A stretch of DNA of 64,000 bases from Mobula hypostoma. Taxonomy: Eukaryota. The notes under the pieces are model-generated. The model saw only the letters and a program-made list of their open reading frames with translations. It was not told the origin of the DNA and searched no databases. Position numbers and translations under genes: made by a program. Each line of letters begins with the position of its first letter. Positions within the stretch are counted from its first letter, which is position 1. The stretch is taken from assembly GCF_963921235.1 (NCBI RefSeq), contig NC_086107.1:92816001-92880000 (forward strand), given 5' to 3'. This document shows, piece by piece, positions 1-64,000 of the stretch.

Positions 1-2452
1 AACAGAAACCATATTAAAAAGTGAGGTGGTGTTCATGGGTTCAATGTCCATTTAGGAGTCGAATTGCAGAGGGGAAGAAGCTGTTCCTGAATCACTGAGT
101 GTCCCGGGTGGTTGGGACCCTTAATAATGGACGCCGCCTTTTTGAGGCACTGCTCCTTGAAGATGTCTTGGATACTACAGAGGCTAGTACCCAACATGGA
201 GCTGACTAATTTTACAACTTTCTGTAGCCTCTTTCAATCCTGTGCAGTAGCCCTCCCCCCTATACCAGACCATGATGCCGTCTGTCAGAATGCTCTCCAC
301 AATACATATGCAGAAGTTTTTGAGTGTTTTAGATGACAAACCAAATCTCTCCAAACTCCTAATGAAATATAGCTGCTGTCGTGCCTTCTTTATAGTTGCA
401 CCAATATGTTGGGATCGGGTTAGGTCCTCAGAGATCTTGACACCCAGGAGCTTGAAATTGCTCACTCTCTCCACTTCTGATCCCTCTGTGAGGACTGGTG
501 TGTGTTCCCTCGTCTTACCCTCCTGGTCCATAATCAGCTCTTTGGTCTTCCTGACATTCAGTGCAACACCGCTCAACTAACTCGTATATTTCACTCCTGC
601 ACGCCCTCTCATCTCCATTTGAGGTTCTGCCAACAATCGTTGTATCATCAGCAAATTTATAGATGGTATTTGAGCTATACCTATCCACTCAGTCATCAGT
701 ATAGAGAGAATAGAGCAGGCTGCTAAATACACATCACTGAAGGGCACCAGTGTTGACTGTCAGTAAGGAAGAGATATTATTATCAGTCCACACAGATTGT
801 GGTCTTCTGGTCAGGAAGTCAAGGATCCAATTACAGATGGAGGTACAGAGGCCCAGGTTCTGTAGAGTATTGATGAGGACTGTAGGAATGAAGGTGTTAA
901 ACGCTGAGCTATAGTCAACAAACAGCATCCTGACATAGGTGTTTGTATTGTGCAGGTGATTTAAAGCCATGTGAATAGCCATTGAGATTGCATCTGCCAT
1001 AGCCCTATTGTAGGAATAGGCAAACTGCAGTGGGTCCAGGTCCTTGCTGAGGCAGCAGCCATGACCAACCTGCCAAAGCATTTCAACACCGTAGATGTGA
1101 GTGCTACTGGACGATAGGCATTAAGGCAGCTCTCATTATTCTTCCTAGGCACTGGTGTGATTGTTGCTTTTTTGAAGCAGGTGGGAACTTCTGACAGTAG
1201 CAGTAGCAATGAAATTGTTCTTGAATACTCCTGTCAGTTGGTTGGCACAAGTTTTCAGAGCCTTTTCAGGTACTCCATCGGGGCCTGCCACCTTGTAGAG
1301 TGTTCGCCCTCCTGAAAGACAGCCTGACATTGGCCTCCAATACAGAAATCACAGTGTCACTGAGTACAGCAGGGATCCTCACAACTGTTGTTATATTCTG
1401 TCTTTCAAAGCTGGCATAGAAGGCGTTGAGCTCATCTGATAGTGAAGCATCGCTGCCATTCATGCTATTGGGTTTCACTTCGTAGGAAGCATTGTCCTTC
1501 AAACCCCGCCAGAGTTGACGTGCACCTGATGTTGCCTCTAACCTCGTTTGGAATTGTTCCTTCACTCTTGAAATAGCCCTCTGCAAATCACTCTGCTTTA
1601 CTTGCATGGATCTGGGTCACCAGACTTAAATACCACAGACCTAGGCCTCAGCAGATGACGAACCTACTGGTTCATCTGCAGCCTTTGCTTTGGGAATGTA
1701 CAGCGAGTTTTCATAGACACACACTCACCCACGCAGGTTTTAATGAAGTCAGTAACAACTGCAACATACTCATCCAGATTTGAAGGTGAATCCCTGGATA
1801 CAGTCCAGTCCACAGATTCAAAGCAGTTCTGTGCTTCCCTTGTCTACACCTTCTTGGTCTTCACTACTAGTGCTACAGTCTTCAGTCTCTGCCTATGCTC
1901 AGGGAGTAGAAGTACAGCCAGGTGATCAGACTTATCAAAGTGTGGGCATGGAATAGCTCGGTGGGCATTCTTGATGCTGGTGTAACAGAGTTCCAATGTG
2001 TTTCCTCTGGTACTACAAGTGATTTATTGATGATAATTATTTAGTGACTTTTTTCAAGCTGGCCTGGTTAAAATTCCCCAAAATGATGGGGAAAGTGTCA
2101 GAGTGCATTGTTTCGCGCATGTTGATCACATTGCTCAGGTCATCTAGAGGCTGTCTGACATTGGCCTGAGGTGGAACGTACACTGCTACCAAAATAATCG
2201 CTGAAATCTCACGCCGCAGGTAAAATGGCCGACGCTTAATTGCGAGCTATTCCAGGTCTGGTGAGCAGAATTGGAACATTTGTGCACCAAGAGGAGCTGA
2301 CCAGGAGGCAAACATCTCCACCTTTGCTTTTGAGAAACTTGACAGTCCTATCCTGACAGTCAACCTGTCAATCTGAATCGTTGCGTCCAGTAAAGGAGGG
2401 GTTAGGCAGGATTCCGTGAAGCCGAGGACGCAAAGCAGTCCTCATGTCTCTC
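1..2452 (-). mobile_element. Rex-Babar-type LINE, decayed ORF2 (APE endonuclease + RT)
   Basis: Minus-strand fragments [46 protein letters not shown] and KKARQQLYFIRSL, broken by frameshifts and stops; endonuclease-like remnants near 2200-2440. Confidence 0.9.
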
Positions 2453-2454
2453 AA

Positions 2455-2870
2455 TTCTAATCGATATAAAGTTATTTGTGAACTAATTCTTCAGCATCAG
2501 AAGGGAACATAAAGTGTAGAAATACTGCTCTGGTCGCTTACTTTCTTTATGTGGGATTTAAAATTCAAATCTAAATCAAGGATAACACCCAGGCTTGTTA
2601 TTTCTGATTTTACAAGGGGAACCAAGTTCCCAGGTTTATCAAGGAGTTTATCTCTTTTGGTTTTGGGACCAAGCAAGATTATTTCAGTTTTACCTTCATT
2701 TAGTTTTAGGAAATTATTGCTCATCCATTTTAGCCATATCAGAAGTCAGAGAAGATAGTGTGTTATCATCATCAGGTTCAACTGAGATATACAATTTGTG
2801 TTATCTACAAAACTGTGCAAGTCAAGTTTATGCTGCCTAATGATTGTACCCTAAGGGGAGCATGTAACTG
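2455..2870 (-). mobile_element. L2-type LINE RT fragment
   Basis: MSNNFLKLNEGKTEIILLG...SLGVILDLDLNFKSHIKKV, typical of the L2 RT C-terminal region. Confidence 0.8.
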
Positions 2871-3000
2871 TTCAGCGTGTTTTTAGTGGTTGTGGTTACC
2901 TTTGTATCTTTCTGACGGGTATCACATTACTTGTATTGGGGCTTTCTTATTGGTTGACTGTTATCTTATGGAAATTCAAAAGTACTAGCAATCTGGATCT

Positions 3001-3373
3001 AATGAACTGCTGGAGGAACTCAGCAAGTCAGGTAGCATCTATGGAGGGGAATAAATATTTATGAAGGACTATAAGAAGACCAGATCACATTGGCTCTAAC
3101 TCTTCTTTCACTTCTGTCTGCTCTTTCGTCTCTGTTCTTACCCCGTCACTAGGCTCTTTGCCTTTTGTTCTTTCACTCTTCCCTTTGCTCGTTCTTGTAA
3201 TGCGTAACAAATGACCATAAGCAACAAGTTTATGCCTCATCCGTGGCATCCGAAGATCAAAAATATCAGGATCCAATTCTTCCCATATAGTCCCCCATTT
3301 TTCTTTCCTCCATAAATGTTTATTCCCCTCCATAGATGCTGCCTGACCTGCTGAGTTCCTCCAGCAATTCATT
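3001..3373. repeat. Inverted pair of Penelope terminal-repeat fragments (~66-bp arms) around ~240 bp of unrelated sequence
   Basis: 3001-3066 aatgaactgctggaggaactcagc...atttatgaag is the near-exact reverse complement of 3308-3373. Confidence 0.85.
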
Positions 3374-3394
3374 CATTTATTTATTGAGATACAG

Positions 3395-3690
3395 CACCTG
3401 ACATCCTCCCGATGCTTTCCTCCACTGACCTTGAAATTATGCCCCCCTGTATTAGCCATTTCCACCATGGGAAAGAGCAATCTGTTCTGCCACTCGATCT
3501 ATGCCTCTTATCATCTTGTATGTCTTTGTCAAGTCACCTCTCAACCTCTTTCACTCCAAAGAGAGAAGCCCTAGTTCGCTCAACCTATCCTCATAAAACC
3601 AGCTCTCTACTCCAGGCAGTAACCTGGTAAATCTCCTCTGCACCCTTTCTGAAGACTCCACTTCCTTCCTCTAAAGAGGTGCCCATAGCT
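3395..3690 (-). mobile_element. CR1/HER1-like LINE 3' fragment
   Basis: Resembles other CR1 copies in the window (tagccatttcc, aatctcctctgcaccc). Confidence 0.65.
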
Positions 3691-4045
3691 ATGTGAGCAT
3701 TTACTTTCTGCCGGAGTGTGCTCCAGTATTTTTTCATCTCTGTCTGTCACCAGGACCCTTCATTCCCTTCTCCCTTGAACCTCCACCATTCGTCTCAACC
3801 TCTTCCAGCTGGGGAATTTAAATTTAAACACTTACAAGTAAATCACTGATGTAAAACGCTCAAGTCAATAATAACAACCACAAAGCTACTAGATTGTTGC
3901 AAAAATCCATCTGGTTCATTAATATTTGTTTTGATGCAGGAGCACTGCCATCTTCACATGGATGCTGCTTCTGAAAACTCTATGGGATGTTTGGGTAACT
4001 GTTTCACACACATGCACTTAAATTATACTTATCCCCCTAACATCT

Positions 4046-4355
4046 GTGTGTGGGCACGTGGCCAAGTGATTAAGGCATTGGACTAGCGACCTGAAGGTCG
4101 AGAGTTTGAGCCCCAACCGAGGGAACGTGTTGTGTCCTTGAGCAAGGCACTTAATCACACATTGCTCTGCGACGACACTGGTGTCAAGCTGTATGGGTCC
4201 TAATGCCCTTCCCTTGGACAACATTGGTGTCGTGGAGAGGGGAGACTTGCAGCATGGGCAACTGCCTGTCTTCCATACAACCTTGCCCAGGCCTGCGTCC
4301 TGGAGAGTGAAGACTTTCCAGGCGCAGATCCATGGTCTTGCAAGACTAACGGATG
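4046..4355 (+). mobile_element. tRNA-derived SINE (CORE-like centre), copy 1
   Basis: Pol III A-box-like tggccaagtg and B-box-like gtttgagcc; gtgtccttgagcaaggcacttaa centre; TSD cccct(a/g)acatct at 4034-4045 and 4356-4367; sister copies at 13.5 and 46.8 kb. Confidence 0.85.
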
Positions 4356-4463
4356 CCCCTGACATCTATCAAAAACGTCCATTGTACCAAAGACCTCCAT
4401 AATGTCACCCACAAACCTTCTTTCCCCAGAAGAGAGACCGAGTCTATTCAAATTGCCCTGATG

Positions 4464-6871
4464 TACACTCAGTGGCCACTCTATAAGGTACATGGACCTG
4501 ATGAAGTCGCCACGACGCACGTTCACGGTCTTCTGTTGCTGCAGCCCATCCACTTCAAGGTTCGAGATGTTGTGTTCAGAGATGCTTTTCTGCACACTGT
4601 TGCTGCAACGTGTAACACACACAAAATTCTGGAGGAACTCCGCAGGCCAGGCAGCACCTATGGAAAAGAGTAAAGTTAACATTTTGGGCCGAGACCCTTC
4701 AACGGGACTCGAGAGATAAAAGAAGAGGAGCCAGAATAAGGTGGGTGGAGGGGAGGAAGAGATGCAAGGTGATAGGTGAAACCAGGAGTGGGGGGGAGGT
4801 GAAGGAAAGAGCTGGAAAGTTGATAGGTAAAACAGATACAGGGCTGGAGAAAGCCTTAAAGCTTTTTGTTGCTTTCTGGACACCAGACTCAACCAGTTCC
4901 CCTCCACCACCACTCTCCTCCGTCTGGCAGAACTTGTCCATACTCTCAATAATTCTCCTTCGGCCTCCTCGCACTTCTTTCAAACTAAAGGTGTAGCCAC
5001 GGGCTCTTGCATGGGTCCCAGCTATGCCTGCCTGTTTGTCAGCTACGTGGGACAGTCTATGTTCCAAGCTTCCACTGGTGACCGACCCGACTTTTCCTAC
5101 GCTACATCGACGACTGCATCGATGCTCCTTCCTGCACCCGTGCCGAGCTCATCGACTTCATCAGCTTTGCCTCCAACTTCCATCTTGTCCTCAAATTTAC
5201 CTGGTCCATTTCTGGCACCTCCCTCCCCTTTCTCGATCCCTCTGTCTCTATCTCTGGAGACAGCTTATCTACTGATCTCTATTATAAGCCCACGGACTCT
5301 CACAGGTACCTGGACTAGGGCTCTTCCCACCCTGTTACTTGTAAAAACACCATCCACTTCATCAATTCCTCTGTGTCAGATGCATCACCTCTCAGGGTGA
5401 GGCTTTTCATTCCAGAACTAAGGAGATGTCCTTCTTCAACCATATCTCTTCCATTTCATTCATGTCTGCCCTCACCCCATCCTCTCGCCACCCCATCAGG
5501 GACAGGGTTCCTTTATCCTCACCTACCACTCCACCAGCCTTTGCAGCCAACTCATAAGTCCCCATAACTTCTGCAAACTCCAACAGGATCTCACCACCAA
5601 GCACATCTTTCCTTCCCCCCCACCCCAACTTTCTGCTTTCTGCAGGGATCACTTCCTATGCAATTCCCTTGTCCATTCGTCCCTCCCCACTGATCTCCTC
5701 CTGGCACTCATCCTTGTGTGTGGAACAAGTGCTATACCTGCCCCTACACCTCCTCCCTCACTACCATTCAGGGCCCCAAACAGTCCTTCCAGGTGAGGCG
5801 ACACTTCATTTGTGAGTCTTTTGGGGGTCATCTACTGTACCCAGCGTGGCCTCCTGTAAATCAATGAGACCCGATGCAGATTGGGAGACCGCTTCACCAA
5901 GCACTTCTGCTCCATCCGTCAGAACAAGCGGGATCTCCCAGTGGCCATCCACTTTAATTCACCCATTCCAACAAGTCAGTCCATGGACTCTTCCATGGTC
6001 GTGATGAGGCCACACTCAGGTTGGAGGAGCAACAACTTATGTTTTATCTGGGCAGCCTCCAACCCAATGAACATAGATTTTTTGAACTTCCTCCTCCTTC
6101 ACCATTCCCCATTCCCATTTCCCTCTCTCACCTTATCTCCTTACCTGCCCATCACCTCCCTCTGGTGCTACTCCCTCTTTTCTTTCTTCCATGGCCTTCG
6201 GTCCTCTCCTATCAGATTCCCCCTTCACCTATCAACTTCCCAGCTCTTTATTTCACTCATCCCACCACACCCGGTTTCACCTATCACCTTGTGTTTCTTC
6301 CTTTCCTCCCCCCACCTACTAACTCTGACTCCTCATTTCTTTTTTCTCCGGTCCTGATGAAGGATCCCAGCCCAAAACATTGACTTACTCTTTTCCATAG
6401 ACGCTGCCTGGCCTGCTGAGTTCCTCCAACACTTTGGTGCGTGTTGCCTGGATTTCCAGCATCTTCAGATTTTCTCTTGTTGCAACATGTGTTTATTTGA
6501 GTTACTGTCATTTTTCTATTACCCTGAACTAGCCTGCTCATTCTCCTCTGACCTCTCTCATTAACAAGGCGTTTTCACCCACAAAACCGCTGCTCAGTTT
6601 TTTTGCACCATTCTCTGTAATATCTAGAACCTGCTATGTGCGAAAATTCCAGGAGGTCAACAACTTCGGAGCTACTCAGACCACCCCATCTGGCACCGAC
6701 AATCATTCCACAGACATAGTCACTTAGATCACATTATGATCTTTGGTCTGAACAACTGAATCTCTTGACCATGTCTGCATGCTTTTATGCATTGAGTTGC
6801 TGCGACATGATTGGCTGATGAGATATTTGCAGAAACGAGCAGGTGCACCTCATGAAATGGTCACTGAGTGT
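4464..6871 (-). mobile_element. Non-autonomous Tc1/mariner element, split by a Penelope insertion
   Basis: TIR tacactcagtggccact at 4464 and tggtcactgagtgt ending at 6871; the internal sequence resumes after the PLE at 6481. Confidence 0.85.
4614..6480 (+). mobile_element. Penelope-like element with an inverted 5' terminal repeat; decayed RT C-terminus and GIY-YIG endonuclease
   Basis: MGPSYACLFV and GDRFTKHFCSIRQNKRDLPVAIHFNS fragments; inverted termini; TSD tgcaac(g/a)tgt at 4604-4613 and 6481-6490. Confidence 0.9.
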
Positions 6872-7282
6872 CTGTCAGAGACAATAAACTTCCCCAGTCC
6901 TAACGCAGCGTCTCGACCCGAAATGTTGTAGGTTCAGACCCCATTTCGGAGATGTATTACAGGTGAGGTGCAAAGGGATGTAACGCGGTGTGCATTTTAT
7001 GGGAACACCACCATTTTAAAAGGTTTCACTGACCTGACTGCTATGAGGCTGTAATCATTACTCCTCTCAGCCTTGTTTTAGTACCGTGTGATGTGTGATT
7101 AGAAATTCACCTCTGAGCAAGTCCTATTTCACTTCCATTAGCTCTGACATCTCTCTGCGTTCCCAAACGGGTGATGTGTCATTCACAGGCAACAGTAAAT
7201 TAATCCTCAGTTGCTTTCTCTTCCACTGTCACACACCCCAACCACAAATTGTTTGGCTGCAAATGTTGCGCCATTAATCAAC

Positions 7283-7291
7283 AGAGAGACT

Positions 7292-7325
<34 letters not shown>

Positions 7326-8148
7326 GAAAGAGAGAGAGAGGAAGAGAGAAAGAGAGATGGGGAGAAAAAGAAGAGGGAGAGGGAGGGAGAGAGAGAGGGA
7401 AAGAGAGAGAGAGGAAGAGAGAAAGAGAGAGGGGGAGTGAAAAAGAAGAGGGAGAGGGAGAGAGAGAGGGAGGGAGAGAGGGGAAGAGAGAGAGAAGGGA
7501 AGAGAGAGAGAGGGGAAGAGAAAGAGAGAGAGAGTGGGACAGAGAGAGAGAGAGGGAGAGAGTGTGTTTGTGAGAGAGAGAATGAGAAAGGAAAGAGAGG
7601 GAGAGGGATACAGAGGGAGAGTGAGAGGGAGGGAGAGAGGGAGGGAGAGAGGGGAAGAGAGAGAGAGGGGAAGAGAAAGAGAGAGAGAGAGTGGGACAGA
7701 GAGAGAGAGAGAGGGAGAGAGTGTGTTTGTGAGAGAGAGAATGAGAAAGGAAAGAGAGGGAGAGGGATACAGAGGGAGAGTGAGAGAGAGAGAAAAGAGG
7801 GAGAGCAAGGAAGGAGAGGAAGGAGCGAGGGAGAGGGAGAGAGACAGTAAGAGGGAAAGTGAAAGAGGGAGAGAGGGAGAAGAGGCACTGAGAGAGAGAA
7901 GAGGGAGGAGTGGCTCTGAGAATGCAGAGATAGTGAACAGTCACATGGAGGGTCATAGGGAGAGATACAGGAGAGTGGGGAGGATTCAACACAGGAGTGA
8001 AGAGAGGAGAAAGATGAGAGGGAGAGGACCATGTGACAGAAGGCAAAGGTAGTGAGTGGGGAGTTGGGGGGGAAAACCTGTGTGTGCAGTGTGTATGTGT
8101 ATATCTGTGTGCAATGTGTAAGTTTGTGTGTGTGTGTGTGAGAGAGAG
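7283..8148. repeat. Long GA-rich polypurine tract grading into GT repeats, with an internal ~150-bp duplication
   Basis: (GA)n/GGGA runs; the unit gagtgggacagagag...gatacagagggagagtgag occurs at about 7531 and 7688. Confidence 0.95.
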
Positions 8149-8549
8149 ACTGGCAGCTTCTGCAGTGCGCGCTGGTGCCAAGCTATATCAGTCTCTGCCA
8201 TTCCTTTGGATTCATCAACAACGTGGAGACGGGGAACCTGCTGCACGGGCAACAGTTCGCTCTCCATATTGTACTGCCCTGGCTTGCTCATTGGCTTCGC
8301 CAGCTAGGACACAGCGTTCACGGCCACGCCTGACCAATGGAGGTCTGTCGGTGTCTCTGTGTCTGTGCATGTTTACGTGTGTATGTATATATGTAATGTA
8401 TGTGTAAGAGAGAGAGAGAGAGGTTCAAAAGTTCAAAGTTCAAAGAAAATTTATTATCCAAGTACATATATGTCACCGTGGACAAACTTGAGATTCGTTT
8501 TCTTGTGGGCATTCACAGTAGGTGCAAAGAAACACCATCGAATCAATGG

Positions 8550-9200
8550 AAAGCCGCACAAGGAGTGTTGTCGCCTTCCTGTGACATCGCTCCATGTAGA
8601 CGTGCTCAATGGTTATCAGGTCTTTACCTGTGATCAACTGGGCCGCATCCACTACATTTTGCAGGATTTTCCATTCGGGGGCTATTTGGTGTTTCCATAC
8701 CAGGCTGTGATGCAGCTGGTCAGTATACTCTCCAGCACACATCTATAGAAGTTTTTAAAAGTTTTAGATATCATGCATGATCTCTGAAAACTCCTAAGGA
8801 AGGAGAGGCGCGACAGTGCTTTCTTCGTAATTGCACTTACCTGGTGAGCCCAGGGGAGGTCCTCTGAAATGATAACACCTCGGAATTTAAAGTTGCTGAC
8901 CCTCTCCACCTCTGGTCCTCTGACGGGGACTGGGTCATGGGCCTCCGATTTCCTCCTGCTGAAGTCAATAATCAGCTCCTTGGTCTTGCTGACACCGAGT
9001 GAGAGGTTGTTGTTGTGGCATCACTCGGCCAGATTTTCAACCTCCCTCCTGTATGCTGATTCATCCCACCATCATTTTGGCCAGTGACGGTGGTGCTGCC
9101 CACAAATTTAAATATGGCATTGGAGCTGCGCTTAGCCACACGGTCGTAAGTATAAAGTGAGTAAAGGGGAGGGGGCTAAACACACAGCCTTGTGGTGCTG
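8550..9200 (-). mobile_element. Rex-Babar LINE 3' fragment
   Basis: ERVSNFKFRGVIISEDL, ESILTSCITAWYGN, APQGCVFSPL. Confidence 0.85.
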
Positions 9201-9801
9201 TCTGTGTGTTCACCCCCACCCCCACCCCATAAGGTATTCCCCATTTCACACCAGCCTCAGAAACTGAATCACAGGGTTGTCGGGGACTGTGGGAGTCTGT
9301 GAAGATGCCTCCATATTTTGACAGTCAAAGCATGCATAGAAGGCTTTGAGCTCATCTGGGAGTGAAACCTTGTTGTCACCTACGTTGCTTGGTTTCACTG
9401 TCGGAGGTGATACCATTCAAGCGCTGCCACAGCTGTCGTGAATCCTTCAGTGATTCGAGTTCAGAATGGCCACTTCGCATATGAGAAGGCTTTCCTGGAA
9501 CTCTTGTTCTTCACTTGGTTCCCCAGACCTGACCTGAACACAATTAATCTTCAAATCGACATGTGGAGGATCTCTTGGTTCATTCGGGGCTTCTGGTCAG
9601 GGAAGACTCTACTTGATTTTTTGGGGCAAATTTGTCCACAACTGACTTTATAAAGTCCATCACAACCGTGGCATATTCTTTAAGATTTTCTAATGAGTCC
9701 TTAAACATAATCCAGTCCACTAGCTCAAAGCAGTCCTGTAGATGTTCCTCTGACTCCCATGACCACCACTTTGTTTTCCTTACTTCTGGAGCCTTGCTCT
9801 T

Positions 9802-10465
9802 TAGATTAGGTTAGATTAGATTCAACTTTATTGTCATTGTGCCGAGTACAGATACAAAGCCAATGTGATGCGTTTAGCATCTAACCAGAAATGCAAAGAA
9901 TAGTGTTATCTACAAAATAACTGCGAATAAAAAAAGTGCTACAGCACACAAATATAAAAGTACTGAGACAGTACAATATGGATGCAATACTGCTTAGCAC
10001 TGTGATGAGAGGTTCAGCAGGGTCACAGCCTCAGGGAAGAAGCTCTTCCTGTGCCTGCTGGTGCGGGAGTGGAGGCTCCTGTAGCGCCTACCGGATGAGA
10101 GGAGAGTAAAAAGTCTATGGTTAGGGTGAGATGCATCCTTGATAATGCTTTTCACCCTGCCCAGGCAGCGTTTATGGTAGATGTTCTCAATGGTGGGCAA
10201 TTGGGTGCCGATAATCCGCTGGTCAGTTTTCACCACACGCTGGAGTGCTTTGCGGTCCGATATGGGACAATTGCCATACCACACTGAGATGCAGTTGGTG
10301 AGTATGCTCTCAATGGTACAGCGGTAAAAGTCCGTCAGTATCCTGGGACAGAGGTGAGCTTTCTTCATGCTCCGCAGGAAATAAAGGGGCTGTTGTGCCT
10401 TTTTGATCAGGATGGAGGAGTTCAGGGACCAGGTGAGATCCTCGGAAATGTGGACACCAAGGAAT
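9802..10465 (-). mobile_element. Younger 5'-truncated Rex-Babar copy with a (TCTAA)n tail, inserted in an older Rex fragment (about 9280-9801 and 10466-10520)
   Basis: 124-aa ORF FYRCTIESILTNCISVWYGN...SGRRYRSL...SFFPEAV; ttagattagatt tail at ~9802-9820. Confidence 0.85.
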
Positions 10466-10529
10466 CAGCCTCTGCCTGTATGCAGGTAGGAGCAGGACAG
10501 CACAGCCAGATGGTCAGATTTCCCAAAAT

Positions 10530-11255
10530 AAAATATAGGAACAAAAAACTGAGGTGCAAAGGGACTTGAGAGTCCTTATGCAGGATTCCCTAAAGGTTAA
10601 TTTGCGGGTTGAGTCTGTGGTGAGGAGGGCAAGCGCAATGTTAGCATTCATTTCAAGAGGATTGGAATAGAAAAGCAAGGATGTAATGCTAAAACTTTAT
10701 AAAGCACTGGTGAGGCCTCACTTGGAGCATTGTAAGCAGTTTTGGAACCCTTATCTCAGAGAGGATGTGCTGGAGAGGGTTCAAAGGAGGTTCACGAAAA
10801 TTATTCCAGGATTGAATGGCTTGTCATATGAAGAGTGTTTGATGGCTTTGGCCCTATATTCACCAGAATCCAGAAGATTAAAGGTCGACCTCATTGAAAC
10901 TCATAGAATGGTGAAAGGCCTTGATAGAGTGGATGTGGAGAGAATGTTTCCTAAGACCAGATGACACAGCCTCAGAATAGAGGAGCGTCCTTTTAGAATG
11001 GAGATAAGGAGGAATTTCATTAGCCAGAGAGTGGTGAATCTGTGGAATTCCTTGCCACAAGCAGCTGTGGAGGCTAGGCCTTTAGGCATATTTAAGAATC
11101 TATAAACCTCTGCCTTAATCAGTCAGGACAAGAAGGGATATGGGGAGAAGGTAGGAGACGGGGGCTGAGAGAAAAATTGGATCAGCCATGAGGAAATGGT
11201 GGAGCAAACTCAATGGGCCAAACGGTCGATTTCTGCTCCTCATGGTCTTATGGTA
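10530..11255 (+). mobile_element. CR1/HER1-like LINE 3' end
   Basis: [31 protein letters not shown]1-type 3' UTR. Confidence 0.9.
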
Positions 11256-11327
11256 TTTTGAGAACTACTGTTTGTGTTGGGAGGTTCTGCGTGGCCCAGT
11301 AGCAAATGGGTAGCACAGTACTGTGTG

Positions 11328-11640
11328 GGCAGTATGTTAGCGTAGTTGTCACGGTAACGCTATTACAGCGCTAGCAACCTGGATTCTCATCCACCACGGT
11401 CAGTCAGGAGTTTGTACGTTCTCCCCACGGCCGCAAGGGTTTCCTCCAGGTGCTGTGGTTTCCTCACACGTTCCGTTAGGGTCAGTAAGTTATCGGCATG
11501 CTGTGGTGGTGCCAGAGGCACGGCAACACTTGCGGGCTGCCCCCAGCACTTCCTCAGACTGTGCTGGTCATTGATACAAACGAGACATTTCATTGCATTT
11601 TGCAATGTACATGTGACAGATAACGCTAATCTTTAATCTT
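11328..11640 (+). mobile_element. HE1-like V-SINE
   Basis: V-domain ggagtttgtacgttctcccc...gggtttcctccaggtgc. Confidence 0.8.
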
Positions 11641-12057
11641 TAGTATTTTGGTCATCACTAGCTGCTGCTGTTCTGACAAATTCCTGATTGTATCTGAAAT
11701 ACATTTCCACAGATCTTGAGCTAGGGATTATCACGGCAAATGAAGAGAGTGCTGTTGCTATACACAATCCTTGATCATCTTTGGCTCACGCTGTACGATT
11801 CACTTAGACCAGAGATGAGCAGAAAAATACCACTTGGGAAAGGTGTCTCAACAATCTTGTCCACCCACCCGAGTGAAGGATTATCAACACACTTCAGCTT
11901 CGAGTGCCCCCCTCGATATTTGCCAAGCACAACAGCGCTGCCCTTTGTCTCAAGTGGAACATAGGAAAGAAATCAATAACCGCACTCATTTCTGTCGTGC
12001 GACCACAACTTCAGGACAACCTAAAGTGCTTCACAGCTAATGAAGTATTTTTTAAGA

Positions 12058-13125
12058 ACACCAGAGATTCTGCAGATGCTGGAAACTTTGAGTAATGCAC
12101 AACACACAAAATGCTGAAATAACTCAGCAGGTCAGGCAGCATCTATGAAGACTAATAAGCAGTAAAATGCTTCATCAGGACTGGGAAAGAAGGGGGCGGA
12201 AACCAGAATAAGAAGGAGTACAAGCTGGCAGGTGGTAGGTGAGGTCAGGTGAGGGGGAGGGTGGGTTCGTGGGGGAGATGAGGGGTGAAGCAAGAAGCTG
12301 GGAGGCAGATGAGGTGAAGAAGGAATCAAATAGTAGAGGAGAGTGGACTATGGATGAAAGGGAAGGAGGAGGGGCACTAAGGGGAGATGATGAGCAGGTA
12401 AGGAGAAGAGTAGAACCAGAATGGAGAATGGAAAGACAGAGAAGGGGGAGATACTGATGTGCACACCGTCAGTCTGGTTCGGGATGTTGTTGGCTTGCTT
12501 CTATTGTTTGCACAATGTGTTTTTTTTTACTCTCTTTCACTGTGCAGTAGTTTTTGGTCTTTTTTAAAATTGGGTTATTCAGGTTTCTTGCTTTATGGCT
12601 GCCTATAAGCAACAAATTTCAAGGTGTATAATTTATGCATTCTTTGATAATGGGTGTACTTTGAATCTTTGGATCAGGTTGGAGACGGTTCAGCTGGAAT
12701 ATGAGGCGTTGTTCCTCCATCTTGAAAGTGTCCATATCATGGCAGTAGATGAGGTCATGGACCGACATGCCAGAATGGGAATGGGAAGTAGAATTAATAC
12801 GGGTGGCCACTGGGAAAATCCTGCCTTTTGTGGCAGATAGAGCAAAGGTGCTCGATCTATGCCAGGTCTCACTGATGTAGAGGAGGCTACACAGGGAGCA
12901 CTGGATATAGTAGATGACCCTGACAGACACCTCACCTGGAAGGATTGTTTGGGGCCCTGAATGGGGGTAAGGGAGGAGAAGGGGCAGGTGCAGCACGTCC
13001 CATTTGCAGGGACAGGTGTCAGAAGAGAGATTGGTGGGGATGGACAAGAGAGTCACATAGAGAAAAATTCCTATGGAAAGTGGAGAGAGTGAAGAGGGAA
13101 AGATGTGCTTAGAGGTAGGATCCCA
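12058..13125 (-). mobile_element. Decayed Penelope 3' fragment (GIY-YIG + terminal repeat), interrupted at about 12455-12668
   Basis: VIYYIQCSLCSLLYISET, PVATRINSTSHSH, EEQRLIFQL; terminal repeat ctgcagatgctggaaa at ~12070. Confidence 0.85.
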
Positions 13126-13130
13126 TTACA

Positions 13131-14110
13131 CACTCAGTGGCCACTTTATTAGGTGCCTGTACACTTGTGCATTAATGTAAATACCTAATCAGCCAATCAT
13201 ATGGCAGCAACTCAATGCAGAAAAAGCATGCAGACATGGTCAAGAGGTTCGATTGTTCAGACCAAACATCAGAATAGGAAAAAATGTGATGAAAATGACT
13301 TTGAGCAAGGAATGATTGTGGGTGCCAGATGGGGTGGTTTGAGTATCTCAGAAACTCCTGATCTCCTGAGGTTTTCACACAGAATGGTCTCTAGAGTTTA
13401 CAGAGAATGGTATAAAGAACAAAAAAAAATCCAGCCAGGTGGAATGGTTTGAGTATCTCAGAAACTGTTGATCTTGTGGGATTTTCAAGCACTAGCCTCT
13501 AGAGTATTGGCGCGTGGCCAAATGGTCAAAGCGTCGGTCTAGTGATCTGAAGGTCGCTAGTTCGAGCCTTGGCTGAGGCAGCGTGTTGTGCTTGAACAAG
13601 GCACTTAACCACACATTGCTCTGTGGCAACACCGGTGCCAAGCTGTATCAACCCTAGTGCCCTTCCCTTGGACAACATCGGTGGCGTGGAGAGGGGAGAC
13701 TCATAGCATGGGCAACTGCCGGTCTTCCATACAACCTTGCCCAGGCCTGCCCCCTGAAAACCTTCCAAGGCGTAAATCCATGGTCTCACGAGACTAATGG
13801 ATGCCTATTATTATTATTAGCCTCTATACCGAGAATGGAGCAAAAAACAGCTAGCAGTAGGTCTGTGGGCAAAAATGCCTTGCTAATGAGAGAGATCAGA
13901 GGAGAATGGCCAGACTGGTTCAAGCTGACAGGGGGCAATAGCAACTCAGATGACCACGTGCTACAACGGTGGTGTGCTGAAGAGCATCTCTGAACACACA
14001 ACATGTCAAACCTTTGAGTGGGTGTTCTACAGCAGCAGAAGACCATGAACGTGCTCTCAGTAGCCACTTTATTAGACACAGCAGGTATATAATAAAGTGG
14101 ACACTGAGTA
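13131..14110 (+). mobile_element. Non-autonomous Tc1 element with an internal ~110-bp duplication and a SINE insert
   Basis: TIR cactcagtggccactttattagg; transposase HTH remnant GMIVGARWGGLSISETPDLLRFSH. Confidence 0.85.
13505..13817 (+). mobile_element. tRNA-derived SINE, copy 2
   Basis: A box tggccaaatgg, B box gttcgagcc, (TAT)n tail; TSD tagcctcta at 13493-13501 and 13818-13826. Confidence 0.85.
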
Positions 14111-14238
14111 AATCACCCGCCCGTCACCTCGCTACTTTCCTTTAACTGATTCTGTGGATGCCTTAATCAGGTAAGCCGCCTTCCAACAGTTGCAAAGGAT
14201 GAACTTTTATGTTTAGCGGGGCAATTTTGGCGACATAA

Positions 14239-14412
14239 TGACAGTGGGAGTTTGAGTCATTTTATGAAGTTTTTTACAGAGATCTTAATGTAATTCAGTC
14301 TGACTCCAGGGAAGAAGATTGGCAAATGAACACACAACACGCTCATTTCCAGAAATCTAATTTCATCAGCAGGATAAATTAGTGTAATGGCAAGGCTCAC
14401 TCTGATTAATTC
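14239..14412 (+). other. Duplicated non-coding element, copy A
   Basis: Homologous to 18384-18550, with identical core gactccagggaagaagattggcaaat. Confidence 0.75.
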
Positions 14413-15715
14413 TGGTCGCGTACACTTCAGCCCATTTATGGGATATGAATGTCACTGGCCATGTGGGCACCCACTGTCCTTTACCAACAGCCCTTGAGAA
14501 GGTGGTGGTCAGATGCCTTCCAGAGCCCCTAGACCCTGCAGAGAGCATGCCATCGGGAAGGGAGACAGACCAGGGACCACAGAGAATTTCTTTAGCCAGG
14601 GGGTGGTGAATCTGTGAAATTCATTGCCATAGACAGAGGAGGACAATTCATTGGGTATTTTTAAAGTGGGGGGTTAATAGATTCTTGATTTTATTTATCT
14701 ATCTATCAATCTATTTATTTATCTGTCTGTTACTTATTTATTATTTGTTTGTTTGTTTATTGATTGATTGATTGAGAAACAGTGCAGAATAGGCCCTTCT
14801 GGCATTTTCAGCCCCACCACCCGCCTACTCATGGAACTATCTACAATGACTGATTAATCTGCCAACCGGTAGGTCTTTGGACTGTTTGATTAGGAAAAGT
14901 TTACAAGAAGAAGGCAGAAAAACGGAGATGAGAGAGATAGTAAATAGGACATGATGGAATGGTGAAGCAGACTCAATGGGCCGAATGGCCCCGATCTGCT
15001 TATGGAGAGGAGGTTCCTTTAATAGCCAGGTGGGTGGCTTGAAGGCAGAGCCCGAGATCCGAGAGGAAGCCTCACGACCGGCACTTCAGGAAGTGAGGTT
15101 GAGGAAAACAATTGCGCCTGGCTAATATGAGGAGCGCAATGTTAGGAGATTGCAGGAAAGTATAGGAGGGATGTCGGAGGTGGGTGTTTTACACGGAGAG
15201 GGGTGGGTGCGTGGAACGTGCTGCCAAGGTGGTGGTTGAGGCAGATACATTCAGTGCATAGAAGACAGAAAAATAGGGGGGGGGGAGTATGTGGGAGGGA
15301 GGGGTTAGATCGATCTTAGAGTAGGTTAAATGGTCAGCACAACATTGTGGGACAAAGGAGGCTGTAATGTGCTGTGCTGTTCTACGTTCTCTGTTAAGAT
15401 CTGGAATCTGGAGGAAAGGGGGATGACACATTATGAAACAGAGTTAATATGCAGGATTAATGGGCAACTAAGAAGACAGGGACCACTTCCAGCAGTGATG
15501 AAGGGTCATCAAGGGACACAACATTGTGGACTGAAGCGCCTGTACTGTTTTATGTTCCACGTTCTTCCTTGTTCTTTCATAAAATCATATAACCCACTTG
15601 GTCCGTACTGACCCTAATGCCTCTCCATGTTAAACCCATGTTCTTGAATTAGGCCAGTACCATTCCACACTGTTCCTTTACCTATGCAGTTGCCTTTTAT
15701 ATGTTTTGATTGTAT

Positions 15716-16108
15716 TTTTGGGTGGTGGAGTGGACATACGTCTCTACCAAAGGAAGTGTAAGGAGCTCCTTCCCTCCGCTAGCCTGCATGTCACTCTTGG
15801 GAAGGTCTAGCACCTGCTTAGCACCCCCCCTCCCCCGATCAGAGACATTTAAACCATGGGAGCATGGTGTTGGATGGTTGTATGAGCAACTGGGGCATAT
15901 CGTAAGTCCAGTTTATGTGACCACTGATGTCAGGCTGACAACCTTTGAAGAGTAGTGATAATGGCTGGGATCACCCATCTTGTAAAGACACTGCCCAGAA
16001 GAACCCAATGGCAAACCACTTCTGAGGAAAAATATGGCCAGAACAATCATGGTCATGAGAGGACCATGATCGCCCACATCAAACGACATAGCACATAATG
16101 AATGAATG
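15716..16108 (+). mobile_element. RTE/Bov-B-tailed non-autonomous retroelement
   Basis: RTE-like tail aatggcaaaccacttctg and (AATG)n end; inverted second copy at 17873-18258. Confidence 0.65.
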
Positions 16109-16179
16109 GATTGTATCTGCCTCTACAACTTCCTCTTTCCAGATAATTGTGTGAGAATCTTACCCCTGAGATCTTATCC

Positions 16180-17160
16180 CACGGTAGCGTACTGATAAGC
16201 ACCATGCTTTTACAGCATGGAGAGTTCAGAATTCAATTCAATGTCATCTGTTAGGAGCATGTCCTCCCTGTGGAATGCATGGGTTTTCCCTGGGTGCTCC
16301 GGTTTCCTACCACAGCCCAAAGACAAACCGGCTAACAGGTCAATTGGTCATTGTAAATTGTCCCATGATTAGGCTGGTGTTGCTGAGCAGTGCGGCTCAA
16401 ATCAGAATCAGGTTTAATATCACCAGTGTATGTCGAGAACTTTGTTACCTTTGCGGAGGAGCCAGATGTGCACTGTATCTTCAATAAGTAAATAAACAAA
16501 TATCCTATAAATATCTCCTCTCTCTGTGCCCTCTAGCTCTGTACTCCATGTGTAGGTAAAGAAAGAATTGACCTGTGTATCCTATTGGCACAATCATGTA
16601 GCAGTTAGCGTAAGGCTTTACAATGCCAGCTGTAAGATCGAGATTTAAATCCTGCCATGCTCCTTAAGGAGTTTACACATTCTCCCCGCGACCGCAACGG
16701 TGTCCCCCCACATTCCAAAGACGTGCAGGTTAGGCTTAGTGAATTGTGAGCATGATATGTTAGCGTTAGAAGCATGGAGACACTTGTGGGCTATCCCGAG
16801 CACATCCCCGAACTGTGCGGGGCAAACAATGCATTTCTCTGAGAGTTTTGATGTGCTTTGCAAATAAAGCTAATCTTTCATCTTACAGTCTTTAAGACCT
16901 CTATGGCGCCACTCCTCGGTCTCAGTAGGAACAAATGCAGCCTTTGCGATCTTTCCACAGCCATTCATTCCATGCACCGTCCTGGCACATCTCTTCTGCA
17001 GTCTCTCCACTGGTGCGCATCCTTCTTGTTGAGTGGCAGTCACCTGTGGGCTGCCCCAGTGCATCTCCAGATGATCTTGATCGATGACGCAAATGGCACA
17101 TTTCACTGGTGTTCCAATCTTTCAATGTGCATGTGACAGATAAAGCTAACCTAATCTAAT
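16180..17160 (+). mobile_element. Cluster of V-SINE copies with a small CR1 fragment
   Basis: V-domain motifs at ~16280 and ~16670; tail catgtgacagataaagctaa. Confidence 0.65.
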
Positions 17161-17161
17161 C

Positions 17162-17682
17162 CACAGTCAGTGGCCACTTTATTAGGTACAGAAGCAGAAC
17201 CCATTTTGGTCTTCTGCTGCTGTAGCCCATCCACTTCAAGGTTCAACGTGCTGTGCGTTCAGAGTTGCTCTTCTGCACACCACTGTTGTAACATGTGATC
17301 ATTTGAGTTACTGGCCTTTTCCTGTCGGCTTGAACTAGTCTGGCCTCTTCTGACCTCTTGCATTAACAAGGCCCACAGAATGGCTGCTCATAGGAGTTTT
17401 CTTTTGATCTTCACACCATTCTCTGTAAACTCTAGAGGCTGCTATACATGAAATTCCCAGGAGATCAACAGTTTCTGGGATACTCAAAACACCCCAACTG
17501 GCACCAACAATCAATCTACGGTTAAAGTCACTTAGATCACTTTCCTTCCCCATCCTGATATTTGGTCTGAACAACAACTGAACCTCTTGACCATGTCTGC
17601 ATGCTCTTATGCATTGAGCATGATTGGCTGATTAGATATTTGCATTATTGAGCAGGTGTACCTAATAAGGTGGACACTGAGT
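17162..17682 (-). mobile_element. Non-autonomous Tc1 element
   Basis: TIRs cagtggccactttattaggtac and gtacctaataaggtggacactgag; HTH remnant LIVGASWGVLSIPETVDLLG. Confidence 0.85.
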
Positions 17683-17872
17683 CTAATGTTATATTAAGAC
17701 CGTACCACCCTCATCCCAGGTCCCTTCTCTGAGGTGAAGAACAAAAATCTCATTGAGGAAGTGTGGGACCAGGGTGGAGACCACCACTCCTGATGCAGGT
17801 CTTCCTATGTTTGTGTCACACACTTGAATGGAAGTGGGTGGGATGCTCATCATAGAAGAAGTGCCCACCACC

Positions 17873-18258
17873 TCATCATCATTATGTGCCATGTTGTATG
17901 ATGTGGGTGATCATGGTCTCGTGGCCATGATTGCTCTTGGCAAATTTCTCTTCAGGAATGTTTTGCCATTGCCCTCTTCTGGGCGGTGTCTTTACAAGAC
18001 GGGTGACCCCAGCCATTATCAATACTTTCAGCAAATGTCCACCTGGCATCAATGGTTGCTTAACTAGGGCTTGTCATATGCACTGGCTGCTCATACAACC
18101 ATCCACCAACTGTTCCCATGGCTTCATTGGCTGGGGGTGGTGGGAGGGGAGGCTAAGCAAGTGCCACACCTTGCCCAAAGGTGACCTGAAGGAATACCTT
18201 GCCTTGCACCTCCTTTGGTAGAGACGCAAATCTAACCCGTCACCCTGCCCACCACCTG
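17873..18258 (-). mobile_element. RTE-tailed non-autonomous element, copy 2
   Basis: Reverse-complement similarity to 15716-16108. Confidence 0.65.
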
Positions 18259-18383
18259 GATGGTTTAAATGTTTCTGGAAGAATAACATTTCCTCCGTTT
18301 CCCCTTGCCCACAACAAATTCCCTCTTTATAGCATGGCTGTAAAACTGTGAATTTTTAAGACAACAACCTCAGTGCTGCTCAC

Positions 18384-18550
18384 TGACAGCAGGAATTGTT
18401 TTATGAAACTCCAGAGAAATATAGAAATGTTTCAGCCAGACTCCAGGGAAGAAGATTGGCAAATTAACACACAACACGCACATTTCAAGGAATCTAATTT
18501 CTTAAGCAGAATGAATTGGTGTAATGGTGGAAAACCTTTTTGATTAATTC
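18384..18550 (+). other. Duplicated non-coding element, copy B
   Basis: Homologous to 14239-14412. Confidence 0.75.
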
Positions 18551-18942
18551 CTGATAAACTGCCAATTAGTTGGAGCAAACTCAGCAATTATGTAACCCAC
18601 AGCGTAGTTCCATTTCCACCTCCTGATTTGCAGTCATAGTCATAGAGTCGTTAAGCACAATAGCACAGAAACAGCCCCTTTGTCCCATCTAGTCTGTGCC
18701 AAGCCATTATGCTGCCTAATCCATAGGCCTCTATACCCTTCCCTGGGTATCCATGAGCTTATCCAAATTTCTCTTAAATGTTGCAATCACACCTGCATCC
18801 ACCACCTCCACTGACAGCTTGTTCCACGCTCGCACCACCCTCTAAATGAGGAAGCTCCCCCTCACGTTCCCCTTAAACGTTTCATCTTTCACCCTTAGCC
18901 CATGACCTCTAGTTCTAGCCTCGCCCAGCCTCTATGGAAAAA

Positions 18943-19042
18943 GCAACACACACAAAGTGCTGGAGGAACTTGGCAGGTCAGGCAGCACCTGTGAAAATGA
19001 ATAAACAGTCGACATTTTGGGCCAAGACCCTTCTTCAGGACT
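18943..19042 (-). mobile_element. Penelope terminal-repeat mini-insert with degenerate hammerhead, inside a CR1 3' fragment
   Basis: Reverse complement reads agtcCTGAAGAagggtcttggcccAAAAtgtcgactg. Confidence 0.8.
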
Positions 19043-19298
19043 TGTGGGAAAAACCTTCCTGCATTTACCCTTAATATTTTGTATACATCTTTCAAATCTT
19101 TCCTCAAATCTTCTGATTATCTATGTAAAGTCAGTTGTTTCACCTCCTTTTTCCACCCTCCCCTGGCCCCTTTCAAACCCACAGCCCTGTCCTCAGCCAC
19201 TCACCCTTTCATGAAAAGCTCCATCTTTTTGGTATGTGTCGAGTGGACAACCAGAGACTCTTTTCCCAGGGCAGAAATGGCTAATACAAAGGGGCATA

Positions 19299-19425
19299 AT
19301 GATGAATGGTCTCGGCCCGAAACGCCGACTGTACCTCTTCCTATAGATGCTGCCCGGCCTGCTGCGTTCACCAGCATTTTTTGTGTGTGTTGCTTGAAAT
19401 TCCAGCATCTACAGATTTCCTCGTG
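19299..19425 (+). mobile_element. Penelope terminal-repeat mini-insert inside a CR1 fragment
   Basis: gatgaatggtctcggcccgaaacgccgactg...ccagcatctacagattt. Confidence 0.8.
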
Positions 19426-20567
19426 ATAACTTTAAGTGTTGGAAGGAAAGTATAAGGCAGATATCAGAAATTTTTTTTTACATGGAGAGCAGGTTAAGGA
19501 GTTGGCACAGCAAGTGGGTCGAAGGACCTGTACTCTGCTATAGTGTTCTATGTTTTCACCTTTCAGTTCAAACTGCAGTTCTCCCCCTTTGTGTGTTCTG
19601 TGCTGATCTGCTGAGCTTGTTACCACTGATCCTGGGCACGTTATGCTGTCGCTGGAATGGGTGACAGTGCTTGTGGGCTTGCATCGTCACATCCTTGGGT
19701 GTGCTGGCTGTTAACACGAAGGACGTATTTCGCTGTATGTCTCGGTGTCCGTGTGACAAACAAGCTTGGATCCTGCGTTCTGAATCACGCTGCCATTTCT
19801 CCGCGGACCCTTCACTGGAGTCAAAGTGACGGACGTTTTATCTGGGGTGGAGGTACAAGCGGACCAAAACAAATGCGTTGACCTTAAGCTGATGTGTTAT
19901 CCCTGTCGTCTGGGAAAGAATCCAGAAGCAAGCTGTTGCTCAATACATTGCTGTTATGGCATCCTGTTGTGAAATTAATCGACTGCTGTTTGATTACACT
20001 TCAAAGAAGATATAATATACTCTCCCACCTCCCGCCTTCTTTATTTTACTATTCTAGTTCTCCTCTCACCTGCTTCTCTTTTCCTTTCTGTGGTTCCCTC
20101 CTTCCCTTTCTCCCATTGTCCACCCTCCTCGCTTATCAGATTCCTTCTTCCCCTTTACCTCTACCACCTACCACCTCCCAGTTTCTTACTTCCACCCTCC
20201 CCCTCATCCCTCACCCACCCAACCTCCTCTCACCTGGTCTCACCGATCACCGGCCCCTCCTCTCACCTTCTCACTCTGCTTTTTGCCCCCTCCCTTCCCG
20301 GTCCTGATAAAGGATTTTGGTCTGAAGTGTTGACAGCTTATTTCCCTCCATTGATGCTCCCTGACCTGCTGATTTCCTCCGGCATTTTATGTGTGTGTGT
20401 TGCTCTGGATTTACAGAATCTGCAGAATCTCTTGTGTTTACGAGCCATGCTTCTCTTCATAGACTAGGGAATAAAATATAAAGTAGGGATATTACGTTAC
20501 CACTTCAGAAAAATCTGGCTAGACCACACATGGAGTATCAGCTGTCAGCTTGCACTCCTCCCCTTCC

Positions 20568-20756
20568 CAAACAAGAGAAAGTCTGCAGATGCTGGAAATC
20601 CGAGCAACACACACAAAATACTGGAGGAACTCAGCAGGCCAGGCAGCATCTATGGAAAAGAGTACGGTCGACATCTCGGCCCAAAACGTCGACTGTACTC
20701 TTTCTCATAGATGCTGCCTGGCCTGCTGAGTTGCTCCAGCATTTTGTGTGTGTTAT
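20568..20756. mobile_element. Fold-back (palindromic) Penelope terminal-repeat element
   Basis: Arms 20606-20672 and 20688-20754; TSD tcctccccttcc at 20556-20567 and 20757-20768. Confidence 0.9.
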
Positions 20757-21199
20757 TCCTCCCCTTCCTCCCCTTCCTCCCGCCTTCTTATTCTGGCTTC
20801 TGACTTTTCCAGCCCAGATGAAGGGTCTCAGTGCAAACTGTTGACTGCTTATAGATTCTGCCTGACTTGCTGAGTTTCTCCAGCATTCTGTCTGTGTTGC
20901 AGAGGGCACATGGGTCAGAAACGGGGTAAAGCTCTCACTACACCATCCTGTCACACACTCCAAGGTTCAGGTAGCCTCCTGGGGGCAGGAAAGGATAGCT
21001 ATCCATGTATCCTGGAAGCGGGCAGCAGAGGACTCCGCCTGGCAATATTCCAGGAGTACGTCTGTGTCTGGGTAGCCACGGAAGAGGAACCCATGGTGTC
21101 CACAGATACCGTCATGACCACAGATTTTGCCGCAGAGTCTGGGGCCCTTTCAGGCAGGCAGCTGAACATGAGAATGCATATTCCAGCCAGTTAGTATTT

Positions 21200-23190
21200 C
21201 ATTGTGGTTGTACGTAACTCCCTGCCTTGTTGTTTCATCTTTGTCAAGTCTTGACCAACGGACAGTGATAGCTACCTCCCACCGCTCCCCCCTTACCTTA
21301 ATCCTTATTCCAGTACAGTTTAAACTGATGCTGTAAAGAGGTGGAATTAATTTAGTGTTAAATTACTACTCTGAGCTAAAGTGTCATTGTTAGCTTTAGT
21401 TTGAGAGTTTTAGTTAATGGCCTTGTTGGCCTAGCTCTTATTATTCTCTTTCCTTTTGTTCTGCGCAGTTCTTATTAAAATTCAATGAACTGTTCAATCT
21501 GCTTTAGTGTCTCTCCCTCTGCACTTGGGCTATCACTGCACATCTGTCTGAACAAGACTCAAGCACCAAAATGGACCCAGTGAAGAGAGAACAGCTGAGC
21601 ATGGCCCTGACATTCATTGTTCAGGTAGGAGAGAAGTTAAAGTCAGTGGAGGCTGCGCTAGCAGCGGTGTCTCATGCAGTGCGATAGCTACTCACAAAAG
21701 ACAAGCCCAGTCCAAACTGAAGTTCGCAAAGGAGAAGTTAAAGTCAGTAGAGACTGGGTTGGCAGAAGTGACCCACATAGTGTGACAACCACTTTAAGAG
21801 TGGCAGGCCCAGTCCAAGCAGGAACGACTGGTTTCAATACTCACACAGAACAGTTCAATAACTCACCACGAACAGCCAGAACCAGGTGGCAACATTAATG
21901 CTCTCGCTGCCGCACTTCAACAGCCTTCAGCCAGGACGTTCCCACTCCCAGCATAAGCACCTCCCACATACTCCTCTATAACAGTTTCATACACCTCAGC
22001 CACTAATTCTCCAATTCCCTTGGCAGCTTCTGGACCTGAACCAAGCATTCCTCCACCAGAAACTCCAGAGACCCCCCCCCCCTCCCGCCATGGCTGCAGA
22101 AACTTTATTACCCACTGTGAGATGACTTTCCAATCCCAGCCAGGTCTTTTAGGTGATGAAGTGTGTAAACTAGTTTACATGATGAATTTCTTAGATGAAC
22201 TCCGAGTCAGCCTGTTCAACGTTCAATGAGGACTAAGTTCCCCTGCAGCCCAGTCTTTCGTGCAATTTGTAGTCGAGATCAAGAGAGTTTTTGATCTTCC
22301 GGTACGGGATCGGGAGGCTGATGGTCAACCTCTGGGCAGCAGCAAGAACGACCTTTCCGCAGAACCCCTCCAACTTCTGCTAGAAGGCAACCGCAGGGAA
22401 CAGCTCTCCTAACCTGAACTGCTGTTGGTACTTGGCCTTGCCTGGCTATCTCCATACAACCCATGGATCTGCCACTGTGCGCCACAGTGTATTGGATTGA
22501 GGTCACCCTTCCCATCTGCTTGGCCACACGTGGATTCAACAGACACTAGAATTTATAGAGAGACTATTTTGGTGGTTGTCTATGTCACAGGATGCCCACA
22601 ACTTCATCTCTGCCTATCCCACATGCCCAGAACAAGACACCATGTCAGCACTCTGCCTCTAGTCCCAACTCTCAATGGATTTTATCACTGGCCTCTCGCC
22701 ATCAGATGGAGACACTTCCATTCTGGTAGCTGTGGACCGGTTCTCCAAAGGTGCCTCATTCATTCCTCTCCCCAGGGTCTCCCCATCAGCTTGTGAGACT
22801 GTCACCCTCATGGTTCAGCATGTGTTCAGGCTGCACAACTTCCCTCTGGACATTTTGGGAAGATTTTCTGTTCTCTTTTGGGAGCAACAGACAGCCTCTC
22901 ATCAGAATTACTCTCACGATCCAATGGCCAGACTGAGACAGTGCATCAAAAGCTGCAGACAGCCGTGCACTGCCTTGTATCTTCCAAACCCATGACCTGG
23001 AGCTCTCAACATGCTTGGGCAGAGATTGCCTACAATAACCTCCAGTCATTCCCCACTGGTATGTCTGCCTTTGAATTTCAAAAGGGATTCCAGCCACTGC
23101 TCATCTCTGATCAAGAGAATAACATGGGAGTTCCTACCCCTGTACAGTTGGTCCAACGCCAGAAGCACATGTGGGAATGGGCTGGGGCTT
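21200..23190 (+). mobile_element. Internally deleted Ty3/Gypsy LTR retrotransposon remnant (gag + integrase, no RT seen)
   Basis: gag-like MDP start at 21571 and GCRNFITHCEMTFQSQP; integrase MDFITGL...VDRFSK, SNGQTETVHQKL, WAEIAYNN; left boundary approximate. Confidence 0.8.
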
Positions 23191-23192
23191 AG

Positions 23193-25140
23193 ACCATAAA
23201 ATATAGAAGCAGAATTAGGCCAATTGGCGCATCAAGTCTGCTGCACCATTGCTTCATGGCTGATCCAATTTTTTTCTCGGACGCACTCTCCTGCCTTCTC
23301 CCTGTATCCCTTCATACCCTGACCAATCAAGAATCAATCAATCTCTGCCTTAAATGTACATAAGGATGATCTCCACAGTTGCCTGTGGCAAAGAATTCCA
23401 CAGATTCACCACTCTCTAGCTAAATAAATTCCTCCTCATCTCTGTTCTAAAAGGATGACCTTCTATTCTGAGGCTTTGTCCTCTGGTCTTAGACTCTCAC
23501 ACCATAGGAAACATCTCCTCCACATCCACCCTGTTAAGGCTTTTCACTATTCAATAGGTTTCGATGAAGTCACCCCTTATTCTTCTGAATTCCACTGAAT
23601 ACAGACCCAGAGCCATCAAATACTCTTCATAGGACAAACCATTCAATCCTGGAATCATTTTCATGAACCTCCTCTGAACCCTCACCAGTTTCTACACATC
23701 CTTTCTAAGATAAGGGGCCCAAAACTGTTCACAATACTCTAAGTGAGGCCTCACCAGTGCTTTACAAAGCCTCAAAAGGCATACTTTTATATTCTAGTCA
23801 TCCTGAAAAGAATGCTAACATCTCATTTGCCTTCCTCACCACAGACTCTATCTGCAACTTAACCTTTAGGGAATCCAGCACAAGGACTCCCAAGTCCTTT
23901 TGCGTCTCAATTTTTTTTTGTATTATCTCTCCATTTAGAAAATAATCAACCCTTTATTTCTTCCACCAAAGTGCATGACCGTATACTTCCTAACACTGTA
24001 TTCAATCTGTTATTTCTTTGTCCATTCTCCTTATCTGTCTAAATCCTTCTGCAGCCTCTCTACTTCCTCAAAACTACCTACCCCTCCATCTAACTTCATA
24101 TCGTCTGCAAACTTTACAACAAAGCCATCAATTCCATCATCCAAATCATTGACATATAATGTAGAAAGAATCAGTCCCAACAGAGACTTCTGTGGAGTCA
24201 GTGGCAGCCAACCAGAAAAGGCTTCCTTTATTCCCGTGCTTTGCCTCTTGCCAATCAGCCACTGTTTTATCCATGCTAGAATCTTTCCTGTCATACCACG
24301 AGCTCATAGTTTGTTAAGCAGCCTCATGTATGGCACCTTGTCAAAGGCCTTCTGAAAATCCAAGTACGCAACATCAACCAATTCTTCTTTGTCTATCCTG
24401 CTTGTCATTTCTCCAAAGAATTTCTACGGATTTGTCAGGCAAGATTTTCCCTTGAGGAAACCATGCTGACTATGGCCTATTTTATCATGTAGCTCCAAGT
24501 ACCCTGAATCCTCATCCTTAACAATTGACTCCAACATCTTCCCAACCACTGACATGAAACTATCTGGCCTACAATTTCCTTTCTTTTGCCTCCCTCCCTT
24601 CTTGAAGAGTGGAGTAGCACTTGCAATCTTCCAGTCTTCCAGACCCATTCCAGAATCTAGTGACTCTTGAAAGATCATTACTAATGCCTCCACAATCTCT
24701 TCAGCCACCTCTTTCAGAACTCTGGTGTGTACACCATCTGGTCCAGGTAATTTATTTACCTGCAGAACTCTCAGTTACCCAAGAATCTTTTCTCTATTAA
24801 CGATAACTTCACTCTTCATGACCCCTGACACCTGGAATTTCCACTGTACTGCCAGTGTCTTCCACAGTGAATACTGACGCAAAATACTTATTCAGTTCAT
24901 CCACCATTTCCCTGACCCCATTACTACTTCTCCAGCATTGCTTTCCAGTGGTCTGATATCCACTCTTGTCTCTCTTTTACACTTTATGTATCAGAAGAAA
25001 CTTTTGGTATCCTCTTTAGTATTACTGGTTAGCTTACTTTCATATTCAATTTTACCTTCTTAATGACTTTTTAAGTTGCTTTATGTTGTTTTTTAAAAGC
25101 TTCCCAATCCTCTAAATTCCCACTCATTTTTGCTGTATTA
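23193..25140 (-). mobile_element. CR1/HER1-like LINE, decayed RT
   Basis: DWKIASATPLFKKG, SQHGFLKGKSCLTN, KFADDMKL. Confidence 0.9.
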
Positions 25141-25548
25141 TAAGCCCTGTTATTTACTCTATTATTATTGCGATTAAATAATATAAAATACTGATTTTTG
25201 TGTTGCTGTTGTTGCTTGTGGTGTTCTGTTCAATATTGTGTGCATGCTGCACTGATGCCAGAATACGTGGCAACACTTGTGAGCTGTACCGGTACATCCT
25301 TAGCTGGTATTGCTTGTTCATGCAAACGACACGTTTCATTGTGTGTGTCACAGCTAGGGTACTGTGTGCGGCTCAGGACACCACACCACAGGATGGGTTT
25401 GATTGCACTGGAGCGGATGCAAAGGAGATTCCCTCTTCTCATTGCTACCATCATGGAGGAGGTACAGGGACCTGAAGACCCACACTCAATGTTGTAGGAA
25501 CAGTTTCTTCCCATCACCATCAGATTTTTAAATGGTCCACTTACCCTT

Positions 25549-25551
25549 TCT

Positions 25552-25588
<37 letters not shown>

Positions 25589-25601
25589 ACACACACACAC
25601 T

Positions 25602-25644
<43 letters not shown>

Positions 25645-25651
25645 TCTCTCT
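25549..25651. repeat. (TC)n(CA)n microsatellite
   Basis: Direct reading of the sequence. Confidence 0.95.
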
Positions 25652-25797
25652 CAACAACTCAAAGTAACTCAGTTAATTTATTATCAAAGTGCATATATGT
25701 GACAGACACGGGTGGTGGGGAAAGAAAAAAAAGTGCATATATGTCATCATATACAACCCTGAGATTGATTTTCTTGTGGGCATACTCAATAAATAAT

Positions 25798-26885
25798 AAC
25801 TATGACCCCTGACGCCTGGAACTTCCACCATACTGCTAGTGAAGACTGTTGCAAAATACTTATTCAGTTCGTCTGCCATTTCCTTGTCCCCCATTACTAC
25901 CTCTCCAGCATCGTTTTCCAACGGTCCAATGTCCACTCTCACCTCTCTTTTACACTTTATGTATCTGAAGAAACTTTGGGTATCTTCTTTAATATTATTG
26001 GTTAGCTTACTTTCCTATTCCATCTTTACCTTCTTAGTGACTTTTTTTTAGTTGCCTTCTGTTGGTTTTTAAAAGCTTCCCAATCTTCTATTGTATGTCA
26101 TCCCTTTGGCTTTTATGTTGGCTTTGACTTCTCTTGTTATTCACGGTTGTGTCATCTTTTCTTTTGAATACTTCATCCTCTTTGGGATGTATATATCCTA
26201 TGTCTTCTGAATTGCTTCCGGAAATTCCAGCCATTGCTGCTCTGCCATCATCCCTGCCTGTGTTCTTTTCCGATCAATTCTGGCCAACTCCTCTCTCATG
26301 CCTCTGTAATTCCCTTTACTCCACTGTAATACCAGTACATCTAACTTTAGCTTCTCCTTCTCACATTTCAGGGTGAATTCAATCATATTATGATCACTTG
26401 CCCATAAGGGGTATCTTACCTTAAGCTCGCTAATTAGTTCTGGTTCATTACACAACACCCAATCCAGAATAGGTGAGCCCATATTGGGCTCAACCCCAAG
26501 TTGCCCAAAAAAGTCATCCTGTAGGCACTCTAGAAATTCCCCTTCCTGGAATCCAGTACCAACCTGATTTTCCCAATCTACTTGCATATTGAAATCCCCC
26601 ATGATTATTGTAACATTGTCCTTTTGACATGCATTTTCCATCTCACAATGTAATTTGTAGACAAAATCCTTACTGTTGTTTGGGGGATTGATATACAACT
26701 TCCATCAGGGTGTTTTTACCCTTGAAGTTCCTTAGCTCTATCCACAATGATCCAACACCTTCCGACCCTATGTCACCTCTTTCTAATGATTTGATTTCAT
26801 TTTTTTACCAACAGAGCAATGTTGCCTTTCCCTTGCCTTCCTGCCTATCCTTTCCATACAATGTGTATCCTTGGACGTTAAGCCC
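25798..26885 (-). mobile_element. CR1-like LINE, APE endonuclease region
   Basis: IIMGDFN, ILDWVLCN, SDHNMIEF. Confidence 0.9.
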
Positions 26886-27977
26886 ACCTTGAAAGGGATA
26901 AGAACCTTTTAATTTAGTTTGTGTTAGTTATTGCGTTTGTGTTTGCTGTGGTACTGTAGCATGGAATTTGTAATCAACATATTTTTGTCAGAGAAAATGT
27001 AGGTTAGGTACAGAGTAAAGAGTAAAGCTCCCACTACACTGTCCGATTATCATACGACCATAAGACATAGGAGCAAATTTAAGCCATTTGGGCCATCGAG
27101 TCTGGTCCACCATTCCGTCATGGCTGACTTATTATCCCTCTCAACTCCATTCCTCAGCCTTCTCCCTGTAACCTTTGATGCATGATGGAACAGCCTAATT
27201 CTGCTTTTATGTTATGTCTTAAATCTTATGGTCTTATGGACTGTGCCCCCTGGTCTTAGACTCCCACATTATAGGAAACATCCTTGCATTGTCCACTCTG
27301 TCTAGGCCTTTCAATATTTGGTAAGTGTTAATGAGATCTCCCCCCCACCCTCATTCTTCTGAACTTCAGCAAGTACAGGCCCAAAGCCAGCATTCTTGTG
27401 GAACCTCCTCTGGACCCTCTCCAATGCCAGCACATCCTTTCTTAGATAAGGGGCCCAAAGCTGCTCACAATACTCCAACTGCGCACTACTCCATCCTGCC
27501 AGCCATTCCAAGGACAGGGTGGCAGAGGTTAGATCCAGAATGAAGCTCCCTCTACACCAGCCTTTCAATCTCTCTCAGGACAGACAGAGTGTGTGCTTTA
27601 GTGCCGAGTAATCGCCCTTTGCTCTGTCAAACAAATGGTCTATTCTGTTCCAAAAGAGCGTCTGTGACAGGATCACTGTGTTCCAGTTTCCACATAAAAC
27701 AACTTCAAGAGCCCTGTAGATGAAATTGATCATTTAGCAACTGTCAGGACAAATACTGAATATTCATCACAGTTTAAACCTACAGAACAAAGATAATGTT
27801 CAGAGACATGTGGAAGTTACCCTTAGAACCTGATCTCTGACAGAGGGCATATACAGGAGAGAAAGCATTAGAACCTTTGCATTTAGTGATCATAATCCCA
27901 TGTTCTTCAAAGTAAAAATGGGAAAAAGACAGGTCTGGTCGGTGGGTTGAGATTCTAAATTGGAGAAAGGCCAATTT

Positions 27978-28400
27978 TGATGAGTCTCGGTCCGGAATGT
28001 CAATTGTAATTTTCCCCGCAGATGCTGCCTGGCCCACTGAGTTCCTCCAGCATTTAGTGTGTGTTTCTTGGAGCATCGCCTTTTGAAGATGTCTTCGATG
28101 GTGAGGAGGCTAATGCCCATGATAGAGTTGGCTGAGTTTACAACTCCCTGCTGCTTTTTCGGATCCAGTGCAGCAGCCCCTCCACACCAGACAGTGATGT
28201 GACCAGTCAGAATGCTCTCCACCGTACTTTAGTAGAAATTTGCGAGAGTCTTTGGTGACGTATCAAATCTCCTCAAACTCCAAATGAAATATAGCCGCTG
28301 GTGTGCGTTCTTTGTAACTGCATCAATAAGTTGGGCCCCAGATAGATCTTCAGAGATGCTGACACCCGGGAACTTGAAGCCGCTCACAGTTTCCACTGTT
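27978..28400 (-). mobile_element. Penelope terminal fragment (plus orientation) joined to a Rex-Babar 3' fragment
   Basis: gatgctgcctggcccactgagttcctccagc followed by ESILTGHITVW and FKFPGVSISEDL on the minus strand. Confidence 0.75.
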
Positions 28401-29034
28401 GACAGTGTGAGTCGGTGACTGTGGACTGTGTTACAGGGTTCCAGTGTTCCGGTTTGAAACCTGGTGAGTTTGAACACTTTTTGAAGTGGAGAGGGGAATT
28501 GTGTTGGAACAAAATAATGTTGTCAGTCACCTGCAGTAACACTTCTGCTGAATGCTATACAAAACCCTCGCGCCACTAACGTGGAACAGCAGAAACACGC
28601 CACTTATCTGCAGGTCCTTTGCCACGCTCTCTGCTGGATCTGACTGCTCTACCCCCACAAAGGTCGCTCTTTGTCACAGCAGAGCACCTGCAGAGAAGCA
28701 CAGTACATCAATTATAACCGATGCAAAATCCAAAGTTCAAAGTAAGATTATTATCAAAGTACATGCATATCACCTCACCATATAGTATCCTGAGATTCAT
28801 TTCTTAAGGCCATAAGATTCAGGAGCAGGTCGGCTCATCATATCTGCTCTGCCATTCTATCATAGCGGATCTGTTGCCCTCTTTCCTGTCTTTTACCCGT
28901 AGCCCTTCATGCCCCAACTAATCAAGAACCTATCAATCTCTGCCTTAACTGTACCCAGTGACTTGGCCTCCACAGCTGCAAGAGGTGTCATTCACAGTAG
29001 AACAAAAAAATACCATAGGATCAATGAAAAACTT

Positions 29035-29210
29035 CATCTCCACCATGGGCGGTCTTTGGACAAGGGACTAACAACCCCATCCCATAAAAACCTAACGGCA
29101 ACAGATGCTCCAAAGACCTCACTCATGGGAGAGGAAGATTCTTTGCCTACTGACGCGGGACAGAGGTCACTGCCACCTCCTATGCGCCAGTAGGGGTAAT
29201 GGACTTAAGT
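29035..29210 (+). mobile_element. Short RTE-like non-autonomous element
   Basis: ctaacaaccccatcccataaaaacc...cctatgcgccagtagggg; related inverted copy at 58810-59100. Confidence 0.55.
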
Positions 29211-29299
29211 AAATGAAAAACTACACACAAATAAAGCCTGACAAACAACCAAGATTTAAAAGAATACAAACTGTGCAAATACAAAAAAAAAGAAAGGTT

Positions 29300-29572
29300 G
29301 CCTCAGTATCGCGATGATATTGTAGCGTGGGGCGTTTTGGAGTTCGGTGGTCAATTCCGGCACTGTTCTGTAAGGAGTCAGTATGTCCTTCCCATGGAAT
29401 GAGTGGGTTTTCCCCAGGTGCTCCGGTTTCCTCCCACAGTTCAAAGACAGGCGGACTGATCTTTGTTCAGTGATTATGTTAGGGTTGATTGGGTTTGTCG
29501 GTGCTTGCTGGGGTGGCATAGGCTGCAAGGCTGGAAGGCCCTACTCCGCTCTGTATGGCTAAATAAATAATA
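29300..29572 (+). mobile_element. HE1-like V-SINE
   Basis: gggttttccccaggtgctccggtttcctcccacag; aaataaat tail. Confidence 0.8.
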
Positions 29573-30043
29573 CTGAGAACATGATTTGTAGAGTCCATAG
29601 GCTGTGGAGCCAGTTCACTGTTGAGATGAGTGACGTTATCCATGCTGGTTCAGGATCCTGATGGTTGAAGGGTAATAACAGTTCCTGACCTGATGGGTGC
29701 AGGACCTAAGGCTCCTGTACCTCCTGCCCAATGGCAGCAGCAAGAAGAGACCATCCAGGCAACCTCCTTTGGCTTGAATCGTGCGGAACAACTCTTCCAT
29801 TCTCTCGGTTCTTCGTTGTCCCCGAAGACCTTTCCGCCTCTTATCTCTCCGAAAATATTGTAGGTCTCGGAGGAAGAGCTTGGAAGAATTTAATCCCAGT
29901 TCATTGGCCTTCATGTGAGGCTGCGTCGCTGATTAGGAAGGCCGCTTTTTACTTATTTAGAGGTACATCACAGTAACCGTCCCCTCCGGCCCAATGAGCC
30001 TGTGATGACAAGTTACGCCATGTGACCAATTAACCTACGAACA

Positions 30044-30340
30044 TAAGAGAATCTGCAGATGCTGGAAATCCAAAGGAACAACCGCTAAATGCTGGAGGAG
30101 CTCAGTGGAGAGGAATAAAGAGTCAATCTTTCGGGCTGAGACTCTTCATCAGGGCTGGAAAGGAAGGGGCGGGGGGAAGAAACCAGAATAAGAAGGTGGG
30201 GAGGGGGAGGTGTACCATCTGGAAGGTGATAGGTGGAACCAGATGAGGGGGAAGGTGGGCAGGTGGGGGAGGGGGAATGAAGTGAGAAGCTGGGAGGGGA
30301 CAGGTGGAAGAGGTGAAGGGCTGATGAAGAAGGAATCCAG
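30044..30340 (-). mobile_element. Penelope terminal repeat with hammerhead-like core, inserted in a V-SINE
   Basis: Reverse complement reads cagccCTGATGAagagtctcagcccGAAAgattgact. Confidence 0.8.
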
Positions 30341-31081
30341 CCGACTAACATATGTCTTTGGAATATGGGAAGTCACAGGGAGAACGCACAAACCTTTTAC
30401 CGACAGTAGCGGGAATTGAAGTCATGTTGCTGGTGATGTAATAGTGATACACTAACCACTACCCTCCCATACCAGGATATATCCCACTTGGCCATCACTT
30501 CAGTTACCCTAATTGTTCACGCCATCCTTTCCCACCACCTCTGACCTCGCCCAGACCAGAAGCTTAAGTGGCAAGGAGCTGGTCAGGAGGACATCAGCAC
30601 AGGCGTGACCCTCCATGACCCACCTCCCCGGCCGACAACTGATGGCCACCAGCATCACCGCAGCAACTGAGCAGGCAGAATCAACCTTCCATCTCCCCCC
30701 TTCCCATTTCTCTTCCTTCTGCGAGCAGCCACAATGACACACTGCTTGCATTAAAGTTATTAGCATTTATCAAAAAGTGTCTGCCAGGCAATTCCTCTCC
30801 ACCAATGAGAGGGGAGAGGGATAGATCATATTTGTCATTATGTCATTGCAATAAATGACTCGATAACAGTCTGCCATTCGATTTATGCTGCACAGATGCC
30901 AAGTGAAAATGCACAGGGATGTGTTGTACACAGCTTGGCTGAAGGGACTATTCCTTTTACCTGAGCTCCTGGCACCCTTCCCAAGGATCACTGCTGCACT
31001 CCAAACCCTAAGATTGGTAAGTAGGTTTGTTCTTGTCACATGTACTAGGGTAGGGCGAAAAACTAGGTTTTGCATGCCATC

Positions 31082-31671
31082 TACACCCTGTGGCCACTTT
31101 ATTAGGTACACTTGTACCCCTGCTCGTTCATGTAAATATCTAATCAGCCAAGCATGCGAGAGCGACTCAGCGCGTAAAAGCATGCGGACACAGTCAAGAG
31201 GTTCAATTGTCGTTCAGGTCAAACAGCGGAATGGGGAAGAAATGTGATCTAAGTGACTTTGACCGTGGGATGATTGTTGTTTCCAGATGGGGTCCCCTGA
31301 GTATTTCAGAAACTGCTGATTTCCTGGGATTTTCACCCACAACAGTCTTTGGAGTTTGCAGAGAATGGCGCAAAAAAACAAACAGACAGAAAAAAAGCAT
31401 CCAGTGAGCAGCAGTTCTGTGGGCAAAAATGCCTTGTTAATGAGAGAGGTCAGAGGAGAATGGCCAGACTGGTTCAAGCTGACAGGAAGGTGACAGTAAC
31501 ACAAATAACTACATGTTACAACAGTGGTGTGCAGAACAGCATCTCTACATACCCAACACGTCGAACCTTGAAGTGGACGGGCTACAACAGCAGAAGACCA
31601 TGAACATACACTCAGTGGCCAATTTATTAGGTACAGAAGGTACCTACCTAATAAAGTGGCTACTGAGTGTA
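31082..31671 (+). mobile_element. Non-autonomous Tc1 element with TA ends
   Basis: HTH remnants GMIVVSRWGPLSISETADFLGFS and RGQRRMARLVQADRK...TLKWTGYNSRRP; three TIR copies. Confidence 0.9.
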
Positions 31672-31704
31672 TAAGATCGTACATAACAGCAGTCCATTTT
31701 TTTT

Positions 31705-32330
31705 AGATTATGAGAACACTCAGTGCTCTTTTATTGTCATTTAGAAATGCATACATGCATTAAGAAATGATACAATGTTTCTCCGGAGTGATATCACAGA
31801 AAGCAGGACAGACCAAAGACTAACACTGACAGAACCACATAATTATAACATGTAGTTACAGCAGTGCAAAGCAATACCATAATTTGATGAAGAACAGACC
31901 ATGGGCACGGTAAAAAAAATCTCAAATTCCCGAGTCGATCGACTCCCGAGTCCCCGATAGCAGGCAGCAAAAGGGAGAAACTCCCTGCCATAAACCACCA
32001 GGCACCGTCAACTTGCCGATACCTTGGAAGCAGCCGACCACAGCCGACACTGAGTCCATCCGTCCAAAAACTTTGAGCCTCTCCGATACAGCCTCCCGAG
32101 CACCATCCTCTGCCGAATGCCTTCAACCTCGCTCCGGCCGCTGAAACACGCAAAGCCGAGGATTTCGAGGCCTTCAGCTCCAGAGATTCCGGTTACCACA
32201 CAGTAGCAGTGGCAGTGAAGCGGGCATTTCAGATGTTTTCCAGATGTTCCTCCATACTCTCACATCTGTCTCCATCAAATCAGAATTGTGCACGGTCCCC
32301 TACTTGACAGATAACAGATATTACATTGAG
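31705..32330 (-). repeat. Unclassified interspersed repeat (same family as 37.4-37.84 kb plus 40.93-41.07 kb)
   Basis: Shared 3' sequence aaatgacaataaa...gagtgt(t/c)ctcataatc. Confidence 0.7.
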
Positions 32331-32974
32331 GTGGTACAATGGGAAAAAAAAACAGAATGCAAAATAAAGCGTTACAGTTACAGAGAAAGTGCAGTGCAGG
32401 CAGGCGATAAGGTTCAAAGGCCATAACAAGGTGGATTGAAATGTCTAGAAGCCATCTTATTCTACCAGGGAACCATTCAATAGTCTCAGCAGGCTTTTGT
32501 ATGTTCTGCCCAATGGCAGAGGGGGGATCAGAGAACGTCTGGGGTGGGCTGGCTCTTTGATTTTGCTGTCTGCTTTACTGAGGCAGTAAGGAGTATAGTC
32601 CAAGTCTATGAAGGGGGGGCTGGTTTCAGTGATAGGCTGAGCTTTGTTCACAACTCTGTGAAGTTTCTTGTGGTCTCAGATAGAGCAGTTGCCATACCAA
32701 ACTGGGAATAACCGGGGAGAGGTCTATTTGAGGTGGCCTGTTCCCAGTTACTCTTCATCCCACCCTCACTGATATGAATGGAATAATAACATTGTACTGG
32801 TGTCACCAAGGTAATAGTGGCCCATTGGGAAGGTGAAAGCCCACTACCCCATTCTGTTTCTACCATCAGCAGTTTCTTCAGTCATTTGAGAATCAACTGA
32901 GGTCAAAATGGAACAGGTTTCCAGTCATGTAACCTGGTGGGCTTGCATTCAACACCCAACACATGTCTTCCTAA

Positions 32975-33110
32975 TTCGACAGACGCTGGAAATCCAGAAC
33001 AGCACACACAAAATGCTGGAGGAACTCAGTAGGTCAGATTGCATCTAAAGAGAGGAACTAACCGTCGACGTTTTGGGCCAAAACTTTTCATCAGAACTGT
33101 GTATGTTCCT
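32975..33110 (-). mobile_element. Penelope terminal-repeat mini-insert
   Basis: Flanked by tgtcttcct at 32964-32972 and 33111-33119; degenerate hammerhead. Confidence 0.7.
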
Positions 33111-33139
33111 TGTCTTCCTCATAGTGTTGTAGAGTCATA

Positions 33140-34098
33140 GTAAATTGCCCACTAAACCTGCATATTAGCTCTGTTTCATAAAGCAGTAACCCCTCCCCCA
33201 AAACCGCCAGATTTCAGATCTTAACGTAGAACATAAAACATAGAACATTACAACAGAGTACAGATAGATATATGATACCTATTGTTTTGTGACAGCAGTA
33301 CAGTGCAGAACATAAAAAATACCATAAATTGCAATAAAAATATATATGTATAAAACATATAAGGTAAAAAGAGGGCAAAAATAGTGAGGTAGTGTTCATG
33401 AGTTCATTGACAATTCAGAAATCTGATGGTAGAGAAGATCCCACTTTCTTGAAGCAAGAAGAGTCTCAGCCCGTAACTTTTTCCATAGATGTTGCCTGGC
33501 CCGCTGAGTTACTCCAGCATTTTGTGTGTGTTTCTTGAAGCCTCACCTTTTTTAAGGTGTCCTCAATGGTGAGGAGGCTAGTGCTCATGTTAGAGTTGGC
33601 AGAGCTTACAACTCTGCAGCTCTTTTCCAATTCTGTGTAGGGGCCTCTCCATACCAGACAGTGGTACAACCAGTCAGAACGCTCTCCACGGCAAGATCTG
33701 TCGAGATTTGCTAGAGTCTTTGGTGACATGTCAAATCTCCTGCCTGTAAAAGGTTTGCACATTCTCCCTGTGATCGGGTGGGTTTCCTCCCATATTCCAA
33801 ACACATACAGGTTAGTAGACCAGATTCCTTCTCCTTCAGCCCTTCACCTCTTCCACCTGTCCCGTCTCAGCTTCACACGTCATTCCCCCTCCTCCACCCA
33901 CCTATCTTTCCCCTCATCTGGCTTCACCTATCACCTTCCAGCTGGTAAATTGCCCACTAAACCGGCATATTAGCTCTGTTTCATAAAGCAGTAACCCCTC
34001 CCCCAAAATCACAAGATTCCAGATCTTAACATAGAACATAAAACATAGAACATGACAGCAGAGTACAGCTATATATATGATATCTATTGTTTTGCGAC
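33140..34098 (+). repeat. 154-bp direct repeats (33140-33293 and 33945-34098) flanking a composite of TE fragments
   Basis: gtaaattgcccactaaacc...ctattgttttg(t/c)gac present twice, roughly 90% identical by eye. Confidence 0.9.
33456..33530 (+). mobile_element. 75-bp Penelope terminal-repeat insert
   Basis: TSD tttcttgaagc at 33445-33455 and 33531-33541. Confidence 0.8.
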
Positions 34099-34099
34099 T

Positions 34100-34585
34100 T
34101 GTCTCGCCACTTTTGGCCTATAATGTTGTGCCAGCCTTTTAAACTACTCCAAGATCAATGTAATGCTTCCCTCCCACATAGACCTCCATTTCTCTATCAT
34201 CTATGTGCCTATTTAGGAGTTTATTAATGTATCTGCCTCTCTACCACCACCCCTGAAAGCTTCCACTCTCTCTGTACAAAACCTACCTCTGACATCTCCC
34301 CTGTACATTCCTCCAATCATTTAAAATTATGCCCCCTTGTGTTAGCCATTTCCACCCTGGAGAAAAGATGTTGGCTGAGACTCTTAACATCTAGTACACA
34401 TTTATCAAGCCACCTCTCATCTTTCTTCGCTTATTCTTCTCATATAAGACACGCTCTCTAATCCAGGCAGCATCCTAGTGAATCTCCTCTACACCCTGTC
34501 TAAAGTCTCTACATCCTTCCTACAATGAGGTGGCCAGAACAGAAGACAATATACCAAGTGTGGTCTAACCGGAAATTTATAGAGC
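34100..34585 (-). mobile_element. CR1/HER1-like 3' fragment
   Basis: ccaagtgtggtctaacc (VRPHL on the minus strand), tagccatttccaccctgg. Confidence 0.75.
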
Positions 34586-34903
34586 TTGTTGGATCCTGAT
34601 GTTTTTGTAATCCAAAAACTCGTTGGAAGTCAAGAATGAGGCTTATAACTTGCTTACATTTGTGTTATATTAATTGTTGCAAGAGCAAAGAAGAGGAAGG
34701 AAGAGGAGGCATGGCAAGAAAGAACAGAGGAAAGAAAAGCTAGTGTGGTCTTCTCACCCCAGACCAGAGATGACAGAAATTCCACTGATCACAATTAACC
34801 AATAAAATAGCCAGGTTCGAGTAATATGACACTTGCCATTGAAGCCAAGGAGTTTCCAGAAAAATCATTACTACTGGAAAACATACTGAAAAGTTACAAA
34901 CAA

Positions 34904-34964
34904 TACTGTATAAAAGTCTTGGGCACATATACATAGCTAGAGTGCCTAAGACTTTTGCACAGTA
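34904..34964. mobile_element. 61-bp Tc1/mariner-type MITE
   Basis: Arms tactgtataaaagtcttgggcac and gtgcctaagacttttgcacagta, with TA ends. Confidence 0.7.
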
Positions 34965-35642
34965 CTGTCGATGGCATGCAAAACAAAGCTTTTTGCTGTA
35001 CCTCAGTGTAGGTGACAATAATAGATCGATTAACCTTTTCTCAGTGACGTTTTCAGTTCTTTTCTGGATGTAGGCTTTGCTGACACAGCCTGGCTTCATA
35101 CAGTGAAATTGTGCTGATTGGTCACCTCCCTAATGGCTGCAGTGGGTGTGAAGGTTTAGTCAGAGTCAGCAGTCAGGAATCACGAGTAGGTCAGATAAGG
35201 GTGGAAGGGAACCGAATGGAAGCATATCCCGACAGGTGAGAATACGTCACCGCAAAATAGAAGGTTTCAGATGAAGAGACACCAGAGATTCTGCAGCTGC
35301 TAATAATCCAGATCAACACACACAAAATGCTGGAGGAACTCAGCAGATCAGGCAGCATCTGTGAAGGGAAATAAACAGTTGATGTTTCGGGCTGAGATCT
35401 TACGTCAGAAGTCCTGATGGTTAATTCCCATGGTGGAGCTGGTTGCGTGTATTACGCCCTGCAGCTCAAATGCATGGTGTCTACTGTTTAATATTTCTAC
35501 CTTGGGAGAACAATTCTGACTACCTATCCTATCTGGACCTCTCAAAATTTTCTTTCCCCCTTCAGCCTCTGACACCCTAAACGAGGTTGATCTTGACAAA
35601 TATTCTCTTTTAAACAACATCCATGTAACAGATTATTGGCTG

Positions 35643-35734
35643 CACTCACAATACACTGGAGGAATTCGGCAGGTCGGGCAGCATCCGGGGAAACGATCAG
35701 TCAACATTTCGGGCCGGAACCCTTCGTCAGGACT
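35643..35734 (-). mobile_element. 92-bp TSD-bounded Penelope-derived mini-element carrying a hammerhead
   Basis: TSD gattattggctg at 35631-35642 and 35735-35746. Confidence 0.9.
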
Positions 35735-35735
35735 G
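35698..35735 (-). ncRNA. Minimal type-I hammerhead ribozyme motif
   Basis: cagtc-CTGACGA-a-gggt-tccg-gccc-GAAA-tg-TT-gactg: stem I 5 bp, stem II intact, GUU cleavage triplet. Confidence 0.8.
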
Positions 35736-35905
35736 ATTATTGGCTGTTTGTGAGATCACGCTGTGAAAATAACGATTGGCCCAATTTCATAAATAACAAC
35801 AATTCATTACTTTTGATGAGATATTTATGATAGATTATAAGTGCGATATTAATTTGTACTGAGGTGAGAAAACATTTCTCCTGTTTCCATGGTGGTGTGA
35901 AGCCC

Positions 35906-35924
35906 AGTGCTGCCACCTGGTGTC
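35906..35924 (-). promoter_or_regulatory. CTCF-like binding motif
   Basis: Reverse complement gacaccaggtggcagcact resembles the CTCF core CCACCAGGTGGCAGC; lies outside recognised repeats. Confidence 0.45.
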
Positions 35925-36059
35925 AAGATCCTCTCTGCGTCTTACAGTTTATTTCTCCAAGATGTTCAAAGTTGGGAGTAAATTAATTATGAAAGTATAT
36001 ATATGTCACCATATACTACCTTGAGATTCATTTTCTTGCAGGCATTCACAGTAGCACCA

Positions 36060-36585
36060 ATAAAGAAGTTTACTTGTGGGCCCCCAAATGCTAAGAACTT
36101 TCTACAGAGGCACAATTGAGAGCATTCTGACTGGCTGCATCACTTGCCTGGTATGGGAACCGTACTTCCCTCAATCGCAGGACCCTGCAGAGAGTGGTGT
36201 GGACAGCCCAGTGCATCTGTAGTTGTGAACTTCCCACTATTCAGGACATTTACAAAGACAGGTGAGTAAAAAGGGCCGGAAGGATCACTGGGGACCCGAG
36301 TCACCCCAACCACAAACTGTTCCAGCTGCTACCATCCGGGAAACGGTACCGCAGCATAAAAGCCAGGACCAACAGGCTCCAGGCAGCTTCTTCCACCAGG
36401 CCATCAGACTGATTAACTCATGCAGACACAACTGTGTTTCTATGTTATATTGACTATCCTGTTGTACATACTATTTATTATAAATTACTATAAATTGCAC
36501 ATTGCACAGTTAGACAGAAACGTAACAAAGATTTTTACTCCTCATGTATGTGAAGGATGTAAGTAATAAAGTCAATTCAATTCAA
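36060..36585 (+). mobile_element. Rex-Babar 3' fragment with (AATTC)n tail
   Basis: SFFHQAIRLINS; same subfamily as 55648-56085. Confidence 0.85.
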
Positions 36586-36677
36586 ATACAACAGAATCAA
36601 TGAAAAACTACATGAAGACTGACAAACAATCAATGTGCAAATACTAAAGTAAAGAAAGAAAGAATACTAAGAGCATG

Positions 36678-36998
36678 AAAAACATAGAAAGCCTACAGCA
36701 CAATACAGACCCTTCGGCCCACAAAGCTGTGCCGAATTATCTAGGCTTACCCATAGCCCTCTATTTTTCTAAGCTCTCATGTATCCATCCAGGAGTCTCT
36801 TAAAAGACCCTATCGTTTCCACCTCCACCACTGCTGCCAGCAGCCCATTCCACGCACTCACCACTCTCTGTGTAAAACACTTACCCCTGACATCTCCTCT
36901 GTACCTACTTCCAAGCACCTTAAAACTATGCCCTCTCGTACTAGCCATTTCAGCCCTGGGGAAAAGCCTCTGACTATCCACATGATCAGTGCCTCTCA
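36678..36998 (-). mobile_element. CR1/HER1-like 3' end
   Basis: STRGHSFKV...FTQRVVSAWNGL...SFKRLLDGYM. Confidence 0.85.
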
Positions 36999-37945
36999 TT
37001 GAGTTGTGGAGTCCGTGAGAGTGAGTCTATAGGCTGTGTTCAGTCGTTAGCTCAGTGTTGAGGTGAGGGACGTTGTCCATACTGGTTCATAAGTTTGACG
37101 GTTGCAGGGCATTAACTGTTCCTGAACCCAGTGGTGTGGGACCTAAAGCTCCTGCATCTCCTTCCCAATGGCAGCAGCGAGAAGAGAGCATGACCTGGGT
37201 GCTGGGATTCCTCGATGATGGACACTGCTTTCTTGTGGCAGCGCTCCTTGTAGATCTGGTCAGCGGTGGGGAGGGCCTTGCCCGTGATTAACTGTAATTG
37301 ACCCTTACTAGTATGTCACATGTAGCGAGAAAAACTGAAAATCTTTCGCTTGAATGCCATGCAGACAAATCATTCCACTCTAGGGGTGATACAGCAAGGA
37401 AACAGGTGGATGTAACAGACAGCTGACAACAAACCCTGGTGAGTTTAAAGGAAGCATGGGAACTCGGGCACCAAGAACTTTAAAGAGGCACGGGGAAAGA
37501 GTCTGGTTAGGAGCATGGGGAGCCACACCCCAGAAATTTTACACAGAAGGGAGTGTGGGAGCAGGACTCCTCGGTGTTCAAAGGGATGGCGGGACCCTTC
37601 TGAACCAGTTGTCAAACTATTGGGATTTCCAAGCAACGTCAGAGTTCAACTATTTCAGGGTGCTGCATCAGCAAGTTTGCAGCGCTTGGAGGTTCATGGC
37701 AGGGAGATTTTCTCCCTTCTGCCATCTGCGTGAGATGATGGGGCTATCGGGACTTTGAGACTTTCTTTTACCGTGCCCATGGTCTGCTCTTTATCAAATT
37801 ATAGCATTACTTTGCACTGTTGTAACTATATGTTATAATTAAAAACAAAAACAACAGGAATTCTGCAGATGCTGGAAATTCAAGCAACACACATCAAAGT
37901 TGCTGGTGAACACAGCAGGCCAAGCAGCATCTATAGGAAGAGGCG

Positions 37946-37982
37946 CAGTCGACGTTTCAGGCCGAGACCCTTCATCAGGACG
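37946..37982 (-). ncRNA. Minimal type-I hammerhead ribozyme motif in the PLE 3' terminal repeat
   Basis: gtc-CTGATGA-agggtctcggcct-GAAA-cg-TC-gac: complete core, GUC triplet, palindromic ACGU stem III. Confidence 0.85.
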
Positions 37983-38280
37983 AACTGAAGGAAGAGTGAG
38001 TAAGGGATTTGAAAGCTGGAGGGGGAGGGGGAGATGCAAAATGATAGAAGAAGACAGGAGGAGGAGGGACGGAGCCAAGAGCTGGACAGGTGATAGGCAA
38101 AAGGGGATACGAGAGGATCATGGGACAGGAGGTCCGGGAAGAAAGACGGCGGGGGGGGGGGGTGACCCAGAGGATGGGCAAGAGGTATATTCAGAGGGAC
38201 AGAGGGAGAAAAAGGAGAGTGAGAGAAAGAATGTGTGCATAAAAATGAGTAACAGATGGGGTACGAGGGGGAGGTGGGGC

Positions 38281-40913
38281 CTAGCGGAAGTTAGAGAAGT
38301 CAATGTTCATGCCATCAGGTTGGAGGCTACCCAGACGGAATATAAGGTGTTGTTCCTCCAACCTGAGTGTGGCTTCATCTTAACAGTAGAGGAGGCCGTG
38401 GATAGACATGTCAGAATGGGAATGGGATGTGGAATTAAAATGTGTGGCCACTGGGAGATCCTGCTTTCTCTGGCGGACAGAGCGTAGATGTTCAGCAAAG
38501 CGGTCTCCCAGTCTGCGTCGGGTCTCACCAATATATAAAAGGCCACATCGGGAGCACCAGACGCAGTATATCACCCCAGACTCACAGGTGAAGTGATGCC
38601 TCACCTGGAAGGACTGTTTGGGGCCCTGAATGATGGTAAGGGAGGAAGTGTAAGGGCATGTGTAGCACTTGTTCCGCTTACACGGATAAGTGCCAGGAGG
38701 GAGATCAGTGGGGAGGGATGGGGGGGACGAATGGACAAGGGAGTTGTGTAGGGAGCGATCCCTGCGGAATGCAGAGGGGGGGGGAGGGAAAGATGTGCTT
38801 AGTGGTGGGATCCCGTTGGAGGTGGCGGAAGTTACGGAGAATAATATGTTGGACCCGGAGGCTGGTGGGGTGGTAGGTGAGGACCAGGGGAACCCTATTC
38901 CTAGTGGGGTGGTGGGAGGATGGAGTGAGAGCAGATGTACGTGAAATGGGGGAGATGCGTTTAAGAGCAGAGTTGATAGTGGAGGAAGGGAAGCCCCTTT
39001 CTTTAAAAAATGAAGACATCTCCCTCGTCCTAGAATGAAAAGCCTCATCCTGAGAGCAGATGCGGCGGAGACGGAGGAATTGCGAGAAGGGGATGGCGTT
39101 TTTGCAAGAGACAGGGTGAGAAGAGGAATAGTCCAGATAGCTGTGAGAGTCAGTAGGCTTATAGTAGACATCAGTGGATAAGCTGTCTCCAGAGACAGAG
39201 ACAGAAAGATCTAGAAAGGGGAGGGAGGTGTCGGAAATGGACCAGGTAAACTTGAGGGCAGGGTGAAAGTTGGAGACAAAGTTAATAAAGTCAACGAGTT
39301 CTGCATGCGTGCAGGAAGCAGCGCCAATGCAGTCGTCGATGTAGCGAAGGAAAAGTGGGGGACAGATGAACATAGATTGTTCCACAAACCCAACAAAAAG
39401 GCAGGCATAGCTAGGACCCATACGGGTTCCCATAGCTACACCTTTAGTTTGGAGGAAATGGGAGGAGCAAAAGGAGAAATTATTAAGAGTAAGGACTAAT
39501 TCCGCTAGACAGAGCAGAGTGGTGGTAGAGGGGAACTGATTAGGTCTGGAATCCAAAAAGAAGCGTAGAGCTTTGAGACCTTCCTGATGGGGGATGGAAG
39601 TATATAGGGACTGGACATCCATGGTGAAAATAAAGCGGTGGGGGCCAGGGAACTTAAAATCATCGAAAAGTTTAAGAGCGTGAGAAGTGTCACGAACATA
39701 GGTCGGAAGGGATTGAACAAGGGGTGATAAAACAGTGTCGAGGTATGCAGAAACGAGTTCGGTGGGGCAGGAGCAAGCTGAGACAATAGGTCGGCCAGGA
39801 CAGGCAGGTTTGTGGATCTTGGGTAGGAGGTAGAAACGGGAAGTGCGGGGTGTGGGAACTATAAGGTTGGTAGCAGTGGATGGGAGATCCCCTGAGCGGA
39901 TAAAGTCGTTGATAGTGTGGGAGACAATGGCCTGGTGCTCCTTAGTGGGGTCACGATCGAGGGGTAAATAAGAGGAGGTATCCGCGAGTTGTCGCTGTGC
40001 CTCGGCAAGGTAGAGGTCAGTACGCCAGACTACAACAGCACCCCCTTTATCAGCGGGTTTAATAATAATGTTAGGATTAGTGCGGAGGGAGTGGAGAGCA
40101 GAGCGTTCCGAAGGAGTGAGGTTGGAATGGGGACAAGGTGCGGTGAAGTCGAGACGGTTGATGCCTCGTCGGCAGTTGGCAATAAAGAGATCCAGAGCAG
40201 GCAGAAGACCAGAGCGGGGTGTCCATGAAGAAGAGGAGGGTTGAAGACGGGAGAAGGGGTCATCGGTGGGGGTGGAAGAGTCCTTGCCGAAGAAGTAGGC
40301 TCGGAGACGGAGACGGCGGAAGAAAAGTTCCGCATCGTGGCGAACACGGAACTCGCTGAGGTGTGGGCGAACGGGGACAAAGGTGAGGCCCTTACTGAGG
40401 ACAGAGCGTTCTGCCTCCGACAGTTGAGGGTCGGAGGGGATGGTAAAGACCCGGCATGGATGAGAGCTGGGATCAGAGGGGGGAGGTGGGAGGCTGGGGG
40501 TGTCAATGGAGAGAGGAGGGTTGGGGTGAGAGGAAGATGGAGCCTCTGAGGGCCCAGGAGTTGACGGTGGGATCTGAGGAAGACGGGGCTGCGGAGTGGT
40601 GGTGGGGGAAGGGGAGACGGGAGTCACAACAGCAGCACATAAAGACCCGGCCTGGTGTTCAAGGCTGGAGTTGCAGTTGGTGGTTGCGTAATCACTTCGA
40701 ATGTGTCCATGGTCGTTGCTGGAGTCCGGGTTTTGAATATGTCCTGAGGTGTTGGAGCCGCCGAGATCAATGGTAGGGGCCGCAATTGAAAGTTCATGCC
40801 TGCTAGCGTCGGGGCCGGCAGGCTCTGGAGTCCGTAGATGTAAGATCTTGCGATCTTTGCCTAACATGACAAAGTCAAAAAAACGGCGATTGCAGGCGTG
40901 GATCCGACGGAGG
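38281..40913 (-). pseudogene. PLE RT-GIY-YIG polyprotein ORF with one frameshift (G9 run at 38776-38784) and one premature TAA (38380-38382)
   Basis: The 764-aa and 263-aa ORFs join across the homopolymer; reading continues DEATLRLEEQHLIFRLGSLQPDGMNIDFSNFR to TAG at 38281-38283. Confidence 0.85.
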
Positions 40914-42038
40914 ATGTTATAATTATGTGGTTTTGTCAGTTTTAGTCTTGGTTTGCCCTGTGTTTCTTGTGATATCATTCTGGAGGAACATTGTATCATT
41001 TTTTAATGCATGCATTTCTAAATGACAATAAACGAGGACTGAGTGTCCTCATAATCAAATCTAAAAACAAAACTAATCACGCAACACAAGGGTTATAGAT
41101 AGGACAGGACGGATTATACATGCAAGTAGGCTTTTTCCACTGACGTTGGGTGAGGCTAGAACTAGGTTAAGGGTGAAAGGTGAAATATATAAGGAACTTC
41201 TTCACTCAGAGGGTAGAGAGAATGTGGAAGGAGCTGTTCGCGAACGTGGTGGATACAGCTTTGATTTCAGCAGTTGATAGAAATTTGGATAAGTACATGG
41301 CGGGAGGTGTATGGTCCAAGTGTGGATCAATGGGTCTGGGCAGAATAACAGTTCTGCATGGTCCATAAGTGCCTGTTTCTGTGCTGTAATGTTCTATGAC
41401 TCTAAGTAGGTTTAAGTGGTTATTACACAGAGCATTACCTATGTCTAATGGGGGGGGGGGAAGAGTCTAATATTGCAGTCCTTCCTCACAGAGCCTCTGT
41501 CGTGACTTGCCATTTATCTTGCAGGCCTGAGCCCCCAGACTGAAAGTTCTGGTCACAATCAGTCCCTTGCGCTAGAAGATAAAACAAAGTATGCCCTCCA
41601 TAGAGTTGATGACCCTCCTGGGCAAAGTTTGGTGTTTGTCGCAGGGAGCACAGTCCTGTGATAAAGACTGAAGACGAAAGAAATGAGCTTCATTTGTACC
41701 TTGAACACCAAAACATACGGTGAGATGCATCGTTTACATCAATGACCAGGACAGTCGAAGGATGTGCTGGGGGCAGCCCACAAGTATCGCCATGCTTCTG
41801 GCGATATATACGGTGACAAATATGTACTTTGATAATCAATTTAGTTTAAATTTTGAACTTTGCCAACAACTTACTAATTGATTATATCATTACAGAGCCT
41901 GCCATTAGTTTTGGTTACAATATTTATGTATGTCAATATTGCATGAATTTTTCATTCCAATTATTTTATCAGAAATAAGTTTGAGAAGTTATTACACAGA
42001 GTCCTGCCTTGGTCTGGTAGTTGAAGGATCTATTATTA

Positions 42039-42238
42039 AAGTCTGCAGATGCTGGAAATCCAAAGCAACACACACAAAATGCTGGAGGAACTCAGCAGGT
42101 CAGGCAGTGTCTATGGAAATGAAGAAACAGTCGACGTTTCGAGCCGAAACCTGTCTTCAGGACTGAGAAGGAAGGGGGAAGATGCCAGAATAAAAAGGTG
42201 GGGGAGGGGGGGAAGGAGAATTAGCTAGAAGGTGGTGG
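42039..42238 (-). mobile_element. Penelope terminal repeat with hammerhead core (42128-42165)
   Basis: Reverse complement reads cagtcCTGAAGAcaggtttcggctcGAAAcgTCgactg; stem II mismatched. Confidence 0.8.
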
Positions 42239-42239
42239 C

Positions 42240-43745
42240 ACTTTGTTTTCAAATCTTTTTATTGTGAAGCAACATCAGCTTAACCACAACTGACAATGTC
42301 CTAAAGTACAATGCTTGTTTTTCCTTTTCTTTCTTATAACAACATAATGAAAGTCAAATGAATGTACGTAAACAAGCAAAAAGCAAAGGAAACTCTACCA
42401 CCCTGTCTCCGTTCCCCTTTCCCAGCCCTACCCTCCCCTCACCCCTCCCGTACGTGCTATTTAGGTGCTACCGCCCCACACTTAGTTCAGCTGTCGGTCT
42501 CTTTGAAATACAACAGTAATGGTTGCCAGATTTTTTCAAATTCATTGAGTCTCTCCTTGATAACATATCTTATCCGCTCTAGATGCAGAGTATCCATTAA
42601 TGCAACCAGCCATTGTCTGAGTGATGGAGTTTCCTCCTTTTTCTAGAACATCAGTATGAGTTTCTTTCCATTAAGTATGCCATAGGTCAGGAGTTGTTGC
42701 TGGATAGCCTGGAATTTATTTGACCTCGCAGAAGTTCCAAAAATTACTAAAGTGAGGTCTGGTATTATCTGAACCTTTAGTACCTTCGATAGGACCTCAA
42801 ATATTTGCTTCCAGTACTCTTGTATCCTGAGACATAAAGCATAACTATGTAACAAATTTGCTTCTGAGGACTTGCATTTCTCACACATTAGGGACACCTC
42901 TGGGAATATTTTATAACCATACAACCATATAACAATTACAGCACAGAAACAGGCCATCTCGGCCCTTCTAGTCCGTGCCGAACTCTTGCTCTCACCTAGT
43001 CCCACTGACCTGCACTCAGCCCATAACCCTCCATTCCTTTCCTGTCTATATATCTACCAATTTAACTTTAAACAACAAATTTATGAATCCTTACTTTTGA
43101 GTAATGTAGTCTATGTTGGATTTTAAATTGTATTAAACAATGCCTGGCATTGATGGAACAGGAGTTAACATACTCCAAAGCCTCATTCCATATAACCTCC
43201 TCTATCTCTGTACCCAACTCCTTTTCCCACTCTTTTTTAATATTATCCATTGTTGTATGACACTTGTTTTCCATGGCATCGTACAGATAGGCGATAATGT
43301 GTTCTGTCCCTAAACATGATCTTAAATGATCATCTAATTTATCATGTTCTGCTGTCTTAAAACCAGAAATATGTGATCTTATGTAGTGTCTTAGCTGGAG
43401 ATACCTGAAAAAATGAGTCTTTTGCAATCTGAATTTGTCCTGGAGCTGCCGAAATGATCCAAAAATCCCTTGTATGTATAAATCTCCAACGCTGCATATC
43501 CCTAATTCTCACCATGCATCAAAGGCACCATCTATGCATGAGGGCTTAAAGAGGGGTTCGCTGATATAGGTACAAGAAAAGATAATGTTCTGAGTTTCAA
43601 ATGCTTCCCCATTTGTCTCCACATCTATATGGTGCTATGGATACTGGGATTGCCTCTATAACAGGCTTTATTTAACCAAATAGGGGACATAATGATTGCC
43701 CCTATGGAATATGGTAGGCAATCCTCACGCTCCATCTCCAACCGA
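42240..43745 (-). mobile_element. L1/Tx1-clade LINE ORF2 C-terminus with a CR1-tail insert (about 42912-43077)
   Basis: FFRYLQLRHYI, LIQFKIQHRLHYS, CEKC...H...C (CCHC). Confidence 0.85.
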
Positions 43746-43754
43746 AGGTGATGG

Positions 43755-45910
43755 TACTTTATACTTTATTGTCGCCAAACAATTGATACTAGAACGTACA
43801 ATCATCACAGCGATATTTGAATCTGCGTTTCCTGCTCCCTGGATTTCAAATCGATAGTAAATATTAAAAATTTAAATTATAAGTCATATATAGAAAAAAG
43901 TAAGGTAGTGCAAAAAAAACCGAGAGGCAAGTCCGGATATTTGGAGGGGTACAGCCCAGATCCGGGTCAGGATCCGTTCAGCAGTCTTATCACAGTTGGA
44001 AAGAAGCTGTTCCCAAATCTGGCCACACGAGTCTTCAAGCTCCTGAGCCTTCTCCCGGAGGGAAGAGGGACGAAAAGTGTGTTGGCTGGGTGGGTCGTGT
44101 CCTTGATTATCCTGGCAGCACTGCTCCGACAGCCTGCAGAGTAAAGTGAGTCCAAGGACGGAAGATTGGTTTGTGTGATGTGCTGCGCCATGTTCACGAT
44201 CTTCTGCAGCTTCTTCCGGTCTTGGACAGGACAACTTCCATACCAGGTTGTGATGCACCCTAGAAGAATGTGAGGATTTTAAGGGATAGGTCAAATTTCT
44301 TTAGTTTTCTCAGGAAGTAAAGGCGCTGGTGGGCCTTCTTGGCAGTGGACTCTGCTTGGTTGGACCACGTCAGGTCATTTGTGATATTAACCCTGAGGAA
44401 CTTAAAGCTTCTGACCTGTTCCACTTGCGCACCACCGATGTAAATTGGGTTGTGCGATCCCCTACTCCTTCTGAAGTCAACAACCAATTCCTTCATCTTG
44501 CTGACATTGAGAGATAGGTTATTGTCTTTGCACCATGCCACCAGGTTCTTAATTTCCTCTCTGTACTCAAACTCATCATTACCCGAGATACAGCCTACAA
44601 CTGTTGCGTCATCAACAAACTTATATATTGAGTTCGATGGAAACTTGGCTACACAATCATGGATGTACAGTGAGTACAGCAGGGGGCTGAGTACATAGCC
44701 TTGTGGGTCACCAGTGCTCAGAGTGATTGTAGAGGAGAGCTTGTCCCCTATTTTTACAGCCTGGGTCCTGTCTGTGAGGAAGTTGAAGATCCAGCTGCAG
44801 ATCTGAGTGCTAAGGCCCAGGTTCTGGAGCTTAGGAATCAGTTTATTTGGAATGATGGTATTAAAGGCAGAGCTGTAGTCAATGAAAAGGAGCCTTACGT
44901 ATGCGTCTTTATTCTCCAGGTGTTCTAAGGAGGAATGTAGGGCCGGAGAGATGGCATCTGCCATTGACCTGTTGCTCCGGTAGGCGAATTGCAAAGTGTC
45001 GAGGTTGACCGGTAGGCTGTGGCTGATGTGTGCCGTAACCAATCGCTCGAAGCACTTCATAACAATTGATGTCAGAGCCACAGGTCGATAGTCATTCAGG
45101 CATGCCACCTTGCTCTTCTTCGGCACTGGGATTATCGTTGCCTTCTTAAAGCACGAGGGGATCTTAGACTGAAGCAAGGAGCAGTTGAAGGTGTCAGCAA
45201 ACATTCCAGCTAGCTCGCTTGCACAGGCCCAGAGAACCCCTCCCGGGACGCCATCTGGGCCCGTTGCCTTCTTTGGATTTATCTTCAGGAAGGCCCTTCT
45301 AACGTTCTCCTCAGTGACGATGAATCTCGATGCCACCAGGTCCAGTCAATCCGGAGGGAGTGGGATGCTCCTCTTCTGTTCGAATCTTGCGTAGAATACG
45401 TTAAGTTCATCAGGAAGAGAAGCGCCACAGTTATTGATATTCCCAGCCTTTTCTTTGTGCCCAGTGATCTCATTTAGACCCTGCCACAGTCTGCTGGCAT
45501 CCCTCTGTTTAGCCTGGGCTTCCAACTTGGCTTGATATTGCCTCTTGGTGCCCTTAATGGCTTTCCGGAGTTCACGCCTGGATTCCGTGTAGCGACTGGT
45601 ATCTCTGGACCTAAGAGCCGCAGCTCTAGGCTTCAAAAGGAATTTGACCTCATAATTCATCCAAGGTTTCCGGTTAGGGAATACCCAGATCGTCTTGCGA
45701 GACACACGGTCCTCTGTGCATTTCCAAATAAAGTCCGTGACAGCTGAGGCATACTCATCGAGGTCAGCTGCCGAGTCCTTGAATACTAACCAGTCCACCG
45801 ATTCAAAGCAGTCACGGAGGACCTCACCCGCTTCCTCCGTCCAACGCGACACTACTTTTGACACCGTGACCTCCCGCTTCAGTTTCTGTTTGTAAGCTGG
45901 GAGGAGGAGT
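43755..45910 (-). mobile_element. Relatively young Rex-Babar LINE, 5'-truncated
   Basis: 358-aa RT ORF with [37 protein letters not shown]. Confidence 0.95.
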
Positions 45911-46245
45911 AAACTATTGTTGTAGATTTAGTAAACCTATATATCTTTGGTATGTGGGAGAAAACTGGGGCACCCAGAGCAAACATATGCAGTCCGGAGG
46001 AGAACATTCAAACTCCATAGAGACAGTGGTGGCAGTTCAATCGCAACTGGTAATCGCTTGTGTTATAACGGTGTTGTGCTGGCACTGGGTTACTGTGCTA
46101 CCCACAACTGTTCTGATATGCAAGTGTTCTGGAGCCTCGACAAAGGCTGTTGTATTCCCTCCACCCTTTCCTGGAAACACACACCAGAAATTGATAGTCT
46201 CATAGGTAGCAAAAGAAAAACTGAATGCAGAATACAGGTTGCAGC

Positions 46246-46298
<53 letters not shown>

Positions 46299-46309
46299 CG
46301 AGAGAGAGA

Positions 46310-46600
46310 TGTGCTTTATTTGTTAAGTGTACATCAAGATATACAGTGAAATGTGTCATTAGCATCACCGAAGGATATGCTAAGGTCAGCCCGCAAGTGT
46401 CACCAAACCAAGCTTCCGTCACCAACATAGCACGCCTACAACTGGCTAACCTGCACGTCTTTGGAATGTGGGAGGAAACCGGAGCAGCGGGAGAAAAGTC
46501 ACAAGGTCATGGGAAGAACGCACAGACAGGGGCGGGAATTGAACCCGCTCTCCGGCACAGTAAAGCGATATGCTAACCACTTCGCTACTGCGCCTCCCAC
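46310..46600 (-). mobile_element. V-SINE preceded by (GA)n at 46247-46309
   Basis: tctttggaatgtgggaggaaaccggagc, gggaattgaaccc. Confidence 0.8.
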
Positions 46601-46696
46601 AATAGTTCTGATATGCCACAGTTCAGGAACCACTGCATCCCTTCTACCCTTTCCTGGAAACACACAATAGAAGTTGATAAACATAAAGCCATGAGC

Positions 46697-47530
46697 CTAT
46701 AAGACTATTAGACACAGAAGAGAATTAAGCCATTCAGCCCTTTGAATCTACTCCATCATTCCATCATGGATGATTTATTAACCCTCTCAACTCCATTCTC
46801 CTGCCTTCTCCCTGTAACCTTTATAGGCATCCGTTAGTCTCGTGAGACCATGGATTTGCGCCTTGGCAAGGTTGTATGGAAGACCAGCGGTTGCCCATGC
46901 TGCAAGTCTCCCCTCTCCATGTCACCGATGTTGTCCAAGGGAAGGGCATTAGGACCCATACAGCTTGGCACCGGTGTCGTGGCAGAGCAATGTGTGGTTA
47001 AGTGCCTTGCTCAAAGACACAACACGCTGCCTCAGCCAAGGCTCGAACTAGTGACCTTCAAATCACTAGACGAATGCTTTAGCCACTTGGCCACATGCCA
47101 ACACTGTAACCTTTAATACTCTCACTAATTAAGAACCTATCAACCTCCGCTTTAAATGTACTCAATGACTTGGCCTCCACAGCCACCCATGGCAATGAAT
47201 TCCACAGATTCACCACTCTCTGGCTAAAGAAATTCCTCGTCATCTCTGTTCTAAAGGGACATCCTTCTATTCTGAAGCTATGCCCTCTGGTCCTAGACTT
47301 CTCCATGATAGGTTTCAATGAGATCCTCCCTTCATTCTTCTAAACTCTAGTGAGTACAGGCCCGGGGCCATCAAATGCTCCTCATACATTAACCTTTTCA
47401 TTTCCAGGATCATTCTCGTGAACTTAGTCTGAACCCTCTTCCATTTCAGCCTATTTTTAGATGTGGGGCCCAAAGCTGCTCTCAATGCACCAAGTCTGGT
47501 CTGACTAATGCCTTATAAAGCCCTAGCAGT
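46697..47530 (-). mobile_element. CR1 3' fragment hosting SINE copy 3
   Basis: SRTRGHSFRIEG...FFSQRVVNLWNSLP. Confidence 0.85.
46824..47103 (-). mobile_element. tRNA-derived SINE, copy 3
   Basis: TSD ctgtaaccttta at 46812-46823 and 47104-47115. Confidence 0.9.
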
Positions 47531-48392
47531 ACAATCCCATCTGCAGTGCCTTATGGGCAGATGCAATTGGACTGAGAGTCGGTCTACGCGTGAAAGGAAT
47601 GAAAAGGGAGAGCCCTTCTCACCAGCAGCCAGGCAAAATCTTGGTTCCCACTGAAAGCTCATGAGAGAAATCTTTTCTGCCATATGGCCTTGACAGTCTG
47701 CTCAGGAAACTGTGCAACAAAATGCACAGGGCTTCAAGCAAGTCCAGACCATTACTGACTGACTTCTGATCAACAATGTCCAACCATACAACCATCAGGC
47801 TCCTGAACCGACGTGGATAGCTTCACACAGCTTAACACTGAACTGACTCCACAATCTACAGACTCAATTTCAAGGATTCTATAACTCACAAATTCAGTGT
47901 TATTTATTTACTTTTTACTATTTGCATGATTTGTCTTCTTTTGCACATTGGTCTGTCAGTCTTTGTTATTTATAAATACTGATTTTTCAGATTCCAATTT
48001 TAGATTTATTTATCTTGAAACATAAAACGAAACGACCAACACACCCAAGGATGTGTGGGGGTTTCCCGCAAGTGTCGCCACGCATTCTGGCACCAAAAAT
48101 GCGTGCCCACAAAATGTTCAACGCAGCAACACATGCAGTGACAACAACAACAGAACGCCAGTAAATACAAGCCTCTTTACCACCCTCACACACAGGCCGC
48201 CAATCGCAAGACAGGCTGCTTCCAGGTCTCCAGTCTTTAGCACCAGAATCTCAAACTCGCAGACACTGGGCCTCTGATCTCCACATTTTTCCTAGTATTT
48301 TCACTAAAATTTGTCAAGAACTATTTCAATGTCTTTATTTTCCTGCAAGTGTCTACAAGAAAATGAACCTCAGGGTAATATATGGTGACACA

Positions 48393-49120
48393 TACACTCA
48401 GTGGCCACTTTATTAGATCGACCTGCTCCTTAATGCAAATATCGAATCAGCCAACAATGTGACAGCAACTCAATACATAAGATGCTAAGACAATAAGACA
48501 TAGGAGCAGAATTAGGCCATTTGATCCATTGAGTCTGTTCTGCCATTCAATCCTAGCTAATCCTTTTTTCCTCCTCCTCAACCCCACTCCCCGGCTTTCT
48601 CCTCGTAACCTTTGATGCTGTGGCCAATCAAGAACCCTATCAATCTCTGCCTTAAATACACCCAACAACCTGACCTCCACAGCTGTCTGTGGTAACAAAT
48701 TCCACAAATTCACCATCCTCTGGCTAAAGTAATTACTCCATGTCTCTGTTTTAAATGGACGCCCCTCTATCCAGAGGCTGTGCCCTCTCGTCCTAGACTC
48801 CCACACGAAGAGAAACATCCTTTTCACATCTAAGCATGCAGACATAGTCAGGAGGTTCAGTTCTTGTTCAGACTAAATGTCAGAATGGAGAACAATGTAA
48901 TCTAAGTAACTTCGATCATAAAACGATTGTTGGTGCCAGATGGGGTGGTTTGAGTATCTGATAAACTTCTGATCTCATGGGATTTTCACACACAACGGTT
49001 TCTAGAGTTTACAGAGAATGGTGTGAAAAGCAAAAAGAAACATCCAGTGAGCATCAATTCTGCTAATGAAAGAGATCAGATGAGAGTGACCAGACCAGTT
49101 CAAGCTGATACAGAGGCAAC
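48393..49120 (+). mobile_element. Tc1 non-autonomous element fragment with a CR1 3' insert (about 48486-48831)
   Basis: TIR tacactcagtggccactttattag; CR1 SRTRGHSLW...FSQRMVNLWN on the minus strand. Confidence 0.8.
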
Positions 49121-49384
49121 GCCTGGTGGTCCTGGCGTGGACGCTACATAGTCTCCTCCCTGATGGAAGTGGGACAAAAATCTGAATCTGAACCTGAAAT
49201 GTGTGGCCATGCTTTTACCACTACCCTCCAGAAATCCTACAGTTAACTCAAACTGATCTCAGAGCCATAGAGGAATGAGATAGCTTGGTTGGTTGAGTGG
49301 TATCACAACAACAATCTTGCTCTCAACGTCAGTAAAGAATTGATTGTGCACTTAAGTTAAGTTAAGTTTGGTTAAGTTAAGTTA

Positions 49385-50135
49385 AGTTTGGTGTCAAGTT
49401 AGGAAAAGGGGAAGTACAATGAGATCTAGGAGTCCTTGTTCATCAGTCACTGAAAGTAAGAATGCAGGTACAGCAGGCAGTGAAGAAAGCTAATGGCATG
49501 TTGGCCTTCATAACAAGGGGAGTTGAGTATAGGAGCAAAGAGGTCCTTCTGCAGTTGTACAGGGCCCTGGTGAGACCACACCTGGAGTATTGTGTGCAGT
49601 TTTGGTCTCCAAATTTGAGGAAGGACACTCTTGCTATTGAGGGAGTACAGTGTAGGTTCACAAGGTTAATTCCCGGGATGGCGGGACTGTCATATGTTGA
49701 AAGATTGGAGCAACTGGACTTGTATACACTGGAATTTAGAAGGATGAGAGGGGAGCTGATTGAAACAAATAAGATTATTAAGGGATTGGATACGCTAGAG
49801 GCAGGAAACATGTTTCCGATGTTGGGTGAGTCCAGAACCAAAGGGCACAGTTTAAGAATAAGGGGTAGACCATTTAGAACGGAGTTGAGGAAAAACTTTT
49901 TCACCCAGAGAGTTGTGGATCTGTGGAGTGCTCTACCTCAAAAGGCAGTGGAGGCCAATTCTCTGGATGCTTTCAAGAAAGAGATGGAGCTCTTGAAGGT
50001 AGCGGGGCCAGGGGATATGGGGAGAAGGCAGGAACGGGGTACTGATTGTGGATGATCAGCCATGATCACAGTGAATGGCGGTGCTGGTTTGAAGGGCTGA
50101 ATGGCCTACTCCTGCACCTATTGTCTATTGTCTAT
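49385..50135 (+). mobile_element. CR1/HER1-like LINE 3' end
   Basis: 197-aa [22 protein letters not shown]...FFTQRVVDLWSALP. Confidence 0.95.
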
Positions 50136-50550
50136 GCAAGATGGGGAAGTCAGGCAACACACACCAGTCCTCATCGCAGCAATGGAAAGGATGAGCAGCT
50201 TCAGGTTCCTGGTGTCAACACCTCTTAGTCAACATCCTGGGCCAAGCGTATTGATTCAATCACAAAGAATGTACAAGATCAATAAAGCCTGCAACGGGTG
50301 GTAATCTCAGTCAGTTCCATCATGAGCATGAGCCTTCCCTCCATCAAGGTTATCTCCAAACGGCGGTGCCTCAGGAAACATCATTAATTACTACGGACTC
50401 TCACCATCAGGGCATGCCCTCTTCCCATTTCTACCATTGGGGAGGAGGTACAGGAGCCTGAAGACACACACTCGACATTTTACGAACAGCTTCTTCCCCT
50501 CCGCCATCAGATTTCTGAATGGCCCATGAACCCTCCAACACTACCTCACT

Positions 50551-50764
50551 GACAAGAGAAAATCTGCAGATGTTGGAAATCTGAGCGACGTGCACAAGAT
50601 ACCGGAGGAACTCAGCGGGACGGGCGGGACCTATGGGAAAAAAGTACAGCTGAAGTTGCGGGCCAAAACCCTTCGGCAGGTTTCGGCCCAAAATGTTGAC
50701 GGCATGCTTTTCCCTAAATGCTGCCTGGCTTGCCGAGTTCCTCCAGCGTTTTGTGTGTGTTGCT
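50551..50764. mobile_element. Fold-back Penelope terminal-repeat element
   Basis: TSD aacactacctcact at 50537-50550 and 50765-50778; two inverted terminal-repeat arms meeting within the hammerhead stem II. Confidence 0.9.
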
Positions 50765-51159
50765 AACACTACCTCACTATTTCTTTTAGATTTTTAACAA
50801 TATTTCGTATTTCTACTTAGAGCAATCTTTTTATATATTACACTGCATTGCTGCTGCAAAACAACAAATTTTATTTGTCAGTGATAATGAACCTGACTCT
50901 CTGATCTCCAACATATGAACAGCGGGTCGGAGCAGAGGGGCTGATTATCAGCTACAGGAAGACTTTGACCTGCAGGGCAATAACTTCTCTTATCTCTACA
51001 CCTTTTGTGATGGATTCAGCCAAACACTTCATACTTTTGTTGGATGGGGGGTGGATTAAGTTGTCCAGATGGTTCCTCAGAAGTAAAGAATGAGGCTCAA
51101 TCCTGACAGTCCCACTTGTGTTATTGGATGTGCATCATCATACAGGTCAGATTGCAAGC

Positions 51160-51430
51160 ACCATGGTAGTCTAGTGGTTAGCCCATTGCTATTACCACTC
51201 AGGTGTCCTGGAGTTCAGAGTTCAGTTCCAGCACTGTCCATGACAAGTTTGCGCGTTCTCCTCATGAATTGCGTGGGTTTCCTCCTGGTGCTCCAGTTTC
51301 CTCCCACAGTCCAAAGACGTAGGTTAACTGGTCATGGTAAAATGTCCTTTGTTAAATAGGTGGGTTGCTGGGCAGTGTTTCTCATTGGGCCAGAAAAGCT
51401 TGCTCCTCGCTGAATTTCTGAATGAAAATA
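51160..51430 (+). mobile_element. V-SINE
   Basis: gcgtgggtttcctcctggtgctccagtttcctcccacagtccaaagac. Confidence 0.8.
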
Positions 51431-52315
51431 AATTTTAAAAAATACGGAGCAAAACGAATAAAGAGAAACGAAAGGAACAAAGAACTAAAGACTAGACATG
51501 GTCACTTTTTGTACAGCAAGCATACTCCAATAGGAACAGTCTGTGAGACAGCAAGGACAGTCCTGATTTACACAGCCATGATATCTCAGGCTCACTGACG
51601 AAAACACTACAAAAGGAACTGATAACTGAAAATCTGAACATTTACAGGCAAACTGGTGATTATGTAACATATAAGAGAAGATAACTTTTCTTTATTCTTA
51701 GATGAAAGAAAAATAAAGGGCTATTTCGGAGGGAAGGTTGAGAATAATTTTGGAGTAGGTTGCGATTGTTCTAGGAGCACGCTCAAGAATGTCCTGACCA
51801 GCTGCATTGCTGTCTGGTAGAGAAATCACAAGGCATCTGATGGCAAGACCCTACAAAGGGTTGTGAGGACTGCTGAAAGGAGCATCAGTCTCTTCCCCTC
51901 CTTCAGAGATATTTACTAGAATCACGGTGTACGCAAGGCCCCTACTATAGTCAATGATCCCTCCCATCCATCTCACAATCTCTTTGACTCCCTACCATCA
52001 GGCAGGAAGTATCATAGCATTAGGACAAGGACTGTTAAGATAGGAAACAGCTTCTTCCCTAAGGCTGTGAGACTACTGAACTCCCTGCTACCACCAAGTC
52101 TCACCACATATGAAGTGCCAGCAAAGTTATTGTTCTGGCCACTAAAGGTACAGTTCATTTTGTTTGAATGTCACTTCCTGTACACAAGGCTCTTTTTTTA
52201 TGATAATTTCCTGAAGAGGTTAATTTGGATTGAACTTGAAGCTCACGGCAGAAAGACATCCATCTACATTTTCTCTTTATTTGCCCTTGAAATAGCAAAA
52301 TCTATGTATCTTAAG

Positions 52316-53598
52316 CAATGTTCCCTCTAATTTTTAGTAGTCAGTGTGAGCAAAAATCTTATGTTGTGCAAATTTTTTTCCTGTGACAAAAGTACGTGCA
52401 CACTGAATGCACACATGGCACAGTTTCTGCAGGTTTACAAAATATCTGACATAAAACTGCACAGAATAACAACAAAATAACATACATATTTAAGTCACTC
52501 AGTTATTTTTCCTCTCTCCTGTCTTTGGCATTTAGCTTTTGATTCCCATTAACATGTCCAAATGACATTCACCTAAACGGTTTCTCAGCTTGTTTTTGAG
52601 TTGATTCATTGGGCTAAAACCTCACTCACAGTCCGCACTAGACACAAGAAAGGTTCCCCAATGTCCATCAACTATGCAAGGTTGCAAAACTGTTCATTTT
52701 GAAGTACAAATGCCACCATTTGAGCAAAGTTTGAAATCAGTTTGGATTTAATTTTTTTCTTGCACGGAAAATTTGAAATCATTAAACTGTCAACCTATTA
52801 CAGTATTTTCAGCTAGAAAATCATGATACTTTAGACATAAGGCATTAACTTGTTCATCGCCGAAAGTGAAGTCATAATCTGCAATTGCGGAGAAATCAAA
52901 AGCTGACCATTCTAGTACCTCATCTCCTGGAAACCTTTCTTCTAAATGAGCACAAAGACAACAGCGAACTTGATTCAACTGTGATGTTTTCTTCACGTTG
53001 TTGGCTTAGCAAAACTTTAACTTTGTCACTCCATGAAACATTGTCTCCCAGATACTGCTTTCTTATCTTGTTAATTTTGCCTCGTGCAAAATGAAGTGAA
53101 TCCATCAGTGTCAGGCCACTCTTTTGTAGAATCTTGCACAGTGCAGCCAGTTCATCAAAGACATCACTTAAAACCTGTAAAACTACTTTGTATGTGATGT
53201 TTATCAATTTCTTGTGACAGTATTTAGCCACAGGGTCATTTGACTGATCTTTTTCAATAAAAACTTAGTAAGCTATCTACAAGATTTGAAACAGATCTTT
53301 GTAAACTTTATGATATGAACATTGTCCGCCAAAGATGGCTGCTGCCATGATGCAGCTGTACAAACCGGAATAGGAAAGTTGAGGTGACGTAAATTAGTGA
53401 CATGCATTGTGGTATTTGAAAAACCGACTAACTAGTTAACAGAAACATTTAGCTAAAAGATTATTTTCAATAAGTATCATTATTAATTACTACATTGTTT
53501 TAGGTAACTAACCTTTTGTGCACACATTAATTTCCTTTGTGCGCTGATTGAAAAACGTGTGTGCATGCGCACACGTGCACAGCTTAGAGGGAACATAG
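52316..53598 (-). mobile_element. Internally deleted hAT DNA transposon (ZNF862-like transposase C-terminus)
   Basis: TIR caatgttccctctaa / ttagagggaacatag; 8-bp TSD atcttaag at 52308-52315 and 53599-53606; dimerisation motif VSSADCE*GFSPMNQLKNKLRNRL. Confidence 0.9.
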
Positions 53599-53606
53599 AT
53601 CTTAAG

Positions 53607-56330
53607 TTTTGTTAATGTCGGCAAACATTTAGTAGATATATTTTGAAGGAAGTATGTTTATTGTTTATCATTATTACGATATCATTGCACCGAGTTTACT
53701 CTTGTTTACACGGCATAGGTATGGACTGTTGCATGAGTGTATTACCTTGGTGAATACTATTGTGAGAATAATCGACAGTATTAATATATTCAGGTGTGCG
53801 ATGATTCTGTATTGAATTTAATATGCATTTTACTTAATTTTCTGAGTTTCACAAGTAAGATTTCATTAAGAGTGCTGAAGCAAGCTTCCTTCTCCGATGA
53901 TTTTTGAGAAGGTGTTTAACTCACTGCATAGCTTTGTACATATGCATTGTGAGGGCAGTGGAGTGAAAGATAACTTGTTTACAAGCACAACTTGAGATGC
54001 AAATGGAGAAAGCTCACAAAAACATGAAGAAACCTTGTATAGACATGGAGAAAGCATGTGTAAACATTGAAAAACACGTATAGGCATGAAGAAAACATGT
54101 AGAAACTACATTAAGTACACTTAAGGAAGAGCGTGAAACTGGGGCTGCATTAGCAGAGGCAAAGGTGTATGAATCAGCCTCTGACCTAGACAGTGATGAG
54201 TCTATAACCAAAATCAATCATCCTTTGCCATCACAACAGCCAATGCAGCTTACTAAAGAATATGTTCAAATGCAGTTTGTCTGAAAAAAAAAGACAGTGC
54301 TCCAGCTCTACAAGGAGAAGCTGTCCAGCCAACTTGCCTTTCACATTGTTCAGATATCGACAGTCAAGGTCTACAACAGCAAAGATCCACAACATCCCCT
54401 TCTGTAGTTTCATCACAGTAAAGACTTCAGTCAATGACGCCAATCCCATCTGAACAGACATGATCAGACTGAACTTCCCTCCACCCTGGGACAAACATCT
54501 GGCAAACTAGTCTCCACAATTCTCTCATTCAGGAGCTGCAGATGCAAATCTGGCTTGTCGAGACCTAGTCACAGGGAGACTAAAAGTGTTTGACAGCCAG
54601 TCTACTGGTTATCTGTCCTGAAAGTCAAGCTGTCGCAATACTGTGGAATGAGTGAGCCTCAAACCTGGTGAAGAGGTAGACCTTCTCTGTAAGTAGCCTG
54701 GTGCAGAGTCACTGCAACATGCAAGAAGGATTAAGGCAGTTCACATTAATAATTCAGCTAAGTGCTTACAAATGTTGTGGCAAAAGCCGGACAAATGCTA
54801 TGGCTCTCCAGGGGCAACAAATCTCTCTTCAGTAGACCTGATGATTTCCCAAAGCTCTCACATAAACAATCTCGGAAGCTGCTGGACCTTGCAGATCTCT
54901 TGTCAGAACTGCAAGCCCCAAATCTAAGGATTCCCTACTAGGACTGAGTCACTTGGACGCAAACCCTATCGTGGAGAAGCTAACAAACAATATGCAAGAA
55001 CAGTAGATAACGGACAAATTCAGGTATACAATGAAGTATCATATCCCCATCTGCCATTTTCGTTCTTTGTGGAGTTCAACAGCATCCATGCAGAACTACA
55101 AAATGATGCTAGTTTTATGCTCATAACTTCCAGCAGCACCTCATTCAAAGAAAGGTCTCTGACAAACACATGGAAAACCAAAACCCCTGTCACGATCGAC
55201 AAAACTGAAGTAGAAAGCTCTGTCACGAACACTGATAGACAACGCTCTGTCCATCAGAAACCTCACCCCTTAGGGAAATGCAGAAGATTCGGAGAAAAGA
55301 TGCTCCCGGATTGAAAACAATTTCTAAAAGAGCACTCAATATGTTTCAAATGTTGTGCTTCAACAGCACACTGGGCAGAAGGCTAAAAAGCTGTCAGATA
55401 CTGTGCTGAGTACAACAGTGACCAGCATATATCAGCATTTCATTCAGGGCCGGCACCTTGGGCTATTACTGAATCCAACACACCCACAACAGAGCACAGC
55501 TGGGAGCCAGCTGTGCATCCATCAGATGTAGCTGCTTCCTCATGCACAGAGGGATATGGGAAAGGATTCCAAGGCAAATCCAGCTCTAAAATATATCAAG
55601 CCAACACCTATCCAAAAGTCTGCTCAGGGTCCTCATGTGCTTCAGAAATGAATTGAATTAAATTGACTTTATTACTTCCATCCTTCATATACATGAGGAG
55701 TAAAAATCTTTCTGTTACATCTCCATCTAAATGTGTAATGTGCAATTTATAGTAATTTATAATAAATAGTATGTACCACATAACTGTCAATATAACAGAA
55801 ATACAGTTGTATCAGCAGGAATTAATCAGTCTGATGGACTGGTGGAAGAAGCTGTCCCGGAGCCTTTTGGTCCTGGCTTTTATGCTGCAGTACTGTTTTC
55901 TAGATGGTAGCAGCTGGAACAGTTTGTGGTTGGGGTGACTTGGGTCTCCAATGATCCCTTGGGCCCTTTTGACACAACTGTCTTTGTGAATGTCCTGAAT
56001 AGTGGGAAGTTCATATCTACAGATGCGCTGGGCTGTCTGCACCACTCTCTGCAGAGTCCTGCGATTGAGGGAAGTACAGATTGAGGGAAATGAGTCAGCC
56101 AAAATGATGGAAGGCATTGAGGAAATATTCCATGGCTTTCTAGTGAGAGAAGACCATCAATACGACCTCGAAATCTTGTGGTTTTGCGACCACCAACTAG
56201 CCAATAAGATTCTGAAGTAGCGCATGAGAGTGCATGCATTTGGTAACTGTCCCTCCTCAGCTATGCCAATCTATGGCCTTAAGAGTACAGAGAAGGTATT
56301 TGGGACTGAAGCACAGTGGTACAGTCCATA
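53607..56330 (+). mobile_element. BEL/Pao LTR retrotransposon remnant, with a Rex insert at about 55648-56085
   Basis: Gag Cys/His cluster HQKPHPLGKC...ICFKCCASTAH...CAEYNSDQHISAFH; RT fragment FHGFLVREDH...LWF...RMRVHAFGNCPSSA. Confidence 0.8.
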
Positions 56331-56440
56331 GGTAATCATTTTCTGGTGCAGAAGAAGCAGCCAGCATACTGAAAGCAGCTGAATTATAGGTCGAATCAAA
56401 AGTGGTGATGAATCAGCATATAAGAGGGAGATTGAAAATC

Positions 56441-57845
56441 AGAATCAGGTTTCATTCCACTGGTAAATGTCGTGAAATTTGTTAACTTAGCAGCAGTATA
56501 ATGCAATACATGATAATATAGAAAAAAAAAGTAAATCAATTATAGTAAGTATATATATGAATATTAAGTAGTTAAATTAAAACTAGTGCAAAAACAGAAA
56601 TAATAAAAGTGAGGTAGTATTCATGGGTCTAATGTCTGGTTAGAAAGCAGATGGCAGAGGGGAAGAAGCTATTCCTGAATCGCTGAGTGTGTGCCTTCAG
56701 TTTTATGTACCACCTGCCTGGTGGTATCAATGAGAAGAGGTAGGTCCTCGGTGGTGGAGGTCCTTAATAATGGACCTTCTTTCCGGTCCTTGAAGATGCC
56801 TTGGATATTATGGAGGCCAATACCCAATATGGAGATGACTAATTTTACAACTTTCTGCAGCTCCTTTCAATCCTGTGCATTAGCTCCCCCCCAAACCCCA
56901 CTTTCCAGACAGTGATGCAGCCTGTCAGAATGCTCTCCATGGTACATCTTTAGAAGTTTTTGAGTATTTTAGGTGACAAGCCAAATCTCCTCAAACTCCT
57001 AATGAAATACAGCTGCTGGCTTGCTTTCTTTATAGTTGCATCGATATGTTGGGACCAGGTTAGATCCTTAGAGATCTTGACACCCAGGAACTTGAAATTG
57101 CTCACTCTCTCCACTTCTGATTCCTCTAATGAAGATTGGTTCATGTTTCCTTGTCCTATCCTTTCTGAAGTCCACAATCATCTCTTTGATCTTACTGACA
57201 TTGAATGCAAGGTTGTTGCTGTGACATCACTCAACAATATATCTCACTCCTGTACATTCACTCATCTCCATCTAAGATTCTGCCAGCAATGGTTGTATCA
57301 AAAGCAAATTTATAGCCTAGCCACACATTCATGATTATAGAGAGTAGAGCAGTGGGCTAAGCACACATCCTTGAGGTGCACCAGTGTTGATCGTCAGTGA
57401 GGAGGAGATATTATTACCAATCCGCATAGGTTGTGGTCTTCCAGTTAGGAAGCTGAGGATCCAATTGCAGAGGGGGGTACAGAGGTCCAGGTTCTGTAGC
57501 TTATCAACCAGGACTGCAGGAATGATGGTGTTAAATGCCGAGCTATAGTCAATAAACAGCATTGTGACATAGGTATTTTTATTTTAGAGGTGACCTGAGG
57601 CTGTGTGAAAAACCATTGAGATTGTGTCTGCTGTTGACTTATTGTGGAGGTAGGCAAATTGCAGTGGGTCCAGGTTCTTGCTGAGGCAAGAGTTGTTTCT
57701 GGCCATGACCAACTTCTCAAAGCATTTCATCACCGCAGATGTGGGTGCTACTGGGTGATAGTCATTAAGGCAGCTCACACTACCCTTCTTGGGCACCGGT
57801 ATAATTGTTACCCCTTTCAAGTGGATGGGAATTTCAGCCTGTTGA
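56441..57845 (-). mobile_element. Rex-Babar LINE nested antisense within another Rex copy (host about 56380-56440 and 57846-58430, + strand)
   Basis: TSD gag(a/g)ttgaaaatc at 56428-56440 and 57846-57858; [23 protein letters not shown]. Confidence 0.85.
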
Positions 57846-58809
57846 GAGGTTGAAAATCTGGTTGAGTGGTACCACAACAACAACCTCTCACTCAATGTCA
57901 GCAAGACCAAGGAGCTGATTACTGACTGCAGGAGGAGGAAACCAGAGGTCCATGAACCAGTCCTCATCAGGGGATCTGAGGTGGAGAGGGTCAGCAACTT
58001 TAAATTTCTCTGTGTTATCATTTCAGAGGACTTGCCCGGTGCCCAGCACCAAAGCACAATTACAAAGAAAGTATGGCAGTGCTGGCAGTGCCTCTACTTC
58101 CTTAGAAGTTTGCAAACATTTCAAACTTTGACAAACTTCTATAGCTGTGTGGTGGAGAGTTGTGTCACAGCCCGGTACAGAAACATTAATATCCTTGAAT
58201 GGAAAATCCTACAAAAAGCGGTGGATACGGCCTGATCCATCATGGGTAAAGCCCTCCCACCATAGAGCAGGAAAGCAGCATCCATCATCAAGGACACCCA
58301 CCACTCAAGCCATGCTCCTTTCTCACGACTGCCGTCAGGGAGAAGGTCCAGGAGCCTTGGGACCCACACCACCAAGTTCAGGAACTGAAGCATCAGGCTC
58401 TTGAACCAGAGAAGATAACTTTATTTAACTTCACTCGCCCCATCACTGAACTGTTCCCACTCATATAACAGAGTTGACTGGTCATATTTTAGATCTGGAT
58501 TTGCCTTGTAACCCTTTCCCATATATCTCTGTAGAAATGGTTCTGATGGATACTCAACAGGCCCCCCCCAACCCCCGTGCTCTGCTGTGGACGTACTGGA
58601 ACCAGTGGTAGACTGGCTATAACTCTATAACAGTGTTATACTGTTTACTTTTTAACTTGTGTTGTAAATGCACCACATTATTTGATCCTTATTTGTGGTA
58701 ATATTACTTTATGTCTTGTTTATGTATATGTGTGAGAAGTATTTGAACTGTGTTGTGCACCGTGGTCTGGAGGAACGATGCTTTGCTTGGAGGTGCACAT
58801 GTGTACAGT

Positions 58810-59100
58810 TCTTATCCTTCTTATCTATCACCCCTACTGGAGCATAGGCCACCAACATCAGCTCGCCAGGGTCTTCTGTCCTGGGCCAAGAGAAGGATGA
58901 TCAGCCCTGTGGCCTTTACTTTCACCACATGACTTCATACTTCTTCTGGGAAGTGATCCTTCCTCTCCTAGGGATGAGGTCTTTTGAGCTTCTACTGGCA
59001 TTTCTGTAGCTCTGGGTTTTTATTGGATGGGGTTGCTAGCCCCACGGCCAAACCTCTTTCTTTCACAGCCAGACTTGGGACCGTCCATGGCAGAGTTGCG
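58810..59100 (-). mobile_element. Short RTE-like non-autonomous element
   Basis: Reverse-complement similarity to 29035-29210. Confidence 0.55.
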
Positions 59101-60376
59101 TGTACGGTTGAATGAGAATAAACTTAAACTTGAACTTGAAGGGTTGACACAACACTGTGGGCCACAGGACCGGTGGTGTACTGTACTGTTCTTTGTTCTA
59201 TATGCATAAAAAGTTAACAATTTAGCCCCTAATGCAACACTTGTTTCGGTGGCAACCGAACAGGAGTAATACAATCCTGTGCAGTACTGGGCAGAAAATT
59301 TGTTTTCAGCTCCTATTTTTGGACAACATAACCGGAGGCAATGGAATTTTTTTTCTTTTCTGTACATTGAACCTCTGCCACAGCTCCTGTCTGTGCACAG
59401 TACAAAAGTAAAGACTTCATTCCCAGCTGATCGACCTCCAAAAGACGTACAGGTTACGGATAATAAGTTGTGGGCATGCACGTTGCACATTGGTTGTTTG
59501 TCAGTCTTTGTGTGTAGTTTTTCACTGATTCTATTGTATTTCTTTGCTCTACTGTGAAAGCCTGCAAGAAAATGAATCTCAAGGTAGCTTATGGTGACAT
59601 ATACGTACATACAGTACTTTGATACAAATTTCTTTTGAACGTTGCTATGTTGGTGTTGGAAGCATGGCATCACTTCCAACTTCCCCCAGCACATCTGCAG
59701 ACTGTGTTGGTCATTGATGCAAAGTAATGCACTTTACTGTATATTTCAATATTTTGATGCACATGTGACAAATAAAGCTAATCTTTAATCCTTAAACTAC
59801 CAGCTTTGCCAGTGAAATGGGGGGGGGGGGGGCATCAACTGCTGGAATTACACCCAGCTTCAGTGAACAAACAATTAATTTCTCCTAAAATGTTGGCCGT
59901 TTCATTCAGGCATCACTTCTTACATGGCTGGCTGCATCACTACTTGACTTGTCAATCCCAAGTCTCAAACTCCAGTAATTGCTAGTAAATTATCTGACTC
60001 TTTTCACCATTTTCAAAGCAATGGGAGTAACAGTTATTTGCAAATCTGCCTTCTGGGTGAAATCTCTCAACAACACGGATCTGGCAGGCAATTTGTTCCC
60101 TTTGCTTTTTGCTTTGCAGGGAGAAGAAAAGAACATTTCAACATCCAGGCTTGTCAGATCTTTTACAGGGAACCTAATGCATGAGAGCACAAACTCACCC
60201 CTCATGATTCTAACCTGCCACTATATAAAGTGAACCAATAGCCTCATTATCTGCTCATTTTAACAGCCCGCGTACTCCTTGATCTGTTAAAATTTCGGGA
60301 GTAGAACACTACAGCACAGACAGGCCCACAATATTATGCCGACCTTCCAGTCTACTCAAAATTCAACCTAACCCTG

Positions 60377-60505
60377 AACAGGAGAAAATCTGCAGACTCT
60401 GGAAATCTGAAGCAACAGACACAAGATGTTGGAAGAACTCAGCGAGCCAGGCAGTGTCTACGGAAAAGAGTAAACAGTTGATGTTTTGTCTGTTTCATCA
60501 GGACT
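60377..60505 (-). mobile_element. Penelope terminal-repeat mini-insert with decayed hammerhead
   Basis: tctgcagactctggaaatc...catcaggact. Confidence 0.75.
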
Positions 60506-60600
60506 AGGACTCTTCCCTCTTACAAAGCCCCCACTTTTATATCACCTATGTGCCTATCTAATTGTCTCTTAAATGCCTGTAATGTATCTGCCTCTATCAC

Positions 60601-62901
60601 CAGAATCAGAATCAGGTTTAGTATCACTAAATCAGGTTTAAGTTAAAAAAAAAGTGCAAAAAGAGAAAAAAAATGTAGTGAGATAGTGTTCATCGGTTCA
60701 ATGTCCATTCAGAAATCGAATGGCAGAGTGGAAGAAGCTGTTCCTGAATTGCTGAGTGTGTGCCTTCAGGCTTCTGTACCTTCTCCCTGATGGTAGCAAT
60801 GAGAAGAGGTCACGTCCTGGGTGATGGAGGTCTTTAGTGATAGATGCTGCCTTTTTGAGGCATCGCCTTTTGATCATGCTTCGATGCTGAGACTGGCTGA
60901 GTTTGCAACTTTCTACAGCTTTTTCCAATAAAGCAGTGGCTTCTCCATACCAGAGGGTGATGCAACCAGTTAGAATGATCTCCACAGTACATCTGGAGAA
61001 ATTTGCGAGTGTCTTTGGTGACATACCAAACCTCCAAAATAATAACACTTAGGAATTTAAAGTTGCTAACCGTCTCCATCTCTGATCCCCTGTTGAGGAC
61101 TGGCTCAAGGACCTCTGGCTTCCTTCTCCTGAAGTCCATAATCAGTTCCTTGGTCCTGCTGGCATTACTGCAAGAGGTTGTTGTTCTGGCAGCACTCAGT
61201 CAGATTTTCAATCTACCTCCTATATGCTGCTTTATCACCTCTTTGATTCAGCCTACGACTGTGAGGTCATCAGCAAACTTGAATATGGCATTGGAGTTGT
61301 GCTTAGCCACAAAGTCATAAATGCAAAGCAGGTAGAGCAGGGGGCTGGGCACACAGCCTTATGGTGCACCTATGCAGATGGAGATCGTAGAGAAGATGTT
61401 GTTGCCAATCTGAACTGACTGTAGTCTGCAAATGCAAGGATCCAATTGCGCAGAGGTGTGGAGGCCAAGGACTTGGAGTGTATTGATTAGTTTTGAGTGG
61501 ATAATGACATTAAATTCTGAGCTGTAGTCGATAAAGAGCATCCTGATGAATACACCTTTGCTGTCTAGATGTTCCAGGGTTGAGTGAAGAGCAGTTGCTA
61601 TGGACCTGTTGCTCCAGCAGGCAAGTTGGAGTGGATCTAAATCACTTCTCAGGGAGGCGTTGGTATGTTTCATCACCAGCCTCTCAGGATGCTTCATCAC
61701 TGTGGTTGTAAGTGCTACTGGGCGATAGTCATTGAGGCAGGTCACCATGCTCTTCTTAGGCTCTAGTGCAATTGAAGCCTGCTTGAAGCAAGTGGGTACC
61801 GCACACTCCATTTCAGAGTGTGTATGAAAGGCATTGAGCTCATCTGGGAGTGAAGTATCACAGCCATTCATGATATTATGTTTCACTTTGTAGGAAATAA
61901 TAGCCTGCAAACCCTGCCAGAGCTGATGCACGTCCAATTCTGTCTCTAATCTGATTTGGAATTGTCTCTTCGCCCTTAAATTAAGCCTTCCGTAGGTCGT
62001 ACCTGGACTTCCTGTATAGTTCTGGATCATTAGTCCTGAATGCCACAGATCTAGCCCTCAGCAGACTACAAATATCCTGGTTCATCAACAGCTATTGGCT
62101 TGGGTACGTCCGGTATGTTCTCAAAGGCACACACTCATCCACACAGCTCTTGTTGAAATGGTGATAACAGGGATGTATTCTTTCAGACTCGAAGATGAAT
62201 CCTTGAATATTGTCCAATCCACCAAATCAAATCAATCCTTTGAGCACTCCTTCACTTCCCTTGACCATACCTTCTTGGTGCTCACCACTGGTGCTGTGGT
62301 CTTCAGTTTATGTCTTTATGCTGGGAGTGAGGTCTAGCCAGGTGATTGCACTTTCAAAGTGTCAGCATAGGATGGCATGGTGTGCGTTCAAGTTGATGGT
62401 ATAACGGCGATCAAGTGTGTTGGCTCCTCTGTTTCCACAGACAATATGCTGGTGGGGGTTGTTCAGAGACCTCTTCAAACTGATTGAAATCCCCCACAAT
62501 GATAGGGAAGGGATCAGGACTCCCAACTTCATGCCTGCTGACTGCATTGCTTAGCAAATCCAGTGCCTGCCTATGTTGGCCTGAGGTGGAATGTAACAGC
62601 TACCAAGATGATGGCGCAATAGTCCCTTGGCAGGTAAAATGGATGGCATTTGAATGTTCCTGGTTGGTTGAGCGGGACTGAGACAGAACTGCCATTTCTT
62701 TGCACCATGTGGAGTTAATCATTAAACATGTTCCATCTCCTCTGCCTTTAAAAAACTAATCTGTCCTGTCTTTACAGAGAATGGTGAAGCTATTGGGCTG
62801 CAGCGCTGCGTCCAAAATTGTCAATGTAAGCCATGTTTCCATGAAGCAAAGTACACAGCAGTCCCTGATGTCACTTTGGTACAGCAATCCTGCTCTGAGG
62901 T
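60601..62901 (-). mobile_element. Decayed Rex-Babar LINE (endonuclease + RT)
   Basis: [41 protein letters not shown]. Confidence 0.85.
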
Positions 62902-64000
62902 CAGGGCCAGACTTTAGGCTGGGCTGCAGCCCAGAGGCCAGAGCTGCAGAGGGGCCCAAAATAGCTAGCTATCATCATAGCAGACAAAAAAAGAATACAA
63001 GAGGGGAGCACAGAAAAGAAAAAAGAAACAAGAAAAAGAGGACCGTGAGAAGGAAGCATTTGAAAAAGACATTGAAATCGACAGAATTTTTTAAACTTGT
63101 TCTCGATGATGCAGCAGTACCATCGCTCTTTTCACAGTCTGAGACCGGTGGATAAATGGAGACTTGTTCAACAGCTAGCGCTAGCACCAGCATTAGCACA
63201 GGACCACCGCCCTTACCACAGTCAGCAGCTAACGTTGAAGAGGCAGAGGGCATGACTTTGGGATTCCCAACCACAGAGGCCTCCGAACAACCAAGTTGGG
63301 CCACCATTAATGTTAACGTTACCGGTACTGAGGATCCTTACAGCACTGATCCTGCTCGCTGGGGAAAGGAAACGCTAGCTGATTCAGTCCAAACATACTG
63401 GGCTAAGAAAGGGCCGGAGTCCTGCTAGATATCAAAGCTTCGGAACGAGTATCAAAGCAACAGAGACGTTTTTTCTAATTTCACTTCAAACGCAAGCTCG
63501 TAAATGCTGAGTACACATCAAGGCAATGGCTCTTACATTCCCCTTCCACCGGCTGTGTGTTTTGTTTTGCAAGCCGCATCTTCAGTGATGGTGACTGTCA
63601 GTCCATCTTCGAAACTGGCTTTAGCGACTGGAAACATGCCGCTGAGCGCATAGGAGAGCATGAAAATAGCGAACACCGCAGGAAAACAATACTGACCTAC
63701 GTTATACTAGCATCTGACAGCAGAAGAATAGATACAGAAATGCAAAAACAGTTCAAGTCAGAGTGTGTCTACTGGACCGACGTATTGAGAAGAGTGGTGA
63801 CGGTTGTGAAGTTTTTGGTCAAGAGGGGACTGGCTAGCCGAGGCTCCAGTGACATATTTGGCAGGCCTGATAACGGCAGCTACATGGGCATTCTGGAGGT
63901 AATAAGTGAGTTTGACACGTTTTTGAAGGTGCACATACAGAAATTTGGAAATGCAGGATAGGGCACCCCTTCATATCTTGCACCTAAAACATGTGAGGAG
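62902..64000 (+). mobile_element. hAT transposon (ZMYM1/Tip100-like transposase pseudogene), running off the window
   Basis: Probable TIR start cagggccag; RQWLLHSPSTGCVFCFAS, GFSDWKH...HENS, VVKFLVKRGLASRG; in-frame stops. Confidence 0.85.

What the first reader, a model, noticed from the sequence alone, without database searches (positions are those of the whole stretch)
18943..60505. Short PLE copies share a 5' boundary at the hammerhead stem I edge
Seen: four separate minus-strand copies lose similarity at about the same position, TCAG(G/A)ACT, at 19042, 33098, 35734 and 60505. Three plus-strand copies begin within about 10 nt of it (near 19299, 27978 and 33456). This edge is the 5' side of stem I, about 30 nt upstream of the predicted cleavage site. 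Inference: reverse transcription stalls at the folded ribozyme, or a discrete short master RNA exists.
Basis: partly seen in the sequence, partly recalled or inferred. Interest (0 to 1): 0.7.

Follow-up and report, generated by a model that had tools for sequence, protein, structure and literature searches.

The report
Retroelement copies start at ribozyme edge
Thousands of tiny dead copies of a Penelope-like jumping gene in this fish-type genome begin on the first one to three bases of the element's hammerhead ribozyme, which points to a discrete RNA or cDNA end at that spot and gives a handle on what the ribozyme does.

Summary
Observation confirmed and extended. The repeat is the 3' module (minimal dimer-type hammerhead h1-h36 plus a "tail" to h99-105 or h132) of a very abundant Penelope-like element (PLE). 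All four cited minus-strand copies start at h1 (A of AGTCCTGA) with non-pyrimidine flanks. Two have target-site duplications, one directly abutting h1. The three plus-strand copies start at h6-h9.

Genome-wide exact counts for the young subfamily give 5' ends at -8: 160; h1: 2,338; h2: 2,504; h3: 1,108; h20: 343; cleavage site h33: 543; h37: 284. 43,928 copies read through. In 200 hand-read copies, 19 of 40 simple truncations fall on h1-h3.

"RT stalls at the folded ribozyme" is not supported. RT arrives from the 3' side and has copied the whole ribozyme, and there is no pile-up at h33 or h37. A separate short master lineage is not supported either, because the h1-start copies show the same variant mix as other copies.

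Best reading (0.45): run-off on template RNAs whose 5' end lies at the ribozyme's 5' edge; the cause is open. Main rival (0.25): RT termination on entering the polypyrimidine tract. I found no report of this hotspot in three literature searches.

The parts
18941..19042 (-). Short PLE copy, h1 to about h101. The 5' end (h1) is at 19042 and the upstream flank is unique DNA.
32973..33098 (-). Short PLE copy, h1-h124, 5' end at 33098. TSD TGTCTTCCT lies at 32964-32972 and 33111-33119, with 12 nt of filler at 33099-33110.
35642..35734 (-). Short PLE copy (93 nt), h1 to about h96. It is flanked directly by TSD GATTATTGGCT (35631-35641 and 35735-35745).
60378..60505 (-). Short PLE copy, h1-h132, with an internal deletion in the ribozyme. 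A 6-nt repeat of AGTCCT sits just upstream of h1.
35279..35409 (-). Short PLE copy starting at about h4, with a non-CT flank.
19300..19425 (+). Short PLE copy, h6-h131, young subfamily. Its 5' end abuts the end of another repeat (19231-19300).
27978..28090 (+). Short PLE copy starting at h6-h9.
33456..33549 (+). Short PLE copy starting at about h8.
50551..50768 (.). Head-to-head (minus then plus) pair of short copies joined inside the ribozyme (arms h3 and h13). The whole pair is flanked by TSD CTACCTCACT (50541-50550 and 50769-50778), so it is one insertion event.
20571..20756 (.). Head-to-head pair joined at the GTCGAC palindrome and helix II, followed by a further copy at 20812-20900.
37841..40913 (-). 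Long 5'-truncated PLE copy, used as the reference. It has an RT ORF (38705-41002 frame), a CT-rich 3' UTR of about 300 nt, a hammerhead at 37947-37982 and a tail to about 37851. TSD ATGTTATAATT lies at 37830-37840 and 40914-40924.
42039..42164 (-). Module copy of an older subfamily that runs on into its own CT-rich tract. It is not truncated at the edge.
4849..6481 (+). Second long PLE fragment, ending in a module at 6351-6480 that runs on upstream.

Best explanation
The short repeats are dead-on-arrival retrocopies of the 3' module of an endonuclease-bearing Penelope-like element. cDNA synthesis starts internally at one of two tail sites (about h99-105 and h132), is primed by the cut target DNA, and runs through the hammerhead. 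In roughly one event in five it ends on h1-h3, the first bases of helix I. I read this end as run-off: a subpopulation of template RNAs has its 5' end at the ribozyme's 5' edge. The free cDNA end is then joined to the upstream target end, giving a simple TSD-flanked copy. Alternatively it jumps onto the second cDNA primed from the other target strand, giving a head-to-head pair. Shown: the position, sharpness and genome-wide scale of the end; that the copies are independent insertions; and that the ribozyme's cleavage site is not the preferred end. Inferred: that the end is an RNA end. Open: what makes that RNA end. One candidate is a transcription start on the initiator-like YYA(+1)GTCC. Another is 5'-to-3' trimming halted by the folded, dimeric or protein-bound ribozyme.
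For: 1. Sharp peak. Whole-genome exact counts of two non-native bases, then 12 native nt from position x, then a fixed tail anchor: -8: 160; -1: 984; h1: 2,338; h2: 2,504; h3: 1,108; h5: 958; h20: 343; h33: 543; h37: 284; native read-through 43,928.
2. Hand reading of 200 listed copies gave 40 simple truncations between -45 and h35. Of these, 13 were at h1 and 6 at h2/h3.
3. The same end is seen in one arm of many head-to-head pairs, with 0-13 nt of filler (for example h1/h1, h1/h6, h1/h8, h1/h37). This behaves like a free cDNA end that switches template.
4. TSDs abut the copies, and one pair is flanked by a single TSD.
5. Polarity: the end lies on the far side of the ribozyme for RT but on the near side for anything acting from the RNA's 5' end.
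6. The end occurs at a similar rate in modules that lie upstream of an ORF: 8 against 223, or 3.6%, compared with 5.3% overall.
7. Older CTGATGA-type copies show the same pattern: 736 at h1 against 244 at h5.
8. Literature: the anole PLE RT starts internally, extends both strands and runs to the RNA's 5' end in vitro (PMC11167929, main text read). pLTRs of Penelope hold the start site (PMC2377424, passages read). YYANWYY as an initiator consensus is recalled, not tested.
Against: No RNA evidence. The similar rate in two contexts (3.6% against 5.3%) is what a per-passage RT termination would also give. The peak is 2-3 nt wide (h1 about equal to h2, both above h3), which fits several mechanisms. 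Long young copies mostly begin elsewhere: 12 of 23 ends lie at h106 or further downstream, and 0 of 23 at h1 plus or minus 3. So h1 is not the main start of the full-length RNA. No excess of G before h1, as a copied cap would give: G preceded h1 in 20 of 100 rows. About half of the h1-h3 ends are joined to an inverted arm, so microhomology at the joining step could sharpen the peak.
Confidence: 0.45

Rival explanations
1. RT termination. The enzyme copies the ribozyme and then tends to fall off, or to switch template, at the boundary with the roughly 300-nt polypyrimidine tract, or because it is still anchored to the module it started on. The RNA continues upstream.
For: The rate of h1 ends is similar in 3' modules and in modules upstream of an ORF: 5.3% against 3.6%, with 8 observed against 11.9 expected. 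That is what a per-passage stop gives. The upstream sequence differs between subfamilies but is always pyrimidine-rich. Minor clusters at -12/-14 and -36 suggest other pause sites within the tract.
Against: No known reason for a stop exactly after the last base of helix I. In the anole PLE in vitro, the product followed the RNA's 5' end with templates reaching 126-145 nt upstream of the ORF start, and no strong stop was reported (PMC11167929). About 44,000 copies pass the site.
Confidence: 0.25
2. Selection at the joining step. cDNAs end at many places, but ends in AGTC/GACT (helix I) and neighbouring self-complementary stretches are joined preferentially through microhomology, above all between the two cDNAs of one event.
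For: 39% of copies (56 of 144 rows in C1:0-4.36 Mb, hand count) lie in head-to-head pairs whose junctions cluster in the ribozyme. Recurrent junction types are h1/h8, h3/h25 and the CAGG|CCTG centre. A predicted hairpin pairs -10..h1 with h6..h15, with its loop at h2-h5.
Against: 19 of 40 simple truncations, which are joined to unrelated target DNA, show the same h1-h3 peak. A TSD abuts h1 at 35735 with no microhomology needed.
Confidence: 0.1
3. RT stalls at the folded hammerhead.
For: The end coincides with a helix boundary.
Against: RT comes from the 3' side. A fold would stop it at about h37, or at the cleaved end h33, and those positions hold 284 and 543 ends against 2,338 and 2,504 at h1 and h2. 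About 30 of 100 listed h33 rows are internal-deletion variants (CT|GACTG). The short copies contain the complete ribozyme.
Confidence: 0.05
4. A separate non-autonomous short element (SINE- or retrozyme-like master) with its own transcription unit spanning h1 to the tail.
For: Discrete length classes exist (about 100 and about 132 nt). Some tandem arrays of short units exist elsewhere in the genome, with spacings of 145, 310 and 327 nt. Joints h120 to h2 were seen in contigs.
Against: The h1-start copies carry the same mixture of subfamily variants as read-through copies. Their upstream flanks are random. The window's copies are dispersed singles or inverted pairs, not tandems.
Confidence: 0.05
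5. Artefact. Similarity is lost at the edge only because the adjacent CT-rich tract is low-complexity and differs between subfamilies.
For: This is true for 8 of the 22 window copies, which continue into a CT-rich tract of another subfamily. Summed contig depth rises about 11-fold at the edge at 90% likeness, which this effect can explain.
Against: The cited copies have non-CT flanks and TSDs. In the young subfamily the native tract is 94-99% conserved, so truncation is unambiguous.
Confidence: 0.02

Closest known systems
5'-truncated insertions of canonical EN+ Penelope-like elements, with pLTR, an adjoining inverted 5'-truncated copy and a 30-40 bp 'tail' (Craig et al. 2021, PMC8557442, passages read; Frangieh et al. 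2024, PMC11167929, main text read)
   Same: RT followed by a C-terminal GIY-YIG. Partial tandems. Two 3'-end classes about 33 nt apart. Frequent head-to-head pairs. Heavy 5' truncation. A hammerhead in the repeat.
   Different: Those papers describe truncation as variable. I found no mention of a hotspot at the 5' edge of helix I (searches; supplements not seen).
Minimal dimer-type hammerheads of metazoan PLEs (Cervera and De la Pena 2014, PMC4209133, parts 1-2 of the text read)
   Same: CUGANGA..GAAA core. A 4-bp helix I. An unpaired base before helix II. A palindromic ACGU in place of helix III. Thousands of single motifs, and pairs on opposite strands 100-700 bp apart.
   Different: That paper attributes the single motifs to truncated PLEs without mapping where they start. 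[quoted passage not shown]
HDV-like ribozymes at the 5' end of R2 and L1Tc non-LTR elements (cited in PMC4209133; details recalled)
   Same: A ribozyme's 5' boundary coincides with the 5' end of the retroelement's RNA or copies.
   Different: HDV-like ribozymes cut at their own 5' edge. This hammerhead should cut 32 nt downstream of the observed end, and that cut site is used about 4-5 times less often as a copy start (543 against 2,338 and 2,504).
Non-LTR retrozymes, tandem hammerhead repeats related to pLTRs (Li et al. 2026 preprint, 10.64898/2026.07.22.740005, abstract and first part of results read)
   Same: Short non-coding units derived from the PLE repeat and carrying the hammerhead.
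   Different: Retrozymes are tandem arrays thought to act through circular RNA cut at the ribozyme site. The copies here are dispersed singles or inverted pairs that start 32 nt before the cut site.

Membership tests
Canonical EN+ Penelope-like elements | Reverse transcriptase domain | tested here: inconclusive
   RVT_1 E 7.4e-05, 23 bits, below Pfam's 29.6-bit cut-off, in the 765-aa frame 38705-41002(-). No phylogeny was made, so the telomerase-like clade was not tested.
Canonical EN+ Penelope-like elements | C-terminal GIY-YIG endonuclease in the same ORF | tested here: met
   GIY-YIG PF01541 E 2.1e-04, 22.0 bits (cut-off 22.6) at residues 212-286 of the last 309 aa of the ORF in L004. The GVIY..YIGE motifs are visible. 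The score is marginally under the curated cut-off.
Canonical EN+ Penelope-like elements | Partial tandems forming pseudo-LTRs | tested here: met
   Two units lie 3,516 nt apart on C21. In 22 of 41 long copies the ORF is preceded by part of an upstream unit reaching beyond h1.
Canonical EN+ Penelope-like elements | Optional 30-40 bp tail, meaning two adjacent 3' ends | tested here: met
   3' ends fall at reference positions 812-825 or 850-855 in 40 young copies, and at h96-105 against h122-132 in window copies.
Canonical EN+ Penelope-like elements | Adjoining inverted 5'-truncated copy | tested here: met
   56 of 144 rows in C1:0-4.36 Mb are in minus-then-plus pairs (hand count). The pair at 50551-50768 is flanked by one TSD.
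Minimal hammerhead of metazoan PLEs | Conserved core, helices I and II, palindromic 15.2-16.2 without helix III | tested here: met
   Core columns are 90% or more conserved in 31 copies. 86.3% of cells pair in register, against 12.8-52.3% when slid. Covariation is not above shuffles (401 of 500 shuffles reached the observed score), so the structure is supported by conservation only.
Minimal hammerhead of metazoan PLEs | Self-cleavage | not testable with these tools
   No assay was possible. Copy starts at the predicted cut site exist but are a minority: 543 genome-wide, about 30% of which are deletion variants.
Rfam hammerhead families | Match to a curated covariance model | tested here: not met
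   No hit at gathering score in the window. No hammerhead family at E up to 10 in 37840-38010. I therefore do not file it under an Rfam family.
Non-LTR retrozymes | Head-to-tail tandem arrays of the ribozyme unit | tested here: not met
   The window copies are single or inverted. Tandem arrays occur elsewhere in the genome but are not the finding.

The most novel reading that the evidence does not exclude
The hammerhead module of Penelope-like elements is an end-defining device and not, or not only, a cutter. Its folded, dimeric or RT-bound form would fix a discrete RNA 5' end at its own first base. It could do so by blocking 5'-to-3' decay, as exonuclease-resistant viral RNAs do, or by carrying an initiator in helix I. 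Alternatively it could act as a telomerase-like template boundary for the related RT. The result would be a 'strong-stop' cDNA of 100-132 nt that accounts for about a tenth of the roughly 90,000 young copies.
Probability: 0.3. Interest if true: 0.75.

Novelty: new variant of a known kind. Interest (0 to 1): 0.55.

Why it matters
The role of the hammerhead in Penelope-like elements is an open question. It is conserved across the class, yet it cleaves poorly in vitro, is dispensable for insertion in the one reconstituted system, and no RNA ends were seen at its cut site there (PMC4209133, PMC11167929). This genome records on the order of 10,000 independent insertion events that end on the first bases of the ribozyme, and far fewer at the cut site. 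That turns a vague question about function into a specific one that can be tested: what makes an RNA or cDNA end at the 5' edge of helix I? It also matters for annotation. A large share of "hammerhead motifs" in such genomes are 100-132-nt run-off copies and head-to-head pairs, not functional units.

Tried and rejected
1. Random genome sampling for a histogram. I obtained 150 kb and then switched to pattern counts.
2. A tail-only DNA query found nothing, because very common words are skipped.
3. Sequencing runs. No RNA holder was listed. Two raw-read DNA runs of other organisms laid 0 reads. Two runs guessed to be RNA are contigs only. Their summed depth is about 11 times higher on the module than on the adjacent CT tract and about 300 times higher than on the ORF start, which mirrors copy number and cannot show RNA ends. 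The loose-end table showed only 12 of 512 rows. None of this was used as evidence on expression.
4. My first inference that upstream modules of long copies lack the h1 end (0 of 23) was underpowered. Whole-genome counts overturned it: 8 against 223.
5. Full-length 5' end via the window copy. That copy turned out to be 5'-truncated at 40913.
6. Query 40801-42500 was swamped by an unrelated 260-nt repeat.
7. The spacer between 19042 and 19300 is unique DNA, so that pair is not a fold-back element.
8. Intron or lariat idea. The CT tract plus AG looks like a 3' splice site, but the copies include the AG and have random flanks. Contig joints that skip the tract do not have GT..AG ends.
9. The MFE fold of the module is no better than shuffles (z -0.12).
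10. Two look-ups of earlier findings gave nothing on a hotspot.
Full report
WHAT IS THERE

The window (G000:C45:92816001-92880000, a 3.48-Gb eukaryote assembly) is full of a 100-132-nt repeat. A long copy on the minus strand (37841-40913) shows what the repeat is.
- It carries a 765-aa frame with a weak reverse-transcriptase match (RVT_1 E 7.4e-05).
- After the stop codon comes about 300 nt of CT-rich sequence.
- Then comes a minimal hammerhead: CTGATGA at 37978, GAAAC, and GTC followed by GAC.
- Then comes about 95 nt of "tail".
- It is flanked by ATGTTATAATT at 37830-37840 and 40914-40924.

Better-preserved genomic copies add four points.
- A C-terminal GIY-YIG domain (E 2.1e-04, 22.0 bits against a 22.6 cut-off).
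- An ATG about 40 nt after the tail.
- Tandem units 3,516 nt apart.
- Two classes of 3' end about 33 nt apart.

This is a canonical endonuclease-bearing Penelope-like element (PLE) with its published hallmarks (PMC8557442, passages; PMC11167929, main text). I number the module h1-h132.
- h1 is the A of AGTCCTGA.
- Helix I is h1-4 paired with h33-36.
- Helix II is h13-16 paired with h21-24.
- ACGU (h28-31) is the palindrome that replaces helix III.
- The predicted cut is after h32.

In 31 copies the two helices pair in 86.3% of cells, against 12.8-52.3% in slid registers. Covariation is not above shuffles. No Rfam hammerhead model matches. The motif fits the min-HHR of Cervera and De la Pena (PMC4209133), not an Rfam family.

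CHECKING THE OBSERVATION

A profile of the module finds 22 copies in the window.
- Eight run on into a CT-rich tract (77-88% pyrimidine). They are longer copies of several subfamilies, and for them the loss of similarity at the edge is only subfamily divergence.
- A fifth (35409) starts at h4.
- The three plus-strand copies start at h6, h6-9 and h8.
- Four copies form two head-to-head pairs joined inside the ribozyme.
- Two copies start at h45 and share a flank, so they belong to another element.

Copy 35642-35734 is bracketed by GATTATTGGCT with no spare base at h1. Copy 32973-33098 has a 9-nt duplication and 12 nt of filler. The pair at 50551-50768 is flanked as a whole by CTACCTCACT. These are therefore genuine, separate insertion events. 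The 8-mer itself is not enriched (13 against 8.85 expected); the signal lies in the context.

GENOME-WIDE TEST

Exact-pattern searches, however, return whole-genome counts and list the first 100 places with their letters.

A 22-nt anchor in the tail of the young subfamily (94-99% identical copies) occurs 90,159 times: 63,525 with a pyrimidine and 26,634 with a purine 107 nt upstream. I read the 200 listed copies by eye, covering -45 to h35.
- Among the 100 pyrimidine-anchored rows: 56 continue natively, 27 lie in head-to-head pairs, 12 are simple truncations in that span and 5 start beyond h35.
- Among the 100 purine-anchored rows: 1 continues, about 67 lie in pairs, 28 are simple truncations and 4 start beyond h35.

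Of the 40 simple truncations, 13 start exactly at h1 and 6 at h2/h3. The other 21 are spread over the remaining positions, with small clusters at -12/-14 and -36.

I then counted, genome-wide, copies with two non-native bases followed by 12 native bases from position x at the right distance from the anchor. The counts by position x:

| Position x | Count |
|---|---|
| -8 | 160 |
| -1 | 984 |
| h1 | 2,338 |
| h2 | 2,504 |
| h3 | 1,108 |
| h5 | 958 |
| h20 | 343 |
| h33 (cut site) | 543 |
| h37 | 284 |
| Native read-through (TT + h1-12) | 43,928 |

Several of these counts are inflated.
- About two thirds of the -1 class is what h1 starts with a chance T would give, and 22 of 100 listed rows are h1/h1 palindromes.
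- About 42 of 100 h5 rows are one junction type (GA|CTGACG) and 17 are a 1-nt deletion variant.
- About 30 of 100 h33 rows are internal deletions (CT|GACTG).
- About 40 of 100 h20 rows are the palindrome centre CAGG|CCTG.

Corrected for the 9/16 chance of two non-native bases, roughly 10,000 copies end on h1-h3. Older CTGATGA-type copies show the same pattern (736 at h1 against 244 at h5).

HEAD-TO-HEAD PAIRS

In C1:0-4.36 Mb, 56 of 144 rows lie in minus-then-plus pairs. This orientation is what priming on both strands of one cut target gives, as shown for the anole enzyme (PMC11167929) and drawn as a typical PLE structure (PMC8557442). One arm very often ends at h1-h3. The other arm starts at many places (h3, h6, h8, h11, h25, h37, h59, h71, -12), with 0-13 nt between. 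The same discrete end is therefore seen whether the cDNA is joined to target DNA or continues on a second cDNA.

MECHANISM

All copies share their 3' ends and differ at the 5' end, so cDNA synthesis runs from the tail towards h1. A folded ribozyme would meet RT at helix I's 3' strand, and a cleaved RNA would end at h33. Neither place is favoured (284 and 543). The short copies contain the complete ribozyme. For the anole element, product length followed the RNA's 5' end and ribozyme mutants had no effect (PMC11167929).

A separate short master lineage is also unlikely. The h1-start rows show the same variant mix as read-through rows (about 27 against about 24 of 100 of one type, my hand count), and their flanks are random.

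What remains is a discrete end of the template or of synthesis at h1-h3. I favour an RNA 5' end (0.45) for three reasons. The end is sharp. It lies on the side of the structure that faces the RNA's 5' end. And the cDNA end behaves like a free end that jumps.

Two causes are conceivable, and I cannot separate them.
- A start site. YY-A-GTCC fits the YYANWYY initiator consensus (recalled). pLTRs of Penelope carry the start site, though about 120 nt upstream of helix I there (PMC2377424 passages together with PMC4209133).
- 5'-to-3' trimming halted by the folded, dimeric or protein-bound ribozyme.

Several observations count against a major start site.
- Long young copies mostly begin at h106 or further downstream (12 of 23 ends), and none of 23 begins at h1 plus or minus 3.
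- There is no excess G before h1.
- There is no RNA evidence at all.

The main rival (0.25) is termination of RT as it leaves the ribozyme and enters the polypyrimidine tract. The similar rate of h1 ends in modules upstream of an ORF (8 against 223, or 3.6%) and in all modules (5.3%) fits a per-passage stop at least as well. I first inferred the opposite from 0 of 23; that sample was too small, and I withdraw the inference. Joining-step microhomology may sharpen the peak among inverted pairs, but it cannot explain the simple copies.

COMPARISON AND NOVELTY

Heavy 5' truncation, tails, pLTRs and inverted partners are textbook PLE features. Single hammerheads and opposite-strand pairs 100-700 bp apart were noted in 2014 and put down to truncated PLEs (PMC4209133). 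Earlier notes of this scan on the same genome reached the same ordinary verdicts for a fold-back and for motif families. They also recorded one insertion that starts at the cut site. My counts put that class at about a fifth of the h1 or h2 class.

I found no statement of a truncation hotspot at the helix I edge in three full-text searches. Supplements were not seen. A suggestive parallel: in D. virilis the Penelope intron ends exactly at the 5' end of helix I (PMC4209133), so the same boundary is an RNA-processing landmark there.

I rate the finding as a new variant of a known kind, with interest 0.55.

Noticed in passing
window 3006-3046 (-) and 3328-3400 (+): An inverted pair that starts at h45 of the PLE tail. 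Both arms share the same upstream flank (..ATAAAT[AG]TTTATTCCC), so a different element seems to carry part of the PLE tail in its inverted ends.
   Followed up: no
window 19231-19300: A 60-70-nt repeat (821 first-look candidates, 86-95% identity) ends exactly at 19300, where the plus-strand PLE copy begins at h6. This could be a chimeric retrocopy or a template switch onto another RNA.
   Followed up: partly
window 42242-42500: An unrelated, very abundant repeat of about 260 nt (14,124 first-look candidates, 89-93% identity) lies next to the old PLE module at 42039-42164.
   Followed up: no
window 44260-45345 (-): A frame with a strong RVT_1 match (E 2e-28) plus an ALKBH8_N-like stretch: a different, LINE-type retroelement.
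   Followed up: no
window 60506-60512: The six bases AGTCCT (h1-h6) are repeated immediately upstream of the copy that starts at 60505. This looks like re-copying of the template's end.
   Followed up: no
window 37930-37943 (-); h40-h53 of every module: A conserved pyrimidine run followed by AG and then ATG (CCTCTTCCTATAG|ATG; TTTTCACAG|G in older copies) looks like a 3' splice site inside the tail. PLEs are known to carry introns.
   Followed up: no
L065-L102 and loci A, B, C (upstream of the ORF start in 41 long young copies): 5' ends of long copies cluster at h106 to about h150 (12 of 23 ends within the stretch examined), just upstream of the ATG. This is probably the main 5' end of the full-length RNA.
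   Followed up: partly
G000:C2:12242849/12242994/12243139; C2:157816729/157817039/157817349; C1:147388391/147388718/147389045: Head-to-tail arrays of short module units with spacings of 145, 310 and 327 nt: retrozyme-like tandems of the same family.
   Followed up: no
rows (AC|GTCCTGACG, 16 of 100; GA|CTGACG, about 42 of 100): Recurrent head-to-tail junctions inside the ribozyme. They would fit a jump from about h2-h5 onto an RNA ending in ..GAAACGTC (the 5' product of ribozyme cleavage), or onto ..GTCGA. If so, this is an indirect trace of cleaved RNA.
   Followed up: no

What the first reader, a model, noticed from the sequence alone, without database searches (positions are those of the whole stretch)
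35631..35746. 92-bp TSD-bounded insert made only of a hammerhead ribozyme and a Penelope 3' tail
Seen: a perfect 12-bp direct repeat (gattattggctg) flanks 92 bp. Its minus strand begins at hammerhead stem I (cagtc-CUGACGA-a-GGGU-uccg-GCCC-GAAA-ug-UU-gacug) and ends in the PLE terminal sequence. Known: PLE terminal repeats encode minimal hammerheads, and retrozymes are non-autonomous hammerhead retroelements. Inference: this could be a ribozyme-headed SINE-like or retrozyme-like unit mobilised in trans by the PLE RT, rather than a random truncation.
Basis: partly seen in the sequence, partly recalled or inferred. Interest (0 to 1): 0.75.

Follow-up and report, generated by a model that had tools for sequence, protein, structure and literature searches.

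The report
Leader-only copy of a Penelope retroelement
This 92-base insert is a dead-end copy of just the short leader (hammerhead motif plus 60 bases) of a Penelope-like jumping gene, and many such copies in this genome start at the same base, which probably marks the start of the element's RNA.

Summary
A perfect 12-bp direct repeat flanks 92 bp. The minus strand of the insert starts at helix I of a minimal hammerhead with an intact core, and it ends at a terminus typical of Penelope-like elements (PLEs).

The 5' end is not a random truncation. In 357 kb of this genome, 16 of 125 PLE end-copies start within a few bases of the hammerhead's first base, a roughly tenfold local excess. Five or six of them have duplications abutting both ends.

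The short copies are not a SINE-like or retrozyme-like lineage:
- 0 of 13 has another short copy as its nearest relative.
- 12 short tips need 12 separate origins on a tree.
- None lies in a tandem array.

In intact elements, the same 92 nt sits directly before the first ATG of the 1043-codon frame. The two 3' ends seen across the family match the two internal reverse-transcription start sites reported for PLEs.

My best reading is a run-off cDNA copied from the inner start site back to the RNA's 5' end, probably an initiator-type transcription start. Such a copy is dead on arrival. The transcription start is inferred, because no RNA data could be used. Other windows of this scan reached the same "dead tail-end PLE copy" verdict on other DNA.

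The parts
35631..35642 (.). Target-site duplication, copy at the element's 3' side (element is on the minus strand)
   Evidence: a perfect 12-mer found only here and at 35735-35746.
35643..35734 (-). The 92-bp insert: the leader of a Penelope-like element (hammerhead plus 55 nt), ending at the inner, tail-less 3' terminus ...GTGAGTG
   Evidence: It is 90-96% identical to 45 other scored places in the same genome. The profile match covers model 80-191 and runs on into the flanking duplication.
35698..35735 (-). Minimal type-I hammerhead motif: helix I CAGUC/GACUG, CUGACGA, helix II GGGU/GCCC with loop UCCG, GAAA, and a 1-bp helix III with loop UG. The predicted cut lies between 35703 and 35702.
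   Evidence: reading; core intact. The 15.1-16.1 stretch reads AUGU here; ACGU is seen in 30 of 91 aligned units and AUGU in 35 of 91.
35735..35746 (.). Target-site duplication, copy at the element's 5' side. Its last two letters (tc on the minus strand) also fit the element, so the first element base is ambiguous over 3 nt.
35280..35408 (-). An older, separate PLE end-copy 218 bp away on the same strand. It also starts at the hammerhead and carries the ~37-bp tail.
   Evidence: (model 87-209).
37852..41002 (-). Context: a long, 5'-truncated PLE of a related subfamily with RT and GIY-YIG frames. Its 3' pseudo-LTR, hammerhead and tail lie at 38062-37852.
   Evidence: RVT_1 E 7.4e-05 and GIY-YIG E 0.0013, both below Pfam's curated cut-offs.; 150 scored genomic matches at 92-96% protein identity.

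Best explanation
The insert is a dead-on-arrival retrocopy of only the leader of a Penelope-like element (PLE) RNA.

Shown here:
- It is a single target-primed insertion with a 12-bp target-site duplication.
- Its 3' end is the inner of the two 3' termini used across the family. These lie about 37 nt apart, and the longer form carries the known optional PLE 'tail'.
- Its 5' end falls on a recurrent 5'-end hot spot at the first bases of hammerhead helix I.
- In intact elements of a related, abundant subfamily, these 92 nt lie directly in front of the first ATG of the 1043-codon RT-endonuclease frame, and the tail corresponds to codons 2-13.
- Short copies arise independently within each subfamily.

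Inferred:
- The hot spot is the 5' end of PLE RNA. It is most simply a Pol II start at an initiator-like YYA(+1)GTCC, with an A/T-rich patch about 25-30 nt upstream.
- The PLE reverse transcriptase starts internally next to the ORF start. When it starts on the site nearest the 5' end of such an RNA, it runs off after about 92 nt (129 nt when the tail is included).
- The product has lost the upstream promoter region. It has also lost the RNA beyond the start site that the protein is reported to need, so it cannot be copied again.

The hammerhead is carried along as part of the leader. Nothing here suggests that its cleavage made either end.
For: Insertion: (12-bp duplication, 2 matches against 0.01 expected).

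Family membership: one search gave 2178 first-look candidates in the 3.48-Gb genome, of which 40 were scored, giving 46 matches at 82-100% identity (the window's own place is the 100% row).

3' ends: ends fall either at ...GTGAGTG (model about 174-187) or about 37 nt further on (model 202-210).

Hot spot:
- of 125 profile hits (L001 dropped because it duplicates the window), 64 extend at least 50 nt upstream, 26 are inverted junctions, 16 start at 78-88, 6 at 33-77 and 13 at 89-140.
- In the window plus 20 arbitrarily chosen 10-kb stretches, 10 of 63 hits start at 78-88 (p 2e-5).
- No cluster lies at the predicted cleavage product start, model position 115.
- duplications abut both ends in L049 (about 13-15 bp), L014 (11), L020 (10-11) and L017 (10 with 1 mismatch).
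- the flanks immediately upstream of short copies do not recur upstream of other units, so they are not a diverged pseudo-LTR.

Starts include the AG: most short copies begin CAGTCC or AGTCC (ours, L017, L039, L013 and the copies at 19049 and 33099).

Leader position: (L051), the A of ttAGTCC is at 1124 and the first Met of the open frame is at 1216. One search gives that frame as 1043 aa.

No separate lineage.

Literature:
- Frangieh et al. 2024, PMC11167929 (main text read). A PLE reverse transcriptase starts at two adjacent internal RNA sites that define the tail. RNA 3' of the start site is required. Hammerhead mutants insert normally. No RNA reads start at the hammerhead cut site.
- Schostak et al. 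2008, PMC2377424 (passages). The Penelope pseudo-LTR holds the transcription start with an Inr-type promoter, and the 3' pseudo-LTR can drive transcription.
Against: - No RNA evidence. No run on record as RNA holds the family, and the runs that were laid are contigs, which cannot show RNA ends. The transcription start therefore rests on motif resemblance only.
- The same upstream sequence (a CT-rich tract followed by CAG) also looks like a 3' splice site. In D. virilis Penelope, an intron ends exactly at the 5' end of helix I (Cervera and de la Pena 2014, passage).
- 0 of 9 ORF-intact copies examined starts at the hammerhead. All 9 carry at least about 215 nt of pseudo-LTR upstream. RNAs starting at this base are therefore not the templates of the full-length copies sampled.
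- The A/T-rich patch is a good TATA-like word (TTTATAGGG) only in the young subfamily.
- Local profile alignments can end early where the upstream region has diverged. This could inflate the hot spot among old copies. Only 5-6 of the 16 have clear duplications, one of the 16 lies at a locus edge, and two are weak.
- The position of the start codon was seen in a related subfamily. In the focal subfamily the aligned triplet is GTG and that frame is closed (reading).
Confidence: 0.55

Rival explanations
1. The hot spot is real, but it marks a place where reverse transcription or end-joining stops on longer read-through RNA, or an RNA end made by processing. Examples would be a bound protein, an event linked to a 3' splice site at CAG|TCC, or a switch of template at the ribozyme. 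It would then not be a transcription start. The insert is still a dead-end PLE copy.
For: - 64 of 125 copies read through this position, so long templates are common.
- All 9 intact copies examined extend upstream of it.
- 26 of 125 copies are inverted junctions, and 15 of those heads lie at model 75-102, in and around the hammerhead. The region is therefore prone to template switching.
- The upstream sequence resembles a branch point, a polypyrimidine tract and an AG.
- In D. virilis an intron ends at helix I.
- The Anolis hammerhead cleaves only with PLE protein present, which implies that protein is bound nearby.
Against: - Most short copies include the AG or CAG, so they do not begin at the would-be exon base.
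- A lariat block would give ends 18-40 nt upstream, and few are seen there (6 at model 33-77).
- The RNA just upstream is CT-rich and offers no obvious structure to stall on.
- The whole hammerhead has already been copied by the time the stop occurs.
Confidence: 0.2
2. The insert is an ordinary random 5' truncation of a PLE cDNA, and its start at helix I is a coincidence.
For: - PLE copies are known to be heavily 5'-truncated (Craig et al. 2021, passages).
- Single min-hammerheads were attributed to truncated PLEs (Cervera and de la Pena 2014, passage).
- In the sample, 5' ends do occur at many other positions.
Against: - 16 of the 35 non-inverted 5' ends that fall within model 33-140 lie in an 11-nt window (p 8e-8).
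- Several of these have exact duplications abutting both ends.
- In the young subfamily, where alignment is unambiguous, three other copies end at model 81: L017, L004+ and L009+.
Confidence: 0.1
3. This is the first reader's reading: a ribozyme-headed, non-autonomous SINE-like or retrozyme-like element with its own lineage. It would be transcribed from its own copies and mobilised in trans by the PLE enzyme.
For: - The 5' and 3' ends are discrete.
- The hammerhead core is intact in the focal copy.
- A 2026 preprint argues that animal non-LTR retrozymes derive from PLE pseudo-LTRs (Li, Clavereau and Pollet, bioRxiv 10.64898/2026.07.22.740005; abstract and first part of Results read).
- D. virilis Penelope has a promoter downstream of its start site, so a leader copy could in principle keep some promoter function.
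Against: - Short copies never cluster: 0 of 13 nearest neighbours are short, and 12 changes are needed for 12 tips, against a shuffled mean of 11.5.
- The nearest relatives of the focal copy are long copies at 94-95% identity.
- No shared diagnostic substitutions were found.
- No tandem arrays occur.
- The copy lacks the sequence 3' of the start site that the Anolis enzyme needs.
- Only 5 of 13 short copies keep an intact core, against 37 of 60 long ones.
Confidence: 0.07

Closest known systems
5'-truncated, dead-on-arrival insertions of canonical endonuclease-positive Penelope-like elements, with pseudo-LTR, optional 30-40-bp tail and adjacent inverted copy
   Same: - It is the same element family as the long RT + GIY-YIG copies in this genome.
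- It has a target-site duplication.
- Its 3' end is one of the two termini that define the tail.
- The family shows the known head-to-head inverted pairs with the tail on one arm only: 19 of 28 pairs.
   Different: The 5' end is not scattered. It falls on a discrete position at the first bases of the hammerhead, shared by about one copy in eight in the sample. I found no statement of this in the papers searched and read. Their supplements were not seen.
[quoted passage not shown] 2024)
   Same: - There are two RT start sites 30-40 nt apart near the start of the ORF, just downstream of the hammerhead, and they give tail and tail-less ends.
- Hammerhead cleavage is not needed, and no ends lie at the cut site.
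   Different: - Here the inner site lies within a few bases of the first ATG of the open frame. In PAc it lies 111-118 nt into the ORF.
- That paper does not describe leader-only genomic copies in the text I read.
Minimal dimeric hammerheads of metazoan PLEs (Cervera and de la Pena 2014)
   Same: - The core is CUGANGA...GAAA, followed by U and H17.
- Helix I has 5 bp and helix II has a GC-rich 4 bp.
- Helix III has 1 bp and a 2-nt loop.
   Different: The palindrome ACGU, which would form helix III between two copies, reads AUGU in this copy. That leaves two G-U wobbles, probably from CpG decay.
Animal non-LTR retrozymes
   Same: Both carry a type-I hammerhead, are related to PLE pseudo-LTRs and do not code for protein.
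   Different: Retrozymes are tandem arrays that yield circular RNAs. This is a single unit with a duplication, it lies in no array, and its kind forms no lineage.
Full-length 5' ends of LINE-type retrocopies that mark the element's transcription start
   Same: It shows how a run-off cDNA gives a sharp, shared 5' end at the RNA's first base.
   Different: Here the cDNA is only about 92 nt long, because priming is internal and close to the RNA's 5' end.

Membership tests
Penelope-like element (endonuclease-positive) insertion | Sequence continuity with elements that encode an RT followed by a C-terminal GIY-YIG endonuclease | tested here: met
   - Close relatives of the insert continue upstream into the end of an ORF.
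- The window's long copy has RVT_1 (E 7.4e-05) and GIY-YIG (E 0.0013) frames. Both score below Pfam's curated cut-offs.
- Its N-terminal part finds 150 scored genomic matches, about 20 of them in 1043-aa open frames.
Penelope-like element (endonuclease-positive) insertion | An optional 30-40-bp tail, that is, two alternative 3' termini | tested here: met
   Ends fall at ...GTGAGTG or about 37 nt further on. The focal copy has the tail-less end.
Penelope-like element (endonuclease-positive) insertion | Target-site duplication from staggered endonuclease cuts | tested here: met
   A 12-bp perfect duplication. Other short copies have 10-15 bp.
Penelope-like element (endonuclease-positive) insertion | Pseudo-LTR or partial-tandem structure, or an adjacent inverted copy | tested here: not met
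   The focal copy stands alone between its duplications. The family as a whole shows both structures. This feature is frequent in PLEs but is not required of a truncated copy.
Minimal type-I hammerhead (min-HHR) | Conserved core (CUGANGA, GAAA, U16.1, H17) flanked by helices I and II | tested here: met
   - every core position checked is present.
- Helix I has 5 bp and helix II has 3 G-C pairs plus one U-G.
- Across 91 aligned units the pairs are mostly invariant or decayed, so covariation gives little support.
Minimal type-I hammerhead (min-HHR) | Match to a curated hammerhead covariance model | tested here: not met
   Rfam gave 0 matches at gathering threshold and no hammerhead match at E<=10. 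These models expect a real helix III.
Minimal type-I hammerhead (min-HHR) | Self-cleavage, as a dimer or with protein | not testable with these tools
   The monomer fold is not a hammerhead. Cleavage needs a bench assay.
SINE-like non-autonomous retroposon | Its own lineage, with copies descending from short master copies and carrying diagnostic changes | tested here: not met
   The focal copy and L017 share no difference that long copies lack.
SINE-like non-autonomous retroposon | A promoter carried within the copy | not tested
   The copy lacks everything upstream of the putative start. Whether the 92 nt have internal promoter activity is unknown.
Non-LTR retrozyme | Head-to-tail tandem arrays of the hammerhead unit | tested here: not met
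   none of the 26 same-strand neighbour pairs within 1.5 kb is an array of hammerhead-headed units.
Non-LTR retrozyme | Circular RNA of unit length | not testable with these tools
   No run on record as RNA was listed.

The most novel reading that the evidence does not exclude
In this PLE lineage, the first base of hammerhead helix I would be the capped 5' end of the element's mRNA, and the hammerhead plus about 55 nt would be its entire leader. The element's enzyme starts copying next to the start codon. On its own mRNA it would therefore often copy only this leader.

One PLE insertion in eight would then be a leader-only retrocopy, on the order of 10^5 per genome. This is a rough extrapolation from 41 hits in 200 kb and from 10 of 63 hits in the window plus the 20 stretches.

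That would place the conserved but functionally unexplained PLE hammerhead at the cap-proximal end of the RNA. Cleavage there would remove the cap, which could act as a switch between use as a message and other fates.
Probability: 0.2. Interest if true: 0.65.

Novelty: new member of a known kind. Interest (0 to 1): 0.35.

Why it matters
The role of the hammerhead in Penelope-like elements is an open question. Published work shows that it is conserved, cleaves poorly, and is not needed for insertion in vitro.

A sharp, shared 5' end of genomic copies at the motif's first base gives a concrete and cheaply testable claim about where the element's RNA begins relative to the ribozyme and the start codon. 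It also explains a large class of "orphan" hammerhead motifs in such genomes as leader-only by-products of internal priming.

For annotation, these units should be masked as PLE fragments. They should not be called a new SINE or a retrozyme.

Tried and rejected
- **Rfam:** no hammerhead match.
- **Wider random sampling:** The 5'-end statistics therefore rest on 357 kb, and the structure of intact copies rests on 9 short stretches.
- **RNA evidence:** no RNA holder was listed. The four runs laid are contigs guessed to be RNA, which cannot show RNA starts, so I draw nothing on expression from them.
- **Tree programs:** they could not be loaded. I used a Biopython neighbour-joining tree with my own parsimony count and 2000 label shuffles instead.
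- **The unit at 42164 as the upstream pseudo-LTR of the window's long PLE:** rejected. The kilobase between them is made of other repeats, and genomic relatives diverge from the window copy before residue 24 of the query. The long copy is therefore 5'-truncated and the unit is separate.
- **A discrete ~430-bp element suggested by many alignments starting at one reference position:** rejected. The reference copy itself was truncated there, and the others continue upstream.
- **Hammerhead cleavage as the origin of either end:** rejected. No cluster lies at the cleavage-product start.
- **A spliced exon 1 hidden in the "unrelated" upstream flanks:** rejected. The flanks share nothing with each other, and duplications abut the unit.
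- **Copies reaching the 5' part of the ORF:** none was found in the 357-kb sample.

Full report
**1. Observation**

One search shows gattattggctg at 35631-35642 and again at 35735-35746, with exactly 92 bp between them. The 12-mer occurs nowhere else in the window, against 0.01 matches expected by chance.

The minus strand of the insert begins (c)AGUC CUGACGA A GGGU UCCG GCCC GAAA UG UU|GACUG. It runs on for 55 nt to ...GTGAGTG. Every hammerhead core position I checked is present.

Helix III is one base pair with a 2-nt loop, which is the "minimal" form described for Penelope-like elements (PLEs). Two results follow from that:
- No Rfam model matches.
- The 94-nt RNA alone is not predicted to fold as a hammerhead (z-score 0.20).

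**2. What the unit belongs to**

The window holds about twenty diverged copies of the same unit. It also holds a long minus-strand element with reverse-transcriptase and GIY-YIG frames at 38380-41002 (both Pfam scores are below the curated cut-offs). That element's 3' end carries the same hammerhead unit.

The window lies in a 3.48-Gb assembly. A search with the insert and its flanks gave 2178 first-look candidates, of which 40 were scored. These yielded 46 matches, most at 90-96% identity.

At first sight all of them begin at the same query position. That is a consequence of the query's unique flank. When the 30 loci are read, nearly all relatives continue upstream of the hammerhead with a conserved CT-rich sequence and then into the end of an ORF.

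The family has two kinds of 3' end. One stops at ...GTGAGTG, as the focal copy does. The other runs about 37 nt further.

**3. Is the 5' end random?**

I built a 211-position profile from 22 natural copies: 80 nt upstream, the 94-nt unit and the 37-nt tail. I ran it over all the DNA I held, 357 kb in total. This comprised the window, the 29 other loci, and 20 arbitrarily placed 10-kb stretches.

The 125 hits break down as follows (L001 was dropped as a duplicate of the window):

| Class of 5' end | Copies |
|---|---|
| Extends at least 50 nt upstream of the hammerhead | 64 |
| Joined head-to-head to an inverted copy within 30 bp | 26 |
| Starts at model 78-88 (the hammerhead's TCAGTC is 81-86) | 16 |
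| Starts at model 33-77 | 6 |
| Starts at model 89-140 | 13 |

- Against a uniform spread over positions 33-140, the excess at 78-88 has a binomial p of 8e-8.
- In the window plus the 20 arbitrary stretches, 10 of 63 hits start at 78-88 (p 2e-5).
- The focal copy is included in these counts. One of the 16 lies at a locus edge and two are weak hits.
- Direct repeats abut both ends in the focal copy (12 bp), L049 (about 13-15), L014 (11), L020 (10-11) and L017 (10 with one mismatch). The copy at 33099 has one offset by 11 nt.
- Bounded by these repeats, the first element base lies within a 5-nt span. Most short copies begin CAGTCC or AGTCC.
- The flanks just upstream of the short copies do not recur upstream of other units, so they are not an unrecognised pseudo-LTR.
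- No cluster lies at position 115, where a hammerhead-cleaved RNA would begin.

**4. Is it a lineage of its own?**

It is not.
- The focal copy's nearest relatives over model positions 89-174 are an inverted-pair arm and long copies, at 94-95% identity. L017's are long copies at 95-98%.
- 0 of 13 short copies has a short copy as nearest neighbour: 8 have a long copy, 3 an inverted arm and 2 another class.
- On a neighbour-joining tree of 90 units, the 12 short tips (the edge copy was dropped) need 12 changes. That is the maximum possible, against a mean of 11.5 for 2000 label shuffles.
- Short copies occur in at least three recognisable subfamilies. Each sits beside long copies of that subfamily.
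- No head-to-tail arrays of the unit exist in the sample.

**5. Where the unit sits in an intact element**

The N-terminal part of the window's long PLE finds 150 scored matches at 92-96% identity (63,022 first-look candidates). About 20 of them lie in 1043-aa open frames.

One 1.7-kb stretch upstream of such a frame shows the order: pseudo-LTR, then ...ttcagttAGTCCTGACG (A at 1124), then the hammerhead and 55 nt, then the first Met of the open frame at 1216. The 92-nt unit therefore lies immediately in front of the ORF, and the "tail" is codons 2-13.

This was seen in a related subfamily. In the focal subfamily the aligned triplet is GTG and that frame closes (reading), so its ORF start must lie elsewhere. 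I could not fetch a full-length copy to check.

All 9 intact copies examined carry at least about 215 nt of pseudo-LTR upstream of the hammerhead. None starts at the hammerhead. None of the 125 end-copies in the sample reaches the 5' part of the ORF.

**6. Mechanism**

Frangieh et al. 2024 (PMC11167929, main text read) report the following for an Anolis PLE enzyme:
- It starts reverse transcription at two adjacent internal sites near the ORF start, and these explain the optional tail.
- It needs RNA beyond the start site.
- It cuts and extends both DNA strands.
- It inserts equally well with a dead hammerhead.
- No RNA reads begin at the hammerhead cut site.

The two 3' termini here match that picture. 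So does a second pattern: in 19 of 28 head-to-head pairs, one arm has the tail and the other lacks it.

Schostak et al. 2008 (PMC2377424, passages) place the Penelope transcription start inside the pseudo-LTR, with an Inr-type promoter. They note that the 3' pseudo-LTR can drive transcription.

The hot-spot sequence fits the initiator word YYA(+1)NWYY (TCAGTCC, TTAGTCC). An A/T-rich patch lies about 25-30 nt upstream: TTTATAGGG in the young subfamily and weaker in the others.

My best reading has three steps:
1. RNA begins at this base.
2. The enzyme starts at the site nearest the RNA's 5' end and runs off after 92 nt, or 129 nt with the tail.
3. The product lacks both the upstream region and the downstream binding region, so it is dead on arrival.

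The insertion, both end positions, the leader position and the lack of a lineage are shown. The transcription start and the choice of priming site are inferred.

**7. What speaks against the inferred part**

- There is no RNA evidence.
- The same CT-rich tract plus CAG also looks like a 3' splice site. In D. virilis Penelope an intron ends at the 5' end of helix I (Cervera and de la Pena 2014, passage). Against a splice-site origin, most short copies include the AG, and few ends lie where a lariat branch would block copying.
- No intact copy starts at the hot spot (0 of 9).
- Profile alignments of old copies may end early where the upstream region has diverged.

I therefore give the transcription-start run-off reading 0.55, a non-transcriptional stop or processing site 0.2, coincidence 0.1 and a true SINE-like or retrozyme-like lineage 0.07.

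**8. Comparison with what is known, and novelty**

The insert is a truncated PLE copy, which is a known kind.
- Cervera and de la Pena 2014 already attributed scattered single min-hammerheads to truncated PLEs (passage).
- Craig et al. 2021 describe the truncation, the tails and the inverted copies (passages).
- A 2026 preprint derives animal retrozymes from PLE pseudo-LTRs (abstract and part of Results read).

None of these, nor the listings of my other searches, mentions a discrete class of copies whose 5' end sits at the hammerhead's first base, or a link between that base and the RNA start. I did not see the supplements of these papers, and the Lünse et al. 2017 paper on dimeric PLE hammerheads is not in the library (recalled only).

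Two earlier notes of this scan, on other shark-type DNA, reached the same general verdict of dead tail-end PLE copies.

Noticed in passing
L003, L004, L007, L008, L009, L015, L016, L019, L022, L023, L024, L029, L030, L031, L033 and window 20572-20755, 50554-50770: Of 28 head-to-head inverted pairs of PLE end-copies, 19 have the ~37-bp tail on exactly one arm. None has both arms tail-less. Only one has tails on both arms, and that is the most distant pair, at 1492 bp. The asymmetry looks too regular for two independent choices of start site.
   Followed up: partly
window 20572-20755 and 50554-50770; L004, L009, L019, L029, L035: Many inverted pairs meet inside the hammerhead itself: 15 of 26 junction heads lie at model 75-102. 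Several meet around the near-palindromic helix II, giving perfect fold-back junctions.
   Followed up: partly
window 31604-31674, both strands: A palindromic hairpin matches the Rfam family mir-9256 below its gathering score (50.7 and 48.8 bits against 80; E 2.8e-08 and 9.4e-08). It looks like a fold-back repeat rather than a confirmed microRNA gene.
   Followed up: no
G000, places listed: The PLE family of the window's long copy is very abundant. There are 63,022 first-look candidates, and about 20 of the 150 scored matches lie in uninterrupted 1043-aa frames at 92-96% identity, which suggests recent activity.
   Followed up: partly
window 35280-35408 and 35643-35734, minus strand: Two independent hammerhead-headed leader copies of different age and subfamily lie 218 bp apart in the same orientation.
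   Followed up: no
window 44260-45345 and 61359-62057, minus strand: Other reverse-transcriptase frames occur here: RVT_1 at E 2e-28, with an ALKBH8_N-like match, and RVT_1 at E 4.2e-06. They probably belong to unrelated non-LTR retroelements.
   Followed up: no
window 6896-6928, plus strand: This copy starts at the hammerhead, and its similarity to the unit stops within a base or two of the predicted ribozyme cut site. It is a single case and may be chance.
   Followed up: no
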